The notes under the pieces: generated by a model | Database searches by the model: none | Told to the model about the DNA's origin: nothing | The model's input: the letters and a program-made list of their open reading frames with translations, nothing else | Virus record (IMG/VR): IMGVR_UViG_3300005680_000030 | Location: 1,452 to 65,451 of that record | Reading direction: 5' to 3' (one strand) | Length of the DNA stretch: 64,000 nt | Origin: a virus | Lineage: Duplodnaviria; Caudoviricetes | Shown: positions 1 through 64,000 of the stretch, piece by piece | Layout: each line of letters begins with the position of its first letter | How positions within the stretch are numbered: position 1 is the first letter of the stretch | Translations under genes and position numbers: made by a program

Positions 1-90
1 GACTTCCGTGAATGCCTCACCCCCCTCGGCTGGCTCGTCGCCGCGGAGATCGCACGGATGGAGGCGCGGGATGCACCCGAAGCTCCCTGA
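1..90 (+). CDS. 3' end of a hypothetical early gene (partial)
   Basis: Frame 1 reads DFRECLTPLGWLVAAEIARMEARDAPEAP* with G/C-ending codons; stop at 88-90. Confidence 0.5.
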   Translation, partial: DFRECLTPLGWLVAAEIARMEARDAPEAP

Positions 91-261
91 CCGGATCCTG
101 CACAGGCGACACATGCGCGGTGTCACGTTCGGCCGGGATGGCCGCCTGACTGCCCATAAGATGCCGCCCTGCAAGGTCGGACACAACACGGTCGAATGGG
201 TGGACGGAGAGTGCTTCCTCTGTGTGAGAGATCGGCTTTGGCTGGAGATGGAGGCGCGGGA
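58..261 (+). repeat. 14-bp direct repeat ATGGAGGCGCGGGA at 58-71 and 248-261
   Basis: Exact match read from the sequence; brackets the 71..268 ORF. Confidence 0.8.
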
Positions 262-268
262 GACATGA
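71..268 (+). CDS. Hypothetical small Cys/His protein
   Basis: ATG at 71 with GGAGG upstream; MHPKLPDRIL...CKVGH...CFLC; stop overlaps next ATG (ATGA). Confidence 0.55.
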   Translation: MHPKLPDRILHRRHMRGVTFGRDGRLTAHKMPPCKVGHNTVEWVDGECFLCVRDRLWLEMEARET

Positions 269-660
269 CCGCCGCGCCCCTGACCATGCGCCAGGCGGCC
301 GTGGCGCTCGGCATCTCCTACCGGGCCATGATCGACGTCGTCGGCCGCCTCGAGCCCAACGTTCACTACGATCTCCGAGGGACTGGAAAGGCGCGCCCGC
401 GCCGGGTCTTCTATCCTGACCAGATAGAGCGGATTCGGAGAGACGGATGGCCCTCAAGGTCGTGTGGCGTGACGGCTGGGCGCACCTCCACGGGACCGCG
501 GGTGGTCGGCGCATACGAGAGAGCCTTGGAACTCGCGACCCGGAGCAAGCTGAAGAACTGCGGGCTGCCGCCGAGACCAAGCTCCACCGAGAACGGGTCT
601 ACGGCGTCGAGGCGGTCGCCACGTTCGACGAAGCCGCCGAGAAATACATCCTCCACCTGA
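265..660 (+). CDS. Excisionase-like HTH protein
   Basis: MTAAPLTMRQAAVALGISYRAM HTH-like N-terminus; directly upstream of and overlapping the integrase. Confidence 0.6.
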   Translation: MTAAPLTMRQAAVALGISYRAMIDVVGRLEPNVHYDLRGTGKARPRRVFYPDQIERIRRDGWPSRSCGVTAGRTSTGPRVVGAYERALELATRSKLKNCGLPPRPSSTENGSTASRRSPRSTKPPRNTSST

Positions 661-1448
661 TCGACCAGGGGAAGCCGGTCCGCTACCTCGCCCCGATCAT
701 TACGCACCTCCGAGGCCGCGTGCTGCGCACGATCACGCCGGGCGACCTCAAGGACATGGCGCGGAAGCTCTATCCCGACGCCAAGCCCGCAACGAGGCGC
801 CGGCAGGCGATCACGCCCGCAGCGGCCATCATCAACTTCGCCGCCGAGAACTACCAGTGGTGCCACCCGATCAAGATCCGCTACCCGACCGGGCCGAAGG
901 CTCGGAAGAGGGCAGTCGGCTATGACTGGGTCGACGCCGTCCGCGCCGAGGCCGCGCGCCGCCGTCTGGTCCACCTTCGCGCGCTGATGCTCTTCCTCTA
1001 CCAGACCGGGTTCCGAATTTCCGAAGCGGCCCGGCTCGAGCCCGCCGACGCCGATCTCGACGACGCCAGCGTCGCCGCCGGCCGCACCAAGAACGGCGAT
1101 CCGCGGCGCATGGCGCTGACGCCAGAGATGGTCGAAGAACTGCGCGCGCTGCCGCCGCGAGCCGGCCGACTGTTCGGCTACACGTCCGAGGCCGGCGTCA
1201 GGCAGGCGCTGAGGCGGGTCTGCCCTGGCGCTGGCGTCGACTACCTCGGGACGCACCAGCCCGGCCGCCACAGCTTCGCTACGGCGCTGGACGGGGCCAT
1301 GTCGACCAAGGCGATCTCTGACGCCGGCGGCTGGAAGACGCTCCGCATCGTGGCGGACAACTATCTTCACCCCGACGGACCCGAGCGGAAAGCCGCCAGC
1401 ATCCTGTCGCGGACGCCGGCAAAACGAGGCCGCCCGCGCCGCAAATGA
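447..1448 (+). CDS. int: Tyrosine recombinase / phage integrase
   Basis: Catalytic set TGFRISEA (R), RTKNG (K), HQPGRHSFAT (HxxR-like), GGWKT, NYLH (Y); short N-terminal arm-binding segment. Confidence 0.92.
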   Translation: MALKVVWRDGWAHLHGTAGGRRIRESLGTRDPEQAEELRAAAETKLHRERVYGVEAVATFDEAAEKYILHLIDQGKPVRYLAPIITHLRGRVLRTITPGDLKDMARKLYPDAKPATRRRQAITPAAAIINFAAENYQWCHPIKIRYPTGPKARKRAVGYDWVDAVRAEAARRRLVHLRALMLFLYQTGFRISEAARLEPADADLDDASVAAGRTKNGDPRRMALTPEMVEELRALPPRAGRLFGYTSEAGVRQALRRVCPGAGVDYLGTHQPGRHSFATALDGAMSTKAISDAGGWKTLRIVADNYLHPDGPERKAASILSRTPAKRGRPRRK

Positions 1449-2176
1449 TTGAGAACCAGCGCAATTCTAGATATGCTCTACCTATCATGTCAGATATCAT
1501 CAGATACTACGGGCGCAGTCTCGCAAGCCGACTGGAGCGCCTCAAGATCTCGATCGATACCCTTGCCTTTCTTTCAGGCGAGAGCGTCGAGACCCTGAAC
1601 CACCTCACCAAGACAGGCGGCGAGTCCCCTAGCAGGCTCGCCGCCATACTCTGCCTTCTGGCGACGGCAGGGCCAGAGCGTCGCGCCTATGTAGAGCGAC
1701 TGGCGGCAGAGGACCGGGGTGGCGCGCGCGTCGAGTGGCGCTCGATCCCTCAATTCCCCGACTATGAGGCGTCCACTATGGGCAAAATCCGTCGCGTGAG
1801 TGGAAGCGGACGAGCATGGGTCGGCCGCGCGCTCAAGGAGAAGACGACCCGCACGGGCCACAAGAATGTAACGGTCGTATCGCCGGGAGGCCGCCAGGTG
1901 ATGATCGGGGTTCATCGTCTCGTCTCCATGGCCTTCCACGGCGCACCGCCTGACGACAAGCCCATGTCGCTACATCGGAATGGTGTGGCCGACGACAATC
2001 GGCCGGAGAACCTCTATTGGGGCGACCATCTTGAGAACGTGGCGGACCGAATACGCCACGTTCGAGAGGCCCGCCCGCCGGCCAGCGCGCCGCGAACCCC
2101 CGCCGCGACACAAACGCGGCACAAAAAATACGAGACGAAGATGGTGCGAGGAGTGGAGAAGCGCATTCTTCGCTAG
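1445..2176 (+). CDS. HTH-NUMOD4-HNH endonuclease (alternative start 1487)
   Basis: EWRSIPQFPDYEASTMGKIRR (NUMOD4); VHRLVSMAFHG...SLHRNGVADDNRPENLYW (HNH_3-type); lower GC than flanks. Confidence 0.8.
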   Translation: MIENQRNSRYALPIMSDIIRYYGRSLASRLERLKISIDTLAFLSGESVETLNHLTKTGGESPSRLAAILCLLATAGPERRAYVERLAAEDRGGARVEWRSIPQFPDYEASTMGKIRRVSGSGRAWVGRALKEKTTRTGHKNVTVVSPGGRQVMIGVHRLVSMAFHGAPPDDKPMSLHRNGVADDNRPENLYWGDHLENVADRIRHVREARPPASAPRTPAATQTRHKKYETKMVRGVEKRILR

Positions 2177-2200
2177 GCATCAAGCACTTAGCGGCCCGCG

Positions 2201-2229
2201 AAAAAAGAGGCCGTGCACGAGGCACGGCC
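2201..2229 (-). terminator. Intrinsic terminator ending the late/lysis transcript
   Basis: GGCCGTGC-ACGAG-GCACGGCC hairpin (2209-2229) with A6 at 2201-2206 (U tract on the minus strand). Confidence 0.75.
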
Positions 2230-2397
2230 CAAGTTTAGGCGCGCACCACCCCATTATCGCAAGCTGGCGTCGGTGTAAAATACTGGCGTCGAACGAAAAT
2301 CAACCTGAAGGCGTCGCGCCTGTCTTGCTAAAATGCGCAGCGACGCGCCGGCCTGCGCCGGCCTCTTGGCACGAATCTGACACGCTCCGGCGCGCCC

Positions 2398-2670
2398 CTA
2401 CAGCCCCGCCAGCCTAGCCCGCTGATCCAGGTCCGCCCGCTCGGCGCGCTCGCGATGAAACGCCGCCCGGCAGTGGTGGCGCTCGCCTCGGGTGCGGCGG
2501 AAGTGGTCATCGACCAGCCAGCGCAGGGCGGCCCACCGGAGCGACGTCAGTCGCCGCTCATGGCAGACGGCGCTGAACAAGCGATCCTCCCCGAGGTAGA
2601 ACCGGCAGAGCACGCGGGACAGCTCGTCGTGGTCGTCCATCCCTACAGCCGGGCCGGGAAGATCAGCCAT
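2398..2670 (-). CDS. Hypothetical protein
   Basis: 90-aa ORF, last in the minus-strand operon before the terminator; no recognisable motif. Confidence 0.4.
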   Translation of the reverse strand: MADLPGPAVGMDDHDELSRVLCRFYLGEDRLFSAVCHERRLTSLRWAALRWLVDDHFRRTRGERHHCRAAFHRERAERADLDQRARLAGL

Positions 2671-2864
2671 GAGTAGCCCTCGCCGGCCCCGCCGCGCATG
2701 CGGCCGAACGCGGTCGCCATGTCGCCCTTCGGCTCGGCGGTCCCGGCCGTCCCGACCCAGAGGGCGCGGGGCTTGCGGCGGAAGTTGTCGGCTGCGTTCG
2801 AGCTCTTCGTCACCTTCTCCGGCGGCTCGACACTCGCCTGGGTCGGGTCGGTCAGGGGGATCAT
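2643..2864 (-). CDS. Small protein resembling the GTA head-spike base protein (Rcc01079-like)
   Basis: EPPEKVTKSSNAADNFRRKPRALWVGTAGT resembles the recalled family motif SPA...TPSD..DL.RRPRAL.V.TGGT; C-terminal half divergent. Confidence 0.45.
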   Translation of the reverse strand: MIPLTDPTQASVEPPEKVTKSSNAADNFRRKPRALWVGTAGTAEPKGDMATAFGRMRGGAGEGYSWLIFPARL

Positions 2865-2957
2865 CGGTCTACCTCTCGGTTCAGGGCAGGCGCGCCAGCC
2901 AGTAGCGCCAGAAATGCGTGAGCGGATGAAGCTCCGCCCACGCTGCGACGAGGCGGT

Positions 2958-3212
2958 CTAGGCCTCCCGCGGGACGCACAGGACGTCCGCCGTGATGAGC
3001 ACCTTCTGCACCTCTTCGCGCTCGGCGATGAGGGCGTCGAGGTCGTAGCCCCAGATCGCGGCGACCGGCGCCCAGCGGGCGATCTGCGCGTCCAGCGCGA
3101 CGAGCTGGTTGCAGGCCGCCTGGATCGGGTCGGCGGGGGCGGCGTCGTCGCCCGGCGCCGCGCATGCGGCGAGGGCGAGCGCCAGGGCAGGCACGGCAAG
3201 GAAGGCGCGCAT
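2958..3212 (-). CDS. Lipoprotein, possible outer-membrane spanin
   Basis: MRAFLAVPALALALAAC lipobox; lies in the lysis cassette. Confidence 0.7.
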   Translation of the reverse strand: MRAFLAVPALALALAACAAPGDDAAPADPIQAACNQLVALDAQIARWAPVAAIWGYDLDALIAEREEVQKVLITADVLCVPREA

Positions 3213-3214
3213 GG

Positions 3215-3466
3215 TCAGTCTCCTGGGTTGGGATCTTCGATGACGGTCACGGTGTTCGTGCCGTAGTAGGCGCCGGCCGAGGCGAGCGCCCCGGCGACGA
3301 ACGCAGCCAGGGCGACGAGGCCCTGGTCGGGGGTCGGCATCTCCAGCCAGCCGACTGAGCCGGCGATAGCCGCCTGCAGGATCGTCACGATGGCGTTGCC
3401 GAGGCCGCCGGCGGCGAGGAACGCGAGAATCGCCTTCTCCTTGCCGACCTTCACGGTGTTGGGCAT
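3215..3466 (-). CDS. Holin-like protein with two hydrophobic segments
   Basis: Start MPNTVKVGKEK at 3466, just after the endolysin stop; two predicted TM helices. Confidence 0.65.
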   Translation of the reverse strand: MPNTVKVGKEKAILAFLAAGGLGNAIVTILQAAIAGSVGWLEMPTPDQGLVALAAFVAGALASAGAYYGTNTVTVIEDPNPGD

Positions 3467-3467
3467 G

Positions 3468-4109
3468 TCAGGCTCCTTTCGCTTCCATGGCGTCCAGCCG
3501 CCGCTCCACGGCGGCGAGGCGCTGTTCGAGGGTGGTGGGGGCATGCGCGGCCGGCGCGGGATTTGTGGGCGCGCTGACGGCCGCTCCGGTGAGCCCGGCG
3601 AGGATGGCGCGGGCCAGCGCGTCGCGCCTGACGTCGGCTGCGTTGCAGTCGTTCGCGTTCGACCCGAAGTAGGGCTCGACCAGGATCGCCGGGGCGCGGC
3701 CGACGTAGAGGCTTTCGCCGCCGCGGTCGGTCCGCGCGACCTTCTTCACGCCGCGGTCCCGAAGCCCGAGCGCCGCGACCATCGCCCGGTTGACCCGCTC
3801 GGCGAACACCTTGCCGCGGTCGCTGGCGTAGAGCGTTTCGGTCCCGGTCGCCCGCGCGTCCGCCGCGCCGTTGAAGTGCAGCTCGCACGAGACGTCCGCG
3901 CCCCAAGCATCCACCTTCGCATAGACCGCGCGCACCTCGGTGCCGTAGCCGCTGGCCCTCTCGCGCCGGAACACGCGCACGTTCGCCGGCGCCAGCGACT
4001 GGATCGTGGCCGCCAGCGCGCCGTTCCAGACGAACTCACTGACCCCATCGGTGACGCGGACCGCGCCCGGCTGGCTGACGTTGTGGCCCACGACGATGGC
4101 GATTTTCAT
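3468..4109 (-). CDS. Endolysin, N-acetylmuramoyl-L-alanine amidase (Amidase_3)
   Basis: MKIAIVVGHN...SE...CELHFNG...GTETLY...ILVEPYFGSN zinc-amidase motifs; C-terminal coiled coil LEQRLAAVERRL. Confidence 0.9.
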   Translation of the reverse strand: MKIAIVVGHNVSQPGAVRVTDGVSEFVWNGALAATIQSLAPANVRVFRRERASGYGTEVRAVYAKVDAWGADVSCELHFNGAADARATGTETLYASDRGKVFAERVNRAMVAALGLRDRGVKKVARTDRGGESLYVGRAPAILVEPYFGSNANDCNAADVRRDALARAILAGLTGAAVSAPTNPAPAAHAPTTLEQRLAAVERRLDAMEAKGA

Positions 4110-4522
4110 GGCTGGCTCCCCTGTCTCGCATTGAATATCCGCAGCGCCTCGCGGACCTCGGTCATCAGCTCGTCGAGCCGCCCGAGCCGCGCCTCGACCG
4201 CGGTGCGGGTCACGTCGCCGGCGTTCAGGCGCTCGACGTTGCGCGCGGCGGTCGTCTCGAGCGCGTCGATCCGGCGGTTGTGATCGGCGAGCGTGGAGCG
4301 CGTCTCGGCCGCCGCTTCTGGCAACGGCTTCGTCACCGCCTCGACGCCATCGAGGCGGATCGCATGGCTCTCGATGTCGTTGCGAAGGTCGGCGCCGAAC
4401 CAGACCAGGCCGACGACCATCGGAATGGCCGTGAGCACGTTGCCGAGCGATACCTGCCAACTCCACGAGATCGGCGGCCTAGTCATGTGGTGCTCCGGTT
4501 GCGTCTGGGGCATGGTCTGCAC
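4106..4522 (-). CDS. Membrane protein with one TM helix and a coiled coil (lysis-associated)
   Basis: VSLGNVLTAIPMVVGLVWFG TM segment then heptad-rich region; ATGA-coupled to the endolysin. Confidence 0.7.
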   Translation of the reverse strand: MQTMPQTQPEHHMTRPPISWSWQVSLGNVLTAIPMVVGLVWFGADLRNDIESHAIRLDGVEAVTKPLPEAAAETRSTLADHNRRIDALETTAARNVERLNAGDVTRTAVEARLGRLDELMTEVREALRIFNARQGSQP

Positions 4523-4610
4523 GTCCTGCGATTATCGAGCGGCGCAGTGGTAGCGCACGGGGGGAGGGCTGGATCGCATCAGCCGCGCCGGCCATGGGGA
4601 GCGAGGCCGG

Positions 4611-7600
4611 TCATGCGAGCGCCAGCCACGCCTGGAACACGTCCGACAGCCCGCGCAGCGCGGCGGGGCGGACCTCCTGCGCGTTGAACCACGCGGTGTG
4701 GGTGTCGCTGAGCTCGCCGCCGGCCTTGGAGTAGGTGCGCCAGCCGACCTGGGCCAGATACCCGAAATCGATCATCGCGAGCCGGGCCCGGTTGACCGCC
4801 TCCGACCATGCCGGGCCGGGCGTGATCGCGCCGACCACCATCGCAGCGCAGATCGCGGCGCAAAACCCGGTGCCGCCGCCGAGCGCGTAGGGCACTGACG
4901 ACCGCGGCCGGTTGGCCCCGCCCTCGTCAATCGTGTTGAGCTCCGCGAACCGGCCGATCAGGCCCTTGTTGGGGACGTTGACCCACGTCGAAAACACCGT
5001 CTCGGCGTCGATCCCGCCCGGGGGCACGCCGAAACAGCCGCGGATTCGGCTGCGGTGCAGGATGCCGGCGCGGTTGACGCCCGGAATGGCGGGCCAGCCG
5101 GGCCCGAGCGCGACGCCCCCGTCCGCATTGGGCGCGCCCGGCAGGATTTGCGCCCCGAAAGCCTCCTCCGTGATGACGCGGAGCGCCTCCTGGGCCTGCG
5201 AGATGCTGTAGCTGCGGGAGCCGTAGTTGGCGTTTGACCGCCCGCCGGGGCCGCGCCCGCCGTCCATGTACCACTGGCCGCCCTCGCCGCGCAGGGCGAA
5301 GTAAAGCTGCGCATCGTCCGGGCCGGTGCCGTTCCAGTTCCCATGCCCCTGAGGGTAATAGGAGTTCTTGAACGCGGCGGTCCAGATGTTGGCGTAGGTG
5401 TCCCGCGCCTGGCCACAGCCGCCGGCGGCGTTCAGCTGGCTGGCGAAGGCGATCCGGTCGAACGACTGCAGGAAGGCGTTGAGCCCGGCCGGATAGCCGA
5501 CCAGCCGCATCCACGCGTCGGCGATGAAGGGGAGCGTGCGCGGCGACCACTTGAAGTTGAACGCTCCGGTGTAGTTAGCGCTGAACCCGCGGATGCTGTT
5601 GTCGGCGGTCCAGCCGCGGCCGTGCCCCTGCGTGCCGGTCGGGTAGCGATGCGACCCGCCGTAGCAGGCCCCGACGATGCAGGCGAGCGTGACGAGGATC
5701 AGCCGGGTGCGCGTCGCGGCGGCGAGCGCACCCCAGACGGCGGGCGTCTGCGACGCGATCATGACCGTCGCCCAGAACGCGGCCTCATAGGTCGCGACGT
5801 AGCCGTGCCCGATGCCGCGCGGCATGTTGTTGGTGCTGCTCGAGCCGGCCCATTGGTTGAGCTGCTCGATGAGCCTGGCCGCCGGCGTGCGCGCGCCGCT
5901 CGGGGTGCTGTAGCTCGCCGTGTCGCCGCTGTAGGCCGCGAGCGCGATCACCGGCATATTGTGGTGATTCCACGGCCGTTTGTAGGCCGGGGAGTTCTCG
6001 CCGGCGTCGGTCGACTGCCCGGCGCGGTTGACGAAATTGAACAGCGCCGTGTCCATCGCGTCCGCGACGGCCGAGGTCGGCGGGCGCATCGCGGCCTGAA
6101 GGTTCGCCGGCGGCGAGGCGACTGCCGTGGCGACCGCCTCGAACGACCGCGTCTCCGACGAGCCGCCGGCATTGCTCAGCGTCAGCGCGAACGAGGTCGA
6201 CCCTGCGGTCGCAGGGAACGAGAACGACAGCACCCGCGTCGCGCGCTCATAGGCGATCCAGCTGCCGCCGGCGAGCAGGTGCGCCGTCGCCTCGCCTCCG
6301 CCGACGAAACTGGCCAGCGAGACCGAGCCTACCGTCCCGACCGGCCGGCTCAACTCTGTCAGAGGCGCGAGCGTGGGCGCCTGCACCGCCGGCGCGGCCT
6401 CGCGGGTCAGCGGGAACGACGTCTGCGCGCCGCTGGGCTGCACGGTGAGCGTGATCGTCGCGGAGCCGGGCGAGCCGCTGCTACGCGAGACGGCGCCAGT
6501 CGCAGCGTCGATCGTGACGCCGGTTCCGCCGGAGACGCTGTAGCCTGTCGCCCCGGGCGAGACGTAGCCGGACGCCTGCAGGAACACCCCCGAGCCTGCC
6601 GCATCCACGGTCTGCGGCGGGATGGTCGAGGTCCACTGCACCGGCGGCTGCGGCACGGCGAACAGCTGGCTGTCGGGAGACCACTCCGTCGTGTCAGTCG
6701 GCCGCCATCGAAAGCGCAGGCGCGCGTTCCGGTCGGGGTTGCTCGCAAAGAACAGCGCGGCGTTGAAGTCGGGGAACGCCGGATGGCTCACGTCGGGCAG
6801 GTGGTAGACGCCCGGCTGGCCCGGCAGTGCCGCGACCGGCGACCACGGATCCTCGCCGGTCCAGTCCAGCGGCGACGCCTTGAACTCCATCTCGAACGCG
6901 GTCCCGACCAGGCCCGGCACGGTGAAGGTCGGCGTGAACGATGTCGTCTGGCCGCCAGGGCGGTAGACGCTCGCGCCCATGACCAGGTCGGCCGACGTCA
7001 GAATGCGCAGCTCCTGCGACGGCGGCAGGGGCGTCAGGACCGTGAACAAGGTCGAATCGATTGACCACTCATGCGCCGGCGAGCGCCGCCAGCGGAAGCG
7101 CAGCCGTCCGTTGCGGGCCTCGCCGGCCCGGAACAGGGCCACGTTGTTCGCCGGAAACGCCGGATCGAAGCTGTCGGGAAGATACCAGACATCCGGCTGG
7201 CCTGGCTCACCGGGGGCTTTCGCTGCATTGAACCACGGGGAATCCTCCCCGATCGGCGAGGATCGGAACTGGATCTCGAACTCGTCTTCGAGGCCCGGCA
7301 CGGTGAAGGTCGGCGTGAACGATGTCGTCTGGCCGCCAGGGCGGTAGACGCTCGCGCCCATCACCAGGTCGGCGCTGGTGAGCTGCCTCATCACCTCGTC
7401 GGGGGTGATGAGGATCGGCGCGCTCTCGAATACCCGCAGGCCAACGACTGGATCCAGCACCGAATACTCGGCGACCAGATACAGCCCCATCCACTCCGGC
7501 TGATTCCTGGTCGGCAGAACGTCGCCGTCGATGACCGTGGCGACGACGCCTCCTAGCGCAGGGTAGAGCGCGAAGATCTTCGTCTCGCCCCAATCGCCCG

Positions 7601-8036
7601 GGTTGGCGATCGTCGGCCAGGTGACGGTGATCAGGTCATGCACCCGCCCCGTCGTCCAGAGCGACACACTGCCGCTGATCTCCAGCGCGACCGCCGCTGG
7701 GCGGTGGATCCTGAACGCTTGCTGCGGTGAGGTGCGCAGCGGGTTTGCGATGTCGACGAGGTACGCGATCAGGTCGGCCTGCGCCTCATTGACCCTCCCG
7801 ACGACGATGTCCTGCTCGCCGAGACCGACGGCCATCGCCGTGCCGCCCACCTCGGCGAACCACACGGTCCCCGCCGGCGGGTCAGGGAATCGCACCGTCT
7901 GGTGGTAGTTGAGGTTCACCAGTCGCGTGCTGCCGACGAGCACAACCTCTGGAGCCACGAGGGCCGCATCCGGGGCGACCGCCAGCGCGTTCGGCCCGAG
8001 AAGGACCGGGCCGCCGTCGATCGCGAGGAAGGTCAC
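4611..8036 (-). CDS. Large receptor-binding/tailspike-like protein (~1141 aa): Ig/FN3-like modules plus a helical C-terminal domain
   Basis: GTG at 8036 overlaps the previous stop; duplicated 127-aa domain; two Ig-like segments; aromatic/Gly-rich C-terminal domain. Confidence 0.72.
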   Translation of the reverse strand: MTFLAIDGGPVLLGPNALAVAPDAALVAPEVVLVGSTRLVNLNYHQTVRFPDPPAGTVWFAEVGGTAMAVGLGEQDIVVGRVNEAQADLIAYLVDIANPLRTSPQQAFRIHRPAAVALEISGSVSLWTTGRVHDLITVTWPTIANPGDWGETKIFALYPALGGVVATVIDGDVLPTRNQPEWMGLYLVAEYSVLDPVVGLRVFESAPILITPDEVMRQLTSADLVMGASVYRPGGQTTSFTPTFTVPGLEDEFEIQFRSSPIGEDSPWFNAAKAPGEPGQPDVWYLPDSFDPAFPANNVALFRAGEARNGRLRFRWRRSPAHEWSIDSTLFTVLTPLPPSQELRILTSADLVMGASVYRPGGQTTSFTPTFTVPGLVGTAFEMEFKASPLDWTGEDPWSPVAALPGQPGVYHLPDVSHPAFPDFNAALFFASNPDRNARLRFRWRPTDTTEWSPDSQLFAVPQPPVQWTSTIPPQTVDAAGSGVFLQASGYVSPGATGYSVSGGTGVTIDAATGAVSRSSGSPGSATITLTVQPSGAQTSFPLTREAAPAVQAPTLAPLTELSRPVGTVGSVSLASFVGGGEATAHLLAGGSWIAYERATRVLSFSFPATAGSTSFALTLSNAGGSSETRSFEAVATAVASPPANLQAAMRPPTSAVADAMDTALFNFVNRAGQSTDAGENSPAYKRPWNHHNMPVIALAAYSGDTASYSTPSGARTPAARLIEQLNQWAGSSSTNNMPRGIGHGYVATYEAAFWATVMIASQTPAVWGALAAATRTRLILVTLACIVGACYGGSHRYPTGTQGHGRGWTADNSIRGFSANYTGAFNFKWSPRTLPFIADAWMRLVGYPAGLNAFLQSFDRIAFASQLNAAGGCGQARDTYANIWTAAFKNSYYPQGHGNWNGTGPDDAQLYFALRGEGGQWYMDGGRGPGGRSNANYGSRSYSISQAQEALRVITEEAFGAQILPGAPNADGGVALGPGWPAIPGVNRAGILHRSRIRGCFGVPPGGIDAETVFSTWVNVPNKGLIGRFAELNTIDEGGANRPRSSVPYALGGGTGFCAAICAAMVVGAITPGPAWSEAVNRARLAMIDFGYLAQVGWRTYSKAGGELSDTHTAWFNAQEVRPAALRGLSDVFQAWLALA
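6910..7373. repeat. 83-bp direct repeat (6910-6992 and 7291-7373, 1 mismatch), offset 381 bp
   Basis: Encodes ADLVMGASVYRPGGQTTSFTPTFTVPGL twice. Confidence 0.9.
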
Positions 8037-9667
8037 AGCGGCGGCCCCACCGCGACGGCGAGGGCGGTCGAGAGGACGGCGTCCGCCGATCCGGTTCCCA
8101 CGACGGTTCCAGCCGGCGACATGCCGTGGCTGAGGCGCCGCGTGAACACGCGGCCCGACATAAGGCCGTTGCCGTCGCTTCCGTAGGCTCCGCCGACAGG
8201 GCTCTCCTGCCATCCGGTGAGGAGCGCCTGCCGTGCCTTCGAGTTGGGGCGGTTCCCCCACATGAACGCGATGCCGAGGCCCGGGTCCGCGAGCGTGCGC
8301 TGGTGCAGGACCGCATCTCGCACCTTCGCGCCGGCGCTCGAGCCGGAACGGGTGACGCTGTTGGTCCAGTCCCAGGATCCAAGGCCGCTCAGAACCAGGA
8401 GGTGCGCCGAACCGTAGTTGCGCATCTGGACGTCGGCGATCAGCCCTGCCGAGATGTGATCGGAGGTCAGGACGCCGGTGGACAGGTGCAGACGGGACTG
8501 CTCTTCGGTCGCCGCGCTCATGTGCGGGACCGGAGAACCGAGAAGCGTGAACCCGGTGGGGTAGGTGTACCCGGAGCTCCCAGCCGAGGTGTAGGTCTGC
8601 GCCAGCAGGAGCGGGAGGCCAGGCGTGAGATCGAACCCCTCGATCAGACTCGGGAGCGAGAGGTTGTGCAGCGCTGTGCCGCCAGCGTCCTTGTTCAGCG
8701 CCGACACACCCAGGAGGAGCGGGATCTTCGGGCCGCAGGAGGCATAGACGCGATAGGTGTCGGTGCCGGACGAGTTGGTGGCCTCGAGCTCGACCTCGAG
8801 GTCGCCCGTCGCGGTCTGCGTCCGCTCGTCATCGGTGAAGTCGGCGATGAGATCGCCGTTGAGCCACCACCCGGCGATCTCGATCGTCGGCGCTGGCGAA
8901 CCGCCCGCGCCGGAATGCACGACGAAGTTGGTGCCGGACGGTCCGATCGCGGGCGAGATGTAGGTCTGCTCCGGGATGAACTCTGGCGCGACGAGCGGTG
9001 CGGCGCCAAAGACCTCGAAGCCTGAAACGGTCGTGAATCGGTCGCCGTCGTTCAGTCGCGTCCCGACCCGGAACAGGGTGAGCGCATCCTCGGCGACGTC
9101 GGCCCCGTCGACGTTGTCGAAGCCGGAGGACGTGGCGACGCCATCCCCGAACTTGACGTTGCGTGCGGCGCCCTTCGCCTTGAGGTTGACGCCGTAGGGG
9201 ATGTTGTCCTTCTCTCCGGTGAAGCTGATGACCGTGTCGCCGACAAGCTGGCCCGAGAAGTTGACCCCCAGGGCGAGGTTGATCGTCACCGCGCCAGAGA
9301 TCTCGCCCAGGTTCACGCTCTTGATGGCGTCCTCGATCGTCGTGGGGGCGACGTAGCGCCGGCCGGGGGCGTTGTTGATCGCCTGCGGCCCGGTCGCTGC
9401 CTCGAACGAAACTGGTGCGACCGGATGCACGAGATTGGCGCCAGCCCGCCTGACGAGGATCTCGAGCGTTTCGCCACCTTCAGGAATGTCGCTCGTCAGG
9501 CGGATGACGCCGCGACCCTCGAGGAGCGAGATCAGTCGCGCCCAGACGTTCGCCGGGTTCTCCGGGTCGGCCATATCGACGCCGACCAGAGCGACATCCG
9601 CCTCCTGGTCCGCATAGTCGAGCTCGGACCCGGGGTTCTCCGCGATGAACTCGCTGAGTTTGGTCAC
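8033..9667 (-). CDS. Virion fibre/structural protein (544 aa, multidomain beta-rich)
   Basis: Coupled ORF in the fibre cluster; Ig-like segment ending LEVELEATNSSGTDTY. Confidence 0.7.
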   Translation of the reverse strand: MTKLSEFIAENPGSELDYADQEADVALVGVDMADPENPANVWARLISLLEGRGVIRLTSDIPEGGETLEILVRRAGANLVHPVAPVSFEAATGPQAINNAPGRRYVAPTTIEDAIKSVNLGEISGAVTINLALGVNFSGQLVGDTVISFTGEKDNIPYGVNLKAKGAARNVKFGDGVATSSGFDNVDGADVAEDALTLFRVGTRLNDGDRFTTVSGFEVFGAAPLVAPEFIPEQTYISPAIGPSGTNFVVHSGAGGSPAPTIEIAGWWLNGDLIADFTDDERTQTATGDLEVELEATNSSGTDTYRVYASCGPKIPLLLGVSALNKDAGGTALHNLSLPSLIEGFDLTPGLPLLLAQTYTSAGSSGYTYPTGFTLLGSPVPHMSAATEEQSRLHLSTGVLTSDHISAGLIADVQMRNYGSAHLLVLSGLGSWDWTNSVTRSGSSAGAKVRDAVLHQRTLADPGLGIAFMWGNRPNSKARQALLTGWQESPVGGAYGSDGNGLMSGRVFTRRLSHGMSPAGTVVGTGSADAVLSTALAVAVGPPL

Positions 9668-10527
9668 GCCGCCACCTCGAAGAGCATGACGCCCCCTTCC
9701 TCGAACTCGATGTCGCTGCTGTCCTCGAGGCCGAGCGCGTTTCCGGTGGTCGCCACGCCGGCGACCCCGATGAGGACGATCTCGGCCATGCCGCCGGGAA
9801 TGGCGGCGTTTCCGATGACGCCGATCGTGCCGTCGGCTCCGGGCGCGGTGGCGGACACAGACGCGGCGCCGACGACGCCTGAAGCCACGACGACAAGGCC
9901 GTCGGCCCCAGGCGCCGCGGCGTCCAGGGTCCCAGCGTGCGCGACGCCCGCGCTGGACGTGACGACGATTTCCCCCGCGGCGCCGGGCGCGCTCGGGGCG
10001 CCGCCTGCGACGCTTGCGACGCCAGCCGTCGATGTAACGTCGATGGCTCCGGCCGCGCCGGGCGCGGCCGCCCCGCCGGTCATCGCCGGCGCGCCGGCCC
10101 TCGACTCGACATGGATCGCGCCTGCCGCTCCCGGCGCCGCAGCGTCGGCGGCCGTCGGCGCAAGCACCCTCCCGGTGACGGCGATCGTCGCGGCCCCGCC
10201 AGGAGCCGTGGTCGCGCTCGATACCCCGCCCGCTACCCCGCTGACCTCGATAGCGCCGGCCGCGCCTGGCGCGAGCGCGTCACCATCGCCGGCCGCGGCC
10301 CCCGCAATGCCGCGGAGGGCGATCACAACCGCGCCGCCGGCGACCGTGACCTCGGCCTTGCAGTGGACCGGGCTCTCGGAATGGCGCGACCACAGGCCGC
10401 GATCCCCAACGACGTCTCCGTCGTCCCAATGCGCGCAGACGACCTCGCGGGTATGGCTGGCGACGCTACCAGCCATACCGAAGATCAAGACGCTCGCGTG
10501 CGCGCCATGTGCGGCCGCCGAAGCCAT
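9664..10527 (-). CDS. Ala/Gly-rich repeat protein (APGAAGxI repeats)
   Basis: About 7 clear APG(A/G)xGxIxV repeats, 22-25 aa period; acidic C-terminus. Confidence 0.7.
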   Translation of the reverse strand: MASAAAHGAHASVLIFGMAGSVASHTREVVCAHWDDGDVVGDRGLWSRHSESPVHCKAEVTVAGGAVVIALRGIAGAAAGDGDALAPGAAGAIEVSGVAGGVSSATTAPGGAATIAVTGRVLAPTAADAAAPGAAGAIHVESRAGAPAMTGGAAAPGAAGAIDVTSTAGVASVAGGAPSAPGAAGEIVVTSSAGVAHAGTLDAAAPGADGLVVVASGVVGAASVSATAPGADGTIGVIGNAAIPGGMAEIVLIGVAGVATTGNALGLEDSSDIEFEEGGVMLFEVAA

Positions 10528-10531
10528 CGTG

Positions 10532-10954
10532 TCACTGGATGGCGAAGGTGATCGTCGACGGCGCCAGCGTCAGCGCGCCGGCCGCGGTGCTGATGTTGCC
10601 GGGGAACACGTTCGCGGCGATCAGCTCGTCGGCGCTCGAGGCGCCGCCACGCGACTTGTAGTAGGTGGCGACGCGGACGTTCGCGAGGGTCGAGTTCTCC
10701 CAGGCCGCGCCGGGAAGCGTGACCGTGAGGCGGTTGAGCACGTTGTCGCGGACTGCCGTCGGCTCGACGGTGGCTCCGCCGGCGGTGTAGCCGGTGCCGG
10801 CGACCTCGTTGGTGACGTCGTCGCGGAACTCGTGCGTGTCCTGGTCGGGGACGTAGCTCTCGGTCGACAGCATCACCTTGATGGTGTCGTCCCCGAAATC
10901 GATCTCGCCGGCGTTCAGCCTCTCGAGGAACGAGTTGAAGATGATGAGCGGCAT
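10532..10954 (-). CDS. Conserved small phage fibre-associated structural protein (140 aa)
   Basis: IFNSFLERLNAGEIDFGDDTIKVML...DTHEFRDDVTNEVAGTGYTAGG, a widespread phage family signature. Confidence 0.8.
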   Translation of the reverse strand: MPLIIFNSFLERLNAGEIDFGDDTIKVMLSTESYVPDQDTHEFRDDVTNEVAGTGYTAGGATVEPTAVRDNVLNRLTVTLPGAAWENSTLANVRVATYYKSRGGASSADELIAANVFPGNISTAAGALTLAPSTITFAIQ

Positions 10955-11010
10955 GGACTCGGGGCTCCCGTATCGGGTGGTGCCCGCGCGTCCTGGCGGC
11001 GTGTGAAACC

Positions 11011-11047
11011 GCTATAGCATGACCGGCGACTTGCGTAAATCGCCAGT
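11011..11047 (-). promoter_or_regulatory. Late promoter TTTACG-N17-TATAGC overlapped by operator ACTTGCG-TAAAT-CGCCAGT (11029-11047)
   Basis: -35 at 11039..11034, -10 at 11016..11011; upstream of the 10954 start. Confidence 0.65.
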
Positions 11048-11069
11048 CGATCGCTCTTTGCTCGGAGAG

Positions 11070-11146
11070 TGGTTGCGGCGGGCGGATTCGAACCTGCGAC
11101 CTTCAGGTTATGAGCCTAACGGGCTACCAGACTGCCCTACGCCGCA
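11070..11146 (-). tRNA. tRNA-Met(CAT), initiator-like, CCA encoded, two T-stem mismatches
   Basis: TGCGGCG TA GGGC AGTCTGGTA GCCC G TTAGG CTCATAA CCTGA AGGTC GCAGG TTCGAAT CCGCC CGCCGCA A CCA. Confidence 0.85.
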
Positions 11147-11152
11147 ACCGAA

Positions 11153-11183
11153 CCTCTATCCAGAAATCGCCTTTTTCGCAAGT
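11153..11183 (-). promoter_or_regulatory. Putative tRNA promoter TTGCGA-N17-TAGAGG with overlapping operator-like site (11165-11183)
   Basis: -35 at 11181..11176, -10 at 11158..11153; predicted +1 falls near the tRNA 5' end. Confidence 0.5.
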
Positions 11184-14100
11184 CACCCGTTGATGAGCGG
11201 CGCAAGGCCCTCGCGGAGCTGTCCCTCCAGGCGCGGATTGAGCGAAACGCCGCCCTGCATCCGCGCGCTCGCCCGCTCGCGCGACTGGACCGAGCGGCGC
11301 AGGCTGTCGGTCGTGATCGGGTAGGTCGGGTTCTCGGCGTTGAACGTGGTGATCCGCTCGATCAGCCTGGCCGGCGGCTTGTCGCCGGCGCGCACCGCGC
11401 GCGAGTAGGCCCCCATCAGACTCGACCGCTGGTCAAGGATCTCGCGCTCGCGCTTCTTGAGCAGCGAGTTGGCGCGATACCGCTCGGCCAGGCCCGCCGG
11501 GACGAAGCCGACGCTCTGACGCAGCGCGTCGCCCCAGCCCATATCCTCCATGATCGGATCGCCGTTCAGGGTGGTTGCGCCCTCGCCGAGGTATCGTGCT
11601 GCGCGGATCTGGTCGCGGACGAACTTCGGCGCGATCGTCTCGATCCCGCGCAGGACGTGCCCGTCCTCGATCATGTTGAAGCCGCGCCACAGGTTCTCGC
11701 CCATCCCGACGCCGGCGCCGAGCATCTGCGAGACCCAGAACTGATACTCGCTCGATCCCTCAAGCTGCCGGTCGGGCGAGCGGAACCACAGATCGGGCAT
11801 GCCGATGCGGTTGGTCACGTCGATCCCAAGCACATGACCAGGAACGCCGTTGAGCAGCATGCCGGCGAGGCTCGGCCCAAGCGTCTCGACGAGATGGCCC
11901 TTCATCTCGTCCTCGAGGTCGTCGGCGTCGCCGGCGAAGAACAGCGCCATGAGCGCCATCGCCAGGCTGTAGCCCCAGACGCCGCGCACGCCAGCGTGCA
12001 GGAAGAGCATGCCCGTGATGCCGGCAAGCTGCGCCCGCGCCTCGCGGCGCACCTCCGGGCTCTCGCCCTTGACCGCCTGATGTGTGTCGCGGAACAACCG
12101 CCACAAGAGGTTAATTTGGAAATTTCTGAACACAAACAAGATCTTAGTATAGTCGCTGTGCATCAGTCGGGGGCGCGAAGACGCGCTGTAGTCGAAGTGC
12201 GTCTTCCACGTCAGGTCGGCCGCCTTGGCGATGGCATCCTCGCCAATGAGACCCTTCGCCTTCGCCATGCGGTAGGCGGCGAGGAACGTGACCTCGCGGT
12301 TCATGCGCTCCGTGTGGTGGAAGCCCCACGAGATGACGCTCATGACCCGGTTGCGCGCGGCGCTGTATTCGATGCCGCTCTCGCCGACGCCGGCGAGGTC
12401 ATGCGCCTGGCTCTTGTCGACGGTCCCGCGCCGATAGGCTTCCTCCATCGCGGCGACCTCGTCGGCGGTCAGGCGCTTCGACGTCGCCGCCCAGCCCTTG
12501 CCGTCACCGAAGTCGCGCAGCGCGCGGCCGAGCTGCTTCGCCGCGTCGCCGACGCCGCCATAGGCGCCGAGCACCGCCGTCCCGACGATGCTGGTCTGCG
12601 AGAGGTTGACGAGCGCGGCCGCGGGCGTCACCGACAGGTAGTAGACGAAGGCCGCCGAGGTGATCGCCTGCGACCACCACGATCCGGTCGGGCTCATCGT
12701 CCACTTGTGGCGCTTCTCCATCTCCGACCATACGAGCCCGGCGCGGACCGGATCGGGGGCGCGCTGCGCCTGGCGCTCGGACATCGTCAGCGCCTCGTCG
12801 AGGTCGATCGAGTAGCGCAGGCGAGCGAGCTGGTGCGCGCCGTGGAACATATGATGGCCGAAGGCGCGGAAGGCGTCGCGCTCGAATCCCGGCGTACCCT
12901 TGCGGTGGATCCGGCTCTTGCGGAGCGACAGGTCGGGCATGGTTTCCAGCCACCGCTGCCAGACCGCGTCCATGATCCGCGGGTTCACCTCGGCATCGTC
13001 GAGGATTCCCTCGACCGCCGCGACGAACTCGGGGTTCACCATGTCGCGGAGCGCGGTTTCGCCGATCGTGCCGACCGTCACGTCGTGAGACGGGTTCTTG
13101 CGCTGCTCCGCGGCGAACCGCTCCTGCGCCCGGGGCCCCTCGAACCTCGAGAAGCTCAGAACCTTCCCGCTGTCCCGGTCCCGGGTGGTGACGAAGAACT
13201 GGCCGAAGCGGGCCAGCGGGAAGTAGGGCGCCGGCACCTTCTGCGTCTCGAACAGGGCGCGGAGATCGACCATGCGGCTCCGGCGGCCCATACGCGCCTT
13301 GATCTGCGCCCGGTCCAGCTTGCGCTTGGCGGCCGTGATCTCCCGGTCACGCGCCTCGCCGGTCAGGCCCTCGTCGTTGATCTCGGCCAGCCGGTCGTCG
13401 TGCGCGCGCTGCGCGCGGCGATCCTCCTGCTCCATCGCCCGCGTGACGTTGCGCTCGAGCGTGTCGTCGAAAGCGTCGCCGAGCGCCTTGTGCTCGTCGC
13501 GCACGCGCCGGTACATCCCCTGGTAGGGCGCTGGCAGGGCGTTGAACCGCTTGCGCAACTCGGCGTGCTTGGCCCGGCGCTCCTGGTCGTTCGCGAGGTT
13601 CTCGGCGGCGATGCGCCCGGCCTCGCCGCCGGTTCCCTTCGCCAGCGCGGCCTTGTCCTTGTCGTTCAGTCCCGAGACGAACCGCTCGGCCGGGTCGGTC
13701 CCCGCAAGGGTCGCGTCGTGCATTAGGTCCATGAGCGCGGCGTTGTCCGGTCCCCGCACGCCCAGCTTGCGCCACGCCTGCGCGACGTCGTCGGTGCGGG
13801 CGTGCCACTCGTTGCGCAGCGCGTCCATCTCCTCCTTGAGGCGCAGATAGTCCTGGGACGCCGGCATGTGCTTGCCGAGCTCGGCGAAGAGCGCGCGGCC
13901 GGGTACGAGCGCGAGCAGGTTGGTGTTGCCAGACATGGCCTTGGTGAGCGCGTGCGAGACGATCTTGCGCTCGCCGGCGATGGCGGCCGCCTTGGGGATC
14001 GCCGAGGCAAGCGAGTAGGAGACGCCCGGGCGCGGACGCAGGGGCGCCGCGCGCAGCGCCGCCGCGGCGATGGCGCGGAGCTGCGCCGGCGTCACCGCGC

Positions 14101-17100
14101 CGATCTGCCGCCCGAAGCGCCGCAGGATGAACGCCTGGATCTCGCCCAGGATGCGGTCGACGATCTCGAGGATCCCGGCCGGCGCGCCGGCGCGCTCCTC
14201 GATCGCATAGGCGGCAAGCTCCTCGGCGTTCATCTGGCGCGGGCCGAGGCGGTCGAACGCCCTACCCCACCAGCCGTCCGTCGGCGCGCCCGCCTGCATC
14301 TGCCGCCGCAGGATGGCGTCGAGGCGGCGCATCATGCCGTCCCAGGCGGGCGTGCCGATGACGCTCTCGCCGCCGGCGTGGAACGCCTCGTGCAGGAGCA
14401 CCGGCACGGCGGTCTCGGCCGTCAGGTTCGATGCGACCAGGTGGATCACGCCGTCGGCGTCGGTCATGCCCTGGATGCGACCGGAGACCGCCGATTCCTT
14501 GACTGAATCACCACCCTCGGCTATGTTGCCATCCGAGCCAGGGCTACTAGGATGGCGCTCGCCATCCCGATATGCGGCAGACGAGCGCCGCCGTTCGTTC
14601 GAGAGTTGGCCCGGCTCGTCCCCAGCCACCGGCGGCACTCCACCCTTGAAAACCGACCGCGGAGTGCGTATCCTGCCGCTCGCGCGTAGGGCATTGATGG
14701 TGTCGCTCAGCGAGGCGTTAAGGGAATCAGCCCCGGTATGTCTATATCCATCGCCCTCGCGCTCAGCTCTCACGTATAGGATCGATCCGGCCCGCTCGGC
14801 GCCGCGAAGCATCTCGCGCGCGCCTTGCTTGTCGTAGACGGTCACGACAACGGTAGCGGCGGCGGCCTGGCTGTCCTTTCCCGCGCGCTTGATCGCGGCA
14901 ACCACCACGTCGCCGTCAGCAGTCTCGGCATCCGTCACCAGCAGGAGGTCGCCGGATCGCTCGTCGCCAGCATTGCGCAGCACGAACACCGGGTTTGCAA
15001 GGAGCACAGGCAGATCGCGCACCGCGGACGGCGGAACATCGGGATGCTCCCTGAGCACCCGCTTGAGCTTGCCCGGCGACATGATCAAGGACTGACCTCG
15101 GCCACCGAATGCTCTTAGGATCTCAGGGACGGGCCCGAGCTCCATGCTGCTTGAGAGGTCGAACCCGCCGCGGAGAAGGTCGAGAACCTGCCGGCCCCAG
15201 CCCGATAGGGAGTTCTGCCCGCCCTCCCCCGGAAGCGTCTCCTCCGTGTCGTGCAGGACGATCCGGCCGGCGTCGATGGCGCTTTCGACCATGACGCCGA
15301 ACGGGCCGCGGCGCAGAACGGCGCGCAGGGCATCAGTCCCCGCGAGCGCGTCGCCAGCATCGCCTGCGGCAATCGAGAACGACTCCCCCTCGCCCTCGAT
15401 GTCAGCCTCGGGGATAGGGGCGACGACCTCCGCCGGCGCGGGCGGCTCGTATATCGCCCGGGTGAGGTCGCGCACCTCCGCCTCGAGCTTCGTCAGCGCG
15501 TCTGCGTCCTTGAACTCGCTGCCCTGGCGCTTTGCGTAGTCGGTTGCCTCGCGCTCGGAATCGGCCTTCATCTTCTCGCTGCGCTCGAGACGGTGCTCGA
15601 AGCTGTCGAGGATGCTCTCTGCGGAGCGGATCGTTCCGACCTCCGAGGTGGAGACTGCCACATCGACCGAGAACTGCTCGTCGATGGCAAGGTTCACGTC
15701 CCATTGCCACGCGCCGCCCAGCTTCCACGCGCTCAAGGTCAGTGGGAACCCACCGAGTTCGCCGATCTCGCGATTCTTCATCTCGCGCGGCTCGGCCAGA
15801 TCGTCCTTGACCTTGGCGAGGAGCGCCGCGCCCGCCTCGGCGCGCTTGTCATAGGCCGTGCCGTCGATCGTCGCCTTGAAGGCGTCGCCCTTGGTCTCGA
15901 CGCGCCGCGTGATGGCGCCCTTCCACCGCTCGATTGCCGTCTCGGCGTAGGCGGCATTGCTCTTCGCATTGGCGACGCGCCGGCGCAGCGCGTACTGCTC
16001 CTGCGAATGGGCGGCGGCGCGACGCCGCAGCCGCTCAAGATCCTGCCGCATCTCGGTGAGCTGAACCACGCGGGGATCGGCGGTGGAGAGCGCCTTCGCC
16101 TGCTCGTAGAATGCGGCCTCGCCCAGGTCGTCCATGTCGCGGACGGTCGTGTCGCCGTTCCAGAAGCTCTCGATGAAGCGGCCCTTGCGCTCCATCATCT
16201 GCCACATGGTCGAATCGTAGGAGCCCTTGAGGCCGTAGTCGTGGATCTCGATCTCGGGGTTCATGTTGCCTTGGCGCAGCGCGCGGCCGTTCCGCTGCTC
16301 GTCGTCGGCGGGATACCAGAGCGGGTCGAGGTTGTGGCTGGCGATCAGGCGGCGCTGCACGTTGGTCCCGACGCCCATCTTCGGCCCGGAGCCGATCAGC
16401 ACGCGGATCTTGCCCTCGTTCACGTCGTTGAAGAGGCGCTGTTTCGCCACGTGGGTCTTGAAGTCGGAGATGAAGGCGATCTCGTCGCGCGGCACGCCGC
16501 GGCGCATGAGTTCCGACCGGATGTAGGCCGGAACCTGGAATGCGCCGGTGAGCCCGAGGTTGGCGAACACGAGCTGGGTGGCCGGGCCGTGCATGATCGG
16601 CTTGGCGCTGTAGCCGCCAGATTCGGGCCGGTAGAACGGCTGGTTCTTCGACCGCTTCCAGATCTCGAACACATTCTCGACGAGCGTGTCGAGCTTGGAC
16701 GGCGCGTCAGGTTCCGGGCGGTAGAGGATCGAATCGACCATCCGCATGTCGATGTTCGCCTTGCGGCCGTCGTTGATGACCGAGAGGATGATGTCGTCGC
16801 CTGCCTTCGGCGGCCCCTTCCGCTCCTCGATCGCCGTGATCCGGGCCGCGAGGCCCGCCTGGAAGTCCATGAAGTCGCCGCTGCGCTCGGCGAGGTGCAT
16901 GGTGCGCTTGCCGCCCTTGAGCTTCGGCCGGGTCACGTACTGCTCGAGCTGGCGCGAGGTCACGACGTCGACGTTCTGCCGGACCATCGCCGATAGCTGC
17001 GGGATGTTCACGAAGCGCGAGAAGCGCGAGACCATCTTGTATTTGCCCGCGGCGTCCTGCTCCGGCGCCGAGACCGACTCGCCAAAGGCGCTCGCCCACG

Positions 17101-20100
17101 CGTCGAACTGCTGGAGGTTGCGGGCCTCCAGTTCGCCCCCCTGGATGTAGCGCGACAGGGTGAACAGCTCGGCCATCGTGTTCGTGACCGGCGTTCCAGA
17201 CGCGAGCACGAGGCTGCGCCCGGGCTTCATCGACTCCAGGTAGCGGCTCTTGACGTAGAGATCCCAGGCCATGCCCGAGCCGTTCGGGTCGATGCCCTTG
17301 AGGTTCCCCATCTTGGTCGCGAAGTCGAGCTTGCGGAACAGGTGCGCCTCGTCGACGAAGAGGAAGTCGACGCCCATCTCCTCGAACGTGAAGACCTGAT
17401 CCTTGCCCGATCCCTTGCGGCCGGAGAGGCGCTGCTCGAGCTTCTCGATCTGGTTCTCGATCTTCTTCCGGGTGATCCGGGTATCCTGCCCCTTGTCCAT
17501 CTCGCCGAGGATCTCGCGATACTCGGCGATCTCCGCCTGCACCATGCGATCCTGGAACGCCTCGCTGATCGGCACCTTGCCGAACGAGGAGTGCGTGATG
17601 ATGACGGCGTCGAGGTCGCTCATCGAGACGTTGGCGATGAACTGCTTGCGCCGGTCGGTGTGGAACTGGCGCTCGTCGGCGACGGAGATCCGGGCGGTCG
17701 GATACTGCTCGTAGAACTCCTTGGTGAACTGCGCGAGCATGTGGTTCGGCACGACGTACATCGGCTTCCGCACGAGCCCGAGGCGGCGCATCTCCATGCC
17801 CGCGCCGATCATGGCGCTGGTCTTCCCGGCGCCGACGGCGTGCGCCATGTAGGTGTTGCCAGCCTGGACAATGCGGGCGACGACGCGCTGCTGGTGCGGC
17901 CGCCATCTCCACGACGTCGAGACGCCGGGCGTGGTCAGGTAGGATCCGTCGAAGTCGCGCACGACGAGGTTGTTGTAGGTCTCGTTGTAGAGCGCCGCGA
18001 GGCGGTCAGCCCGCGCCTCGTCCTGATAGATCCAGCCCTCAAACGCCTCCCTGATCTCCTTCGCCTTGGCGAGAGCGGCCTCGGTCTGCTCCTTGTCGGT
18101 GACGGAATCGTAGCCGCCGTCGGCGCGCGCCACGCGGTTGACGACCTTGATCTCGCCCTTGTTCAGCACCGCCTTGAGGATGCTGGTCGCATCGACGCGG
18201 CTGGTCCCCCAATCAGAGGTCGCGGCGGCCGACGTCTCGTCGCCTTCAACCTGCCAGAACGCGAGGCGCGGGGAATAGGTGGCCTTGAACCGGGCGAGGC
18301 CGAGGCGCGCGGTCGCGAACTCCTCGACCGTGGCGGGCGGGATCCACGGCATGCCCAGCGTCGCGGCGATCTGCGCCGGCGCAAGGTCGATCGGCTGGAC
18401 CGCCTCGAGCGCGTCGACGTTGCGCTGGAATCGAGGATCGCGATCGGCGGCCACCTTCGCGTCGCGGAGCTTCTGGCGAACGTTCCCCGACAGGTATTCG
18501 TCGCTGATGAGCCAGTCGCCGGTGGACTTGGGGTTCTCGTAGACCCGCGGTCCCAGCTTCTCCAGCGCCTCGCCGGCGCTCACCTTGAACGCCGCCGCGA
18601 CCGCGTCGAGGTCGAACCGGCCGCGATCGTTCATCACGTAGAGCACCGCGTCCTCGATGCTCTTGATCTCCGGCGTCAGCGGCCGCGAGATCACGTTCTT
18701 GAAGAACACCTCGGTCTTCTGCGCTTCGCCGGTGGCGTCGTTGTAGCTCTCGATGGCGCGGAGCCGGTAGCTCTCGGGGTCGTCGCCGAACGGCTCGATG
18801 TTCGGACGCTTGTCGATCACCACGTCGGGCATGTCGTCCGGGTCGAACGCGCCCTCGCTCCATTCCCGGCCGGCGGCGACCGCCGCCTCGCGCGCCTCTT
18901 TGCGGGCTCGGGCGACGGCCTGAGTGCCCTTCCCGTCCGCGATCAGCGCCGACGGGTCGAACGAGCCCTCGTCGAAGGGCTCGCCAGCATAGCGCGCCTC
19001 CTCGCGCGCCTCCGCCCTGGCGTTCTCCGCCTGCACGGAGGTCGGGCGGCGATAGCTGATCTCGGCCTTATTGATCGGCCCGTGCCGCTGGGTGAAGGCG
19101 TCGTAGGCCGCATTGAGACGGCGGCGGGCCTTCTGCCCATTGGCCGCGTCGTTGGCGAGGTCCGCGGCGTAGACGGCGCGCAGCGCGTCGCGCACCGGCA
19201 CGAGGCTGCGGATGACCTCGATCTCCTGCGCGCTCCGCCCGCCTGTCACGCCCTTGCCACGCTGCTCGACCGCCACGCCGACGCCGTCCCGCTGCTGCAT
19301 CAGGGCGTCGCCCTTGAGGTAGAACGAGCCTTCCTTGCGCTCGGCTGACGCGAAATCCACCTCGGCGCGGTCCTGCGGCGTCTCGGGCTCGCGCATGACG
19401 CCCTCGGGGAGATTCGACAGCGCGATCGGAAGTTCGGCCGCGAGGTTCGCCCCCGGGCGCGAGCGGACGCCGTAGCGGCCTGCATAGAGCTTGTCGAAGA
19501 AGCCCTCCTCGCCCAGCACCATGTCTGGGTGGTCGACGAAGTAGCGGCTGACGGCGCCCTCCTTGTCGTTCCCGTTCTTGTCCTTGAGCGTGACGGTCCT
19601 CGTCTCCATCGACGGCGACAGGACGCCATCGGGCAGCAGATCCAGCTCGGCGGGCATGAACTTCCGCAGCACGATGATGTCGGTCGTCACCGCGGTCCCG
19701 GCGTTCTTCTCGAAAGCGTCGCCCGGCAGGCGCACGGCGCCGACGAACTCCGCCCGATCGGACAGATACTCGCGCGCCTTGGTGTCAACCTTGTTCAGCG
19801 TGCCGGCGGAGGTCACGAACATGAGCAGGCCGCCCGGGCGGACAGCATCGAGGCTCTTGGCGAAGAAGTAGTCGTGCAGCAGGAACCCCTGCGGATAGCC
19901 GGGGTCGCTCTTGATCGGGATGTCGGCGAACGGCGGGTTGCCGATCACCAGGTCGTAGGAATCGCGCGGGAGCGGGGCCTTGGTGAAGTCGTCCTGGCGC
20001 ACACCCCATTTGGGATAGAGGAGGCGCGCGATCTTCGCCGTCGTCGGATCGAGCTCGAGCCCGCTATAGGCCGTCCGTTCGGCGAGCGCCGCCGGCATCA

Positions 20101-23100
20101 TGCCCGCGAAGTTGCCCGTCCCCATGCCGGGCTCGAACACCGAGCCGCCCTTGAAGCCCAGCCGCTCGGCGGCATCCCACATGGCGCGCACGACGGTCTC
20201 GGCGGTGAAGTGGGCATACTGCGTCGTGCGGCGGGCCGTGGCATATTCCGTCTCGGAGAGAAGGCCGCGCAGCTCCTCGCCGATCTTCTCGTAGCCCTTG
20301 CCGAACGCGCCGGCCTGGTCGGGGAACACGGACGCGAGGCCGCCCCAGCCGACATAGCGGGCAAGCGCCTCCTGCTCCTGCGCGGTCGCCGGACGGCCCT
20401 CCGCCTCGATCGCGCGGACGAGCTTGATGGCGGTGATGTTGTCGTGGGCCTTCGCCTTCCAGCCGCGCGCCTCGTCGAGTGCGCCGGGCTTAATGACGTG
20501 GTTCTGGCTTACGCCGGCGGGAACTCGATCAGCGTCTCGAGAACCTGCCTCTCGGCCTCCTGTCGGTGCGGGTTCTCGGGCAGGCCGTTCGGCAGCTTCG
20601 GCGCGCTGGCGGTCAGGTCGGCGAACATCCTGCTCGCCTCCTCTGCCTTCGCCTGAACGTGCGCCTCGAGCTGGCCCTTGGCCTGCAGATCCCTGAACAT
20701 CTCCGGGGCCTGCTGGCGCATCGCTGTCAGGTACGGGCCCTTGAACTCCATCCTGCGTCCCCTCCTCGATGCCCTTGAGCGCCGCGCGCACCGCGTCGGC
20801 GTCGTCCATCCCTTCGATCGACTGCCCGCTGTCCTCGAGCATGTCGCGCGCGCCATTGTACCATGCCCGGAGATACTTCCGAAGCGCGGCCGGCGTCGTG
20901 CCGAGGTCGTCGGCGATGGCTTTCGCCAGGTTGGTAAACGATCGCGCCCCGGCCTCGATGTGGAACACCGCGAGCTCGGCCCCGATCGCAAGGATCTCGG
21001 GGTCGATGCCCGAACGGAGCTCGGTCTTGAGCTTTGCCTTGAGGCGTTCCCGCAGCTCGGCGGCGCGGTCGGCCGTGACGAGGATGTTGCTCGCGCCGTA
21101 GGCCGCGGGGGTGGCTACTTGCGTTTTCGGGGATTCCGGCTCGGATTTTTGCGTTTTGGGCGATTCCGCGGGTTTGGCATCAGACGGCTCGTCTTCGAGC
21201 GCTTCGATGGATCGGAAAATGCTCGGGTCCGCAGCCTTCTTGGGGATCTTGCTGTCCGCTACCGCGGCGTCCACCGCCTCCTGTGCGGTTTTGCCGGACC
21301 CCGATCCGCCGCGGGTCGGGCCGCGGACACCAGCGACGAAGCCTTCGCCGGACTCCCGTTCCTGGACGAAGTTGATACGATAGCCCTCCGGCGCTTCGGC
21401 CTTGGCTTTAGCTCCGCCGACCGGGCGCGACGTGACGGTCCCCTTGGCTGGGTCAATGACGATCGCGACGCCAGCGGGCTTCGGCACAGGCGTGCGGAGA
21501 TGCTCGGCGAGGTCGGTGTTGCCGCGCTTGGTCGCGAACGGCTTCCGGGTGTCGCCCTGCAGGAGCCAGGACTTGAACCGGCCGACGCCAACCTCGGTGA
21601 TGGCGCCCATGCGGCGGCCGCCGCTTCCGTCGGAGAAACCCGCCTCGTAGGTGGCGCGGGCCTCCTGCTCGGTGAACGTTCCGAGCACCACCTTGTGCTC
21701 ATCGAACTTGCCCGTCTCCGGGTCGATCTGGTCGACGATGAAGACGTTGCCGCTCTGCGGCTGTTCGCCCACATAGACGTCGACATGGTCGCCGTCCGCG
21801 CCCTCGGTCCGCCGGATATAGCCGTAGTGCGCCGGCAGGGTGACGCTCCACTCCGTGCCGTCCTTCGCCTTCCCGCGCCGCTCGCCGCCCTTGGCGGTCT
21901 CGATGGTGACGTCGAGGCCATGCACCTTCACATGGCCCATCTGGTAGTTGCCGGCCTCCTTCTGCGCGTCGGAGGGTTCGGGGTTGGCCTTTGCGGCTTC
22001 CTCGGCGATCGGGTCGGCCTGCACGGTCCTCGCGCGGTGCTTCCGCGCCGCCTCCAACGCGCTCGCGCGCACCGCGCTCTGCTGCTGCGGGCTCATGGTG
22101 GCGAAGCCCGCCGCGACGTTCGCGAGGTTTTCCCCGGCCGGGCCGAACACGACGAGGTTCTTCCCGCTGCTGTCGTAGCCGGCGCGGAAGCCGATAGGCA
22201 TTTCCGCGTTGATGGCCTCGACAGGATCGGCCGCCAGCTTCTGGGTCGCCGCCGGAGCGCCGACAGCCGCCTTCACCTTCTCCTCGTGCTTGCGCGAGAA
22301 GATCCATCCCTTTTCCCGGGCGTCCCATTTCAGGCTGACGCCGGGAACGTCGACCGGCGGCGCGTCGGGCGTGCCGCCGCGGATGATCGCGGCCTTCTCG
22401 CGGATGTGCTCGACGGTGAGGTTGGCACCGGAGGAGGGAGTCGAACCCTCGGGACCGGGTTTTGGAGGCCCGTCCACCGCCGCGGCGCTCTGATCTGCTT
22501 CGGCCGCGGGCGCGGCGGCGACCTCAAGTTCCCGCTCGGGCTCGGCCTCCGCCGGCGCGGGCGGCTGCGGCGGGGTGCGGTCGGTGTCGGCCGGCGCGGG
22601 CGCTTCGGGAGCGGAAGGCGCCGCGGCCTCGACAGCCGCGGCAGTTGCCGCCTCGGGGGCGGTAGGCGCTGCCGCCTCATCGACCGGCGCGCTGACCTCT
22701 GGTTCAACGAGAGGGGCGATTTGCTCCTGATCCGGCACGACGGTCTCAACAGCAACATCCTGCGCCGTCGCTGCGTCGCCGGGCGTCTGCTGCACAACAT
22801 CTGACCGATCCGCTCCGGCTTCGGCGTCTCCCGGCGCCGGGGTCTGCGCCGCCGGTCGCGCGACGAACCCACCGCCCTCGGCCATGATCTCGTAGGCCGC
22901 CGGATCCAGTCGGCGGTTGCGGACCGCCTGGCGCGCCTGCGCCTCGGTCTTGAAGGGCGTCCCGTCGCGGCGCGTGATCGGCGCGGCCTCGGGCTGCTCG
23001 CCCGGCTCGGGCGGCGCGACGGCTTCCGGCTGCGGGATTTCGATCCCGCTGGGCGTCGCCGCCTCAACGGCGGCCTCGAGGTCGCCGAGCTGCTGGCGCA

Positions 23101-24925
23101 GGGCGGCACGTTCCTGCTCGAACTGCTTCGGCAGGCCGCCAGTCTGTCGGCGCTGGGATTCGAGGAAGTCGAGGCGCGCGCGGAGCGCGTCGTTGTCCTG
23201 CGGCGCGGGCGCGGGCGCGGCTGGCGCGCTGGGGGCAGGGGCGTCGGCCGCGGCCGCTTCGCTCAGTGCGCCCGGCGCCGGCGCGGGCGGCGCGGGCTGC
23301 ATCGGCGCAGAATCGACGGCCGGCGCGGCGGCGGCAGGATCGACGACGGAGACGATCGCGGAGCCAGCCTCGATCTCGTCGCGGCCGACAACGACCTCGT
23401 CGCCGTCGTCGAGCTTCACGCGGACGCCGTCGGGCGTCTCGCCCACCAGGACTCCGGTGAACGCCTGCGGCCCGGTCTCGCTCTGCACCTCGATCTGCAC
23501 GGGAGCGCCCGGCATGGCGTCCGGGGTGATCGCGGCGGGCCCTTCGCCGAGTGCGGCCTCGAGCGGACCGCGCGGCGGCGCGGGCGACTCACTCTCGCCG
23601 TCGATCGGGTGGCGCGGCGTCACCAGGGCTGGCGCTGGCAGGCCGAGCGGGGCAGGCGCGGCATCCGCCTCCGTCTCCGCCTCGTCCGGGGTGGCGTTTT
23701 CAGGCGCGGCGGCTGGCTCGGCGCGCGACGGGATCGCGCCAGAGATGCCGCCCGCGCCGCCGCCGAGCACGGCGCCGACGGCGAAGTTGGTCAGCGCCTC
23801 CTCGCCATACTGCTCGGCGAGATAGGGCGCGATCTCCGCCATGTCGGCCTCGGAGAGCTTTTCGCGCAACTCCGGGTTCAGCATGAGCTGGTCGATCGCC
23901 ATCTGGCTCACTTCCGTCATGCCCTCGATGAGCGCGGTCTCGGTGCCCTCCTTTGCGACCCGGCGGAAGATGGACGTCGCCGCGCGCTCGACTGGCGCGC
24001 CGCGACCCAGCTTGGTGATGATCTTGAACGGGGCCACCTGCTCGAGCGCGGTCTTGACGGCCGCGGCGGCGTAGATCTGGTTCTGGACGGCCGGATCGTC
24101 CAGGTTCTCGTTGTGCTCGGCCGCCGTGCGCGCGGACTCATCGAGGAGCATTGGGAACGACGCGAGCAAGCCGAGGGCGACCGCGCCGAGCGGTCCGCCG
24201 ACGAGGCCACCGACGACCGCGCCGCCGATCGACGCGCCGAGAGTGGGCGCGGCCTGCGCGGCGTCGCCCGGCAGGTTGGCCGCGACCCGGCCGACCATGT
24301 TCTTTCCCTCGCTTCGCCGCGCGCGGTCGGCGGCGATGCGTGCCTGCGTCTCCTCCGGGGCGTCGATCGCGTCGCCGGCAGTGGTCAGCGCATCCCCGAC
24401 ACCCTCCGCTCCGAGGTCCGATGCGATCCGGCCCGCGCCGCGCACCGTCGAGCCGGCTGTATCCCGCACGCCGGCAACAGCGCGCTCGCCGAGCCCTACA
24501 CGGGCCTCCGGCGCATCCGGGTTACGCTCCAGGTAGAGCTGTTGCGCCCGGCCGACGACGGCCGACGTGAAGTCGTCGGGCGCGCCAGAGGCTCGGAGCG
24601 CGTCCGAGAACGTCATGCCCTGCGAGATGCTGCTTGCGATGCGCGCGGCGGTCTCGGTCGCAAGGCGCGATCCTGCTTCACCTCCGCCAGAAATCTCTGA
24701 AATCGCAAGTAGCGCCGAGTGCGGAACGCGATATTCAGCCGAGGCTGCGGCGATGGTATCGAGGTCGGGCGCGTGCGGCAGAGCGGCATTGGCTGCGCCG
24801 CTTGGCGCACCGTAAATATCTGAATTTACTTTAGAATTTGGCGCAACGCTTCGGGGTGTGCGCCGCCTTTCGATCTCACCTAGAGCGTTCTGGAGCGGGC
24901 TGCGGGAGAAGACGTTATCGGCCAC
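11183..24925 (-). CDS. Giant DarB-like polyvalent virion protein (~4580 aa): InPase-like, N6-adenine MTase, SNF2 helicase, MuF-C-like, HExxH and PLxRFG domains
   Basis: HYGYIRRTEGADGDHVDVY (InPase-like); FEPGMGTGNF and NPPF (MTase); AHAVGAGKT and DEAH (SF2); LLHEAFH; YFPLARFG. GTG start at 24925 has a GAGG RBS and lies downstream of the promoter at 24982-24954. Confidence 0.92.
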   Translation of the reverse strand: MADNVFSRSPLQNALGEIERRRTPRSVAPNSKVNSDIYGAPSGAANAALPHAPDLDTIAAASAEYRVPHSALLAISEISGGGEAGSRLATETAARIASSISQGMTFSDALRASGAPDDFTSAVVGRAQQLYLERNPDAPEARVGLGERAVAGVRDTAGSTVRGAGRIASDLGAEGVGDALTTAGDAIDAPEETQARIAADRARRSEGKNMVGRVAANLPGDAAQAAPTLGASIGGAVVGGLVGGPLGAVALGLLASFPMLLDESARTAAEHNENLDDPAVQNQIYAAAAVKTALEQVAPFKIITKLGRGAPVERAATSIFRRVAKEGTETALIEGMTEVSQMAIDQLMLNPELREKLSEADMAEIAPYLAEQYGEEALTNFAVGAVLGGGAGGISGAIPSRAEPAAAPENATPDEAETEADAAPAPLGLPAPALVTPRHPIDGESESPAPPRGPLEAALGEGPAAITPDAMPGAPVQIEVQSETGPQAFTGVLVGETPDGVRVKLDDGDEVVVGRDEIEAGSAIVSVVDPAAAAPAVDSAPMQPAPPAPAPGALSEAAAADAPAPSAPAAPAPAPQDNDALRARLDFLESQRRQTGGLPKQFEQERAALRQQLGDLEAAVEAATPSGIEIPQPEAVAPPEPGEQPEAAPITRRDGTPFKTEAQARQAVRNRRLDPAAYEIMAEGGGFVARPAAQTPAPGDAEAGADRSDVVQQTPGDAATAQDVAVETVVPDQEQIAPLVEPEVSAPVDEAAAPTAPEAATAAAVEAAAPSAPEAPAPADTDRTPPQPPAPAEAEPERELEVAAAPAAEADQSAAAVDGPPKPGPEGSTPSSGANLTVEHIREKAAIIRGGTPDAPPVDVPGVSLKWDAREKGWIFSRKHEEKVKAAVGAPAATQKLAADPVEAINAEMPIGFRAGYDSSGKNLVVFGPAGENLANVAAGFATMSPQQQSAVRASALEAARKHRARTVQADPIAEEAAKANPEPSDAQKEAGNYQMGHVKVHGLDVTIETAKGGERRGKAKDGTEWSVTLPAHYGYIRRTEGADGDHVDVYVGEQPQSGNVFIVDQIDPETGKFDEHKVVLGTFTEQEARATYEAGFSDGSGGRRMGAITEVGVGRFKSWLLQGDTRKPFATKRGNTDLAEHLRTPVPKPAGVAIVIDPAKGTVTSRPVGGAKAKAEAPEGYRINFVQERESGEGFVAGVRGPTRGGSGSGKTAQEAVDAAVADSKIPKKAADPSIFRSIEALEDEPSDAKPAESPKTQKSEPESPKTQVATPAAYGASNILVTADRAAELRERLKAKLKTELRSGIDPEILAIGAELAVFHIEAGARSFTNLAKAIADDLGTTPAALRKYLRAWYNGARDMLEDSGQSIEGMDDADAVRAALKGIEEGTQDGVQGPVPDSDAPAGPGDVQGSAGQGPARGARSGEGRGGEQDVRRPDRQRAEAAERPAREPAPTGGREAGSRDADRVPAGVSQNHVIKPGALDEARGWKAKAHDNITAIKLVRAIEAEGRPATAQEQEALARYVGWGGLASVFPDQAGAFGKGYEKIGEELRGLLSETEYATARRTTQYAHFTAETVVRAMWDAAERLGFKGGSVFEPGMGTGNFAGMMPAALAERTAYSGLELDPTTAKIARLLYPKWGVRQDDFTKAPLPRDSYDLVIGNPPFADIPIKSDPGYPQGFLLHDYFFAKSLDAVRPGGLLMFVTSAGTLNKVDTKAREYLSDRAEFVGAVRLPGDAFEKNAGTAVTTDIIVLRKFMPAELDLLPDGVLSPSMETRTVTLKDKNGNDKEGAVSRYFVDHPDMVLGEEGFFDKLYAGRYGVRSRPGANLAAELPIALSNLPEGVMREPETPQDRAEVDFASAERKEGSFYLKGDALMQQRDGVGVAVEQRGKGVTGGRSAQEIEVIRSLVPVRDALRAVYAADLANDAANGQKARRRLNAAYDAFTQRHGPINKAEISYRRPTSVQAENARAEAREEARYAGEPFDEGSFDPSALIADGKGTQAVARARKEAREAAVAAGREWSEGAFDPDDMPDVVIDKRPNIEPFGDDPESYRLRAIESYNDATGEAQKTEVFFKNVISRPLTPEIKSIEDAVLYVMNDRGRFDLDAVAAAFKVSAGEALEKLGPRVYENPKSTGDWLISDEYLSGNVRQKLRDAKVAADRDPRFQRNVDALEAVQPIDLAPAQIAATLGMPWIPPATVEEFATARLGLARFKATYSPRLAFWQVEGDETSAAATSDWGTSRVDATSILKAVLNKGEIKVVNRVARADGGYDSVTDKEQTEAALAKAKEIREAFEGWIYQDEARADRLAALYNETYNNLVVRDFDGSYLTTPGVSTSWRWRPHQQRVVARIVQAGNTYMAHAVGAGKTSAMIGAGMEMRRLGLVRKPMYVVPNHMLAQFTKEFYEQYPTARISVADERQFHTDRRKQFIANVSMSDLDAVIITHSSFGKVPISEAFQDRMVQAEIAEYREILGEMDKGQDTRITRKKIENQIEKLEQRLSGRKGSGKDQVFTFEEMGVDFLFVDEAHLFRKLDFATKMGNLKGIDPNGSGMAWDLYVKSRYLESMKPGRSLVLASGTPVTNTMAELFTLSRYIQGGELEARNLQQFDAWASAFGESVSAPEQDAAGKYKMVSRFSRFVNIPQLSAMVRQNVDVVTSRQLEQYVTRPKLKGGKRTMHLAERSGDFMDFQAGLAARITAIEERKGPPKAGDDIILSVINDGRKANIDMRMVDSILYRPEPDAPSKLDTLVENVFEIWKRSKNQPFYRPESGGYSAKPIMHGPATQLVFANLGLTGAFQVPAYIRSELMRRGVPRDEIAFISDFKTHVAKQRLFNDVNEGKIRVLIGSGPKMGVGTNVQRRLIASHNLDPLWYPADDEQRNGRALRQGNMNPEIEIHDYGLKGSYDSTMWQMMERKGRFIESFWNGDTTVRDMDDLGEAAFYEQAKALSTADPRVVQLTEMRQDLERLRRRAAAHSQEQYALRRRVANAKSNAAYAETAIERWKGAITRRVETKGDAFKATIDGTAYDKRAEAGAALLAKVKDDLAEPREMKNREIGELGGFPLTLSAWKLGGAWQWDVNLAIDEQFSVDVAVSTSEVGTIRSAESILDSFEHRLERSEKMKADSEREATDYAKRQGSEFKDADALTKLEAEVRDLTRAIYEPPAPAEVVAPIPEADIEGEGESFSIAAGDAGDALAGTDALRAVLRRGPFGVMVESAIDAGRIVLHDTEETLPGEGGQNSLSGWGRQVLDLLRGGFDLSSSMELGPVPEILRAFGGRGQSLIMSPGKLKRVLREHPDVPPSAVRDLPVLLANPVFVLRNAGDERSGDLLLVTDAETADGDVVVAAIKRAGKDSQAAAATVVVTVYDKQGAREMLRGAERAGSILYVRAEREGDGYRHTGADSLNASLSDTINALRASGRIRTPRSVFKGGVPPVAGDEPGQLSNERRRSSAAYRDGERHPSSPGSDGNIAEGGDSVKESAVSGRIQGMTDADGVIHLVASNLTAETAVPVLLHEAFHAGGESVIGTPAWDGMMRRLDAILRRQMQAGAPTDGWWGRAFDRLGPRQMNAEELAAYAIEERAGAPAGILEIVDRILGEIQAFILRRFGRQIGAVTPAQLRAIAAAALRAAPLRPRPGVSYSLASAIPKAAAIAGERKIVSHALTKAMSGNTNLLALVPGRALFAELGKHMPASQDYLRLKEEMDALRNEWHARTDDVAQAWRKLGVRGPDNAALMDLMHDATLAGTDPAERFVSGLNDKDKAALAKGTGGEAGRIAAENLANDQERRAKHAELRKRFNALPAPYQGMYRRVRDEHKALGDAFDDTLERNVTRAMEQEDRRAQRAHDDRLAEINDEGLTGEARDREITAAKRKLDRAQIKARMGRRSRMVDLRALFETQKVPAPYFPLARFGQFFVTTRDRDSGKVLSFSRFEGPRAQERFAAEQRKNPSHDVTVGTIGETALRDMVNPEFVAAVEGILDDAEVNPRIMDAVWQRWLETMPDLSLRKSRIHRKGTPGFERDAFRAFGHHMFHGAHQLARLRYSIDLDEALTMSERQAQRAPDPVRAGLVWSEMEKRHKWTMSPTGSWWSQAITSAAFVYYLSVTPAAALVNLSQTSIVGTAVLGAYGGVGDAAKQLGRALRDFGDGKGWAATSKRLTADEVAAMEEAYRRGTVDKSQAHDLAGVGESGIEYSAARNRVMSVISWGFHHTERMNREVTFLAAYRMAKAKGLIGEDAIAKAADLTWKTHFDYSASSRPRLMHSDYTKILFVFRNFQINLLWRLFRDTHQAVKGESPEVRREARAQLAGITGMLFLHAGVRGVWGYSLAMALMALFFAGDADDLEDEMKGHLVETLGPSLAGMLLNGVPGHVLGIDVTNRIGMPDLWFRSPDRQLEGSSEYQFWVSQMLGAGVGMGENLWRGFNMIEDGHVLRGIETIAPKFVRDQIRAARYLGEGATTLNGDPIMEDMGWGDALRQSVGFVPAGLAERYRANSLLKKREREILDQRSSLMGAYSRAVRAGDKPPARLIERITTFNAENPTYPITTDSLRRSVQSRERASARMQGGVSLNPRLEGQLREGLAPLING
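20509..20751 (-). CDS. Nested out-of-frame ORF, TnpV-like (80 aa), inside the giant gene
   Basis: GAGGAGGGG RBS 7 nt before ATG; codons mostly G/C-ending, unlike the giant frame over the same bases; YLTAMRQQAPEMFRDLQAKGQLEAHV...EAERQVLETLI. Confidence 0.7.
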   Translation of the reverse strand: MEFKGPYLTAMRQQAPEMFRDLQAKGQLEAHVQAKAEEASRMFADLTASAPKLPNGLPENPHRQEAERQVLETLIEFPPA

Positions 24926-24953
24926 GGGCGCCTCGTCGCTTGGTGAGAGGCGC

Positions 24954-24989
24954 ACTATAGCCGACGAGAAACTATCCGAAAAGGATAGT
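24954..24989 (-). promoter_or_regulatory. Late promoter TTTTCG-N17-TATAGT overlapped by palindromic operator ACTATCC-GAAAA-GGATAGT (24971-24989)
   Basis: -35 at 24982..24977, -10 at 24959..24954; upstream of the giant gene. Confidence 0.72.
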
Positions 24990-25055
24990 CATTCCGATGC
25001 GGCGTTAACCATGCGTGAGCTTGCCCGGAACCGCTCCATCCGGCACGATGGCGTC

Positions 25056-25313
25056 ATGAGCGACATCCTGCACAAGATCTACATTGAGTTCACCGTCGGG
25101 GCGGTCTGGCCCTATCAGGCGCTGCTCGTCGTGTTCCTCTCCGTGGTGATCCACCGCCTGCGCCGGCGCGACTGGCGCGCGACGTGGGCGTGGCTCGCGC
25201 CGATGCTCTGGCACGCGCCGAAGCCGCGCGAGGCAGCATCATGGGATGCGGCTGGGCCGGCGATACCGCCCAGCGTCGCCCGCTTCACGGAAATCGTCCG
25301 ACCCGGGCTGTAG
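25056..25313 (+). CDS. Small membrane protein on the opposite strand (moron-like)
   Basis: MSDILHKIYIEFTVGAVWPYQALLVVFLSVVIHRLRRR TM segment; possible promoter TTGCCC-N17-CACGAT at 25021-25049. Confidence 0.55.
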   Translation: MSDILHKIYIEFTVGAVWPYQALLVVFLSVVIHRLRRRDWRATWAWLAPMLWHAPKPREAASWDAAGPAIPPSVARFTEIVRPGL

Positions 25314-25316
25314 TTC

Positions 25317-27338
25317 CTACTGCACCATCGCGTCGACAGGCCGGCGCGCCGTCGATCGCTGCGCGTAAGCGCCGCGCGCGCTCTGCCGCGCCTCGAGCTC
25401 GGACATCACCGCCGCTTCCTTCTCCTCGGCGGAGAGCTGACCCCAATCGAGGCGACCCGAGGCGACGTCGTCCCAGACCTTGTCGAACTCGTCGCCGCCG
25501 GAGCGCCTCGCTTCGGCGAGTTCAAGAGCGCGCTGGTGCCTGCGATCCTCGGCGCGCGCGGCGTCGGCCCCCGCAACAGCTTGCATCGCCTGCTCGAACA
25601 CGGCCTCGGGCGACAGGAAGTTGATCCCGAACTGGTAGATGTCCTCGATGCCGTCGAACTCCTGCACCGAGACCTGGCCGGCGCGATCCCGCAGGGTGAT
25701 CTTCGCCCCGATGATGCCGCCTTCGTCGTTGCGGATGAAGCCGCTTTCCTTGCGGTCGATCGTGTAGCCGTCGTCGTAGTATCCGGCGGAATCGTAGGCG
25801 TCCATCATGTGCGACATGAACGCCTCGTCGTCGCCGCGCGACGCGGCGAACACGCCCTTCGCCCACGACTCCATGCCCGCCTTGGTCGCGCTGTCATCGA
25901 TCCACGCCTGGAACGCCTCTGCCTCGGCGACGCGGCCGGTCGAGAGGTAATGGTCGACCACCTTCGGCGCCGCGACGTCGCGGTAGTGCGCCATGAACGA
26001 GCGCGTCCGCTTGCCCTCGGGGGCGTCCTTCGACAGGCCTGGGTCGATGCTGCGCGAGACGCTGCGCGGCGCGGCCGGCGACGCGGCGGCCGCCGCCTCG
26101 ATCGAGGGCGTCACAGCGGTCGCCGGATCCGGCGCGGCGCTCGGGACCGGGGCAGCGTTGAGGCGCGCCGCGGCCTCGCGGGTCGGCCCCTGCCCGGCAT
26201 TGCGCAAGGCTGGTGCGGCCGCCGCCGGTGGCGGAGCGGCGGCCGCGGGAGCGGGCGTCCCCGCCGGAACGGCGGCCTGTGCTCCGCCGCTCGTCTCCTG
26301 TGGCGCGGTGGCGGCCGTCGGCCGCACGCTGCGCCCCGGGCCGCCCTCGAGGAGCGTGCCCAGCTTGGTCTCTGGAACCGGGAACTCCGAACCGCCGGTG
26401 GCGTAGCGCACGGCGGGGTTGATCGCGGTGTTCACGCCGGCGGCGACGGTCTTGGCCGCCTCGCCGGCGACCTCGGCCGGGAGGTTGCGATCGACGGCGC
26501 GGTTCGCATCCCGAAGCACGCGCGCGGCGTCGTTGACGAGGCTGGTCCCGTAGGGCTGCTTGCCGGCATTCAGGATCGGCGGCTCGTTGACGTCGATGGG
26601 CCCCTCTCCGGTCATCGGCGACGGCCCGGGCAGGTAGGCGCTGAGATCGGGCGCGGAGGGCGGCGCAGGCGCGGGAGCGACGCTGCGAGCGGCGCCGGCC
26701 GGCGCCTCGGCGGCGTGCGCCGCTCCGACGGGGTTCAGCGCCGAGAGCGCGGCGCGCCAGCCGCTCGGCTGCTGCTGCTCGACCATCGGAGCAGACGGAT
26801 CGACGGAAGGAGCGGCGGGCTCCGGCGTCGGCGCGGCGCTGCGGGCCGCGGGGCGCGCGGGCTGGCCGGTGGCGGCGCGGTCGAGCCCGGATCCCGGGAT
26901 GACGTAGGCCGGGTCGCGGTCCGGCGCGGGGATCGCGGCGCGCTGGGGCTGCGGATCGGCCGCGCGAGCGGGCGCGACCGACCGCGCCCGGCGGCCGGCG
27001 CGGGCCGCCTCGTCCTTCTGCGACGCCTTCGCCGCCTTGTGGGCGTCGCCCAGCACCTTGCGGTCGCCGGCGGCCTCCTCGCGCTCGCGCTCGCGCTCGG
27101 CTTGGTCCGCGCGCCATGCGTCGAGCTTCTCGTCGTCGATCGCGATCCGGCGCGCGCGGTCGGAATCCTCGATCGCGATCCGGCGCTCGCGGTCCTGCCG
27201 CGCGAGCTCGCGATCCTCGCGGCGCCACACGCGATCTTCGGCCTCTTCCTCGCGGCGGGTCTTGGCGTCGGCCATGTTCTGCCGGAGGCGGTATCCGTCG
27301 ATCGCGCCGAGAATGAAGCTGGCGGCCGGGCTGCTCAT
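25317..27338 (-). CDS. Internal virion/ejection protein (673 aa)
   Basis: Charged coiled-coil N-terminus, Pro/Ala linker, conserved-looking C-terminal domain; position in the ejection cluster. Confidence 0.75.
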   Translation of the reverse strand: MSSPAASFILGAIDGYRLRQNMADAKTRREEEAEDRVWRREDRELARQDRERRIAIEDSDRARRIAIDDEKLDAWRADQAEREREREEAAGDRKVLGDAHKAAKASQKDEAARAGRRARSVAPARAADPQPQRAAIPAPDRDPAYVIPGSGLDRAATGQPARPAARSAAPTPEPAAPSVDPSAPMVEQQQPSGWRAALSALNPVGAAHAAEAPAGAARSVAPAPAPPSAPDLSAYLPGPSPMTGEGPIDVNEPPILNAGKQPYGTSLVNDAARVLRDANRAVDRNLPAEVAGEAAKTVAAGVNTAINPAVRYATGGSEFPVPETKLGTLLEGGPGRSVRPTAATAPQETSGGAQAAVPAGTPAPAAAAPPPAAAAPALRNAGQGPTREAAARLNAAPVPSAAPDPATAVTPSIEAAAAASPAAPRSVSRSIDPGLSKDAPEGKRTRSFMAHYRDVAAPKVVDHYLSTGRVAEAEAFQAWIDDSATKAGMESWAKGVFAASRGDDEAFMSHMMDAYDSAGYYDDGYTIDRKESGFIRNDEGGIIGAKITLRDRAGQVSVQEFDGIEDIYQFGINFLSPEAVFEQAMQAVAGADAARAEDRRHQRALELAEARRSGGDEFDKVWDDVASGRLDWGQLSAEEKEAAVMSELEARQSARGAYAQRSTARRPVDAMVQ

Positions 27339-27351
27339 CGAATCGTCCTCC

Positions 27352-28125
27352 TCACGCGGCCATCAGCCGGCGAACGGTGCCCCATGCCTGCGGCGCGGGC
27401 GGCGCGACGCTGCGCGCGACCGGCGCGGCGGCTGGCGCCGGCGCCGGCGAGTAGCGCCGCAGGCTGTCGTTGTAGGTGGCGACGTGGCTCGGGCGGTTCT
27501 TGCCGAACGCCTGCCAGGTCGGGGTCAGCGAATCCATCATGTCGTCGGTCAGCCCGCGGGCGCGGAGGTCCGCATCGAGGTCGCGGCCGGTGGTTGAGCG
27601 ATACCGCTTCTGCGCCAAGCTGTAGGCGCGCCGGTCCTGCATCTCGCGCGTGAACGCGCCGCCGCCCTCGTCGTCCCATGTCGAGGCGGTGAACTGGTAT
27701 CGCCCGGCCGCGCTCGACGGGCCGTGCGGACCTGGCTCGAAGATCCTGGGGTGTTCGTCGCCGTCGAAGGTGACGGGGCCTCGCGGCGAGTACCGGACGT
27801 TGTAGGCCCCGTTGCTCTCGCCGCCGGCAATGGAGTTCAGGAACGCGCGCTGGTGCGGCTCCATGTCCTCGGCGACCGGGTCGCCGGTGATGTAGGGGCG
27901 GCCGCTCCCGCCGGCGACGCTGCGACCGCGGCGGCGGCCGCCGTCCTCGGGAAAGAACGGCGGGGTCGAGGGGCTGTCGATCTCCTGACGTCGGAGGTCC
28001 ATCTCCTCGCGCCGCATGGCGCGGTCCTCCTCGCGGTCGGCCTTGTCCTGCTTGCGCTGGCGCATGTCGAGGCCGAACTGCATGCCTCTCCCGACGCCGC
28101 CGAGGAAGCCAGCGAACCCGCTCAT
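27352..28125 (-). CDS. Ejection protein with lambda-R-like muramidase/transglycosylase domain
   Basis: RAFLNSIAGGES...SSAAGRYQFTASTW; N-terminal GFLGGVGRG amphipathic segment. Confidence 0.85.
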   Translation of the reverse strand: MSGFAGFLGGVGRGMQFGLDMRQRKQDKADREEDRAMRREEMDLRRQEIDSPSTPPFFPEDGGRRRGRSVAGGSGRPYITGDPVAEDMEPHQRAFLNSIAGGESNGAYNVRYSPRGPVTFDGDEHPRIFEPGPHGPSSAAGRYQFTASTWDDEGGGAFTREMQDRRAYSLAQKRYRSTTGRDLDADLRARGLTDDMMDSLTPTWQAFGKNRPSHVATYNDSLRRYSPAPAPAAAPVARSVAPPAPQAWGTVRRLMAA

Positions 28126-28430
28126 GCCTCGATCCTCATCATCCAAGTTCCGCTTCGGTACGTGCCGGCCTCCAAGGGCGCGGCCCAGCCGGCACGCTTC
28201 GCTTCCTTCACGCTCGCGTATCGCCCCAGGCGCACGAACGCATGTGCGATCAGCGCGGTCTCATGGAAATCCGAGCGACGGAACACGCGGATCGGAAGCA
28301 TGGCCTTCTCGCACACGTCTTCCCACCATCCGGCGGCGACGCCGCGGTGAAGGCCGGCGAGGTTGTTGCGCTTGATCCGCGCGAGAAAATCCTCGTCCGA
28401 CTCCTTTGCCCCGCTGAACGCGATGCTCAT
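28122..28430 (-). CDS. Hypothetical protein
   Basis: 102-aa ORF coupled at both ends by overlapping start/stop codons. Confidence 0.65.
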   Translation of the reverse strand: MSIAFSGAKESDEDFLARIKRNNLAGLHRGVAAGWWEDVCEKAMLPIRVFRRSDFHETALIAHAFVRLGRYASVKEAKRAGWAAPLEAGTYRSGTWMMRIEA

Positions 28431-28699
28431 TCGAGAAGATCCCGCAGAACGCCGGTCTTCGTGGCGGCCGACATGGCGAGCATCATCTCATTCTGAACGA
28501 TCATCATTTCGGCCAGGAGCGGCTGACGCCACGACCGATCGTCGATCGCCCAGCCGTGGCCCGTGGCTCCGTCGGTGCCGGCCGACGCATATATGACCGA
28601 CCGCAGATCACCCGCGCGGGCACGACCGAGCAGGCGCTCGAGCATCTCGATCAGCGCCGGGTTCGGGCTGCGGTCGGTGATGTCGACAACGTTGGTCAT
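28427..28699 (-). CDS. Hypothetical protein
   Basis: 90-aa coupled ORF (LIEMLERLLGRARAGDLRSV). Confidence 0.7.
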   Translation of the reverse strand: MTNVVDITDRSPNPALIEMLERLLGRARAGDLRSVIYASAGTDGATGHGWAIDDRSWRQPLLAEMMIVQNEMMLAMSAATKTGVLRDLLE

Positions 28700-29673
28700 G
28701 CCGCCTTCCTCATCGGCGCGACGCTGCGGGCCCTCCGCTCGAGGCGGTGCACCTTCGCGTCGAGCTCCTGCACCGCGGCCATCGTGACGCCGTGCAGGTC
28801 GATCGGGTTCAGGCTCTTGCCGTCGCCGAGCCCGGTGTTGCGCTGGAAGTCCTCGGCGTAGGGGCCGATATGGCGGCCGCCGTCCCCGGCGCCGGGCTTG
28901 TAATCCCAGCCCTCCACCGGCGTCTCACGCACGGCCTTGAGCGCCCCCCTCACCGATCGGCGGTTGGTCTTGAGCTTCTTCGAGCTCGGGAAGGGCAGGC
29001 CGCCGAACATCGCCATGCCGCCGATGGTGCCGAGCGCGCCGAAGAGATCGCTCCGGCCGCTCTGCCCGGCCTGCCATGCCTGCATGCGCTGCTGGTCCTG
29101 CTGTCCGAGCAGGTTGCCCATGCCCTGATAGCCCGACATGGCGGCCTGCGCGCCGGAAGAGAGCGCGTTGTTCGAGAGCCCCATCGAGGTTCCGGGGTTC
29201 ACGGCCATGCCCTTGCCGAGGTTGATCGCGTCGCCCATCAGCGACATGCCCTCCCGCCGGCGCTGATCGCGCGCGAGGTTCCCGGCGCCGACGGCGGCGA
29301 GCCTGCTGTCGATGGAGAGCGCGCGCCGCACGCCGGCGAAGCGGCCGGAGTTCGGGTTGACGCCCATGGCGGCGAGCTGGCGGTCGGACGCCTCGTTGGC
29401 GCGCTGGGTCTCGCTGCGGACGTCGGCGCGGGCCGCGGTCGCCGCGCGGTTCATCGCGGCGCCGCTTGCCCATTTCTTCGCGTCGGCGATGAAGGTGCGC
29501 TCGAGCGGGCGGAACTCGGTCTGGTATCGCCGACGGTCCTCCGTCGCCCAGCGGTTCGTGATCCCCGCCTGGTCCTGCATCCAGCCGAGGTAATCCTCGC
29601 CCGTAGCGGCCATCTTGAGGGCCGCCTCGCCGATCTTCGGGTCCGGCTTCGGGGCCTTGCCGCCACCACCCAT
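28696..29673 (-). CDS. Pilot/ejection protein with C-terminal peptidase S74 autocleaving chaperone domain
   Basis: MGGGGKAPKPDP start; PSSKKLK (Ser...Lys dyad spacing)...WDYK...HIGPYAEDF...DLHGVTMAAVQEL. Confidence 0.82.
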   Translation of the reverse strand: MGGGGKAPKPDPKIGEAALKMAATGEDYLGWMQDQAGITNRWATEDRRRYQTEFRPLERTFIADAKKWASGAAMNRAATAARADVRSETQRANEASDRQLAAMGVNPNSGRFAGVRRALSIDSRLAAVGAGNLARDQRRREGMSLMGDAINLGKGMAVNPGTSMGLSNNALSSGAQAAMSGYQGMGNLLGQQDQQRMQAWQAGQSGRSDLFGALGTIGGMAMFGGLPFPSSKKLKTNRRSVRGALKAVRETPVEGWDYKPGAGDGGRHIGPYAEDFQRNTGLGDGKSLNPIDLHGVTMAAVQELDAKVHRLERRARSVAPMRKAA

Positions 29674-29674
29674 T

Positions 29675-30109
29675 TCAGCCTCCCGCGATCCAGCGGCACT
29701 CGCGCGCCAGCATGCCGAAAATGAGAACGTCCTCGCCGTCCAGCGCCTCGCGCTCCCGCCCCTCGATCACGAACCCGAGGCGGAGGTTGAGCATCATCGC
29801 CCGGCGGTTGCTCGCGGCGACGCGGCCGGTCACCCGCCGGAGCCCGTAGTGGACGAAGGGGACGTAGAACATGCTCGCGAGCGTCGCACGGGTCGCCCAG
29901 GCAATGCTGCCGCGATCGGCCGCGATGTGAATCCAGGCGCCCTGATCGTGGAAGTGGTTCAGCACACCGACCGCGAGGATCGCATTCTCGTGGTCGAGCA
30001 CGCCGAGCGCCTCGCTGTCCGCCGGCCAGTCGGCGACGCCAGTGCGCTCGCCCGCCCAGCGGAGGAGCGTCGCTTGCTCGTCGATCGTGATGATCGTCTG
30101 TCCCGTCAT
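29675..30109 (-). CDS. GNAT-family acetyltransferase (virion operon)
   Basis: LRRVTGRVAASNRRAMMLNLRLGFVIEG GNAT motif. Confidence 0.85.
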   Translation of the reverse strand: MTGQTIITIDEQATLLRWAGERTGVADWPADSEALGVLDHENAILAVGVLNHFHDQGAWIHIAADRGSIAWATRATLASMFYVPFVHYGLRRVTGRVAASNRRAMMLNLRLGFVIEGREREALDGEDVLIFGMLARECRWIAGG

Positions 30110-30118
30110 GCCGCTGAG

Positions 30119-30137
30119 ACTATCCGAAATCGCAAGT
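30119..30137. promoter_or_regulatory. Operator-like site ACTATCC-GAAAT-CGCAAGT
   Basis: Intergenic, 9 bp upstream of the GNAT ATG; best match to the recurring 19-mer. Confidence 0.7.
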
Positions 30138-30140
30138 CTG

Positions 30141-30665
30141 TTACACCTCGTTGTAGCCGTCGATCGGCACGTGCAGGCCGATCGCGATGGCGCGGACGCG
30201 GGTGATCCGTGCCGTCTCGGCAAGCGCCGCGGACCCCGGGATCATGAGCTTGGCGAGGTTCCCGCTCGCGAGGTTCTGCGTCGTCAGCCATTCCCCCAGC
30301 GCGCCACGGTCAGGGATGTCGGTATAGTCGGCAATCGCGTTGGGGAGCGTGGCAAGCACCATCGGCCGCGATGCAAACGGCTCGGGATAGCGCCATCCGA
30401 CCTGCAGGCGCGGGAGTCCGCTCGTGGCCGAGACGAGCACCAGGTTGGCGACGTAGCAGATCTGCAGGATGCTGAGGCGGATCAGGAGGCCGTGCTCGGT
30501 CACTTCGACGCTTAGGCCCGACGCGTCGGACACCGCCGCAACCTGGGGGATCATCCTCGCGAGATCGCCGCGCCGAACGGCGGCGTCGGCCTGCTTGCCG
30601 CGGTTTCCGAGGAGCACGTCCAGCTGCTCGAAGAGTTGCGATTCTCGAAAGTCGCGCCTCGTCAT
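30141..30665 (-). CDS. Tail hub-associated protein
   Basis: MTRRDFRESQLFEQLDVLLGNRG...AAVRRGDL; follows the nozzle gene with ATGA coupling. Confidence 0.65.
   Translation of the reverse strand: MTRRDFRESQLFEQLDVLLGNRGKQADAAVRRGDLARMIPQVAAVSDASGLSVEVTEHGLLIRLSILQICYVANLVLVSATSGLPRLQVGWRYPEPFASRPMVLATLPNAIADYTDIPDRGALGEWLTTQNLASGNLAKLMIPGSAALAETARITRVRAIAIGLHVPIDGYNEV
30634..30652. promoter_or_regulatory. Operator-like site AGTTGCG-ATTCT-CGAAAGT
   Basis: Within the first codons of the 30665 gene. Confidence 0.45.
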
Positions 30666-32809
30666 CTGGCGGCCCCGACGGCCTTCATGATCTCGTCCGG
30701 ACTGTGGGCGAGGTAGACGGCCGTGATGCGCATGCTCGTCTTGATCTCGATCTCCCACTTTCGGTAGAGCCGGCCGCCGGGGATCCAGACGATGCGGTTC
30801 GCCTCGCTTGCGATCGCGATCGTCTTGCCGTCGGCGATCACCTTGACCGCCAGCTGGCCGCGGGACTCGTTGTAGTCGGCATCGACGAGCATGCAGGCGT
30901 AGGCGGTCGCCTGGTTGAAGATGAACTGCTTCGACCTCCACTCGAGCACGCCGACGTCCGGGCCCGACACCGGATCAACCTCGCGCACCTGCCGCATGTT
31001 GTCCTTGTGGATGTAGTAGAGCCTGCCGGTCTCGGCGATGTTGTGGAACGCCTGCGGCGTGGCGCGCAGGCCGACGATGTTCGGCGGCTCGATGGAGAGG
31101 TCGAACGTGGTGCAGACCGTGCCGCCGGCGCCGTCGCTGTGGGCGGCGACGTACCGGTCCTGGTGGTGGCTCCCGACGAAGGTGGACGGCCGCATCTCGA
31201 ACCATGCGCGGCGCGAGACGATGTCCTTGGTGACGAGCTTCGGGCCGGCCTCGCTGATCGCGACGAGGCCGAACGTGCTCGCGTAGACCGCGAAGTAGCC
31301 CATGTCGACGATGGACCGCGCCGAGACGCAGGGGAAGTTGCCTTCGATCTTGGTCAGGCGCATCTGATCAGGGTGCATGCCCTGCGCCAGGTAGGGCTGC
31401 GCGGTGGTCAGGACCGCGAGGGACGTGCCGAACGCCGCGAGGCCGACGATGTCGTGCTCGACGCGCTGCGCGTAGCCGGCCGGCCATGCGTGGGGTTGCC
31501 ACGGCTCGCAGAACCAGACGTCGCGGCCTTCGAAGGCGGCCATCATGCCGTTGGGCATGGAGACCGCGCCGCGGAGCCCTGCGCGAGGCGCGTCGAAGGT
31601 CAGCGACCGGATCGCCTCCTGGATCGGCAGGAGATCGACAGCGTCGTCGAAGTTGGAGGTCGAGAACGCGCGCTCGGCGATGAGGTAGAGGTCGGTCTGC
31701 CCGGACGCGCCGGTCTCGGATCGGTAGATGCGCATCCGGTTGATGCCGCGGCCGGACGGGGCCGCAGCGAACCCGCTGAGGCGGACCGACTGCCCCGGCG
31801 ACCATCCGACGATGCTCGACAGCGGCGATGGCGCGCTTTCCTCGTCGAGCGAGGTGACGAAGGTGTAGGCGTAGACGAAATCGACCCTCTGCGTGGAGTC
31901 GAGGATGCCGTTCGTCAGGCCCTCGACGGTGAGGATCACCTCGATGATGCCCTGCCCGGCCTCGATGGTGTTGACCGCGGCGGCGCTGAACACCTGCACG
32001 TCGCCCGCGCCCGCGGCATAGGTGGGGTTCAGGCCGGAGAGCGCGAGGGTCGGCGGGTCGTTCTGGTCGGCGATGTTCTCGGCGTCCTGCACGTCGGGCG
32101 TGCCGAAGTCAAAGGTCTGCTCCGTCCCGCCGACGCGGATGGTCGAGCCGATGCTCTCGAGGCGTCGCGTGTCCGACCCGACACGCGAGCGGAAGGCGTC
32201 GAGGGTCTGGCCCCCGTTGTCCTTGGTCGAGGTGATGCGCAGGATCTTGAGGGATGGGATCAGGGCTGTGTTGTGGTTCCGGTAGGTGATGCCGTTCAGC
32301 ATCGCCGCGGTCGCGGCCGGCGTCGCGCCGGTGCTGTGGGTGATCGTGACCGTCGCTATGCCGGCGCGCACCGCGACCGCATAGCTCCAGGTCGACCCTC
32401 CGCGCTGCTCGCCGTTCTTGAGCGTGATGAAGGTGCCGTTGATGCGCAGGCTCTCGAGGTTGGTGCGCCGCACTACCTCGGGCTTTGACGTCGGGCGCGG
32501 CACTGCGAGCGGATAGGTCGTGGCGCCCGCCATCACCTTGGGGGCGCCGTCGCCGAACACGTAGAGCCGATTGGTGGCGACCGGGCCGGGGATCGCCGAG
32601 ACGAGGGCGTTCCAGCCGAGCCATGCGCCGTTGTGGCGCACGAAGGACTGCGTGTCGCTTGGGAACGTGTGATCGAGCGCGGTCCGCCGCACGGGCATCA
32701 GAACGCCGCTCTCGATGCGGCAGTTGTTGGCGTGCTGGGCGTGCTCGGGCGGCAGGAGGCGCGGATGCACCTGCGGGACCATGCCGCGGAAGCTGGTGAG
32801 CGCGATCAT
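30662..32809 (-). CDS. Tail tubular B / nozzle (stabilisation) protein with an adhesin-repeat insertion
   Basis: MIALTSFRGMVPQVHPRLLP...YAYTFVTSLDEESAPSP...WFCEPWQPHAWP; position after the adaptor genes. Confidence 0.8.
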   Translation of the reverse strand: MIALTSFRGMVPQVHPRLLPPEHAQHANNCRIESGVLMPVRRTALDHTFPSDTQSFVRHNGAWLGWNALVSAIPGPVATNRLYVFGDGAPKVMAGATTYPLAVPRPTSKPEVVRRTNLESLRINGTFITLKNGEQRGGSTWSYAVAVRAGIATVTITHSTGATPAATAAMLNGITYRNHNTALIPSLKILRITSTKDNGGQTLDAFRSRVGSDTRRLESIGSTIRVGGTEQTFDFGTPDVQDAENIADQNDPPTLALSGLNPTYAAGAGDVQVFSAAAVNTIEAGQGIIEVILTVEGLTNGILDSTQRVDFVYAYTFVTSLDEESAPSPLSSIVGWSPGQSVRLSGFAAAPSGRGINRMRIYRSETGASGQTDLYLIAERAFSTSNFDDAVDLLPIQEAIRSLTFDAPRAGLRGAVSMPNGMMAAFEGRDVWFCEPWQPHAWPAGYAQRVEHDIVGLAAFGTSLAVLTTAQPYLAQGMHPDQMRLTKIEGNFPCVSARSIVDMGYFAVYASTFGLVAISEAGPKLVTKDIVSRRAWFEMRPSTFVGSHHQDRYVAAHSDGAGGTVCTTFDLSIEPPNIVGLRATPQAFHNIAETGRLYYIHKDNMRQVREVDPVSGPDVGVLEWRSKQFIFNQATAYACMLVDADYNESRGQLAVKVIADGKTIAIASEANRIVWIPGGRLYRKWEIEIKTSMRITAVYLAHSPDEIMKAVGAAR

Positions 32810-32823
32810 GTTTCGCGTCCCCC

Positions 32824-33441
32824 CTACAGGAACCGCGGCCGGACGCGCTTGGGCGGTCGGTGCATGCCGTTGTGGTGCGCGTTGGCGTTCCGGCGGCACT
32901 CCCTCTCGAACTTCGCCTCGTTCTTCTCGGCCTCGACGAAGTTGGTCCAGCTCTGGCCTGGGATCGACAGGAGGCGCGCCAGCGCGCCGACGGCGATCTG
33001 ACGCGGGTACTGGAGGATGAAGACGCCCGGGGTCTCGTCCTCGAAGCGGTCGCCGGATAGCGCGGGCTTGAGGATGACGTCGAGCACGAGCGTCCCGGCC
33101 TGGTTGGGAACGACGCTGACGACGGTGGTGTCGATCTGGGTGATCCAGCACGCGCCGCCCTCGGCGCGCAGCTCGTCCGGGCTGAACTCGCCGAAGTAGC
33201 GCGGCTTCAATTCTCGGTCGTCGATCCAGGCCGTTTCGATCCGGTGGATCGCGGAGAACTGCGGGTCGTAGAGCTCGTGGCTGGGACCGGCGTCGATGAC
33301 GCTGGTGAGTCGGTCGCGCCAGCAGGACGTGCGCTCGCAGAACTCGATGGCGGCCATGCGGAGCGCATTCCGCATGGCCGGCTTGGGCGCCGCCGGAGCG
33401 TACGGCGCGATCAGCGGGAGGAGATCGTCGATCCGAGGCAC
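32824..33441 (-). CDS. Tail tubular A / adaptor protein
   Basis: LLPLIAPYAP...ALRMAAIEFCERTSCWR; position in the head-tail cluster. Confidence 0.7.
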   Translation of the reverse strand: MPRIDDLLPLIAPYAPAAPKPAMRNALRMAAIEFCERTSCWRDRLTSVIDAGPSHELYDPQFSAIHRIETAWIDDRELKPRYFGEFSPDELRAEGGACWITQIDTTVVSVVPNQAGTLVLDVILKPALSGDRFEDETPGVFILQYPRQIAVGALARLLSIPGQSWTNFVEAEKNEAKFERECRRNANAHHNGMHRPPKRVRPRFL

Positions 33442-33456
33442 GGCCTACGGGCCTCC

Positions 33457-34191
33457 CTACCGGACGGAGCGGTCGGGCGCGGTCGGGACCGTGTTCGAGT
33501 TCTGCGCGTTCGGGTTGTTGGCCCCCTGCTGCTGGCGCAAGCCGATGGCCCCGGCGAAGGCGTTGTAGTAGCGCACCGCGCGCTCCGCGTCGCCGGTGAA
33601 CGAGGCGTCCTTGGAGTAGGCCCGGTACAGGACATAGTCGAGCAGCGCGTTCTGGTAGGCCCGGTCTACCGGGACATGCTTGCCCGAGTAGCTGGCGACG
33701 CTGTTCGGCGTGTCGGTCTGATCCACGACGGCCGGGATGCGCGAGATCACCACCTCGAGATGGCCGGCGCCGGAGTTCGGCGGGAAGACGTAGAAGCTCC
33801 GCGGGTCGGCCTCGTCGTAGACGACGTGATCCACCACCTTCTTGGGCGGATGGCGGTCGGGGTTGTGCCAGTCCGGCGTCTGCGTATCGAGCACCTCGCG
33901 GGGGATGATCGTGACCGCGTCGCGCCCGATCCGCTCCGCCGGGGGACGCCGCCCGCCGACCAGGTTCCGAATGACGCGCAGGAGCCCCGTCGCATGGTCC
34001 GGCAGCTTCTGCAGGGTGCCGGGAACGAGCTGGAGGGGGATGTTCTCGACGCTCGCCTCCGGCCTCTGGGTCGCGATCTCCCGGCCCCCGGCGTTGATCC
34101 AGATCAGCAGCTCGGGGACGGGCCAGCGGCGGCTGTCCGTGTCCTGGAGCAGGATCCGCGCGTCGCGCATCAGCTGGTTGACGGGGATCAT
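33457..34191 (-). CDS. Head-tail adaptor (DUF6682-like)
   Basis: ARILLQDTDSRRWPVPELLIWIN...YQNALLDYVLYRAYSKD. Confidence 0.78.
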   Translation of the reverse strand: MIPVNQLMRDARILLQDTDSRRWPVPELLIWINAGGREIATQRPEASVENIPLQLVPGTLQKLPDHATGLLRVIRNLVGGRRPPAERIGRDAVTIIPREVLDTQTPDWHNPDRHPPKKVVDHVVYDEADPRSFYVFPPNSGAGHLEVVISRIPAVVDQTDTPNSVASYSGKHVPVDRAYQNALLDYVLYRAYSKDASFTGDAERAVRYYNAFAGAIGLRQQQGANNPNAQNSNTVPTAPDRSVR

Positions 34192-34196
34192 GGCGA

Positions 34197-34742
34197 TCAG
34201 GCCCCTTTCTGGTGCTCGGCGATGCGCCGGTTCAGCTCATCGACCTTCCAGCCGCCGAACGGCTTCTTCTTGACGATCTCCTCGTAGCGGGCGCGGGCGG
34301 CCTTGAGGTCGTCGGCCGCACCCTCGTCGGGGAGGTCTGCGACCGCCGCCACGCCATCGGCGGCCATCTCCTCGGAGACCTCGGCCGCCTCGCGCGCGAT
34401 CTCGGCCGTCTGCCGTTCGGCCTCCTCGCGGGTCTTCGCCTCGGCCTCCTCCGCCTCGCGCGCCGCCTTGGCCGCGGCCTCCGCCTTCGCGGCAACCTCG
34501 GCTTCCGCGCGCGCCTTGGCCGCGGCCGCCTCGCGGGCGTCGCGCTCGGCGTCGTCCTCGATCACGACGAAGTGCTGGTTCTCGGCGAGGAGTTCCGCAT
34601 GGCGGGGATCGGTCACGTCGGCGACGTGCGGGCCGCCTGCCGGGCCGGTGAAATGCAGGGTCACGAACTTCCCGTCGCGGTCGTAGTCGGGGACGTCGAT
34701 CCGCGAGCCACCCGGGCGGAGCACAAGGCATTCGATCTTCAT
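34197..34742 (-). CDS. Virion-associated protein with Ala/Glu helical linker
   Basis: MKIECLVLRPGGSRID...; C-terminal YEEIVKKKPFGGWKVDEL motif. Confidence 0.7.
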   Translation of the reverse strand: MKIECLVLRPGGSRIDVPDYDRDGKFVTLHFTGPAGGPHVADVTDPRHAELLAENQHFVVIEDDAERDAREAAAAKARAEAEVAAKAEAAAKAAREAEEAEAKTREEAERQTAEIAREAAEVSEEMAADGVAAVADLPDEGAADDLKAARARYEEIVKKKPFGGWKVDELNRRIAEHQKGA

Positions 34743-34835
34743 GTCACGGTTCCTGTTCTCGGAAGGATAGCGGCCCGCCCCGGAGTTCAGGGCGGGCCGC
34801 ATGTCGTGTCGCCTTCTCGCGGCCGCGGCCCCGCG

Positions 34836-35291
34836 TCAGTTTCCGGCGTAGAAGGACAGGCCCAGGATCAGCTTCTTCGCGGCGCCCGCCGAGACGTCGT
34901 GCGTCATCAGGACGCCGATCGACCGGTCGTAGGGGGTCGGGGCGAAGTCGTCGCCGAAGATGTCCGGGTTCGAGCCCCGCACGAAGGTTCCGACCGCCGC
35001 CACCCCGTCGAAGAACTCGTCTCCGACGGTGCGCCCAGCGTCGACCACGCCCACCTTGCCCGACATGATGCCGATGTCGACGGCGTTCGAGGCGGTGAGG
35101 CCGACCGGCTGGAGCCAGACGTCGGCAGGCCGAGCGAAGGCCGGGAGAATGCCGAGCTCGATCTTGTCGGTGGCGGTCGCGAAGGCCGTCGCGAAGCTGT
35201 AGACGAACCGGACGAAGTAGAGCCCGTTCGCGTTGTTGGTCGTGGGCATCGGCTTGAGGCCCTTGACCCAATCGGACTGGAAATACGCCAT
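34836..35291 (-). CDS. Capsid decoration/cement protein
   Basis: 151-aa beta-rich ORF immediately after the capsid gene. Confidence 0.6.
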   Translation of the reverse strand: MAYFQSDWVKGLKPMPTTNNANGLYFVRFVYSFATAFATATDKIELGILPAFARPADVWLQPVGLTASNAVDIGIMSGKVGVVDAGRTVGDEFFDGVAAVGTFVRGSNPDIFGDDFAPTPYDRSIGVLMTHDVSAGAAKKLILGLSFYAGN

Positions 35292-35303
35292 GATCGGGGC
35301 TCC

Positions 35304-36410
35304 TTACTTCACGGGCGCGGCGGCGGTGTCGATCGCGAGCACCCCGAAGTCGCGGCCGTTGAACCGCGTCTTCTTGAAGCCCATGATCGTGCCGCAGGAG
35401 ATGTTGACCTGGTTGCCGAAGTCGGCCTTCTCCTCCTCCCAGTTCCAGGAGAGGCCGCCGGGCGTGCCGTAGGCGACGGTGCCGGCCTGCCGGCCGAGCA
35501 GCAGCGCGCGGGCCGCGGGAACGTTGGAGCCGGCGCCGTAGTTGTTGAACCGGATGACGTCCTTGTGCTTGTGCAGCACGATGTCGTCGATCATGCCGAG
35601 CGAGCCGCGGAAGATGCGGTTCTTCGACCCTTCGGCGGCGGCGGCCGCCTTCTGGATGTCGAGCCAGTCGCCGGCGTTGGTCCCGGTCCGCAGGTTGTGG
35701 GCCTGCAGGGGGCTCATCAGGACGACGTAGTGCTCCTCGCCCTCGATCGTGATGGGCTGGATCGACACGTTGTCGGGGTTGAGCTCCTGGATCATCGAGG
35801 CGTGGGTGCCGGCGCGCTCGATGACGGCGCGGGTCATCACGTCGCCGGCGGTGATGCCGCTCGCCGCGGTGATCGAGATCGCGGGGTAGATGATGTGGTC
35901 GGTGTCGGGCGCGTGGAGCGCGTTCCCGGCGCGTCCGGCCCAGGTCAGAGGCAGGATGAACGAACCGACGGCGTTGTGACCGCGCGCGCCGGACAGGTAG
36001 ACGAACTTCACCTGGTCGGTGAACCGCGCCCAATAGTCGCTCTCGCGGTCGCGAACGAGCATCCGGACGTTGTGCAGGGTGCGCTTGCGCGTCATCCGGC
36101 CGCCGGTGTCGGCCGAGTGGCGGACCTGGTCGATCTTGATCTCGTCCTGGTAGAACCGGAGGCTCTCCTCGAGACCCTCGCGCCGGGCGTCGCCCTCGGT
36201 GGGCTCGCCGCGGAACATCATGGCGAGGTCGAACTTGATCTCGTCGCCGGCGTCGCTCTCGAGCTCGGTGAGGCGCTGGATCACGGCGTTGTCGCCGACC
36301 GCCTCGAACTTCTTCGAGAAGTAGGCCTTGCCGCCCACCTGCTTGGCCAGCGACGCGCCCCACCGCTTTACGGCCTGCGGGTCGCCGACGCCCACCATAA
36401 ATTCCGACAT
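35304..36410 (-). CDS. Major capsid protein, N4-gp56/DUF4043 family
   Basis: GDPQAVKRW...ELESDAGDEIKFDL...EGLEESLRFYQDEIKIDQVRH...KKTRFNGRDFGVLAIDTAA. Confidence 0.92.
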   Translation of the reverse strand: MSEFMVGVGDPQAVKRWGASLAKQVGGKAYFSKKFEAVGDNAVIQRLTELESDAGDEIKFDLAMMFRGEPTEGDARREGLEESLRFYQDEIKIDQVRHSADTGGRMTRKRTLHNVRMLVRDRESDYWARFTDQVKFVYLSGARGHNAVGSFILPLTWAGRAGNALHAPDTDHIIYPAISITAASGITAGDVMTRAVIERAGTHASMIQELNPDNVSIQPITIEGEEHYVVLMSPLQAHNLRTGTNAGDWLDIQKAAAAAEGSKNRIFRGSLGMIDDIVLHKHKDVIRFNNYGAGSNVPAARALLLGRQAGTVAYGTPGGLSWNWEEEKADFGNQVNISCGTIMGFKKTRFNGRDFGVLAIDTAAAPVK

Positions 36411-36463
36411 GACGTGCTCCTACGAGGGTTGCTCGTGGCACGTCCTGGCCAGATTTCGAGGGG

Positions 36464-36494
36464 ACTATACGCGAGACTTGCGATTTCGGAAAGA
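36464..36494 (-). promoter_or_regulatory. Capsid promoter TTTCCG-N17-TATAGT overlapped by operator ACTTGCG-ATTTC-GGAAAGA (36476-36494)
   Basis: -35 at 36492..36487, -10 at 36469..36464; a weaker site lies at 36508-36526. Confidence 0.7.
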
Positions 36495-36521
36495 TCTTAT
36501 CTTTCTGGCTATCTCGTTCGG

Positions 36522-36722
36522 TCAGTCGCCTATTGCGACCGCGAGTCTGGCGCGGTCGAAGCCTATCGGCGCGATGCTGCGCCGGACGCGGGTGATGGTC
36601 GTCGTCGTCGGGGCTTCCACGACGACGACGGGCGCGGAGCCACGGCGCTCGCGGTAGATGACCCTCGCGGGGCCATCCACCTCGACCGCATCGCCAACCC
36701 TCATGGTGGTCACAAGCGCCAT
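36522..36722 (-). CDS. CsrA-like small beta protein
   Basis: MALVTTMRVGDAVEVDGPARVIYRERRGSAPVVVVEAP aligns by eye with the CsrA pattern MLILTRRVGE...VRIGVNAP. Confidence 0.55.
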   Translation of the reverse strand: MALVTTMRVGDAVEVDGPARVIYRERRGSAPVVVVEAPTTTTITRVRRSIAPIGFDRARLAVAIGD

Positions 36723-36742
36723 GTACGCGGCTCCTCCTGCTC

Positions 36743-37825
36743 TCAGCGCCGCCGGCCGGCGCGCTGGTGGTCGGTCTGGGCGAGCCAGGCGTCTTCCTGC
36801 TCGGGCGTCATGCGGCCGACGATGCCCTCGAGGCGAGCCGGATCCTCGGCGGCGATGCGGTTGACGGAAGCGAATGCGTCGCCTTCGGCTCCGCCGTCGG
36901 CGTCGGTCGCCGGCGCCTTGGCGAGGGTGATCGGCGGCGCGGGCCGGGGATCGGTGCGCGCCTTCCCCCGCGGGTCCGCCGCCTTGGGCCCGGGCTTGGG
37001 CGTCGGCGTGGGCTTGGGGGCCTCCGACGGCATCAGATCCGGGTGCCGGCGCGCCATGATGAGCCGCGACTCCTCGAGCGCCGCCGAGAACGAAAGCCCC
37101 GTCGCGAGCTCCGAGGCGGTGAACCGCTGCACGATGTCGTCGAACGTGCGCGAGACCTTGACGGCTTCCTCGCTCGCGCCGTCCTCGAACCCCGCGAAGA
37201 GGGTCGGGTGGCGGGCGGCGAAGTCGAGGCGGGCGTGCTCCCAGAGCTTCGTCCCGATCGCTTCGGCCTGATCGTACCACTTGTCGGCCGCGCGCTCGGC
37301 GGCGGCCAGCGTCTCGCGCTCCTCGAGTTGCGCGTCGAGCTCTTCGCGGGTCAACTCGCCGTCGTCGAAGCGGTCGAGGAGCGCCTTGCGGTCGCCGATC
37401 TCCCTGAGGCGGTTTGCCTGCGCCTCCGTCCACTCGGGCGGGGCTCCAAGCGCAGCCTGCGCCGCTTCGAGCGCGTCGGTGGTCGGGCCGGACTCGGCGG
37501 GCGCGGGCGGATCGGCCGGCGTCTCCGGGGTCGCGGCGGGCGGCTCTGCCTCCGGCTGCGCCACAAGGCGCGGATCGGGGTCTTCATCCCCTTGCTCGCC
37601 CTCTTCGCCCTCCTCGGTCGCGGCGGCGCGCGCCTGCTCGAGCTCGCCCTCCTCGCCGAGTTCGTCCAGTTCAGCCAGCGCGTCGCGCTCCTCCTCGGTG
37701 AGGGTGTCGCTGATGTCCTCGAAATCGACGTCGGGGATCGCCGGCTCGGTGTCGAAGCTGACGACGGGCGCCTGCTTCTCCAGTTCCATCTGCTGTTCCA
37801 GTGCTTCCTGCTCGTCGGGCATCAT
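36743..37825 (-). CDS. Scaffolding protein
   Basis: Highly acidic, helical 360-aa ORF between portal and capsid. Confidence 0.75.
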   Translation of the reverse strand: MMPDEQEALEQQMELEKQAPVVSFDTEPAIPDVDFEDISDTLTEEERDALAELDELGEEGELEQARAAATEEGEEGEQGDEDPDPRLVAQPEAEPPAATPETPADPPAPAESGPTTDALEAAQAALGAPPEWTEAQANRLREIGDRKALLDRFDDGELTREELDAQLEERETLAAAERAADKWYDQAEAIGTKLWEHARLDFAARHPTLFAGFEDGASEEAVKVSRTFDDIVQRFTASELATGLSFSAALEESRLIMARRHPDLMPSEAPKPTPTPKPGPKAADPRGKARTDPRPAPPITLAKAPATDADGGAEGDAFASVNRIAAEDPARLEGIVGRMTPEQEDAWLAQTDHQRAGRRR

Positions 37826-37831
37826 GTCCTC

Positions 37832-40144
37832 TTAGATCGGCGACGCGGGCGGTTGGTCGTCAGGCATGGCCGCGCCCGCGGCGGCCTCCTGCATCGCGGC
37901 GCCTTCGGCGGCTAGCTGTTCAAGCTCGCCGGCCTCGGCGTCGATCTCGGCGGCCTCGTCCTTCTCGGACTGGCCGATGAATCCGCTCTCGCGCAGGATC
38001 GCGTCGGCGACCGGGGCCGCGCCGCGCGCGCTGATGGCGGCGAGGGCGGTGTTGAAGGCCGCCATCTGCGTATTGACCTTCTCGAGCACGTCCTTGGTCT
38101 GCGCGAGAAGGGCGTCGGCGGCGGTCTTGTCGGCAGCGGCTTTCTTCTGCGCCGCGCTGCTCTCCTTGTCGGCGATCTCGGCCTCTTCCATGCGGATGGC
38201 GCGGTCCGCGGCGGCGGCCTCCTGGTCTTTCCGTGCCTGCTCCTCGGGAGAGAGTTCGTCCGAATCCGGGTCGGTCTGGCCGGTGGCGGCGCGGATGCGC
38301 TGCACCAGCTCCTCGCGGTTCGGAACGTCGAGGCTGTCGATGATGAGGTCGAGCATGACGACGACGACCTGGGGCGCGGTGGCCGCCATCTCGCGCGCCA
38401 GCGCCAGAAGCTGCTCCGCCTGCGCCGCGCGCACGGTCGCCTGCCAGGCATCCTCGCTGATGACGAAGTCGGCCTTGGAGAACGCGACCATGCTCTCGGG
38501 GTCGGCGGGGTCGTTGATCGAGGCGTAGGTCGCCTTGCCGCGGGCGTTCGTGATGCGGAACTGCTTCTGCTTGGTGAAGAACTGCTCGATCAGGCTGATC
38601 TGCTTCTCGCCCGAGATCTGCATCGCGAGGCGGAGGTGGTCGAACGGGATCGCGGTCGAGATGGCGCCCTGATCCTGGCGACGCTCGATGGCGATGCCGC
38701 TCTTCGCGTTGCTCTGCCGCCCCAGGTTCTCGTTGGTGACGCCGCCAACCTGCTCGATCATGGCGATCATGCGCGTCATGACCTCCATGTGCGCCGGCGC
38801 GAGCTCGCGGTCGGCGTTCATGGTGAACTTGCCATGGTAGCCTGCGTTCAGCTCGATAACGGCGTCGGGGTGGCTGGCCTCCTCCAGCAACTCGTCGATG
38901 TCGTCGACGGCCCCCTTCTCGGTGACGATCTTGTTGCTCGAGAGGATGTGCAGCGCCTTCGCCGCGCGCCAGTTGATGTCGTTCTGGATCGACCGCAGGC
39001 CGCGGATCACGCCATAGGGCAGGTTGTTGCTGTCGCGGCGGTAGCACCAGATCGGGGTGAACGGGAACCCGTTGTGGCGGTAGGGCGACTCCGTGACGCT
39101 CAGGAGGCCCGCCGTCGTCATGATCGCGCAGTGCATGCGCATGCCGGTGGTCTCGATGACCTGGGCCTCGCCCGAGGCGATCTCCGCCGCGTGTCCCTCG
39201 CTCCACGGGTCGTAGACCTCGCCGGCGAACTGGCCGCCGCTCATCTTGAGCAGGCCCCTCGTGACCTTGCGGAACCAGACCTCGATGACGCGCACGCGTG
39301 GCCGGCTATAGTCGAACTCCGAGAGGGTCGACGTCAGGTCGGCGATCTCGCGCTCGGCGGTGTCCATGACGTCGTCGCCGAGGGCGAGGTCGAAGGCGCC
39401 GAGATAGCTGTTGTGCTGGGCCGCAAGGCGCGCGACGTGCGCCCGCTTCGGGAACCAGCCCTCGACGATGTCGAGATCGACCCACTTCGTGCGGATCACG
39501 TAGCGGGCGTCGGACAGGTCGAGCTCGGTGGATGCCCGGTCCCAGAACATGTTCCGCCACGATTCGTACCGGCTGTAGACGGGTTCGCCGTCCTCGTCGG
39601 ACTGCACGCCGTCCTCGAGCCAGCCGATCCCGCCCTTGACGCAGTCGCCGAAGGCACGGGAGCGGTGGAAGTGCGCGCGGTTGATGTCGCCGAGGTATTT
39701 CAGGAACTCGGTCTTGCGGCCCGCCTCGCCGCTGTTCTCCTTCTTGCGGGCCAGCACCTTGAAGTCGACTCGCGAGCGCAGCTCGGTCCCGAGGATCCAG
39801 TTGATCGTGGTGGCGGTGACGTTGAGCGTCACGGGGGTCTGGCCGCGCCGCTTGAGCGTCAGGAGATCGCGCGCGTCCCACTGGTCGTTGTCGTAGCAGC
39901 GATGGTCGAGATCCTGCTCGACGCGGTTTTCACGGTGTCCCTCGATCTCGCGCAGGAAGTAGCCCATGAGCGCGCCGTAGAGGTCGCGGTTCTGCGGGCT
40001 GTCGAGCTTGTCGCCGAGGTTCGATCTGACCTTGGGGACGATGTCACGCTTCTTCGGGGTGACGCCGCCGCGGTCGCCCGGCTGGTAGGTCGCCTGGCGG
40101 CTCCTGTAGGTCGAGCCGTCGGGGTTCGTCTTGGTCTCAAACAT
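37832..40144 (-). CDS. Portal protein (P22-like)
   Basis: CYDNDQWD...LNVTATTINWILG...GIGWLE...YRHNGFPFTPIWCYR; 770 aa after the terL region. Confidence 0.92.
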   Translation of the reverse strand: MFETKTNPDGSTYRSRQATYQPGDRGGVTPKKRDIVPKVRSNLGDKLDSPQNRDLYGALMGYFLREIEGHRENRVEQDLDHRCYDNDQWDARDLLTLKRRGQTPVTLNVTATTINWILGTELRSRVDFKVLARKKENSGEAGRKTEFLKYLGDINRAHFHRSRAFGDCVKGGIGWLEDGVQSDEDGEPVYSRYESWRNMFWDRASTELDLSDARYVIRTKWVDLDIVEGWFPKRAHVARLAAQHNSYLGAFDLALGDDVMDTAEREIADLTSTLSEFDYSRPRVRVIEVWFRKVTRGLLKMSGGQFAGEVYDPWSEGHAAEIASGEAQVIETTGMRMHCAIMTTAGLLSVTESPYRHNGFPFTPIWCYRRDSNNLPYGVIRGLRSIQNDINWRAAKALHILSSNKIVTEKGAVDDIDELLEEASHPDAVIELNAGYHGKFTMNADRELAPAHMEVMTRMIAMIEQVGGVTNENLGRQSNAKSGIAIERRQDQGAISTAIPFDHLRLAMQISGEKQISLIEQFFTKQKQFRITNARGKATYASINDPADPESMVAFSKADFVISEDAWQATVRAAQAEQLLALAREMAATAPQVVVVMLDLIIDSLDVPNREELVQRIRAATGQTDPDSDELSPEEQARKDQEAAAADRAIRMEEAEIADKESSAAQKKAAADKTAADALLAQTKDVLEKVNTQMAAFNTALAAISARGAAPVADAILRESGFIGQSEKDEAAEIDAEAGELEQLAAEGAAMQEAAAGAAMPDDQPPASPI

Positions 40145-40586
40145 CGTCCGTCACCTCGACATGCTGCTGGGCGCCGGTGCCGCGGTTGGTGACGAGGATG
40201 TCCGCCATGACGCGCCGGTGGACGTCCGGCCGCGGCGGCATGGCGATCACGTCACCGATGTGGTCGCGGATGATCGAGAGCACCCGCATGGCCGGGAGCA
40301 TGCCGACGCCGATGTCGAGCGTCGCGGCGATCGACACGCACTCGGTGGCGGCCGCCTCTGGCTGGCCGCGCTCCTGGTCGTAGATCCAGAGGTTCTGCAT
40401 GCGGACGACGCAGGGCGTCACCTTCTCGACGTCGAAGCGGCCGAAGTCTCGCCGGCGCATGAGCACGAGGCAGGGCTCGGCGTCATCGTCGAGGAGGAAC
40501 CACGTCCCGACCGCGATGATGTCGCCGTGGCGCTGCTCGAAGGCCGTGTTGCGGAGGTCGAGGACGTGCCGGGAGTTCATGCTCAT
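40137..40586 (-). CDS. Conserved hypothetical protein between terL and portal
   Basis: HGDIIAVGTW...EPCLVL...PCVVRMQNLWIY; coupled on both sides. Confidence 0.7.
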   Translation of the reverse strand: MSMNSRHVLDLRNTAFEQRHGDIIAVGTWFLLDDDAEPCLVLMRRRDFGRFDVEKVTPCVVRMQNLWIYDQERGQPEAAATECVSIAATLDIGVGMLPAMRVLSIIRDHIGDVIAMPPRPDVHRRVMADILVTNRGTGAQQHVEVTDDV

Positions 40587-42181
40587 GTGCGGCTCCGGTT
40601 GGGGCGGCGCATTCCTTGGCCGGAGGAGGACTTGAAGATGTGGTGCGCCTGCGCGAACTGCCGGAAGGCGTCGGCGGCCTCGGTGTGCTCGTCCTTGATC
40701 GGTTCCTCCATCCAGTAGCCGGTCGCGGTGTTGCGCCGCTTGCGGTAGGATCCGAGGTGGACGAGTCCTTCCTTCGTCTCGGTCTCGTCGAACCAGCACT
40801 CGTTGAAGACCTGGCGGACCGCATTGATGCCGTCGCGCAGCTCGTTCACGCGCGGGACGACCTGGAACTTCCACGTCGGCTTGAGGCGCTGCAGCAGGAG
40901 GAGGGGCGACCATAGCTCGGTCTCGCCCTGACGCTCCTGCAGGGCGTCGTTAGGCAGGTAGTGGATGCCCCAGACCAGATTGTCGCGCTCCGCGATGTCG
41001 TCGAGGCGCTTGACGTAGGTGCTGAACGGCTCTTCCCAGCCCTCCACGAACCGGATGAAGCGGTGCTCGGGGTGGACGTGCTGATGGACCCAGATCGCGA
41101 CGCCGTCGCGCGAGCCGAGATCCCAGAACGTGTTGCAGCCGACGCCGGTGGCGATCGGCAGGGTCGGCCGGATGCGGCCCTTCACGCGCGCCTGAGCGAG
41201 CTCCTTGGAGTAGTAGGCCCCTTCGGCGCTCTGTTGCCAGCATTCCTCGGGCGATGACGGGTACTCGCGCCACATGAGCGCCTGGTCGCCGAAGCACTGG
41301 CCATCGCGCGTGGCGATGTACCACGCCCGCGCCTCGGGGCTGATCTTCGCGCCGGCGCCCATGCGCTCGAGGAACAGCTTTGAGCCCTCGATCCCGTCGA
41401 AATACTCGTGCTCCTTGGGTGAGACGCGCACGAGGGCGGGGTCGACGCGATGCTCGGTCGACGTCCACCAGGCCGAGAAGAAGAACTTGAAGTCGCGCGG
41501 GCTCAGTTCGACGGCGCTCTCCCATTTCGCCTGCGCCTCGGTCGCCCACTTGTGGAACACGCCGCTCGCGCCCTCGGCGGTGCTCTCGATCGTGGCGACG
41601 CCGTGGAGCGGGACGGCCGGCAGCGCGCCCGAGGCGATCTCCTTGGCGCGGTCGGGGAACTTCGCCGCGATCTTGCCCATCTCCGAGACGTGCAGCCGGT
41701 GGATCGTGGCCGATCGCATCGAGGTCGAGACGCGGAGCGAGCTGTTGTTGTGGGCGAGGAGCAATTCCTCGGCCGAGTCCCTCTTGAGCGGCATGCGCTC
41801 GCGCAAGGCCTCTGGGAGGTTGTCGTAGGCGAACTTGGCCTTGTCGCGGAAGATCGCCCGCGCGTCGGGCTCGGTGTGCGCGATGAAGCCGCACCGCTGG
41901 TCGGGAACGAAAAGGGTGTGGTCGAGTAGGTAGAGGACGCCGGCGGTAGTGAAGCCTCTCTGCCTATCCTTAAGGATTATGTTGCGATACCACATACCCT
42001 CGAGGAACTCGATCTGCTCGGGGTATGGGATGAACGGCATGACCGCGCCGGGCTGCGACGGGTCGTCCTTGGTCATGATCTTGTAGAGCACGCCCGACGT
42101 GAGCCGCCACCACGGGTCGGCGAGCTTGTCGCCGATCGCGTCGAGGAGGCGCGGGTCGAGGGTGATCTCGCCCTGCATCAT
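40583..42181 (-). CDS. terL: Terminase large subunit
   Basis: Walker A ILKDRQRGFTT, Walker B LHVSE, ESTAEG, nuclease motif WDLG...HYLPND...HTEAADAFRQFA. Confidence 0.93.
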   Translation of the reverse strand: MMQGEITLDPRLLDAIGDKLADPWWRLTSGVLYKIMTKDDPSQPGAVMPFIPYPEQIEFLEGMWYRNIILKDRQRGFTTAGVLYLLDHTLFVPDQRCGFIAHTEPDARAIFRDKAKFAYDNLPEALRERMPLKRDSAEELLLAHNNSSLRVSTSMRSATIHRLHVSEMGKIAAKFPDRAKEIASGALPAVPLHGVATIESTAEGASGVFHKWATEAQAKWESAVELSPRDFKFFFSAWWTSTEHRVDPALVRVSPKEHEYFDGIEGSKLFLERMGAGAKISPEARAWYIATRDGQCFGDQALMWREYPSSPEECWQQSAEGAYYSKELAQARVKGRIRPTLPIATGVGCNTFWDLGSRDGVAIWVHQHVHPEHRFIRFVEGWEEPFSTYVKRLDDIAERDNLVWGIHYLPNDALQERQGETELWSPLLLLQRLKPTWKFQVVPRVNELRDGINAVRQVFNECWFDETETKEGLVHLGSYRKRRNTATGYWMEEPIKDEHTEAADAFRQFAQAHHIFKSSSGQGMRRPNRSRT

Positions 42182-42543
42182 GCGCGGCGCAGCCCCGTGA
42201 CGTCGACGATGACGGCGCCGGGCTTCTCGACGGGCCCGAGCGACCAGTCGACCTCGAGGAGGTTGTCGCGCACGCCGAGCGCGTCGGCGATGCCGTCGAG
42301 GAACGCCTTGCAGGAGGCGATGGCGTTGTCCTTGTCGATCTGGACGTTCGGCCGGCAGAGGAGGAAGCGCAGGGAGATGCCGGTGGCGGTCTCCTGCGGG
42401 CCGGCGCGATACACGCCTGCGGCCCGCGCGGAGTAGAACGCCTCCTCGCGCGCCTTCTTCGTGCTGCGCGCCTTCGCCATGCGGTTCGGCCGCGCGTTCG
42501 GCGAGAGCACCGGGTTGGGCCAGGACAGGATTACTACTGGCAC
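42178..42543 (-). CDS. RusA-like endodeoxyribonuclease
   Basis: LSWPNPVLSPNAR...DKDNAIASCKAFLDGIADALGVRD. Confidence 0.75.
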   Translation of the reverse strand: MPVVILSWPNPVLSPNARPNRMAKARSTKKAREEAFYSARAAGVYRAGPQETATGISLRFLLCRPNVQIDKDNAIASCKAFLDGIADALGVRDNLLEVDWSLGPVEKPGAVIVDVTGLRRA

Positions 42544-42743
42544 GCGGCGCTCCCGTGGCGCTGCACGGCCTTGGCGGAGAGTCGTCGATACGGCTTCATG
42601 TCGACGCCGGCGGCCGCGCTGATCAGGCTGTTCAGCGTGAGCCAGGACAGGCCGAACCGAACCTTGACGTCCTCGATGCCCATGCCGCCGCGGAGCATGT
42701 CGGCGACGTCGGATGAACTGAGGTGCTTGGCGGACAGCGTCAC
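42534..42743 (-). CDS. Small HTH-like protein
   Basis: GTG start; DVADMLRGGMGIEDVKVRFGLSWLTL. Confidence 0.5.
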   Translation of the reverse strand: MTLSAKHLSSSDVADMLRGGMGIEDVKVRFGLSWLTLNSLISAAAGVDMKPYRRLSAKAVQRHGSAACQ

Positions 42744-43066
42744 GGCGCGATGACCTCCTGCTGCGCCTCGCCGCTGTAGAACCGCCTGCCGTCCGCCCAC
42801 TCGGCGTAGACGCGCAGGATGTAGAGGCCGGGCGTGTCGAGGTGTTCGGTGGTGACGACCCAGCGGACCTTGGTGGGCTGGCCGGAGACGACAGAGACGC
42901 CGGAGGAAACCAGTACCGGATCGCCTTCGGGAGGCAGGATTCGCACGGCGCGGAGCGACGCGCCGGTCATGTCGATTCCGGTCTCGAAGATGAAGTCGCC
43001 GCCTGGCGCGCCTACGGCGCCGCGCGTGCCGGCCTTCCACTCGCGGTCCTGCGGTGCGGTGCTCAT
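42740..43066 (-). CDS. BppU-N-like beta domain protein
   Basis: TGIDMTGASLRAVRILPPEG...VRWVVTTEHLDTPGLYILRVYAEWADG. Confidence 0.65.
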   Translation of the reverse strand: MSTAPQDREWKAGTRGAVGAPGGDFIFETGIDMTGASLRAVRILPPEGDPVLVSSGVSVVSGQPTKVRWVVTTEHLDTPGLYILRVYAEWADGRRFYSGEAQQEVIAP

Positions 43067-43569
43067 CGCGTCTCCCTCAGATCAAGCTCGATGGTGGTCG
43101 GCATGAGGGTCTCCAGTTCGATCGCGCCGAGGATCGTGCTCGGTTCGGTCTCGGCCGGGCCGACGACGATCATGGTGAGCGGCGGCAGGGTGATGAGCGG
43201 GGGCACGATCTGCGCGCCCGGGCCGACGATCGGCGCGTGGGTGAGCGGCGGCAGGAGCATGCTGATCGGGGCGGCCTCGAGGCTCGCGCCTGTCGGGGTG
43301 GTGACGGTGAGCGGCGGCAGGGTGAACGAGACGTTGCTGGCCGGGCTTTCCACGCCGGTAGGCATCGAGAACGTCAGGGGGCCGAGCATGATGGTGACGG
43401 GCGCAGGCGCGGCGGGCCCGCCCTGCACCTGCATGGTGACGAGCGGCGGGAGATAGACGACAACGCCCCCTCCGTCCGCGGCAACGATCCCCGTCACCTG
43501 GCCCCACTGTAGGGGCGGCAGGCTGGCGACGTTCGCGAGACGCGGACGATGGAGGGCGCTTCGCGGCAT
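43063..43569 (-). CDS. LPPL-repeat protein
   Basis: About 6 (L/I)xPPLT-like repeats with roughly 22-aa period. Confidence 0.65.
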   Translation of the reverse strand: MPRSALHRPRLANVASLPPLQWGQVTGIVAADGGGVVVYLPPLVTMQVQGGPAAPAPVTIMLGPLTFSMPTGVESPASNVSFTLPPLTVTTPTGASLEAAPISMLLPPLTHAPIVGPGAQIVPPLITLPPLTMIVVGPAETEPSTILGAIELETLMPTTIELDLRETR

Positions 43570-43574
43570 GGGCG

Positions 43575-43955
43575 TCAGTCGCCTTCGCGCCCCTGGATCG
43601 CTCGGATCGGCGCGCTGATGCTGATGAGGCGGCCGACGGCGGCCTGCCACGGCTCGGCGACCTCGTTGATGCGCAGGATCTTCTGGCTGTTGCCGTCGAC
43701 GATCGCGATGTGCGTGACCTCGCCGTTGGCGGTGTAGGTGGCGGTGGTGGCGACGACCCACTGGATGAAGCGCCCGCCGCTGTCCACGTCGTCGGCCGGC
43801 GCGGAAGCCATGCCTGCGGCGTGGTTGCCGAGCGCGAGGTCGTTGAGCGCGTGATAGGTCGCGGCGTAGTCGGAGAGGTAGAAGATGTGGGTCGCGGTGT
43901 TGCGCATCAGGGTGAGCGGCGCATCGGCGACGTCGCGGTGGGTGAAGTTGGGCAT
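43575..43955 (-). CDS. Conserved small phage fibre-associated structural protein (126 aa)
   Basis: DVADAPLTLMRNTAT...SGGRF...NGEVTHIAIVD, recognisable phage family pattern. Confidence 0.7.
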   Translation of the reverse strand: MPNFTHRDVADAPLTLMRNTATHIFYLSDYAATYHALNDLALGNHAAGMASAPADDVDSGGRFIQWVVATTATYTANGEVTHIAIVDGNSQKILRINEVAEPWQAAVGRLISISAPIRAIQGREGD

Positions 43956-43957
43956 GG

Positions 43958-44116
43958 TCAGGTCTCCGGGGGCGTGGGGGTGCTGGTGGTCAGGTCGTGC
44001 GTGCCTGCGATCGAGGCGACGTCAACGCCGGCATCCGCGGCCTCGAGGATCGCTAGATCCCGGGCGTCGCGCTCGCGCTGGTAGGCCTCCGGGTCGAAGT
44101 CGTCGGCTTCGGCCAT
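43958..44116 (-). CDS. Small hypothetical protein (52 aa)
   Basis: MAEADDFDPEAYQRERDARDLAILEAADAG...; fills the gap between coupled genes; phage-like codon usage. Confidence 0.5.
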   Translation of the reverse strand: MAEADDFDPEAYQRERDARDLAILEAADAGVDVASIAGTHDLTTSTPTPPET

Positions 44117-44117
44117 G

Positions 44118-44306
44118 TCAGCACCAGACCATGCGCTTGGCCACGTCGCGCGCCGTGCCGCGGATCACGCGCATCATGTCGCTCAGGCCCTCATAGGGGT
44201 CGCGCTGCTGGATCCGGTTCGTCTCCATCGCGTAGGCGGCCAGCTTGCGCTCGGAGAGGTCCATTTCCGCGAAGATGAGCGTGCTCGATGAGTTGAAGAT
44301 GCTCAC
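44118..44306 (-). CDS. Hypothetical protein
   Basis: 62-aa coupled ORF. Confidence 0.55.
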   Translation of the reverse strand: MSIFNSSSTLIFAEMDLSERKLAAYAMETNRIQQRDPYEGLSDMMRVIRGTARDVAKRMVWC

Positions 44307-44515
44307 GACTGCACCTCGACCACCACGGCGGGGTGGGCCGCGACCTCGACGAGGCGCATCCCGCAGGGACCGGCCGCCTTGATCTGCTTGATCTCAACGT
44401 CGGTGAACGCCCTGGCGGCGAGAGGGACGTCACGGATCCACTCGACGTCCTCCATCCATCGCTGGACCCAGCCGGCGGCCTCCTGGGTGGTGACGTGGTC
44501 GGTGGTGGTGGTCAT
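44303..44515 (-). CDS. Hypothetical protein
   Basis: MTTTTDHVTTQEAAGWVQRW..., GAAGG RBS, coupled to the next gene. Confidence 0.55.
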   Translation of the reverse strand: MTTTTDHVTTQEAAGWVQRWMEDVEWIRDVPLAARAFTDVEIKQIKAAGPCGMRLVEVAAHPAVVVEVQS

Positions 44516-44526
44516 GAGCGAGTCCT

Positions 44527-45132
44527 TCACTCGTTGACGACGCGCAGGTTCGGACTCGACCGCTGCGCGCCGATGGGAAGCGCGGCCTGGGCGTTGACGA
44601 CCTTGTCGAGGAGTTGGGCGAGCTGGGCGTTGACGCCGATCTCGACCTCCTTGCGCTCGACGTACATCTGCAGGTGCTTGGCGATGGCATCGAGGGCGGT
44701 GGTCTTGGGCCAGAGGCGGACCTTGTGGACGTACTCGACCTCTGGATCCTCGCCCTTTGCGGTGGGGAGCACCTTGGTGACGACCTCGATCGAGGCGACG
44801 GCGCGGGCCAGATCGTCGGGCCACGCGCTCGGGTGCTTGAGGCCGCCCCCTTCGGTGAAGAGGCCGCGGATGTCGGAGAAGCCGATGCGGCCGAGCTCGG
44901 CGAGGGTTTCCTCGACCGTGATGCCCGTGCGCTGGATCGCCTCTCTCACGACTACTCCGTGCTGAGCACGGAGGCACTCAATCCGGCTCTTGATGATCTC
45001 CCGCTTGGCAAGGCGCTGAGCGTTGGCGGAGTGCTTCCTGAAGCCGGCCTTCTCATAGGCGGAGGAGATACTCTCCCCGGCGGCGACCGCTCTCGCGAAG
45101 GCTTCCCATTGGGGATTTTTCAGGGGCTCCAT
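44527..45132 (-). CDS. terS: Terminase small subunit
   Basis: WEAFARAVAAGESISSAYEKAGF...ANAQRL HTH; LAELGRIGFSDI...KTTALDAIAKHLQMY. Confidence 0.85.
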   Translation of the reverse strand: MEPLKNPQWEAFARAVAAGESISSAYEKAGFRKHSANAQRLAKREIIKSRIECLRAQHGVVVREAIQRTGITVEETLAELGRIGFSDIRGLFTEGGGLKHPSAWPDDLARAVASIEVVTKVLPTAKGEDPEVEYVHKVRLWPKTTALDAIAKHLQMYVERKEVEIGVNAQLAQLLDKVVNAQAALPIGAQRSSPNLRVVNE

Positions 45133-45139
45133 GCGTCTG

Positions 45140-45234
45140 ACTTGCGGTTTTGGATAGCCATTTATACGGATATCGTATATTTTTGCGATAGTTGCTCCGG
45201 CAGATCATGCCTACAACTATCCGAAATAGCAAGT
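45140..45234. promoter_or_regulatory. Two inverted operator sites (45140-45158, 45216-45234) in the terS/dcm divergent gap; terS promoter candidate TTGCTA-N17-CATGAT
   Basis: ACTTGCG-GTTTT-GGATAGC and ACTATCC-GAAAT-AGCAAGT; AT-rich intergenic region. Confidence 0.7.
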
Positions 45235-45261
45235 CCGCCCCAACGCGGAACGGGAGACCCT

Positions 45262-46911
45262 ATGGCCTTCGACGAGATCATCGTGGACAGCTTCGCCGGA
45301 GGCGGCGGCGCCTCGACCGGGATCGAGATGGCCCTTGGCCGTTCGCCCGATGTGGCGATCAACCACAGCGCCGCGGCGCTGGCGCTGCACCGCGCCAACC
45401 ATCCGGAGACGGAACACCTCTGCAACGACATCTGGGGCGTCGATCCCTCGGCCGACGTCGCGCGCGGGCGGAAGATCGGGCTCCTCTGGGCGTCTCCGGA
45501 CTGCAAGCATTTCAGCAAGGCGAAGGGCGGGTCGGTGAGGGATCGCAACGTCCGCGATCTCGCCTGGGTGGTCTGCCGCTACGCCGAGCTTCCGCGCGCG
45601 GAGCGGCCACGCGTCATCATCCTCGAGAACGTCGAGGAGTTCATTACCTGGGGGCCTGTGGGCGAGGATGGACAGCCGATCGCTGAGCTCCGCGGGCTGA
45701 CGTTCGAGGCTTGGGTGAAGCGCCTGAGGGCTGCAGGCTACCGGGTGCAGTGGCGCGAGCTGCGCGCCTGCGACTACGGCGCGCCCACGATCCGGAAGCG
45801 ACTGTTCGTGATCGCGCGCAGCGACGGGCAGCGGATCGTCTGGCCGAAGCCAACGCATGGCGACCCGAAGAGGTCGCCCGCGGTGAAGCGCGGCAAGCTG
45901 CAGCCGTGGTTGACCGCGGCCGAGATCATCGACTGGTCGCTGCCGTGCCACTCTATCTTCGACACCGCAGAGGAGATCATGGCGAAGCACGGCGTCAGGG
46001 CCCGCCGGCCGCTGGCGGATGCGACGCTGCGGCGGATCGCGCGCGGGGTGGTGCGCTACGTGCTCAACAACCCGCGCCCGTTCGTGATGACGATGCGCGC
46101 CGCGACCATGGTGCAGACCGGCTATGGCGAGCGGCCCGGGCAAGCGCCGCGCAGCCTCGACATCGAGGCGCCGATCGGAACCCAGGTCGCCGGCGGCGCG
46201 AAGCATGCCGTCGTGGCGGCCTTCCTGGCGCAGCACAACACCGGCGTGGTCGGGCATGAGATCGACAAGCCGCTCTCGACCGTCGTCGCGGTCGGTCAGT
46301 TCGGCATCTCCCAGCAGGCGGTGGTGGCGGCGAACCTGATCAAGTTCAACGGCAACAGCACCGGGGCGGACCTCGAGGAGCCGGCGCCAACGATCACCGC
46401 GAACAGCTTCGTGAAGCGGCCCGGCGGCGCAGCTCCGATCGGGCTGATGGCGGCGAACCTCGCGCACCTTCGCGGCACCGGCGAGGCCGGCTCGGTCGAG
46501 GCCCCCCTCTGGACGCAGACCGCCGGCGGAACGCACGCTTCGCTCGTCGCCGCCTTCCTGACCAAATACTACGGGACCGACCAGGATCCGCGCCTCGACG
46601 AGCCGATGCACACCGACACGACGAAGCCGCGCTTCGGGCTCGTGACGGTCGAGATCGAGGGCCAGACCTATGCGATCGTCGACATCGGGATGCGGATGCT
46701 GACCCCGCGGGAGCGGTTCCGTGCGCAGGGCTTCCCCGACGGCTACCAGATCGCGACGGGGATCGACGAGAACGGGCGGCCCGTCAACCTGACCGTGGCG
46801 CAGCAGGGCTCCTGCGTCGGCAACAGCGTCTGCCCAGACCTCGCCGCCGCGCTGGTGAGCGCCAACTGCGCCGACATGGCGGTTGGGCCGAGCCGCTACG
46901 CCGCGGAGTGA
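45262..46911 (+). CDS. dcm: C5-cytosine DNA methyltransferase
   Basis: DSFAGGGGAS (motif I), WASPDCKHFS (catalytic PC), ENVEEF, RKRLF, GNSVCP. Confidence 0.92.
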   Translation: MAFDEIIVDSFAGGGGASTGIEMALGRSPDVAINHSAAALALHRANHPETEHLCNDIWGVDPSADVARGRKIGLLWASPDCKHFSKAKGGSVRDRNVRDLAWVVCRYAELPRAERPRVIILENVEEFITWGPVGEDGQPIAELRGLTFEAWVKRLRAAGYRVQWRELRACDYGAPTIRKRLFVIARSDGQRIVWPKPTHGDPKRSPAVKRGKLQPWLTAAEIIDWSLPCHSIFDTAEEIMAKHGVRARRPLADATLRRIARGVVRYVLNNPRPFVMTMRAATMVQTGYGERPGQAPRSLDIEAPIGTQVAGGAKHAVVAAFLAQHNTGVVGHEIDKPLSTVVAVGQFGISQQAVVAANLIKFNGNSTGADLEEPAPTITANSFVKRPGGAAPIGLMAANLAHLRGTGEAGSVEAPLWTQTAGGTHASLVAAFLTKYYGTDQDPRLDEPMHTDTTKPRFGLVTVEIEGQTYAIVDIGMRMLTPRERFRAQGFPDGYQIATGIDENGRPVNLTVAQQGSCVGNSVCPDLAAALVSANCADMAVGPSRYAAE

Positions 46912-47156
46912 TGGCTATGGCGCTTGATCCGATGACCGCGGAAGGGTTCAAGGGGATTCGCAAGGCTCTCGGGCTGACGCAGGCCGAGCTGGCCGACCGG
47001 CTCGGCTACGGCAGTCAGGTTCGCATCAGCGAGTTCGAGACCGACAAGAGGCCGATCACGCAGCGGGCGGCCGCGGCGATGCAGTTGCTTCTGGACGCGC
47101 AAGCTCCGCCGCCTTCTGCTCCGCGGCGGCGTTCTGCCTCTCGACGGCGAGCATGA
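46908..47156 (+). CDS. XRE-family HTH protein
   Basis: FKGIRKALGLTQAELADRLGYGSQVRISEFETDKRPI. Confidence 0.8.
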   Translation: MMAMALDPMTAEGFKGIRKALGLTQAELADRLGYGSQVRISEFETDKRPITQRAAAAMQLLLDAQAPPPSAPRRRSASRRRA

Positions 47157-47298
47157 TGCACCGGACGACGCCCTGTGCCGTGCGGGCGTGCGTCCAGCAC
47201 AGGTAGCGGTCGGCTCCGGTCTTCGCGTCGGCGCCGCGGAGTTCAGCCGGGGCTCCACAGGCGCATGCTGGGTCTACGACAGTCTGCTCGACCTTCAT
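47056..47298 (-). CDS. Hypothetical Cys-containing protein
   Basis: CACG...CWTH; coupled to the upstream gene; 3' end overlaps the XRE gene antisense. Confidence 0.5.
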   Translation of the reverse strand: MKVEQTVVDPACACGAPAELRGADAKTGADRYLCWTHARTAQGVVRCIMLAVERQNAAAEQKAAELARPEATASPRPPAA

Positions 47299-47945
47299 AG
47301 CCGATCGCCCCGCGGGCCGACGGCGCGCCGGATCGCCTCGAGGCGGGCGTGCATCTTCGGGATCTCGGCACGGTCGCGCTCGGACCGCTCGGCGAGCGCC
47401 AACATCTCGGCTTCGTTCTTCGTCAGCCGCGCGTGCAGCTCGCCCAGGTCGTGGACGAGATTCTCCATGTCGTCGTTGTCGCCGTGCGGCCCGAACAGCA
47501 TCTCGCGGAGGTCGGCCACCCAGGCGGTGGGGATGTCGCCGAGGCCCTTGGCGATGGTGGCGTCGGTCGCGCTGCCGACGTAGCGCCCGGCGTTGCGGTC
47601 ATAGCAGCCCTCGAGGGCCTCCATGATTCGGCGCCGGTCGGTGAGGCTGGGCGCGCGCGGCGCGGCGGGGGCAATGGGCGTGACGGCGGCTTGCGTCATC
47701 GGCTTTGGCTCCTGCGGGGGACGGGTTTCGTTGGTGACGCGACGCTCGGCGGCGATGCAGTCGGGACAGTGGCGCTTGCGGCCGATGCGCCAGCCGGCGG
47801 CGACCAGCTTGCGGTTGGCCTGGCCGTCGGCCGTCGCGCCGGCGACGACGGCGATCTCGAACCCGCAGCCATCGCACGCGACGAGGTGGCGGGGTTGGCC
47901 GGGGATGCCGACCACCTTGGCGCGGCGGGTGATCTTGGGCTTCAC
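47295..47945 (-). CDS. Zinc-finger phage protein
   Basis: CDGCG...HCPDC; SLTDRRRIMEALEGCYD...TDATIAKGL...AWVADLREMLFG. Confidence 0.7.
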   Translation of the reverse strand: MKPKITRRAKVVGIPGQPRHLVACDGCGFEIAVVAGATADGQANRKLVAAGWRIGRKRHCPDCIAAERRVTNETRPPQEPKPMTQAAVTPIAPAAPRAPSLTDRRRIMEALEGCYDRNAGRYVGSATDATIAKGLGDIPTAWVADLREMLFGPHGDNDDMENLVHDLGELHARLTKNEAEMLALAERSERDRAEIPKMHARLEAIRRAVGPRGDRL

Positions 47946-48433
47946 GCCCCGCCTCCGAACCGGCGAGGCTGCGGCATGCGCGACGGGGCTGGGCCATCGA
48001 AGCCGGCGGCGCGCATGATCTCGGCGACGCGCGCCGGCTTCACGCGGCCCTGCCCGTCGGGGATCTCGGCATCGATCGCCGCCTTGGCCGCCATGAGGAC
48101 GCCGTAGGTGGCCTTGGCGCGGGCGCTCCGAGCCCGGTCGTAGACGTCGGCCGGCAGGGGGCGCAGCGGCGAGCCGCCGCGCCCGCGTCTGGGGTCGCGG
48201 AGGTAGTCGATGCACGCCTCCTCAATCCACCGCTCCTCGATCCCGTCGAGCACGGCGAGCCAGTCATCCAGAACCGCCTCCTCCTCCGGGGTCGACAGGC
48301 CCGGCTGGTAGAAGTGGACGAGCAGGGTCCTGATCCTGCCAGCCAGCCATTCGTGCCTCTCGGGCGCGGGCGCGGGCGGCAGCGCCGGCAATGACGCGCT
48401 GAGTGCGGTCGAGGGAGTCGGGCTGTCGTCCAT
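47942..48433 (-). CDS. Putative helicase loader (lambda P position)
   Basis: RIRTLLVHFY...DDWLAVL...IEEACIDYL; follows the initiator gene. Confidence 0.6.
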   Translation of the reverse strand: MDDSPTPSTALSASLPALPPAPAPERHEWLAGRIRTLLVHFYQPGLSTPEEEAVLDDWLAVLDGIEERWIEEACIDYLRDPRRGRGGSPLRPLPADVYDRARSARAKATYGVLMAAKAAIDAEIPDGQGRVKPARVAEIMRAAGFDGPAPSRMPQPRRFGGGA

Positions 48434-49172
48434 GTCGCGAACCTCCTGTCGCTTGGTCGCTTGGCGGGATCGGGTCGAGTGGCGCAGCGACCTTGAGGCC
48501 GGCGGCGCGCTGCATCGGCTGGCGGAAGTAGGACAGGGTCGAGGGCGGGTGACGCGCGCCGCGCCTGACGTCGCGGATCACGTCGACGATCTCGGATTGC
48601 GTCAGGCCGAGGGCGCGCCAGCTCGCGACCTCGTGCTGGGCGGAGAGCCCGAGCCACTTCCCGGTGACGTCCTTGGTGGGGTCTATGCCTGCCGCGATCA
48701 GGATCGCGTCGTGCTCGGCGTCGCTCGCGCCCGCGACTCCACCACTACCTATCTTCTCTTCTCTATCTCTATCTTCTTGGTTGAACGTCGGTTGAACGTC
48801 GGTTGGCTCCGCCCTTTGTTTTCCTTGTCTTTTTTCCGCTGATTTTTTTCCTGCCCGCTTTTGATTTTCCGAGTAGGACTCCAACCACGAAATTTCTGCG
48901 TCGCAGAATGCGTTCGAGATGCGTCCGTCGTCAGTGCGGCGAAGCTTCTTGAGGCGGATCAATCGGTCCAGCGCCTTGTCAAACGACGACTGGCGCATCT
49001 CGCAGTAGGTGGCGAGGATCTCGCGATCCTCTTCCACCGGGGCTCTATGCTCCATGATCCGGCAGACGATGCAGAAGTAAGCCTTCACCTCGTTGGCGTT
49101 CAGCCCTCGGATTCCGGCCATGAACTTTGACGGCCGGAGCCGAAACCATGGTTCTTCGCTCACCCGAGCCAT
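48264..49172 (-). CDS. Replication initiator (DUF1376/YdaU-like N-terminus)
   Basis: PWFRLRPSKFMAGIRGLNANEVKAYFCIVCRIME; contains internal iterons and an AT-rich tract. Confidence 0.8.
   Translation of the reverse strand: MARVSEEPWFRLRPSKFMAGIRGLNANEVKAYFCIVCRIMEHRAPVEEDREILATYCEMRQSSFDKALDRLIRLKKLRRTDDGRISNAFCDAEISWLESYSENQKRAGKKSAEKRQGKQRAEPTDVQPTFNQEDRDREEKIGSGGVAGASDAEHDAILIAAGIDPTKDVTGKWLGLSAQHEVASWRALGLTQSEIVDVIRDVRRGARHPPSTLSYFRQPMQRAAGLKVAAPLDPIPPSDQATGGSRHGRQPDSLDRTQRVIAGAAARARAREARMAGWQDQDPARPLLPAGPVDPGGGGGSG
48751..48880. other. Putative replication origin: GGTTGAACGTC x2 plus a degenerate third copy, pyrimidine- and T-rich flanks
   Basis: Repeats at 48779-48789, 48790-48800 and 48801-48810 inside the initiator gene, as for lambda ori in O. 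Confidence 0.6.
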
Positions 49173-49681
49173 TCCCCGGGCGTCTTGGCACCCTTGCTGC
49201 GGTTGCATGGGCGGCAGGCTACAGTCAGGTTCCTCGGATGGTCGCGGCCACCCCTGGAGACAGGTAGGATGTGGTCAATCTCCATAGGGCCGTCGACCTG
49301 GCCGCAGTAGGAGCACTTCTTCCCATCACGTTGGAGAATCTCCTCCCGAAGAGCGATCGGCAGCGACCGGTGCCCATCGCCACTTTCGGTTAAGTTGAGA
49401 AGGCTGAAGATGAACCCGCCGCCGTCGACGTCGTAGACGCCGCGCTCGCGCAGCTCTTTCAGGAGGCGACGCACGGTGCGAGGATCGTCGCCGAGGATTC
49501 GTGAGAGGTCGTCGACTGTCGCGGGCCGCCCCTCGACCTCGAGCCGATAGCTGTTCTCCTGCATCATCAGGCAGAGGCAATCGAGCCAGAACGACCGCGC
49601 CTCGCGAGAGCACAGGCGGAGGCGCGTCTCCGACAGCCACCGCTGCGGGTACCACTTCTCCCAGGGCTTTCGGCCGCTCAC
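49160..49681 (-). CDS. Initiator-like winged-helix N-terminus fused to an HNH endonuclease
   Basis: PWEKWYPQRWLSETRLRLCSREARSFWLDCLCLM; then CSYCG...EIDHILPVSRGG...NLTVACRPCNRSKG. Confidence 0.8.
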   Translation of the reverse strand: MSGRKPWEKWYPQRWLSETRLRLCSREARSFWLDCLCLMMQENSYRLEVEGRPATVDDLSRILGDDPRTVRRLLKELRERGVYDVDGGGFIFSLLNLTESGDGHRSLPIALREEILQRDGKKCSYCGQVDGPMEIDHILPVSRGGRDHPRNLTVACRPCNRSKGAKTPGEWLG

Positions 49682-50946
49682 GGCGCGTCGCCGAAGAGCG
49701 CCAGGGGCGTGACATCCGCCGTCGGCGCGGCGCGACCCTCCCGCCACTCCGCCGCGATCCGCGCCCGCGCCGTCTCGGCGTGTTGGGGGCTCAGCTCGAG
49801 CAGGATGGCGCGGCGGCCGTGGCGCGCAGCGGCGAGCCCGGTGGTGCCGGCGCCGCCGAAGGGATCGAGGACGAGGCCAGGACGCGGGGCCGCCCCGCAA
49901 TCGCAGGTCGCTGCCCACCCGACGGTTTCCGTCTTGCCGGTCAGCCGGCCGTTGGACGACCCGAGCGTCGATCTGGCGGTGCCGCCACTCCGCGCGCCGC
50001 CTGTCGCCGCGACGGCGCGCTCGCCGTAGCGCGACCCGTTATAGCCCTGATCGACGCGCTCGATCTGGCGCTCCCAAGGCGCCCCGCAGTCCGAGCAGTA
50101 TCCCTTGGCGCTTGTTCCGGCGAGGATGCACCGCTCGGCGAGCTTGGTCGGCATGACGGCGTAGTGCGCGCCGGTGAAGGGCTCGGTGGCGATGGTCCAG
50201 ACGTTGCGGGCGTTGCGGGTCGCGATCTCGGATTTGATGTTCCCGGTCTCGGTCGACTTTCCGCCGGGCCCGCTGTTGTCGTAGGTCGACCCGTTGCAAT
50301 AGGCGCCGCCGCGGAAGGTGGCCCGGCGCTCTGCTTGCGTCGCGGGCTCGGCGATCGCCGCGGCGTCGTAGAAGTAGCGTCGCGCCTTGGTGAGCAGGAA
50401 GACGTGCTCATGCGCGCTCGTCGGCCGGTCGGTGATGCTCTCCGGCATCGCGTTCGGCTTGTGCCAGATGATGTCGGAGCGGAGCCGCCAGCCATCGTCG
50501 CATAGGGCGATGGCGAGGCGCGCCGGCAGCATCATCAAGTCCTTCGGCTTGATGCCCGCTGGCGGCGTGCCTTTCTTGCTCACGCCGGCGGCGCGCACCT
50601 GGTAGCCAGCAGTGCGATTCCGCGCGACGGCTCGGTCGGCCATCAGCCCGCCGGAGCCCTGCCGCCCCCTCGATCCCCACGAACCGGCGTAGCTGTCGCC
50701 GAGGTTCACCCATGCGGTGCCGCTCGGCCGCAAGACACGCCGCACCTCGCGGAACACGTCGACCAGCGCGGCGACGAACTCGGCCGGCGTCGGCTCGCGC
50801 CCAATCTCTGCGTCGCCGGCGCCATAGTCGCGCAGGCCGAAATAGGGCGGCGACGTCACGACGCAGTCGACGCTCTCGGCCGGCATCGCGCGCAGGAGGG
50901 TGCGGCAGTCGCCGACCCGGATGTCGACGCGGTCGTGGGCGATCAT
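49678..50946 (-). CDS. Beta-class amino-methyltransferase (SPPY, probably m4C)
   Basis: VVTSPPYFGLRDY...IIWHK...AHEHVFLL...HYAVMP...VLDPFGGAGTT. Confidence 0.9.
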   Translation of the reverse strand: MIAHDRVDIRVGDCRTLLRAMPAESVDCVVTSPPYFGLRDYGAGDAEIGREPTPAEFVAALVDVFREVRRVLRPSGTAWVNLGDSYAGSWGSRGRQGSGGLMADRAVARNRTAGYQVRAAGVSKKGTPPAGIKPKDLMMLPARLAIALCDDGWRLRSDIIWHKPNAMPESITDRPTSAHEHVFLLTKARRYFYDAAAIAEPATQAERRATFRGGAYCNGSTYDNSGPGGKSTETGNIKSEIATRNARNVWTIATEPFTGAHYAVMPTKLAERCILAGTSAKGYCSDCGAPWERQIERVDQGYNGSRYGERAVAATGGARSGGTARSTLGSSNGRLTGKTETVGWAATCDCGAAPRPGLVLDPFGGAGTTGLAAARHGRRAILLELSPQHAETARARIAAEWREGRAAPTADVTPLALFGDAP

Positions 50947-51245
50947 TCGCAGAGCCCGTACTGCGACGAGCAGGACAGCCCCTCGTCGGGATCCTGATCG
51001 GCGAGCCAGTTGTCGAAGCCGAGCTGGCGGCCGCCGCGCAGGGTCTCGGCCGAGAAGTCGGCGCGCACCGTCTCGACCTCGGGCCCGCCGCTGCGCTGGG
51101 AGAGGAGGCGGGCATACTCGACGGTCAGCGGGTGCTCATGGCCGGTGTCGGCCATCACCGCGCGGAACGGCCGACCCCGCTGCATCGCGAGCAGGTAGAC
51201 CGCGGTGCTGTCCTTGCCGCCGGAGACGTTGACGATGTGCTGCAC
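50943..51245 (-). pseudogene. PAPS-reductase-family gene with a large in-frame internal deletion
   Basis: VNVSGGKDSTA...ADTGHEH N-terminus joined directly to the RGGRQ...CSSQYGLCE C-terminus; only 100 aa. Confidence 0.7.
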
Positions 51246-51250
51246 GACGC

Positions 51251-51425
51251 TCAGGTGCCGAAGGGTGGCACGTAGAGGCAGCGGAACTCCTGGCTGTTCG
51301 GCAGGATGCAGGCGTGGAAGTGCTCGTCCTGGCTCTGCCGGACCTCGTCGTAGCGGAACAGCTTCTTGTGGTCGCGCCGGGCGGTCTGGTGCTCGCCGGC
51401 GGGGGGGTCGGGTGGCTTGGGGCAT
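51251..51425 (-). pseudogene. Frameshifted remnant of a small phage protein (...HFHACILP...CLYVPP)
   Basis: The coding-biased frame lacks a start; ATG 51425 joins it only if the G7 run at 51401-51407 loses one base. Confidence 0.5.
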
Positions 51426-51441
51426 AGCCGGGCACGCTGGG

Positions 51442-51470
51442 AAAAGGCCCGCCGGGATCAGCCCGGCGGG
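51442..51470 (-). terminator. Intrinsic terminator
   Basis: CCCGCCGGG-ATCAG-CCCGGCGGG 9-bp stem; CCTTTT follows on the minus strand. Confidence 0.7.
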
Positions 51471-51565
51471 AAGTTGGTGGGAGGAAACGCCCGTTGGGCG
51501 TGTCTGCCGGCCCCCTACATCCGCGCGCGAGGCGGGGCCGGCGGTGAGCGAGGCGCGCGGGTCTT

Positions 51566-52372
51566 CTAGACGGCCTTGCCGCGGTGGATCGGGAATCTCG
51601 GGCAGTCGACCGCAATCGCGTCGCAGAGGCGCTCGAACTCGGCGTTCAGCAGCTCCTCGAGCCGGTGGATCTTGACCGTGAACGACAGCTTCCCGTCGCT
51701 GATGTCGTAGGCGAGACGCGCGGCCCACCGGACCGGGTCGCTCCCCTGGAACACGGGCGTCTGGAGCAGGATGATCTTCGGGCAGGCAACCGCGCCAGCC
51801 GGGCTGTCCTTCTCCTCGTAGCGGAACTGCCGCTCGCCGGTGCTGATGTTGATCGCCGACTTGAAATCGACGTTGCGGACCGCCTCGAACCTTGCGGCGA
51901 CCTCGAGCAAGTCTGCGGGCTCCGGCGTCACGGCGTCCTCGGCCCGGTCTTCGAGAAACTCGGCGAACCGCTTCTGCGGCATGGGCTTCTCGTTGACCGC
52001 GTGCCACGCGGCGAAGGCTGGCGCGAAGACGGCCGGGTACGTCGCCTTGTGCGTGGCCCACGACGCTTCGCTGATGCTGTGGTAGTCGATCGCCGCGACA
52101 ACCTTCATGTCCGCCAGCGAGGCGAAGATGCGGGTGCTGGGGCCGCCGAAGGCGTTGACGTAGGCGGAAAAGCTCCGCGGGGTCTCGTGGGTTGCGATCT
52201 GCTTGATGCGCGCGGGCGCATCCGCGAACCGTTCGAGGTCCTCGAACGCCACCATGCTGTTCGGATGTTTGACGACGGCGCGGATGCGCGAGTAGCCGGC
52301 GACGCTCTCAACCCGGGCGATGGGGATGTTCTCGACCGCGGCGTCGATCAGTGTGCGGTGATCGTCCGACAT
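51566..52372 (-). CDS. DUF2303 (YfdQ-like) protein
   Basis: AFAAWHAVNEKPMPQKRFAEFLED...GERQFRYEE...PVFQG. Confidence 0.85.
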   Translation of the reverse strand: MSDDHRTLIDAAVENIPIARVESVAGYSRIRAVVKHPNSMVAFEDLERFADAPARIKQIATHETPRSFSAYVNAFGGPSTRIFASLADMKVVAAIDYHSISEASWATHKATYPAVFAPAFAAWHAVNEKPMPQKRFAEFLEDRAEDAVTPEPADLLEVAARFEAVRNVDFKSAINISTGERQFRYEEKDSPAGAVACPKIILLQTPVFQGSDPVRWAARLAYDISDGKLSFTVKIHRLEELLNAEFERLCDAIAVDCPRFPIHRGKAV

Positions 52373-52680
52373 TATCGTTCTCCGATGCGCGCCAGGAGGC
52401 CGTCAGCCTCGTCTTTCGGCGGGGTGCGGGTGAGGCCGAAGTCCTCGGTGGGGTAGTAGAAGGCTTCGCCCTGCGGCCGCTTCGGCACGGTCGCCTTGAC
52501 GTCCGCCATGAGCTTGAGCGCCTTCTCGCCGTTGGGCTTGATCGTCACCGTGATGGTCAGCTTGGCCGTCTGGCCGTAGCGGATGACGTCCTTGACGCAC
52601 TGCTGGAGCAGTTCGTCGGCGTTCTCGACGAGCGACCCGCCGTCGTGCCGCGAAAGCGCCATGAGAAATGAGGAGTTCAT
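52372..52680 (-). CDS. Conserved partner gene upstream of DUF2303
   Basis: GQTAKLTITVTIKP...VKATVP...FYYPTEDFGLTRTPP. Confidence 0.75.
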   Translation of the reverse strand: MNSSFLMALSRHDGGSLVENADELLQQCVKDVIRYGQTAKLTITVTIKPNGEKALKLMADVKATVPKRPQGEAFYYPTEDFGLTRTPPKDEADGLLARIGER

Positions 52681-52726
52681 GCATCCCTCTTCTGAGATTG
52701 TCTCGGTTCCCCCGAGACCGGGCGTG

Positions 52727-52755
52727 TTGTCCGACTTGCGAAAACCGCCTATCGT
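52727..52755 (+). promoter_or_regulatory. Promoter TTGTCC-N17-TATCGT with operator-like ACTTGCG-AAAAC-CGCCTAT (52734-52752) in its spacer
   Basis: Upstream of the 52783 repressor gene; GGAG RBS at 52775-52778. Confidence 0.6.
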
Positions 52756-52782
52756 CGACCGGGTGGCGGCTGATGGAGTCCG

Positions 52783-53076
52783 GTGGTGGATCTGGTTGAC
52801 TGGTTGAGGTCGGAGACCACTTCGCGCGGACTCCTGCAGAAGACCGTGGGCGAGATGCTCGGCCTGTCCGAGCAGCTGATCTCGAAGGTCTTCCGCGGCG
52901 ATCGACGGCTGACCGGCGACGAATTGATCATCCTGATGCGCAACTTCGGGTACCAGACGCCACTGGATGAGGACACGCCCGCGACTCGCATCATCCGCGC
53001 CGCCGCATCGCTTGGTGAAGATCAGCGAAATGCGCTAGCTGCTCTTCTCGAGAGCATGGCTCCGCCGAAGCGGTAA
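52783..53076 (+). CDS. Second XRE repressor, paralogue of CI
   Basis: LLQKTVGEMLGLSEQLISKVFRGDRRL HTH; C-terminus TRIIRAAASLGEDQRNALAALLESM resembles CI ARFINAASALPPELVEDAARLFEGM. Confidence 0.82.
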   Translation: MVDLVDWLRSETTSRGLLQKTVGEMLGLSEQLISKVFRGDRRLTGDELIILMRNFGYQTPLDEDTPATRIIRAAASLGEDQRNALAALLESMAPPKR

Positions 53077-53185
53077 GCCCGGCCTGGTCCATCGCCGCAG
53101 CGATGAGGCGGTGCTCCCAGACGTCCATGCGCGCCAGCGCGGCCATGATCCGGGTCAGGCCGTCGCTTTCGGCGACCGCGGTCAT
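52991..53185 (-). CDS. Hypothetical protein after cro
   Basis: ATGA-coupled to cro; 3' end overlaps the second repressor gene antisense. Confidence 0.45.
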   Translation of the reverse strand: MTAVAESDGLTRIMAALARMDVWEHRLIAAAMDQAGLTASAEPCSREEQLAHFADLHQAMRRRG

Positions 53186-53400
53186 GACGCCGCCCCGGCG
53201 CTCTTGCTCCGGTCGAGCGCGCGCCTGGCTTGCATGAAAGCGCGGACGTTGATCTCGGTGTCTGGCCACACGCGCCGACCAGCGCGAAGGCGCTCGACCA
53301 GACGTCCGTTCTTGGCTGCGAGATAGCCGAAGCGGTACTCGCCCATCTTGGTCTCCGCCAAGAAGGCGTCGATGTCGGCCATGAGCTGAGGATTTTTCAT
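53182..53400 (-). CDS. Cro-like regulator
   Basis: IDAFLAETKMGEYRFGYLAAKNGRLVERLRAGRR; divergent from CI; ATG 6 nt after the -10 box (likely leaderless). Confidence 0.8.
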   Translation of the reverse strand: MKNPQLMADIDAFLAETKMGEYRFGYLAAKNGRLVERLRAGRRVWPDTEINVRAFMQARRALDRSKSAGAAS

Positions 53401-53406
53401 AAACCA

Positions 53407-53434
53407 AATCTACACGCTTTTGCGTGCACGTCAA
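53407..53434 (-). promoter_or_regulatory. Lytic promoter TTGACG-N16-TAGATT with operator ACACGCTTTTGCGTGC in the spacer
   Basis: -35 at 53434..53429, -10 at 53412..53407. Confidence 0.8.
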
Positions 53435-53490
53435 CCACCACGAAACATCGTGCGAGCGGCGCACGCCGCGGCGTGCTATCGGTGGTGGCC

Positions 53491-53856
53491 ATGAGTGATG
53501 AAGTTGACGACGGCGACGACGCGTGGCGCGCTCGGTTCTGGGAAGCGATCGCCCAGGACGGCCGCAAGCTGCGTGCCATCAGCATGGCCGCAAAGCTCGG
53601 CGAGAATTACCTCACCCAGACCAAGACGCGAAAATCGGCCCCGACCATCAACAAGTTCGTGGCGATCCTCAACGAGCTCGGCACGGCCTCGTCGCTTTAC
53701 GTCCTGACGGGGGTCCGCATGGACGAGACCACCGCCAGGTTCATCAACGCCGCTTCGGCTCTGCCTCCTGAGCTGGTTGAGGATGCTGCCCGCCTTTTTG
53801 AGGGCATGCGCGCTCAACGAGATACTGGATCGCGACCTCGCGGTCGCCGGGACTAA
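53491..53856 (+). CDS. CI-like XRE repressor (121 aa, no S24 peptidase domain)
   Basis: RKLRAISMAAKLGENYLTQ...PTINKFVAIL HTH; divergent from cro. Confidence 0.8.
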   Translation: MSDEVDDGDDAWRARFWEAIAQDGRKLRAISMAAKLGENYLTQTKTRKSAPTINKFVAILNELGTASSLYVLTGVRMDETTARFINAASALPPELVEDAARLFEGMRAQRDTGSRPRGRRD

Positions 53857-54076
53857 GCTTCCGCCACAGGTCGAACAGCCGCCACACGTCCTGCATTCGA
53901 TTCCCCCATTGCTCTGGGATGAAGGGTCGCGGGAACAGCGCGACGCGCCAACCTGGCCGCGGCCACAATAGAAAACGGACGTCCTCGCTCGAACCGAGCA
54001 AGACGCCTCAAAATTCAGCAAATTCCACCTGAGCGCGATTAACCACGGCGCTATCTCCGCGCGATTCGCCGGGCCA

Positions 54077-54130
54077 TCTACACGCAATTGCGTTTGAAGC
54101 GTTGACGATGCACGCAATTGCGTGTAGATA
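54077..54130 (+). promoter_or_regulatory. Early promoter TTGACG-N17-TAGATA with two CACGCAATTGCGT operators
   Basis: Palindromes at 54080-54095 and 54110-54125; -35 at 54102-54107, -10 at 54125-54130. Confidence 0.85.
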
Positions 54131-54205
54131 GGTAGTCAGGCCGCCGATCGTCCTGACCGGATTGAAGACGCGGCCCCCTTTCTCGCTCCACAGGGGGGAT
54201 TCCTG

Positions 54206-54358
54206 ATGCCCGAGATCGTTCCGTTCCAGATCGCCCTTGCCGGCGGCGTGATCGCCATCGGCGCGGTGTGCCTCGCCGCCTTCGTCGCCGACGTGGTCGC
54301 GGCCCTCACCTACTGGCACGGCAAGAGCGGCCGCGCGCGCCAGGACTTCGGGCTGTGA
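54206..54358 (+). CDS. Small membrane protein (50 aa), first early gene
   Basis: MPEIVPFQIALAGGVIAIGAVCLAAFVADVVAALTYW hydrophobic stretch; GGGGGG RBS. Confidence 0.6.
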   Translation: MPEIVPFQIALAGGVIAIGAVCLAAFVADVVAALTYWHGKSGRARQDFGL

Positions 54359-54543
54359 CGCCGCGCCAGACGACGACCGCGGATGCTGCGGCGATCTGCG
54401 CTTGGCTCCACGCGAGCCGCGAGGCCGACCGCATGTGGGCTGCCGCCAAGGACGCGGACACGCTCGAGGCCGCGCGCGAGCTGTTCGGCCTGTTCGCGGC
54501 GGCGAAGAAGACCGCCGCCGCGCTCGCGAGGAAGCGGGCATGA
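54355..54543 (+). CDS. Hypothetical protein
   Basis: GTGA-coupled helical ORF. Confidence 0.55.
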   Translation: MTPRQTTTADAAAICAWLHASREADRMWAAAKDADTLEAARELFGLFAAAKKTAAALARKRA

Positions 54544-54854
54544 CGCACACGTTCAGGAAGGGCGACACCGGCCTGACCCGCGGCGGGGACGAGTACGAGG
54601 TGCTCGCGGATGACATGGGCGCCTACGAGCCGCTGGCTGTGAGGGTGCGCAAGTACGTCGACTGGACGCTGTTCAGCTACGTCGCTGGCGGCGAGTTCGT
54701 CCCGCTTGTCGGGGAGCACCCGTGCGACCTGATGCCGCCCGAGCCGCCGCAGTGCTTCACCTGCGACCGCGCGCTGCGGGCCGACGAGAGCGACCCCTGC
54801 GATCGCTGCAACGACACGGCCTACTACGCTGCCCAGGCGGCGGAGGACCGGTGA
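54540..54854 (+). CDS. Hypothetical protein with C-terminal CxxC-CxxC
   Basis: CFTC...CDRC; ATGA coupling. Confidence 0.65.
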   Translation: MTHTFRKGDTGLTRGGDEYEVLADDMGAYEPLAVRVRKYVDWTLFSYVAGGEFVPLVGEHPCDLMPPEPPQCFTCDRALRADESDPCDRCNDTAYYAAQAAEDR

Positions 54855-55027
54855 TGGCCGGTCGTCCGATCACGCTCGATGATGCTGCGAAGATCCGAGA
54901 CTGGCTCCTCGCCGCCGAGGAGATGCCGAAGACCGCGCCGGAGCCTGTCGGCCCCGGCCTTGCGATCGTCGTCGTCGCCTCTGCGCTGGTGACCCTCTCG
55001 ATCATCGCGCTCTGGATCTTCGGCTGA
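54854..55027 (+). CDS. Small C-terminally anchored membrane protein
   Basis: GLAIVVVASALVTLSIIALWIFG. Confidence 0.6.
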   Translation: MAGRPITLDDAAKIRDWLLAAEEMPKTAPEPVGPGLAIVVVASALVTLSIIALWIFG

Positions 55028-55449
55028 TGCCCGCCATGCGCCAGCCGTCGACTCGAACCGCCCTGTACGCGGAGTGGGCGGCGATGCTGGCGCGCGAGCG
55101 CGCGACGGGCGGAACCAGATCCGGCATGAGCCCGAGCCACGATTGGGAGCCGCCGTGCGGCTGGTTCCGCACTCGGTTCGTCAAGGGCGGCCCGCCGGTG
55201 CCGGTGCGGATCACCATCGACCGCGATATCGACCCGGCGACGGGCGAGCTGACCCGCGACGAGACCTTCATCTACGAGATCGACGGCCAGCGCCGTCGGA
55301 GCCTGCCCATCGGGCTCGTCTACCACGCGATCACCCGCGAGGCGTTCGACGAGATCATGGCCGCTCGCGCTGCAGATCTGCGCCTGCAGGCCACCCTGGT
55401 CCCCTTCGACTTCGTCGCGGCCGGACCGCCGCGCCCCACCAGACCATGA
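55027..55449 (+). CDS. Conserved phage early protein
   Basis: EPPCGWFRTRFVKGGPPVPVRI...DPATGEL. Confidence 0.7.
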   Translation: MPAMRQPSTRTALYAEWAAMLARERATGGTRSGMSPSHDWEPPCGWFRTRFVKGGPPVPVRITIDRDIDPATGELTRDETFIYEIDGQRRRSLPIGLVYHAITREAFDEIMAARAADLRLQATLVPFDFVAAGPPRPTRP

Positions 55450-55462
55450 GCAAGGACTGAGC

Positions 55463-56218
55463 ATGGACAATGCTTTGCTGAACCCGGCCGCCGTGATCGG
55501 CGGCAACCGCCCGCCGCCGTTCGACACGGACGCGGTGGAGCGCCGCGCGGCCGAAGCCCGCGAGTGGGCTGACGCCGCCGGCGCGTGGCTCGACAAGGGC
55601 GAGCTCGAGACCGACGCCGATGCCGACGCGGTCAAGGTGCTGATCGAGGGCGCGCGCAAGCTCGGACGCGCGGTCGACGAGGAGCTCGCCGCCGCACGGA
55701 AGCCGCACGACGACGCCGTCAAGGCGGTGCGAGGGGCCTACAACCCGATCGTCACCACCTACGACGCGATGGTGAAGCGGCTCCGGCCGCTGGTGGCGGA
55801 CTTCCTGACCCGCAAGCGCGTCGCGGCCGAGGCCGCTGCCGAGCGCGCCCGCGCCGAGGCGGCGGAGGCCGAGCGCCTGGCCGCCGAGCGCCTGGCCGCC
55901 GCGCAGGCACGCCATGACGTCTCCGGCGAGGTCGAGGCGGAGGCCGCCGCGAAGGACGCCGCCGAAGCCGCCCGCGCCGCCGCCGCGCCGGTCAAGGTCA
56001 GCGTCGGCCGCGATGTCGGCACGGGGCGCGCGATGGCGCTCGTGAAGACCAAGCACGTCGTCATCAAGCACCTGCGCCTCGCCTTCACGGAGGTCGAGGC
56101 CGATCCCGGCGTGATCGACGCCATCCAGCGCGCGCTCAACGCGCGGGTTCGCGCCAAGGCGTGGGATGGCGTCATCCCGGCCGGCTGCGAAATCGAAGAG
56201 AAGGAGTCCGTCCGGTGA
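55463..56218 (+). CDS. Coiled-coil protein (Gp157/Gam-like)
   Basis: IGGNRPP...ARKPHDDAVKAV...LRPLVADFL; precedes RecT. Confidence 0.6.
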   Translation: MDNALLNPAAVIGGNRPPPFDTDAVERRAAEAREWADAAGAWLDKGELETDADADAVKVLIEGARKLGRAVDEELAAARKPHDDAVKAVRGAYNPIVTTYDAMVKRLRPLVADFLTRKRVAAEAAAERARAEAAEAERLAAERLAAAQARHDVSGEVEAEAAAKDAAEAARAAAAPVKVSVGRDVGTGRAMALVKTKHVVIKHLRLAFTEVEADPGVIDAIQRALNARVRAKAWDGVIPAGCEIEEKESVR

Positions 56219-56454
56219 CGCAGTTCATCGCCGTCAGCCTCGCGGCTGGCAAGCGCACCTACACCTACCACAACGACGGCGAGCCGGTGCAGATCGGCGA
56301 CAAGGTCAAGCTGCCCGCGCCGCGCGGCGAGGACGGCTGGATCCCCGGCATCGTCGAGGCCGTCGTGTCGGCGCCGTCGTTCGGCACCAAGCCCGTCATC
56401 GGGATCATCGAGACGGACGCGGATCGCGCCCACCGGAAGGGTGGTGCGGCGTGA
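56215..56454 (+). CDS. Small beta-barrel protein
   Basis: KRTYTYHNDGEPVQIGDKVKLP. Confidence 0.65.
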   Translation: MTQFIAVSLAAGKRTYTYHNDGEPVQIGDKVKLPAPRGEDGWIPGIVEAVVSAPSFGTKPVIGIIETDADRAHRKGGAA

Positions 56455-57671
56455 ACGTCATGGTCTCCAAGACCCCGCTGCGCCAGGTGACGGAGGTGCG
56501 CCAGCTCCTGTCGAACGAGCAGGCGCGCGCGCAGCTCGCCACGGTCGCCGCGTCGCACATGAGCCCGGAGCGCATGATGCGCCTCCTCGCGCTCGCGCTC
56601 GACAAGACCCGCAACCTCGACCGCTGCACGCCGCTGTCGGTGCTGGGCTGCATGATGACGTGCGCATCGCTCGGCCTCGAGGCGAACACCCCGCTGCAGC
56701 ACGCCTACATCATCCCGTTCAAGAACGGCTGGAAGTCGAAGAAGGAGGGGCGCGACGTCTACGAGGCGCAGCTCATCATCGGCTACCGCGGCTACGTGCA
56801 GCTGGCCCACAACTCCGACCGGCTCGCTGGGATCAGCGTCGGCGTCCACTACTCAGACGACCACCATTGGGCCTATCGCAAGGGGACGGCCGAGATCCTC
56901 GAGCACGAGGAAGGGCCGCAGAAGGGCGAGAAGCTCCACGCTTACGCCTGCGTCCGCCTGACCAACGGCTCCGTCATCCTCGTGTGCTGGCCCTGGGCCA
57001 AGATCCTCGCCCACCGGGACCAGTATTCCAAGGGCTGGCAGGACGCGGTGAGGCATGGGAAGACCGCCGAGAGCCCGTGGACGACCGCGGAAGACGCGAT
57101 GGCGATCAAGACCATGATCCGCCAGCTCACGAAGTTCATGCCGATGGCGAGCGAGGTGGTGCATGCGTCCGTGCTCGACGGCGCGCGCGCCGACTACGCC
57201 GCGTTCGCGATGGACCCGACGCGCGGCCTTCCCGTCACCGAGGGTGACGACGACGGCGTGATTGAGGGCGACGTCGATACGGGCGGCGACGTGGTCGAGA
57301 CCGAGGCGTCGGCGGCCCCGAAGGAAGCCGCCCCCGCCGCGAGCGCGGCGCCCGCAGCCGATCCGATGGCAGAGGTACGCGCCAGGGCGCAGGCCGCGGC
57401 CGCGGCGAAGAAGACGGAGACCAAGGCGCCGCCGGCCGAGACGCCCGCAGCTGATGAGCCGACGCCCGAGGCGTCCGACGACGACGAGCCGAGCTATGCC
57501 GGCGCGATCGAGGCGATCTATCGCGACGTCGTCGACTACCCCATCGGCCGCAGCATGGAAGTCCTCGACTTCCACGACACCGAGATGATGCAGGAGCACG
57601 CGCCCAAGCAGTTCGCGGAACTGATCGCCACCCTCGAGGCCCGCGACAATGGCGAGGAGGCGACGAAATGA
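56451..57671 (+). CDS. recT: RecT-family single-strand annealing protein
   Basis: CTPLSVLGCMMTCASLGLE...HAYIIPF...AQLIIGYRGYVQLA...MAIKTMIRQLTKFMP; acidic tail. Confidence 0.9.
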   Translation: MNVMVSKTPLRQVTEVRQLLSNEQARAQLATVAASHMSPERMMRLLALALDKTRNLDRCTPLSVLGCMMTCASLGLEANTPLQHAYIIPFKNGWKSKKEGRDVYEAQLIIGYRGYVQLAHNSDRLAGISVGVHYSDDHHWAYRKGTAEILEHEEGPQKGEKLHAYACVRLTNGSVILVCWPWAKILAHRDQYSKGWQDAVRHGKTAESPWTTAEDAMAIKTMIRQLTKFMPMASEVVHASVLDGARADYAAFAMDPTRGLPVTEGDDDGVIEGDVDTGGDVVETEASAAPKEAAPAASAAPAADPMAEVRARAQAAAAAKKTETKAPPAETPAADEPTPEASDDDEPSYAGAIEAIYRDVVDYPIGRSMEVLDFHDTEMMQEHAPKQFAELIATLEARDNGEEATK

Positions 57672-58384
57672 GCCGACCCAACGTGAAGATCGTCACCTTC
57701 GCCGACCTCATGCTTGAGGTCCGCAACGATGGCGACCTCGTCTACCGCTTCCGCGGGACCGAGGGAGACGACATGATCATCGTCAACGTCCCGGCCTGGC
57801 AAACCGGCGGCATCCCGATCGCCATCTTCGGAGGTCCAGGCCGCGACAGCCTGACGAAGACCCCCGGCACCGGCCCGGTGAAGTTCTACGGCGACGAGCC
57901 GCGCGGCAAGCAGGGTGCGCCCTTGGTTGGCGACGACCCGGACGTGTTCGACTTCAACCGCATCGACCTGGGCGCCGGCGACCGTGGCGTCGGCGGCGGC
58001 CCGACCGACTACATCCTGCACAAGTCGGACTATGGGCGTTTCGGGGCGGCGGAGATGCGGGCGTTCCGGCCCGATGAGGATCGGCTGATCGCCAACGGCG
58101 AGGCGGGGTTCCATGTGACCGACGTCGACTTCCGGTTCATCGACCGCAGCCACGCGACCGAGCGCGAGGGCCTGATCCGCTCGATCACCATCGAGTTCGA
58201 GAGCAGCAACCCGCTGGCAGGCAAGTCGACGGCCGAGGTCTGGTTTAACGCCGGGCGCGAGCCGGAGCCCGAGGAATACTGGCTCGACTGGCTCGGCGGG
58301 ACCGGCGCGGCCGGGCGCAAGATCGAGGCCGCGCAGGCGTTCGTGGAGGCCGGCGTCGACGACGGCTGGCTGGTGATCGCATGA
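57668..58384 (+). CDS. Protein with degenerate RTX-type Gly/Asp repeats
   Basis: GTEGDDMI, FGGPGRDSL, FYGD, GDDPDVFDF, AFRPDEDRL. Confidence 0.6.
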   Translation: MSRPNVKIVTFADLMLEVRNDGDLVYRFRGTEGDDMIIVNVPAWQTGGIPIAIFGGPGRDSLTKTPGTGPVKFYGDEPRGKQGAPLVGDDPDVFDFNRIDLGAGDRGVGGGPTDYILHKSDYGRFGAAEMRAFRPDEDRLIANGEAGFHVTDVDFRFIDRSHATEREGLIRSITIEFESSNPLAGKSTAEVWFNAGREPEPEEYWLDWLGGTGAAGRKIEAAQAFVEAGVDDGWLVIA

Positions 58385-58557
58385 GCGTCTACGTGCTGAT
58401 CTGGGTCATCGGTACCAGTGGCGGCGGCGTCACGTCGGGCTCCGCCTACTTCTCGACGGCGGCTGCATGCGAGGCCGCGGCGCGGGCGTTCACCGTGGAA
58501 ACGGCCGCCTCCGGCGCATTCTGCACGCACGATCCTCTGCCAGAGGAAGGGCAGTAG
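58381..58557 (+). CDS. Small hypothetical protein (58 aa)
   Basis: MSVYVLIWVIG...FSTAAACEAAA...AFC; ATGA coupling. Confidence 0.6.
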   Translation: MSVYVLIWVIGTSGGGVTSGSAYFSTAAACEAAARAFTVETAASGAFCTHDPLPEEGQ

Positions 58558-58558
58558 C

Positions 58559-58996
58559 ATGGCGAAGATCGGCCGCGCCCGGCCCCCGGCTCCGATGGTG
58601 GAGAAGAGCGCCCGCGGGCTCGTGCCCGCCGGCCCCTTCGACGCCGAGGAGCTGGACCGCGCGCCGCTCGGCCAGCTCTATGACCTGGTGCCGCGCTCGC
58701 GGCGCTCGAACCCGCAGAACCGCCTCTATTGGCTGGCCCTGTCCAAGGCCGTCGAGGCGACCGGCGCCTGGCCGACGGCCGAGCACCTGCACGAGAAGCT
58801 GGTGAAGGGCTGCGGCTTCACCGAGCTCGTGCTGAACCCGTTCACCGGGCTCTACGAGGAAGAGCGGGACTCCACCGCCTTCGACGCGATGCCCCCCGCC
58901 GACTTCAAGGTCTTCATGGACACCGCCCTCGCGAAGCTCTCCGAGGCGCTCGGCGTCGATGTCCTAGACCTCCTGCCTCCCAGGGAGACGCCATGA
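58559..58996 (+). CDS. NinB/DUF1367-like protein
   Basis: RSNPQNRLYW...EHLHEKL...STAFDAM...FKVFM. Confidence 0.72.
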   Translation: MAKIGRARPPAPMVEKSARGLVPAGPFDAEELDRAPLGQLYDLVPRSRRSNPQNRLYWLALSKAVEATGAWPTAEHLHEKLVKGCGFTELVLNPFTGLYEEERDSTAFDAMPPADFKVFMDTALAKLSEALGVDVLDLLPPRETP

Positions 58997-59202
58997 AATC
59001 CGACCTCCGCGACATCGACGTGATCTACGTCCACGCCACCGACCGCGCCGTGCTCGTCAGGAGCGACGAGGACGCGCCTGAGGTCTGGATCCCGCTCGCC
59101 CAGGTGGAGATCGAGGCGCCCGATGGCGGGCACCTCCGCCGCGGCCGCCCGGCGCGCCTGACCGCGCCCGAAAGCCTTCTCGTCGAGAAGGGGCTCGTCT
59201 GA
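58993..59202 (+). CDS. Small conserved phage protein
   Basis: TDRAVLV...VWIPLAQVEI...LLVEKGLV. Confidence 0.7.
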   Translation: MKSDLRDIDVIYVHATDRAVLVRSDEDAPEVWIPLAQVEIEAPDGGHLRRGRPARLTAPESLLVEKGLV

Positions 59203-59466
59203 TGCACGACATGAGCAAGGACCACCTGTTCCTGATGGTGACGGCGCTGACCGTCGCGATCGAGGAGCTGCTGGTGACGTCTGGCGCCAGCGAGAAGGTC
59301 GCGCAGAAGACCGCGGCGGCGATCCGCGACGACGCCGGCGCATTCGCCGCCCGCGTCGGCAGCACCGACAACCTGATCCGCATGGGCGAAGGTCGAGCAG
59401 GAGGCTATCGGCGGAGCCGTGACGCTCCTCGAGCGCGCCCGCGTCAACGCGCGGAGGCGGTCGTGA
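59202..59466 (+). pseudogene. Helical protein interrupted by a +1 frameshift at GGG 59384-59386
   Basis: Removing one G gives ...LIRMAKVEQEAIGGAVTLLERARVNARRRS*, ending in a GTGA overlap with the HNH start. Confidence 0.6.
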
Positions 59467-59837
59467 GCCGCCGCGAGTTCCCGGCCAAGGTCCGTGCGCA
59501 GGCGTTCGAGCGGGCCGGCGGCTGCTGCGAGGCTGATGGCTGCGGCGTGAAGCTCGGCATCCCCGGCGCACCGGCCCACCACTTCGACCACGTCTTGCCC
59601 GACGGGCTCGGCGGCCGCGCTGATCTCGAGAACTGCGAGGTGCTCTGCGCGCCCTGCCACCGCGCGAAGACGAGCGACCGGGATTCGCTCGCCGGCGGCG
59701 ACGTCCAGAAAATCGCCAAGGCCAACCGCCTCCGGGCGAAGGCGCAGAAGATCACCGGCCGCAAGGCGATCATCCCAGGCTCGCGGGCGTCGAACTGGAA
59801 GCGGCGCATCGACGGGACGGTGGAGCGGAGGAGCTGA
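59463..59837 (+). CDS. HNH endonuclease
   Basis: GGAGG RBS; RREFPAKVRAQAFERAGGCCE...FDHVLPDGLGG...LENCEVLCAPCHRAKT. Confidence 0.85.
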   Translation: MSRREFPAKVRAQAFERAGGCCEADGCGVKLGIPGAPAHHFDHVLPDGLGGRADLENCEVLCAPCHRAKTSDRDSLAGGDVQKIAKANRLRAKAQKITGRKAIIPGSRASNWKRRIDGTVERRS

Positions 59838-59839
59838 GC

Positions 59840-60181
59840 ATGGACGACCTGATCCAGAAGGAAGCCGCGCGGCTCCTGCGCGATTCGCTTCGCCCCAGCT
59901 ACTTCGCCAAGTACTTGCCGCCCCGGCGTCCGCGCTGGAAGCGGCTGCTGATCTGGCTGCGCCTGATGAAGGCGCCGCCACCCCCGCCGCCGCCGCCCAG
60001 CAATGGCGGGTTCATCACCATCAATCTGTCGATCGGTGAGACCGCCCGCGCCGCGGCCGTTGCTGCCGAGGTGCGCGGGGTCAAGAAGATCGACCCGCGG
60101 CACCGCGAGCTCAACCTCGACGTGCTGCAGGCCATCTACGGCAAGGACGCCCTCCCGGCGCTGGAGAAGCCGCATGGCTGA
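59840..60181 (+). CDS. Hypothetical protein with a poly-Pro linker
   Basis: 113 aa with a P8 run; GGAGG RBS. Confidence 0.55.
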   Translation: MDDLIQKEAARLLRDSLRPSYFAKYLPPRRPRWKRLLIWLRLMKAPPPPPPPPSNGGFITINLSIGETARAAAVAAEVRGVKKIDPRHRELNLDVLQAIYGKDALPALEKPHG

Positions 60182-61289
60182 GACCAGCTCGATCGAATGG
60201 ACCGACAGCACGTGGAACGTCATCACGGGCTGCACGCTCGTCTCCGAGGGTTGCCGGCACTGCTACGCGGCGACGCTGGCGGCCGGGCGGTTGCAGCATC
60301 ACCCGAGCCGCAAGGGCCTCGCGCGCGTCAATGCCGCGGGCGAGGCGAAGTTCACCGGCAAGGTGCGGTTCAACGAGGAGTGGCTGGACCAGCCACTGCG
60401 TTGGCGCCGGCCGCGCATGATCTTCGTCTGCGCGCACGGCGACCTGTTCCATGAGAACGTGCCCGACGAGTGGATCGACCGGGTGTTCGCCGTCATGGCG
60501 CTCGCGCGGCGGCACACGTTCCAGGTGCTGACGAAGCGGCCGGAGCGGGCGCGGGCGTATCTCTCCAAGGATCACGAGGAAACCGACTTGTTCGAGCGGA
60601 TCGCCGATGCCGGCGCTCGGATGATGGAGGATGGCGACAACACGTTCGACTACCTCTCCGGGATCGACTGGCCCCTCCCGAACGTCTGGCTCGGCACGAG
60701 CGTCGAGAACCAGGCCACCGCGGACGAGCGCATCCCGCACCTCCTCGCGGCGCCGGCGGCAGTGCGCTTCCTCTCGGCCGAGCCGCTGCTGGGGCCGATC
60801 GATCTCGAGGCGATGCCATTCGCTGATGGGGACGCGCGTCATCGCTGGAGCGCCACGACAGGGCAGGCGCTCATGTACGCCGAGAGCACGGCTGGCGGCC
60901 CCAACTTCACCTGCCGGATCAACAAGCCCATCAAACCGCATATCGACTGGGTCATCGTCGGCGGCGAGAGCGGGCGCGGCGCCCGGCCGTTGCATCCGGA
61001 TTGGGCGCGGTCCCTCCGCGACCAGTGCGCCGCGGCGAGGGTGGCCTATTTCCACAAGCAGAACGGCGCTTGGGAAGCGGTCTACGACCGAGACCGCGAC
61101 GACCCGGACTGGCGGCGCTGCGACGTGGTGGCGCGCGACACGCCGGCCGGTCGCTGGCTGAACCTCGCCGGCGGCCACGGCTTCCATGGGGATCGCGTCT
61201 TGCGCGTCGTGCCGGTCGGCAAGGCCGCCGCCGGCCGCCTCCTCGACGGCGTAGAGCACAACGGGATGCCGGAGGGTCGCCATGGCTGA
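60174..61289 (+). CDS. DUF5131 (phage Gp37/Gp68) family protein
   Basis: SIEWTDSTWNVITGCTLVSEGCRHCYA...DLFHE...TKRP...DWVIVGGESG. Confidence 0.9.
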   Translation: MAETSSIEWTDSTWNVITGCTLVSEGCRHCYAATLAAGRLQHHPSRKGLARVNAAGEAKFTGKVRFNEEWLDQPLRWRRPRMIFVCAHGDLFHENVPDEWIDRVFAVMALARRHTFQVLTKRPERARAYLSKDHEETDLFERIADAGARMMEDGDNTFDYLSGIDWPLPNVWLGTSVENQATADERIPHLLAAPAAVRFLSAEPLLGPIDLEAMPFADGDARHRWSATTGQALMYAESTAGGPNFTCRINKPIKPHIDWVIVGGESGRGARPLHPDWARSLRDQCAAARVAYFHKQNGAWEAVYDRDRDDPDWRRCDVVARDTPAGRWLNLAGGHGFHGDRVLRVVPVGKAAAGRLLDGVEHNGMPEGRHG

Positions 61290-61644
61290 CCGACCGCGAC
61301 GCATCCAATTGAAGCGCACGAGAGGCTGGCGGAAGCCGACTGGCGTGATCAGCGTTTGCCGGCCCAGCGTGTTCGGCAACCCGTTCACGTTCAGCGCGGC
61401 AGAGGGTTCCGGCCAGACGCGGCAGGGCGCTGTGCTTGCGTTCAGGGATTGGCTGTCCGGCAACCCATGGGCGTGCGGGACTGACCTATACGAGGCGAAG
61501 CGCCTGGCGATCCTGAGCCGGCTCTACGAGCTGCGCGGCAGAGACCTCGCGTGCTGGTGCCCGCTCGACACACCGTGCCACGCGGACGTCCTGATCGACC
61601 TGGCGAACCGGCCCGAACCCGAGGACGCATCCCATGCCGGCTGA
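61282..61644 (+). CDS. DUF4326 protein, copy 1
   Basis: RIQLKRTRGWRKP...FGNPF...ELRGRDLACWCPLDTPCHADVL. Confidence 0.88.
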   Translation: MADRPRRIQLKRTRGWRKPTGVISVCRPSVFGNPFTFSAAEGSGQTRQGAVLAFRDWLSGNPWACGTDLYEAKRLAILSRLYELRGRDLACWCPLDTPCHADVLIDLANRPEPEDASHAG

Positions 61645-61939
61645 CCCAGCCGCCTACCGCCGGGCCGGGCTGATCGACCCGGAGCGCCGGTCCTTCGTCC
61701 TTGCCGAAGCGGCCTATGCCGCGGCGTTCCACTCTGGCGACGCCGAGGCCCTCGCCCGCGAGGAAGCGAAGGCGTGGGAGCGCGTGGACGCAGCCGCCCG
61801 CTATCTCCGCACCCGCCCCGCGACGCGGCACGTCTCGCCGCCGGGCCTGCCGCCGCAGCCGACGTGGGAGCCGAAGCGCACCGGCGTCCGCGCCGCGCTC
61901 GCGAGGCTGCTCGACGTGCTGATGGGGAGGCCGGGGTAG
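61634..61939 (+). CDS. Hypothetical protein
   Basis: 101 aa; a shorter paralogue lies at 62944. Confidence 0.55.
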   Translation: MPADPAAYRRAGLIDPERRSFVLAEAAYAAAFHSGDAEALAREEAKAWERVDAAARYLRTRPATRHVSPPGLPPQPTWEPKRTGVRAALARLLDVLMGRPG

Positions 61940-62460
61940 TGGAAATCGCCTACGCCGACCCGCCCTACATCGGCTGCGCTCATCTCTACAGGGATCACCC
62001 GGACTATGCCGGCGAGGTTGATCACGCCGCGCTGATCGAGCGGCTGGAGCGCGAGTTCGACGGATGGGTGCTGCACGCCGCCGCGACGCCCTTGTCGATG
62101 GCGACCCTCGCCCCGCTTGTCGCGGAGACCGGCGCGCGCTGGATGACATGGACCAAGACCTTCGCAGCGTTCAAGCGCAACGTTTCCGTCGCTTACGCTT
62201 GGGAGCCAGTCATCGTGAAGCCGGCGCGGAAGCCGGTCGTCTCGAAGCGCACCGTCATGCGCGACTGGCACGCTTGCCCGATCACGCTCAAGCGCGGCCT
62301 GACCGGCGCCAAGCCCGAGAGCCTTTGCCATTGGGCCTTTGAGATGGTTGCCGCCCGCCCCGACGACGAGTTGCATGACCTGTTCCCCGGCACCGGCGCG
62401 GTGACGCGAGCATGGCAGACGTGGCGCGGGAAGTTCGTCCTGCCGGGGGACGCGGCATGA
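61939..62460 (+). CDS. Minimal adenine DNA methyltransferase (DPPY)
   Basis: IAYADPPY...AWEPVI...DLFPGTGAV. Confidence 0.8.
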   Translation: MEIAYADPPYIGCAHLYRDHPDYAGEVDHAALIERLEREFDGWVLHAAATPLSMATLAPLVAETGARWMTWTKTFAAFKRNVSVAYAWEPVIVKPARKPVVSKRTVMRDWHACPITLKRGLTGAKPESLCHWAFEMVAARPDDELHDLFPGTGAVTRAWQTWRGKFVLPGDAA

Positions 62461-62597
62461 CCCGCCCCCTCCCGCCCGCCGCCGCGGATCACCCCGAGGC
62501 CAGCCCCCGCGCGGGCGAGGCCGCACGAGCAGATGAAAGGCCGTCGACGTCCTTGGCCGGACACCACAGCGCGGGCGGCGGCGGACGCGAGGGGGTG

Positions 62598-62954
62598 ATG
62601 CGGCCGAAGCGCATCCAACTGAAGCGGACGAAGGGATGGAAGAAGCCCGCTGGCGCGGTCGTCGTGTGCCGCCCTGGCGCGTTCGGCAACCCGTTCACCG
62701 TGAGCGCCGCCGAGGAAGCCGGGTATACGCGACGAGGCGCCGTTTCAGCGTTTGAGGACTGGTTGGCGGGCAATCCATGGGCCTGTGGCTCGGACCTGTT
62801 TGAGGCGAAGCGCCTGGCGATCCTGAGCCGGCTCTACGAGCTGCGCGGCAGAGACCTCGCGTGCTGGTGCCCGCTCGACGCACCGTGCCACGCGGACGTC
62901 CTGATCGACCTGGCGAACCAGCCCGAACTCGAGGACGCATCTCATGCCGGCTGA
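62598..62954 (+). CDS. DUF4326 protein, copy 2 (in-frame upstream remnant from 62457)
   Basis: Same motifs as copy 1; 3' half nearly identical in DNA. Confidence 0.85.
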   Translation: MRPKRIQLKRTKGWKKPAGAVVVCRPGAFGNPFTVSAAEEAGYTRRGAVSAFEDWLAGNPWACGSDLFEAKRLAILSRLYELRGRDLACWCPLDAPCHADVLIDLANQPELEDASHAG

Positions 62955-63126
62955 CCCCACCGCTTACCGCCGGGCCGGGCTGATCGACCCGGAGCGGTAT
63001 CTGACCACCCGCCCCGCGACGCGTCACGTCTCGCCGCCGGGCCTGCCGCCGCAGCCGACGTGGGAGCCCGTGCGGCACGGATGGTTCGCGCGGCTGCTCG
63101 ACGTGCTGATGGGGAGGCCGGGGTGA
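62944..63126 (+). CDS. Internally deleted paralogue of the 61634 gene
   Basis: Same N- and C-termini, 60 aa versus 101 aa. Confidence 0.5.
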   Translation: MPADPTAYRRAGLIDPERYLTTRPATRHVSPPGLPPQPTWEPVRHGWFARLLDVLMGRPG

Positions 63127-63383
63127 TGAAACGGTTCGTCGCATTCTCCATCATGGATGCCTCCCGCCCTTCTGGCGGCATGGACGACTGCTGCGGCCTG
63201 TTCGACAGGATTGACGATGCAAAGGCCGCTGCTCTCCGAGAGCACAAGGACACTTTCGGCCGCTACGCGCGGGCCGAAATCGCTGAGGTCTGGGACACGG
63301 AGACCGACGAGGTCCATTGGAGCGCGCTCTGGGAGGGTGTGGGCACGGCTTGGGAGGTCATTCCCCGCGAGGACCGACCATGA
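63126..63383 (+). CDS. Hypothetical protein
   Basis: MKRFVAFS...GGMDDCCGLFD...AEVWDTET. Confidence 0.65.
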   Translation: MKRFVAFSIMDASRPSGGMDDCCGLFDRIDDAKAAALREHKDTFGRYARAEIAEVWDTETDEVHWSALWEGVGTAWEVIPREDRP

Positions 63384-63580
63384 CCCGCCCCCTCCCGCCC
63401 GCCGCCGCGGATCAGCCCGAGGCCAGCCCCCGCGCGGGCGAGGCCGAAGTCGCCCTGGTCGAGGCGATGTTCGTTGCGCACTACGGCGGCACGCCAGCGG
63501 ACGCGTTGCAGGGCCTCGGCGTCGACGGGCTCGACTACGAGCGCAAGGCGATGCGCCGGGTTCTCGCGGTGGTGCGGTAG
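63380..63580 (+). CDS. Hypothetical protein
   Basis: Shares the MTRPLPPAAAD leader with the 62457 remnant. Confidence 0.55.
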   Translation: MTRPLPPAAADQPEASPRAGEAEVALVEAMFVAHYGGTPADALQGLGVDGLDYERKAMRRVLAVVR

Positions 63581-63633
63581 CGTATGCCCGGACAAAACAG
63601 CGCGGGCGGCGGCGGACGCGAGGGGGCGCGGTG

Positions 63634-63921
63634 ATGGAGGACGAAGCTATGACTGATGCCGAGCGTTCGGCGCGTGACGCTCTCGCATGGGCGATCGAAG
63701 AGACCTCGCTCTACCTGCCGCCGATGTTGCGCCAGCCTGGCGGGTGGAAGTGGGATGCCGACGACCTGTCGCTGTTCCGCCTGCGCGACGAGGGAGAGTT
63801 TCGTTTTCATGTCGCCGCGGAACGTCGCGGATCGCGCAAGGTCCGGATCGCGGTCATGTCCATCATGGACGACGATGGGAAGGCGACATGGGAGGCCGAT
63901 ATGCCGCCGGTGCGCACATGA
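63634..63921 (+). CDS. Hypothetical protein
   Basis: 95-aa ORF; stop coupled to the next ATG. Confidence 0.55.
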   Translation: MEDEAMTDAERSARDALAWAIEETSLYLPPMLRQPGGWKWDADDLSLFRLRDEGEFRFHVAAERRGSRKVRIAVMSIMDDDGKATWEADMPPVRT

Positions 63922-64000
63922 CCCCGTGCCCCGCCTGCGCCGAGCACCTGGAGACGATCCGCGCCCTCGGCGAGACGTGCGACCGGCTGGTGCGGGAGCG
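63918..64000 (+). CDS. Hypothetical protein (partial, runs off the window)
   Basis: MTPCPACAEHLETIRALG...; ATGA coupling. Confidence 0.5.
   Translation, partial: MTPCPACAEHLETIRALGETCDRLVRE

Follow-up and report, generated by a model that had tools for sequence, protein, structure and literature searches.

A 19-bp dyad recurs at nearly every late-unit start of a new Bcep22-like phage, where a putative dimeric regulator made by the phage most likely binds to it. The stretch of DNA analyzed (the window) is 64,000 nt long and covers nearly the entire 65.4-kb genome of a temperate podophage. No close relative of the phage was found in the sequence collections searched, and its nearest named kin, Burkholderia phage Bcep22, is distant (57% at the amino acid level for the capsid). 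The early promoters are canonical (TTGACG, 16 or 17 nt, TAGATT/A), which indicates that the host polymerase reads standard signals. No description of late transcription control was found for Bcep22-like (Lessievirus and allied) podophages, and the word promoter is absent from the JC1 paper (PMC9144972). Control through a dispersed dyad would be an ordinary kind of phage regulation, not yet described in the Bcep22-like group. The roughly ten sites form a clean regulon that marks out the late transcription units of this phage. The identity of the binder would tell whether the late operons are silenced or activated, and operator and regulator together would make a portable pair. Should a conventional activator or repressor be all that the dyad serves, it amounts to a useful annotation and no surprise.

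Form and Significance of the Dyad

The 19-bp motif is confirmed as real. It is built as a 7-5-7 inverted repeat with the consensus (G)ACT-n-K-C-S, five mostly A/T bases, and S-G-M-n-AGT(C). Both halves are conserved, and each half-site belongs to one of two discrete classes, ACTTGCG (G-type) or ACTATCC (A-type). The initial annotation had listed ten palindromic sites, all of whose coordinates and letters were verified:

11029-11047: core dyad, ACTTGCG TAAAT CGCCAGT, 24.1 bits; upstream of a fibre-operon gene (10532-10954, minus strand)
11165-11183: dyad of half-site quality, 14.8 bits; intergenic, 18 nt upstream of tRNA-Met (11070-11146, minus strand)
24692-24710: dyad of half-site quality, 14.8 bits; inside the giant-gene ORF, about 230 nt from its start
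24971-24989: perfect palindrome, ACTATCC GAAAA GGATAGT, 26.9 bits; between the giant gene (minus strand) and a small membrane ORF (25011-25313, plus strand)
30119-30137: best-scoring dyad, 28.4 bits; fills the 31-nt gap before an acyl-CoA N-acyltransferase gene (29675-30109, minus strand), its end 9 nt ahead of the ATG
30634-30652: core dyad, 23.9 bits; starts 10 nt past the ATG of a 174-aa gene (30141-30665, minus strand)
36476-36494: core dyad, 25.6 bits; upstream of the major capsid gene (35304-36410, minus strand)
45140-45158: core dyad, 23.9 bits; its end 7 nt before the ATG of terS (44527-45132, minus strand)
45216-45234: core dyad, 26.8 bits; 27 nt before the ATG of a C5-methylase/HTH operon (45262-47156, plus strand)
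52734-52752: weak dyad with a good left half, 10.5 bits; between an early gene (52372-52680, minus strand) and an XRE gene (52783, plus strand)

Seven of these are core dyads that bear out the description as palindromic, while those at 11165, 24692, and 52734 are good in one half only (10.5-14.8 bits). Weaker additional candidates beyond the ten were seen at 36508, 21117, and 410.

Enrichment of the motif over background was likewise upheld. The pattern ACTWKCS-N5-SGMWAGT has two exact copies and five copies with one mismatch in the 64 kb, giving seven matches at up to one mismatch against 0.22 expected (none of 100 shuffles reaches seven) and 11 against 3.2 expected at up to two mismatches, figures that are biased upward by a degenerate pattern built from the very sites counted. 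The looser pattern ACT-N2-C-N7-G-N2-AGT is not enriched at up to one mismatch (14 against 12.3 expected). Two checks are less biased than the pattern count. In a leave-one-out PWM the seven core sites score 17-28 bits, where the genome maximum under the null averages 10 bits, and a motif-blind seed search covering 5.5 kb between genes ranks the six intergenic core sites as its first six seeds. In the same search the dyad seeds outrank the CI-type operator family. The dyad had been called different from the CI operator, and it is: the CI-type operator, CACGCAATTGCGTG, forms a separate family whose own set of sites serves the early promoters.

Placement Relative to Genes and Predicted Promoters

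Six of the seven core sites are intergenic, although intergenic DNA makes up 7.2% of the window. The intergenic DNA of the late region, 947 nt in all, holds all six, and the remaining 3654 nt hold none (p = 7.6e-5). The dyad as a whole is limited to late transcription-unit starts, the divergent terS/methylase region, and the region upstream of the XRE gene. The seventh core site, 30634, encodes DFRESQL (four of seven codons end in A/T). Site 24692 encodes LLAISEI in the lytic-transglycosylase-like N-terminus of the giant protein, with five of seven codons ending in A/T, and its function is uncertain.

The initial annotation placed the sites over -35 boxes or at gene starts. This holds for the predicted promoters of the fibre, giant-gene, and capsid units and does not hold for site 24692, which is inside the giant-gene coding sequence. 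In these three units the dyad extends over the spacer and a weak TTTnCG that resembles a -35 box, with TATAG(T/C) following after 17 nt. The minus-strand boxes concerned are TATAGT at 36464-36469 (capsid), TATAGT at 24954-24959 (giant gene), and TATAGC at 11011-11016 (fibre), which lie 6, 11, and 12 nt downstream of the respective site ends; minus-strand TATAGT occurs in the whole window at the giant-gene and capsid sites only. Relative to these predicted promoters the dyad centers fall at about -28, -33, and -34, respectively, with an overall range of -26 to -34. The -35-like boxes (TTTCCG, TTTTCG, TTTACG) match TTGACA at three to four of six positions, and a consensus promoter scanner returned zero sigma-70 promoters between 24 and 38 kb. 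Judged from their sequence, the late TTTnCG-17-TATAG(T/C) elements look like weak but complete sigma-70 promoters. No -10-like box was seen downstream of the terS site (45140) or the acyltransferase site (30119). Site 52734 sits between the two boxes of the XRE promoter, TTGTCC-17-TATCGT, as predicted by reading the sequence.

The sites also show a tendency to pair. Strong pairs are formed by 45140 and 45216 (76 bp apart) and by 30119 and 30634 (515 bp). The weak sites 11165 and 24692 lie 136 and 279 bp from the strong sites 11029 and 24971, and a weak partner of the capsid site (36508-36526) lies 32 bp from it; positions no more than 300 bp away from a strong site make up only 5.6% of the window. 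The order of half-sites relative to the downstream gene is mixed, with GG, AA, GA, and AG all present.

Candidate Binding Proteins

Three gene products were considered as binders of the dyad:

52783-53076, plus strand: XRE-family HTH protein of 97 aa (Pfam HTH_3, E = 5e-7)
46908-47156, plus strand: HTH protein of 82 aa (Pfam HTH_3, E = 3e-7; PHROG transcriptional regulator)
47295-47945, minus strand: protein of 216 aa that combines a zinc ribbon and a tri-helical HTH-like domain with a long coiled coil

The XRE protein had been put forward as the best candidate, a preference that is not sustained: its own upstream site is the weakest of the ten (10.5 bits), and the 82-aa and 216-aa proteins are at least as reasonable. 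It has no relative in the PDB and no close homolog in viral contigs, and BLASTP gave no support for its being a paralog of the putative CI. The 82-aa HTH gene begins within the 3' end of the C5 methylase gene; its product is weakly similar to Bcep22 gp44 (E = 1e-4), and its other relatives reach only 43-57%. Both HTH genes, whose products are the candidate repressors, run antisense to lytic operons with a dyad upstream of each, and both products lack an S24 cleavage domain, with no relief mechanism identified in either.

The 216-aa protein is encoded by the last early gene before the late region and has 1521 homologs, including proteins of Caulobacter, Rhizobium, and Brevundimonas phages. The Caulobacter phiCbK-like phages are strictly lytic, which would make an immunity role for this family unlikely. 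In its structure model (pLDDT 89) a zinc ribbon and a tri-helical HTH-like domain are predicted beside a 50-residue helix that would dimerize; structural matches are weak (Tc3 HTH, Z 5.1; Myb, TM 0.54-0.61; Foldseek E > 0.5). As a binder the modeled protein is a lead, not a finding. Scans of the candidates against Pfam, PHROG, and NCBIfam returned nothing homologous to Lpa, C, Ogr, or RinA.

Repression, Activation, and Other Readings

The most economical reading is that a dimeric phage-encoded DNA-binding protein regulates the late operons. The dyad may be an operator of the repressor or roadblock type, through which such a protein would hold these operons under negative control, a view held with a little less than even confidence. 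The regulon of the protein would consist of the divergent methylase/HTH operon together with the late half of the genome, which encodes virion and lysis functions. In the predicted sigma-70-type promoters of the fibre, tRNA, giant-gene, capsid, and terS units, the weak -35-like box and spacer would lie under the dyad, and a bound dimer would exclude RNA polymerase. Partners that sit on a gene start or shortly past it (45140, 30119, 30634) and the weaker ones 32-279 bp off may provide for cooperative binding, looping, or elongation roadblocks. Within this reading we infer that a protein binds, that it is of phage origin, that the promoters are as assigned, and that the control is negative in sign. 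Variable placement inside the polymerase footprint is a habit of repressors and not of those activators that require fixed geometry. Repression or a roadblock is therefore favored over activation by the variable placement of the dyad relative to the predicted promoter elements and by the pairing of sites. A dedicated second repressor acting directly on late operons is unusual; the putative second immunity regulon proposed in the initial annotation is plausible.

A possible, if somewhat doubtful, alternative is that the dyad replaces a proper -35 element and that a protein of the lytic cycle, with the 216-aa protein as candidate, recruits host RNA polymerase to it as a late-gene activator. The sites are restricted to late-unit starts, and the late promoters have a good -10-like TATAGT and a poor -35, in contrast to the canonical TTGACG of the early ones. 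Poor -35 boxes without consensus promoters are a classical signature of activator-dependent late promoters. The 216-aa gene occupies a position typical of genes for late regulators, those of the lambda Q type among them, and the domains predicted in its high-confidence model would suit such a role, although its structural matches have little statistical strength (Foldseek E > 0.5; Z about 5). The geometry argues against activation. The spacing from dyad to predicted -10 varies by 5-6 bp (6 versus 11-12 nt), which would put the protein on opposite helix faces, and the predicted dyad centers match neither class II sites (-41.5) nor the P1 type, whose center is at about -22. Moreover, the strong sites 45140, 30119, and 30634 lie on or inside start codons with no -10-like box downstream. 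A regulon confined to late genes is, as a counterpoint to repression, the expected outcome of a late activator.

It is unlikely, though conceivable, that the GG, AA, and mixed dyads are read by two phage proteins or a heterodimer, for example a lysogeny repressor competing with a lytic activator or anti-repressor. If true, this would give a temperate podophage a second switch, apart from CI/Cro, that works directly on each of its late operons.

Recruitment of a host global regulator by the phage to time or silence its late genes is less probable still. Across 401 alphaproteobacterial genomes, a sample of one bacterial class to which the true host may not belong, there are 46 exact matches to the pattern, at most three in 4.9 Mb and never clustered, and the pattern is rarer than a reversed-pattern control. 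The dyad is also absent from distant relatives and Bcep22 has its own, different dyad, which fits a regulator co-evolving with its phage. Least probable is a role as nucleic-acid structure, in the form either of an RNA stem-loop that serves processing or attenuation or of a DNA hairpin extruded as an N4-type promoter: the capsid is assigned to the N4-gp56 family, and the near-perfect 7-5-7 palindromes 24971 and 11029 fold at -9.4 and -9.6 kcal/mol, but just three of ten sites fold better than shuffles, and mixed sites (ACTATCC...CGCAAGT) pair at three to four of seven positions yet conserve the outer ACT/AGT and inner C/G, which points to readout of sequence, not pairing. The dyad is not an RNA hairpin.

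Comparison with Known Systems

The CI-Cro operators of lambda, P22, and 434 resemble the dyad in being quasi-palindromes of about 19 bp with an A/T-rich center, in a predicted overlap with the -35 and spacer, and in occurring as paired sites that would permit cooperativity, with small XRE-type HTH candidates that have a site before their own gene. The dyad falls within the 14-20 bp of dyad-symmetric lambda-type operators. Such operators overlap the core promoter (-35 to +20), as the dyad is predicted to do, and are bound by a phage HTH repressor made in the lysogen, a role for which HTH candidates exist here. Unlike those operators, the sites are spread over about 42 kb at late operons instead of being clustered at the immunity region, the early promoters have a separate CI-type set, and the half-sites form two discrete classes.

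The stoperators of mycobacteriophage L5, to which the sites had been likened, are asymmetric 13-mers bound by a monomer, functional in a single orientation, and present in more than 20 copies genome-wide (PMC9283540). The two systems share a single site repeated across a temperate genome, with some copies in short promoterless gaps, where a block of elongation would be the obvious role. The defining features of stoperators fail here: the phage dyad is a symmetric 19-mer in about 10 copies in the late region (seven strong and about four weak, with no strong site in the 3654 nt of non-late intergenic DNA), and the mixed half-site order relative to transcription offers no counterpart to the orientation rule.

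With the sites of P1 Lpa, Mu C, P2 Ogr, and staphylococcal RinA, which the dyad would resemble as an activator site, it has in common that one element recurs at several late promoters with a -10 and a poor -35, and that a candidate regulator gene closes the early operon. It differs from them in that, on the predicted -10 boxes, it does not keep the fixed distance of late-activator sites, and three sites have no -10.

Bcep22 carries a dispersed dyad of its own, GGTTC-TATAAT-CGAACC, which covers the -10 in promoter-like elements ahead of terS, capsid, and giant gene and has further copies in the cI/cro region. The two dyads belong to the same phage group and share syntenic positions (terS, capsid, giant DarB-like gene), a length of about 17-19 bp, conserved outer triplets, and an A/T-rich center. 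They differ in sequence, in the Bcep22 center being itself the -10 hexamer, and in the early and immunity copies of Bcep22. By analogy, a different dyad at syntenic positions suggests a group-wide regulator co-evolving with the phage.

The C-boxes of restriction-modification C-proteins (GACT-N3-AGTC) stand in tandem before the C gene. Identity with them was rejected: the outer GACT and AGTC are common to both, but in the phage 13 bp separate the two, and the sites are scattered across 42 kb. Between the terS and methylase dyads lies another perfect palindrome, TATACGGATATCGTATA (45163-45179), with one copy in the window, which is possibly a separate local operator.

A Dispersed 19-bp Dyad

All ten 19-mers listed in the initial annotation as a dispersed operator (at 11029, 11165, 24692, 24971, 30119, 30634, 36476, 45140, 45216, and 52734) are present as written, and on sequence grounds the 7-5-7 quasi-palindrome that they share is a real motif that would define a regulon. 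Enrichment over background was confirmed for the full pattern ACTWKCS-N5-SGMWAGT, which occurs at 7 sites with at most one mismatch (0.22 expected) and at 11 sites in the window with at most two (3.2 expected); a much looser form of it shows no enrichment there. As the pattern came from the same data, less biased tests were added. Leave-one-out position weight matrices (PWMs) returned 17–28 bits, where the null genome maximum averaged 10 bits. When 5.5 kb of intergenic DNA was compared all against all for shared seeds, the top places went to the six intergenic core sites, with the CI-type operator family behind them. An automated repeat search of the window was dominated by GC-rich coding similarity. 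Seven sites form the core (11029, 24971, 30119, 30634, 36476, 45140, and 45216), and six of these are intergenic, in a window of which 7.2% is intergenic DNA.

One further base on each side belongs to the dyad (G-ACT...AGT-C). There are two discrete classes of half-site, ACTTGCG (G-type) and ACTATCC (A-type), with correlated positions 4, 5, and 7 (Fisher p = 0.003 and 0.02), and the classes are freely combined in GG, AA, and mixed dyads. Sites 11165, 24692, and 52734 match well in one half only, and 24692 lies within coding sequence. The excess of A/T-ending codons at coding-embedded sites is real but was given little weight, since A/T codons come along with every match to a motif that contains A/T and the excess is to that extent circular. 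A palindrome at 410–428, 19 nt before the integrase start, carries TCTATCC and AGATAGA around a G/C-rich spacer (TGACC) and reaches 11.3 bits with the dyad PWM; an int/att element with no relation to the dyads may account for it.

An RNA or single-stranded DNA hairpin was rejected, since just 3 of 10 sites outdo shuffled sequences in folding, and since in the mixed sites pairing survives at 3–4 of 7 positions while the outer ACT/AGT is conserved. Nor is the dyad a common chromosomal motif: 401 alphaproteobacterial genomes, whose class may differ from that of the host, hold 46 exact matches, never clustered. In these genomes the exact dyad is about ten times rarer than a reversed (not complemented) control (46 vs. 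several hundred). The dyad PWM found no multi-site loci in the distant relatives retrieved, and a search of IMG/VR with the pattern ACTATCCGAAAWNGMWAGT gave three single matches on low-GC contigs, which were taken as chance.

Genome Organization and Placement of the Dyads

The window covers bases 1452–65451 of a single virus record of 65,451 bp (G+C 69%), from a temperate podophage distantly related to Burkholderia phage Bcep22. Relatives of its major capsid protein reach at most 57% amino acid identity in INPHARED, 61% in IMG/VR, and 50% in JGI metagenomes, and none were found in GTDB genomes; in a set of 5.8 billion proteins, 12 contigs are listed with the identical capsid, the next best match being 65% identical. 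The methylase DNA is similar to that of Burkholderia, Pseudomonas, and Gordonia phages. The layout below is drawn from a codon-bias gene map.

Principal features of the window
447–1448, plus strand, tyrosine integrase
11070–11146, minus strand, tRNA-Met
11183–24925, minus strand, giant DarB-like ORF
29675–30109, minus strand, acyl-CoA N-acyltransferase (acetyltransferase in the text)
35304–36410, minus strand, major capsid gene (N4-gp56 family; 57% amino acid identity to Bcep22)
36522–36722, minus strand, CsrA-like gene immediately preceding the capsid gene, as in Bcep22
44527–45132, minus strand, terS
45262–47156, plus strand, operon of a C5-methylase and a small HTH protein
about 53400 to 47295, minus strand, early operon of replication and methylase genes
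54206 onward, plus strand, early operon with RecT, HNH, and other genes

All late genes lie on the minus strand and span 45132 to about 2643. Gaps in the late region (947 nt) hold all six intergenic core sites, and the other 3654 nt of intergenic DNA hold none (p = 7.6e-5). The window has two minus-strand copies of TATAGT, both just downstream of a dyad, the distance being 6 nt for the dyad that precedes the capsid gene and 11 nt for the one that precedes the giant gene; a TATAGC box follows the fibre-operon dyad after 12 nt. The earlier proposal that the sites overlap the −35 boxes of late promoters holds in part, for the predicted promoters of the capsid, giant, and fibre transcripts, where a weak −35-like TTTnCG lies within the dyad 17 nt upstream of the box. 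These predicted boxes would place the dyad centres near −28, −33, and −34. The tRNA dyad lies 18 nt before tRNA-Met. In the terS direction, site 45216 includes TTGCTA, with CATGAT 17 nt later.

Other sites lie at gene starts. Site 45140 ends 7 nt from the terS ATG, 30119 ends 9 nt from the acetyltransferase ATG, and 30634 begins 10 nt past an ATG. No −10-like box was seen downstream of these three, nor was a Shine-Dalgarno sequence seen ahead of the ATG of terS or of the acetyltransferase. Site 52734 falls within the spacer of a predicted promoter (TTGTCC-17-TATCGT) for the XRE gene at 52783. Many sites are paired, at 76 bp (45140/45216), 515 bp (30119/30634), 136 bp (11029/11165), 279 bp (24971/24692), and 32 bp (36476 and the weak site 36508).

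Relation to the CI Operator and to Bcep22 Elements

The dyad is distinct from the CI operator, as had been claimed: a separate palindrome, CACGCAATTGCGTG, occupies the spacer in each of two canonical early promoters (TTGACG-16/17-TAGATT/A), at about 53407–53434 and 54098–54126. The promoters of this CI-type family (CACGC-AATT/TTTT-GCGTG; 53407–53434 and 54070–54130) flank a putative repressor gene (53491–53856, plus strand) and face a cro-like gene (53182–53400, minus strand).

Bcep22 carries a dispersed dyad of its own, GGTTC-TATAAT-CGAACC, centred on a −10 (or −10-like) hexamer and found upstream of terS and of the capsid and giant (gp75) genes, as well as in the cI/cro region. A second repeated word, TGGTGCG, occurs there in tandem repeats. 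The dispersed elements of Bcep22 lie at 21960, 31388, 47903, 21036, 7935, and 4480, and at 7140, 25051, 16907, and 41923. By analogy, the syntenic placement in Bcep22 supports the view that these positions are promoters, and hints at a possible trait of the group, a phage-specific dyad at every such position.

Repressor Operator or Activator Site

The simplest reader of the dyad would be a sequence-specific dimeric protein. Quite possibly the dyad is an operator of repressor type, working by occlusion, looping, or roadblock, a reading favoured by the variable placement within the polymerase footprint, the several sites at gene starts, and the pairing of sites. The closest working likeness is to the operators of lambda-type dimeric repressors, from which the dyads differ in being dispersed over late operons. 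The analogy to mycobacteriophage L5 stoperators drawn in the initial annotation fits dispersal and gene-start placement and otherwise breaks down, since stoperators are asymmetric, bound by a monomer, orientation-dependent, and spread genome-wide (PMC9283540), none of which fits the dyads.

That the dyad is instead the site of a late activator is a somewhat less likely reading, favoured by the weak −35 boxes of the predicted late promoters compared with the canonical early ones and by the strictly late distribution of the dyads. Phage P1 Lpa, Mu C, P2 Ogr, and RinA likewise use one element per late promoter, but in a fixed geometry that the dyads lack, and no homology to these proteins was detected in the candidate binders by Pfam, PHROG, and NCBIfam scans. 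Both the repressor and the activator readings would accommodate a dual-function regulator.

Candidate Binding Proteins

Three products are candidates for the dyad-binding protein.

52783, XRE protein of 97 aa (Pfam HTH_3), antisense within the early minus-strand operon
46908, HTH protein of 82 aa, its start overlapping the methylase gene end, with weak resemblance to Bcep22 gp44
47295–47945, minus strand, protein of 216 aa, last early gene before the late region

Only the weakest listed dyad lies upstream of the XRE gene, and the two strong sites that stand closest together flank the operon of the HTH protein. Directly between these two dyads of the terS/methylase divergent region is a unique perfect A/T-rich palindrome, TATACGGATATCGTATA (45163–45179), which could be a private operator of the HTH protein. 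The 216-aa protein belongs to an unnamed phage family of 1521 homologues without a Pfam model, with relatives in Caulobacter phiCbK-like, Rhizobium, and Brevundimonas phages; a variant 97% identical to it is also on record. Its alignment-based structural model (pLDDT 89) combines a zinc ribbon with a three-helix HTH-like domain and with a helix of 50 residues (a long coiled coil); the matches to the Tc3 transposase HTH and Myb domains are weak and therefore serve as leads only. In viral and genome collections all three candidates have distant relatives only, with no close homologues, and PDB sequence searches with the XRE and HTH proteins gave nothing informative. The idea that the XRE protein is a paralogue of the putative CI or of the HTH protein received no support from BLASTP.

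Additional Features

A small ORF at 25011–25313 (plus strand) has a predicted transmembrane stretch, diverges from the giant gene, and shares with it the region of the perfect-palindrome dyad; it looks like a moron, such as an exclusion protein. The ARAGORN call of a tRNA-Trp within the giant ORF (22423–22494, minus strand) is probably a false positive. The early plus-strand operon contains a duplicated cassette (81–93% identical) with two DUF4326 genes, its copies pairing 61291–61590 with 62601–62900, 61799–61872 with 62995–63068, and 62429–62523 with 63352–63446. Within a late gene encoding 1141 aa (4611–8036, minus strand), an 83-nt direct repeat (99% identical; 6910–6992 and 7291–7373) is probably a recently duplicated repeat unit of what is probably a tail-fibre or tailspike protein.

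Follow-up and report, generated by a model that had tools for sequence, protein, structure and literature searches.

The single long reading frame of a polyvalent virion protein in this phage DNA contains, just ahead of its DarB-like methylase module, a short second frame on the same strand. Is this inner frame, here called S, a gene in its own right? The window, by which we mean the whole stretch of 64,000 nucleotides that was analysed, has a GC content of 69%. From the comparison of related sequences we consider it very probable that S is a genuine nested gene, translated separately, and that the giant fusion reads through it in another frame. The features that bear on the question are as follows.

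11183..24955, minus strand: single ORF of the giant polyvalent virion protein, 4,590 aa
20771..21088, minus strand: helical domain upstream of S in the giant frame (NILVTADRAAELR ... RKYLRAWYNGARD ...), no Pfam match
20759..20767, minus strand: Shine-Dalgarno-like sequence GAGGAGGGG, 7 nt before the S ATG
20509..20751, minus strand: putative gene S for an 80-aa TnpV-like helical protein (from translation, homologues and codon pattern)
20510..20752, minus strand: giant-frame linker across S (residues 1402-1482), low-complexity G/A/R/P/D/E
19073..20512, minus strand: start of the LPD36 and N6-adenine MTase module (from motifs and alignment)

A short frame inside a giant gene

DarB-like polyvalent proteins are among the largest in phages, with genes that make up a fifth of the genome in some of them, and their presumed role is to shield injected DNA from restriction. 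The giant protein of the window comprises InPase, LPD36-MTase-SNF2 (DarB-like), MuF_C, HExxH and LPD39/PLxRFG domains, with Pfam matches that are strong for InPase, MuF_C and LPD39 and weak for Eco57I, ResIII, DEAD and SNF2. The GxGU motif of LPD36, a domain defined by Iyer et al. (2017; PMC5512222), is present as GWGG at 20350..20339 (residues 1536-1539), and the NPP(Y/F) motif of the MTase as NPPF at 19939..19928 (residues 1673-1676). Combined with a SWI2/SNF2 helicase and packaging-associated domains on one polypeptide, these are the features by which DarB-like proteins are recognized. The LPD36-MTase module has a mean column identity of 68% in the giant frame (alignment A3), and its first codon overlaps the stop codon of S. 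The helical domain on the other side of S is common to six of the nine nested loci compared.

S lies wholly inside the giant gene, in frame +1 relative to it, and runs through 80 intact codons from an ATG at 20751..20749 to a TAA at 20511..20509 on the minus strand, overlapping the giant frame by 243 bases. The coordinates, strong ribosome-binding site, start, stop and product given in the earlier note were all reproduced from the sequence. Over the same bases the giant frame reads DGVQGPVPDSDAPAGPGD...RVPAGV, of which 93% is G/A/R/E/D/P/S/Q/T and 7% is hydrophobic, a composition that agrees with the low-complexity linker described before.

An AF2 model of S consists of four helices (pLDDT 87). 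Foldseek searches of PDB and BFVD with this model gave no match at E <= 0.001; the best match in VIA-align wide was 2apl_A (PG0816, of unknown function), with Z 7.1, rmsd 2.1 Å over 63 residues and 24% identity, values in a range common among helical models and hence no more than a lead. The sole match of the S profile to PDB sequences, a coiled-coil, was judged spurious, and PHROGs returned a weak match to one unnamed family and nothing else.

The two frames differ strongly in codon usage. In the window, the S frame has a GC3 of 0.93; the giant frame has 0.41 across the shared bases and 0.89 elsewhere in its gene. The phase of GC-rich codons changes inside the three 120-nt bins covering the overlap (20812..20453). 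Averaged over relatives, S has a GC3 of 0.82 and the MTase module 0.75, with 0.41 for the overlapping stretch read in the giant frame. That S carries the G/C-ending codon bias of the genome and the giant frame an A/T-ending one, as had been proposed from the window sequence, is thus confirmed.

Conservation of the nested frame among relatives

Relatives were gathered through the MTase module, which yielded 80 viral loci. A first S profile detected S in 42 of these and an iterated profile in 70, all matches being in frame +1 and none in frame 0 or +2; eight of the ten loci that lacked a match were inspected, and all eight have a +1 ORF at that place. In 63 distinct loci, with GC contents of 41-68% and MTase modules diverged to 38% identity, the S ORF and its start codon are intact. 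None of them (0/63) has a stop in the giant frame over S, and the third frame contains 1-11 stops. Upon resampling of the synonymous codons of S, the giant frame stays open with a probability of 0.0001-0.44 per locus. In the GC-rich window, the probability that the giant frame is open given the S protein is 0.40, which is not significant alone, and the weight therefore comes from homology and from the relatives of lower GC. The earlier note listed a lack of conservation in homologues among the findings that would speak against S. The frame is kept in relatives, and homologues and the nesting in every related phage examined bear out a real nested gene on the same strand.

Compared pairwise, S sequences differ by 0.29, 0.24 and 0.45 at codon positions 1, 2 and 3. 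In an S alignment of 60% identity, the S frame has a pN/pS of 0.49 and the giant frame one of 1.54, rough values because pS is partly saturated and constrained by GC3. Judged by these substitutions, purifying selection acts on the amino-acid sequence in the S frame, and the giant frame is kept free of stops only. The per-frame comparison thus points in the direction anticipated earlier, with selection on the nested frame.

S identity tracks MTase-module identity closely (r = 0.87, Mantel p <= 0.001), which indicates vertical inheritance. As read from these alignments, the order of S followed by the MTase is conserved and co-inherited in phages of 41-68% GC. Cultured carriers include Bcep22 and phages of the BcepIL02 and JC1 types (Burkholderia) as well as Ralstonia cimandefviruses. 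A tblastn search of cultured phages and plasmids with S gave no match. A single query does not reach relatives so diverged; the MTase module together with the iterated profile brought them to light. The prediction that annotation pipelines overlook S holds for Bcep22 gp75 and Ralstonia phage Heva gp07, both of which harbour an unannotated S; in Bcep22 it occupies 1172..1519 of L126. In the stored metagenome gene calls for two loci (L003, L019), S is listed as a gene and the giant begins only downstream of it. Neither the database records nor the literature that we consulted describe a nested gene in DarB-like or polyvalent genes; in the paper on DarB-like polyvalent proteins (PMC5512222) the words 'overlapping', 'frameshift' and 'TnpV' do not occur, and 'nested' and 'internal' are used there for other matters.

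S also occurs outside giant genes. A profile search with S retrieved 229 cluster representatives, mostly of 55-160 aa with the domain starting at residue 1; among the best 150 of these the longest protein has 399 aa, and none has S in frame within a giant protein. A search for longer S-containing proteins found solely proteins of 204-326 aa, composed of S and an unknown C-terminal domain, and no in-frame giants. Free-standing S genes (L001/L002, L017, L045) have primase, DUF3987 and HTH_17 genes or an IS110 transposase as neighbours, and in three cases (L040, P0025, P0032) S and an unrelated C-terminal domain form one protein. Where S is no longer nested, the would-be giant frame contains stops: five in L017, one in L035/36, two in L045, and ten in the gene of L040.

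The start of the family is well defined. Fourteen homologues with 54-79% identity all begin MEFKxPYL at the S methionine (MLFK in one of them), almost all with an ETLIEFP motif near the end, and the aligned close homologues start at this position with Met or GTG. ATG or GTG was found as the start in all 20 nested and free-standing homologues that were read directly. A GGAG-type motif precedes nested and free-standing copies at matching distance, and a start-picking script placed such a motif ahead of most of the 63 distinct S ORFs.

Origin of the overlap and competing explanations

We propose that S is translated from its own Shine-Dalgarno sequence and ATG on the giant late mRNA, which would give a free 80-aa four-helix protein. 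Ribosomes that began at the giant start would read the 243 bases of S in the other frame and produce a disordered linker, joining the upstream modules to the LPD36-MTase-SNF2 (DarB-like) module. S may be the older gene, once located ahead of an MTase-helicase gene, and the giant fusions may have arisen by out-of-frame read-through, which would have kept S as a separate polypeptide. Of the two readings the linker is probably the younger and came to lie over an S that already existed, since relatives of S stand free and its family is older, and the linker is without amino-acid constraint. The direction implied when the earlier note called S 'overprinted' is then likely the reverse of the actual one.

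A very improbable alternative is a programmed +1 ribosomal frameshift, in which S has no initiation of its own and a fraction of the ribosomes on the giant frame slip just before S, yielding a truncated product of upstream modules and S that stops with S. Sinorhizobium phage PBC5 (L113/L127) and a chromosomal remnant (P0035/L023) do have the upstream helical domain in one frame with S, from which it follows that other modes of expression exist or arise easily. Shine-Dalgarno-like elements can stimulate +1 shifts, for example in prfB. However, the S frame is closed 6-12 codons upstream in many loci (6 in L033 and L038, 11 in L012 and L037, 12 in L009 and L011), and the short stretch upstream of S contains no conserved slippery motif. 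S therefore lacks the combination expected of a programmed shift, a conserved slippery or hungry-codon motif with an open frame from there on. Moreover, ATG or GTG stands at the first residue of the family in 20 homologues, free-standing genes among them, and the layout of Shine-Dalgarno sequence and start is identical in the free-standing genes.

Separate translation of S is also challenged by the idea, slimmer still, that S is the untranslated relic of a gene swallowed by the giant and is intact only through the constraint of the overlap. The need for an open giant frame does constrain the sequence somewhat, but a giant frame with a pN/pS of 1.54, and hence without amino-acid constraint, cannot account for the 60% identity and pN/pS of 0.49 of S. 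A relic is also at odds with the intact ORF and start in the 63 loci despite the divergence of their MTase modules and their range of GC, with the absence of stops or frameshifts in S beside an intact giant frame (0/63), and with the persistence of an intact S after loss of the giant.

Less credible again is a selfish mobile insert that landed in frame in the giant and brought along a gene in another frame. Phage methylase genes with such out-of-frame passengers have been described (PMC11855218), and the TnpV family is transposon-associated (PMC3158075). The inheritance of S with the MTase module speaks against an insert, as do its lack of a match to any Pfam nuclease or recombinase family and its constant place right before LPD36 in most loci, the exception being a PBC5-like group (L113, L119, L120, L124) with a domain of ~190 codons in between; among the loci fetched, no close relative of the module is without the S segment. 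Finally, a chance ORF is refuted: open alternative frames of 80 codons are common at 69% GC, as the reciprocal case of the giant frame illustrates, but S has homologues down to a GC of 41%, with conserved protein sequence, start and codon-position pattern.

Family resemblance, possible role and known systems

The resemblance of S to TnpV that the earlier note proposed is real in that Pfam matches recur, but it is distant and falls under the Pfam threshold. S of the window matches TnpV (PF14198) with 15.9 bits (E = 0.013), short of the curated gathering cut-off of 27 bits, and eight divergent members scored singly reach 14-23 bits. TnpV is matched at E <= 1 by 21 of 23 close members (best 6.4e-6) and at E <= 0.01 by 22 of 54 members of the wider set (best 7.2e-7), and is the sole recurrent Pfam family among them. 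The matches cover profile positions ~19-111 in the wider set and 34-73 only in the close clade. The nearest ESM Atlas clusters are labelled TnpV (0.88-0.89), and we take this as no more than a lead. We thus describe the S family as distantly TnpV-like, at a level below threshold.

What S does may be connected with its neighbour. The partner, inhibitor or chaperone role toward the MTase-helicase suggested in the earlier note may be read from its conserved position, and we hypothesize, at somewhat less than even chances, that S cooperates with the MTase-translocase, be it in the producing cell or in the infected one, and serves as regulator, assembly factor or specificity factor. Complex prediction for S and the LPD36-MTase part of the window (480 aa), with both alignments, gave 0.00 (mark 0.32), a result neither for nor against. 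S is kept where the MTase module is lost (L023, L035/36, L041) and, as with its unrelated C-terminal partners, this implies that S need not depend on the MTase-helicase. In phage D6 the P1-type darB begins about 44 codons ahead of its MTase match, leaves no room for S and contains no nested ORF, from which it follows that DarB-type activity does not need S in general.

A wider proposal, which we consider unlikely, is that the MTase-translocase modules injected against restriction always require S as a free subunit or regulator, and that S is nested in their N-terminal linker in phages at large and in conjugative plasmids as well (Campylobacter, Salmonella, Pseudomonas), the giants having been assembled by reading through S. 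Nested ORFs of the plasmids gave nothing at E <= 1 against the S profile, and hhalign compared them with S at 45% probability. If true, the proposal would describe a general route to gene fusion in which the swallowed gene keeps working.

A conserved hidden second gene would mean that the genetics of DarB-like polyvalent proteins have been incompletely read, and that deletion or truncation of the linker also takes away a second protein. A T-to-C change in the start codon would abolish the S start and leave a synonymous Asp codon in the giant, a test that the cultured phages make possible. The uncharacterised TnpV superfamily would gain a defined and repeated genetic partner. The S-giant pair would also exemplify clearly how a fusion protein can form in nature when an older gene is read in another frame, with the constraint sharply split between amino-acid sequence in the S frame and mere absence of stops in the giant frame.

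Among known systems, the closest in layout is lambda Rz1, embedded in Rz in the +1 frame, where both products are needed as two subunits of one complex. Like Rz1, S is a complete small gene on the same strand in the other frame, with its own Shine-Dalgarno sequence and start, and is missed by generic gene callers; as expected of an embedded gene, a complete ORF with start signals lies inside a same-strand gene and both frames are maintained. In contrast to Rz1, the host of S is a 13.8-kb polyvalent gene of which an unconstrained linker is overlapped, S seems to predate its host, and physical contact of S with the giant is only putative, whereas Rz and Rz1 form one complex. The host gene itself belongs with P1 DarB and the DarB-like polyvalent proteins by its LPD36 GWGG, NPPF, SNF2-type helicase, MuF_C, InPase and LPD39. 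TnpV of the Tn4451-type transposons is, like S, a small helical protein on mobile elements, with an Xis-like role postulated and none proven (PMC3158075); S differs in scoring mostly below 27 bits and in its context, a phage virion-protein gene in place of a transposon with a serine recombinase and mobilisation genes. Out-of-frame homing endonucleases are known from the dnaX intein and from the ShiLan element, with a hidden HNH endonuclease (PMC11855218). In the ShiLan element, as in the S segment, the host frame reads through while another frame encodes a protein of its own, but S is not a nuclease, is co-inherited vertically with its module, and lies between domains instead of interrupting one.

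The nested ORF and its protein family

S lies within a single giant ORF of a virus record of 65.4 kb that is 99% complete (CheckV). The features of the window that concern it are:

24955..11183, minus strand: giant ORF, a single ORF of 4,590 codons
20771..21088, minus strand: helical domain before S (NILVTADRAAELR...RKYLRAWYNGARD), recurrent in many polyvalent proteins
20767..20759, minus strand: Shine-Dalgarno-like GAGGAGGGG, 7-nt spacer to the ATG of S
ATG at 20751, TAA at 20511..20509, minus strand: S, product of 80 aa

S spans residues 1402-1482 of the giant protein. The giant codons start one base ahead of the S codons, and S therefore occupies the +1 frame of the giant gene. The RBS-like site, ATG, TAA and product described in the earlier note are all present in the sequence as reported. 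The giant protein has strong Pfam matches to InPase, MuF_C and LPD39 and weak ones to an Eco57I-type MTase and to the ResIII, DEAD and SNF2 helicase models, and its translation contains the motifs GWGG (LPD36), NPPF (adenine MTase), HEAFH and PLARFG. Following the definition of Iyer et al., 2017 (PMC5512222), it is a polyvalent protein of the phage type that carries the LPD36-MTase-SWI2/SNF2 dyad of P1 DarB.

A word-indexed search returned 14 homologues of S (80-106 aa, 54-79% identity), all of which open with MEFKxPYL (one with MLFK) at the position of Met1 in S. An ETLIEFP motif near the C-terminus is present in almost all; beyond it the proteins have a short tail of variable sequence or, in the homologue P0003, a longer read-on. 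Searching 1.84 billion representatives with a profile gave 229 matches at E <= 0.001 (123 at E <= 1e-10); nearly all are 55-160 aa long and have the domain from residue 1 on, and the longest protein among the best 150 of the 229 has 399 aa. The AlphaFold2 model of S, built from a 23-row alignment, is confident (pLDDT 87) and contains four helices. The pI of most members is near-neutral to mildly acidic (4.8-6.8); S has neither the strong acidity of a DNA mimic nor the basic charge of a DNA-binding protein.

The only recurrent Pfam family among the relatives of S is TnpV (PF14198), matched at E <= 1 by 21 of 23 close members (best 6.4e-6) and at E <= 0.01 by 22 of 54 members of a wider set (best 7.2e-7); ESM Atlas neighbours of S also carry TnpV labels (scores 0.88-0.89). 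The proposed resemblance to TnpV is a distant one, and S of the window itself, at 15.9 bits, stays below the 27-bit cut-off. Judged by these matches, S is best described as TnpV-like, not as a threshold-passing TnpV.

In a different architecture (L040, 2483..3316; P0025, P0032 and P0167-P0170), the S domain is followed in frame by a Cys/His-containing domain of ~180 aa (CPMHRAVL...YGDDYQHKTLWDEYCH) that has no Pfam match. The giant frame is closed in this architecture, with 10 stops in L040.

Conservation of the nesting and selection on the two frames

At the loci fetched via S (viral contigs, Logan and JGI assemblies and one gammaproteobacterial MAG; GC 58-69%), the homologue lies within a giant open frame; this frame is in every case offset by +2 from that of S, as in the window. 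The LPD36 module opens with a conserved VKGENxxIEPGAL, and the Val-Lys of this motif usually overlaps the S stop. In the reverse direction, 80 viral loci were retrieved with the LPD36-MTase alignment alone; the S profile matched 42 of them, and 70 after three rounds of profile iteration. All 70 matches are in the +1 frame relative to the MTase and none in frame 0 or +2 (749 candidate segments). Distant loci, with ~38-40% identical MTases, carry a more classical TnpV-like ORF (MNLxNWxxQAxxHWKEHxPxxYxxLxxxGxL...EAWEMVRExYLFxP). Ten loci gave no profile match, and all eight inspected have a +1 ORF abutting LPD36, whose length, taken from a plausible start, is roughly 95-110 codons. Among cultured phages, Bcep22 (gp75) and Ralstonia phage Heva (gp07) also contain the nested ORF; in RefSeq the giant CDS is the only gene annotated at this site. 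Both the conservation of the frame and its predicted escape from annotation pipelines are thereby borne out.

The sequence upstream of S differs among loci: a helical domain of the RKYLRAWYNGARD type precedes it in six of nine compared, an InPase-like domain in L015, and something different again in L003 and L011. S therefore moves with the MTase module and not with the preceding sequence. The helical domain of the window has no Pfam match and may be an undescribed LPD-type domain. Directly upstream of S in L003, a polyvalent protein gene on a Logan contig, a GGDEF-like stretch (...AGDQLIEAVGEAL...YHVSGDEFYA...) was read by eye in the giant frame (~170..500). In one clade (L119, L120, L124 and L113), S and LPD36 are separated by an extra giant-frame domain of ~190 codons (HPEVGPIDLVWG...RLDYDGTAKTWLLTAFEKG), and S is therefore not flush with the MTase module everywhere.

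Selection on the nested frame and its G/C-ending codon bias, both put forward in the earlier note, were recovered in the comparison of loci. Pairwise comparison of eleven nested loci gave mean differences of 0.29, 0.24 and 0.45 at positions 1, 2 and 3 of the S codons. The S frame has an amino-acid identity of 0.60 and a pN/pS of 0.49, versus 0.41 and 1.54 for the giant frame. Mean GC3 over 63 distinct loci is 0.82 for S, 0.41 for the overlapped giant frame and 0.75 for the MTase module, and across window positions 20812..20453 the GC-rich codon phase shifts from the giant third position to the giant first (the S third). The linker encoded by the giant frame consists of 87% G/A/R/E/D/P/S/Q/T and 9% hydrophobic residues; the hydrophobic share is 25% in S and 29% in the MTase module.

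The giant frame is nevertheless selected to remain open. Over the length of S it is uninterrupted by stops in all 63 distinct loci, and the third frame has 1-11 stops in every one. With the S protein fixed and synonymous codons re-drawn from the usage of the same locus, the probability of an open giant frame was 0.0001-0.44 per locus, and <= 0.0025 for 10 of 11 loci with GC <= 0.53. The equivalent frame of the un-nested copies L017, L035/36 and L045 contains 5, 1 and 2 stops, respectively. In low-GC phages the GC3 of S is well above genome level (0.78 versus 0.48 in L084), and in L077, L079 and L084-L091 (GC 0.41-0.51) it is 0.53-0.79 versus 0.33-0.50 in the MTase module. This elevation is consistent with avoidance of T-ending S codons, which would keep TAA, TAG and TGA out of the giant frame.

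Expression and possible function

We propose that S initiates at its own start, with its own Shine-Dalgarno-like site, giving a separate product. The codon at the first residue of the family is ATG or GTG in 20 directly read homologues, nested and free-standing (GTG in free-standing L001, ATG in L017). A GGAG-type motif lies ~7-10 nt before the start, with the same spacing in free-standing genes, and was flagged ahead of most of the 63 distinct ORFs by a start-picking script that favoured candidate starts with this motif. In the stored metagenome gene calls for L003 and L019, S is listed as a gene and the giant gene does not begin until after it.

The main alternative, a +1 frameshift out of the giant frame into S, is disfavoured because in many loci the S frame is closed 6-12 codons upstream of its start, with no conserved slippery motif between closure and start. 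Two cases have an upstream domain in frame with S, and both look like secondary indels. In Sinorhizobium phage PBC5 (L113/L127; NC_003324.1, an old record), the annotation splits the giant gene into two CDSs, gp22 and gp21, and leaves a gap between them unannotated; the TnpV-like domain forms the in-frame end of gp22, and it is only upstream of this domain that the MTase frame opens. This layout may be either a real split or the result of indel errors in the old sequence. The second case is a chromosomal gene:

L023 940..1686: P0035, 248-aa chromosomal gene, found in three metagenome samples

Here the upstream helical domain and S share one reading frame, and the initial ~25 codons of the MTase module come next, in the other (giant) frame; the neighbours are housekeeping genes and RadC. 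The gene is a remnant of a giant polyvalent gene.

S is strictly linked to the boundary of LPD36, irrespective of the sequence that precedes it, and this speaks for a role tied to the MTase-translocase; candidate roles are regulation in the producing cell, a part in assembly or packaging, and a part in specificity. Intact S genes lie beside deleted MTase modules in L035/36, L041 and L023, and such survival, together with the attachment of S to another C-terminal domain (L040, P0025, P0032), speaks against strict dependence. For TnpV, an Xis-like role has only been postulated (PMC3158075).

Origin of the overlap and comparison with known systems

The simplest history would be an ancestral order of S gene and then MTase-helicase gene, with upstream coding sequence later reading through S in another frame. 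The read-through would join the modules into one injectable polypeptide, and S would stay a separate product. Several observations point to this history: S belongs to an older family with free-standing relatives, and the linker is free of amino-acid constraint; the identity of S tracks that of the MTase (r = 0.87, Mantel p <= 0.001); the MTase-helicase gene of L027 begins only ~100 codons ahead of S; and P1-type darB, unlike the giant gene, is without an N-terminal extension of the kind that carries S. An origin of S by homing insertion is not supported, because its co-divergence with the MTase indicates vertical inheritance. Overprinting would then likely have run in the reverse of the usual direction, with the giant linker laid over the older S.

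SNF2/MTase genes of conjugative plasmids have a like layout, in which a low-complexity N-terminal stretch before an LPD36-like start lies over a +1 ORF:

L133 962..1459: +1 ORF of 166 codons, C. jejuni plasmid CP132122.1 (29% GC)
L134 1082..1477: +1 ORF, Salmonella p14-95A
L131 1088..1450: +1 ORF, P. aeruginosa pNY7610-IMP, annotated separately as hypothetical protein WP_054913746.1

These ORFs encode a small helical protein with the motif ILxRWAxNxPxxLKxLExQG, and their homology to S is putative (hhalign probability 45%).

We found no mention of the nested S in the polyvalent-protein paper (PMC5512222), the searchable literature on Bcep22-like phages or GenBank/RefSeq records. Embedded out-of-frame genes are already known in phages, and S is of the same kind as Rz1 inside Rz, which has been noted for these very phages (PMC9144972). 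What we rate as new is a widely conserved embedded gene within giant polyvalent genes and, likely, a direction of overprinting opposite to the usual one.
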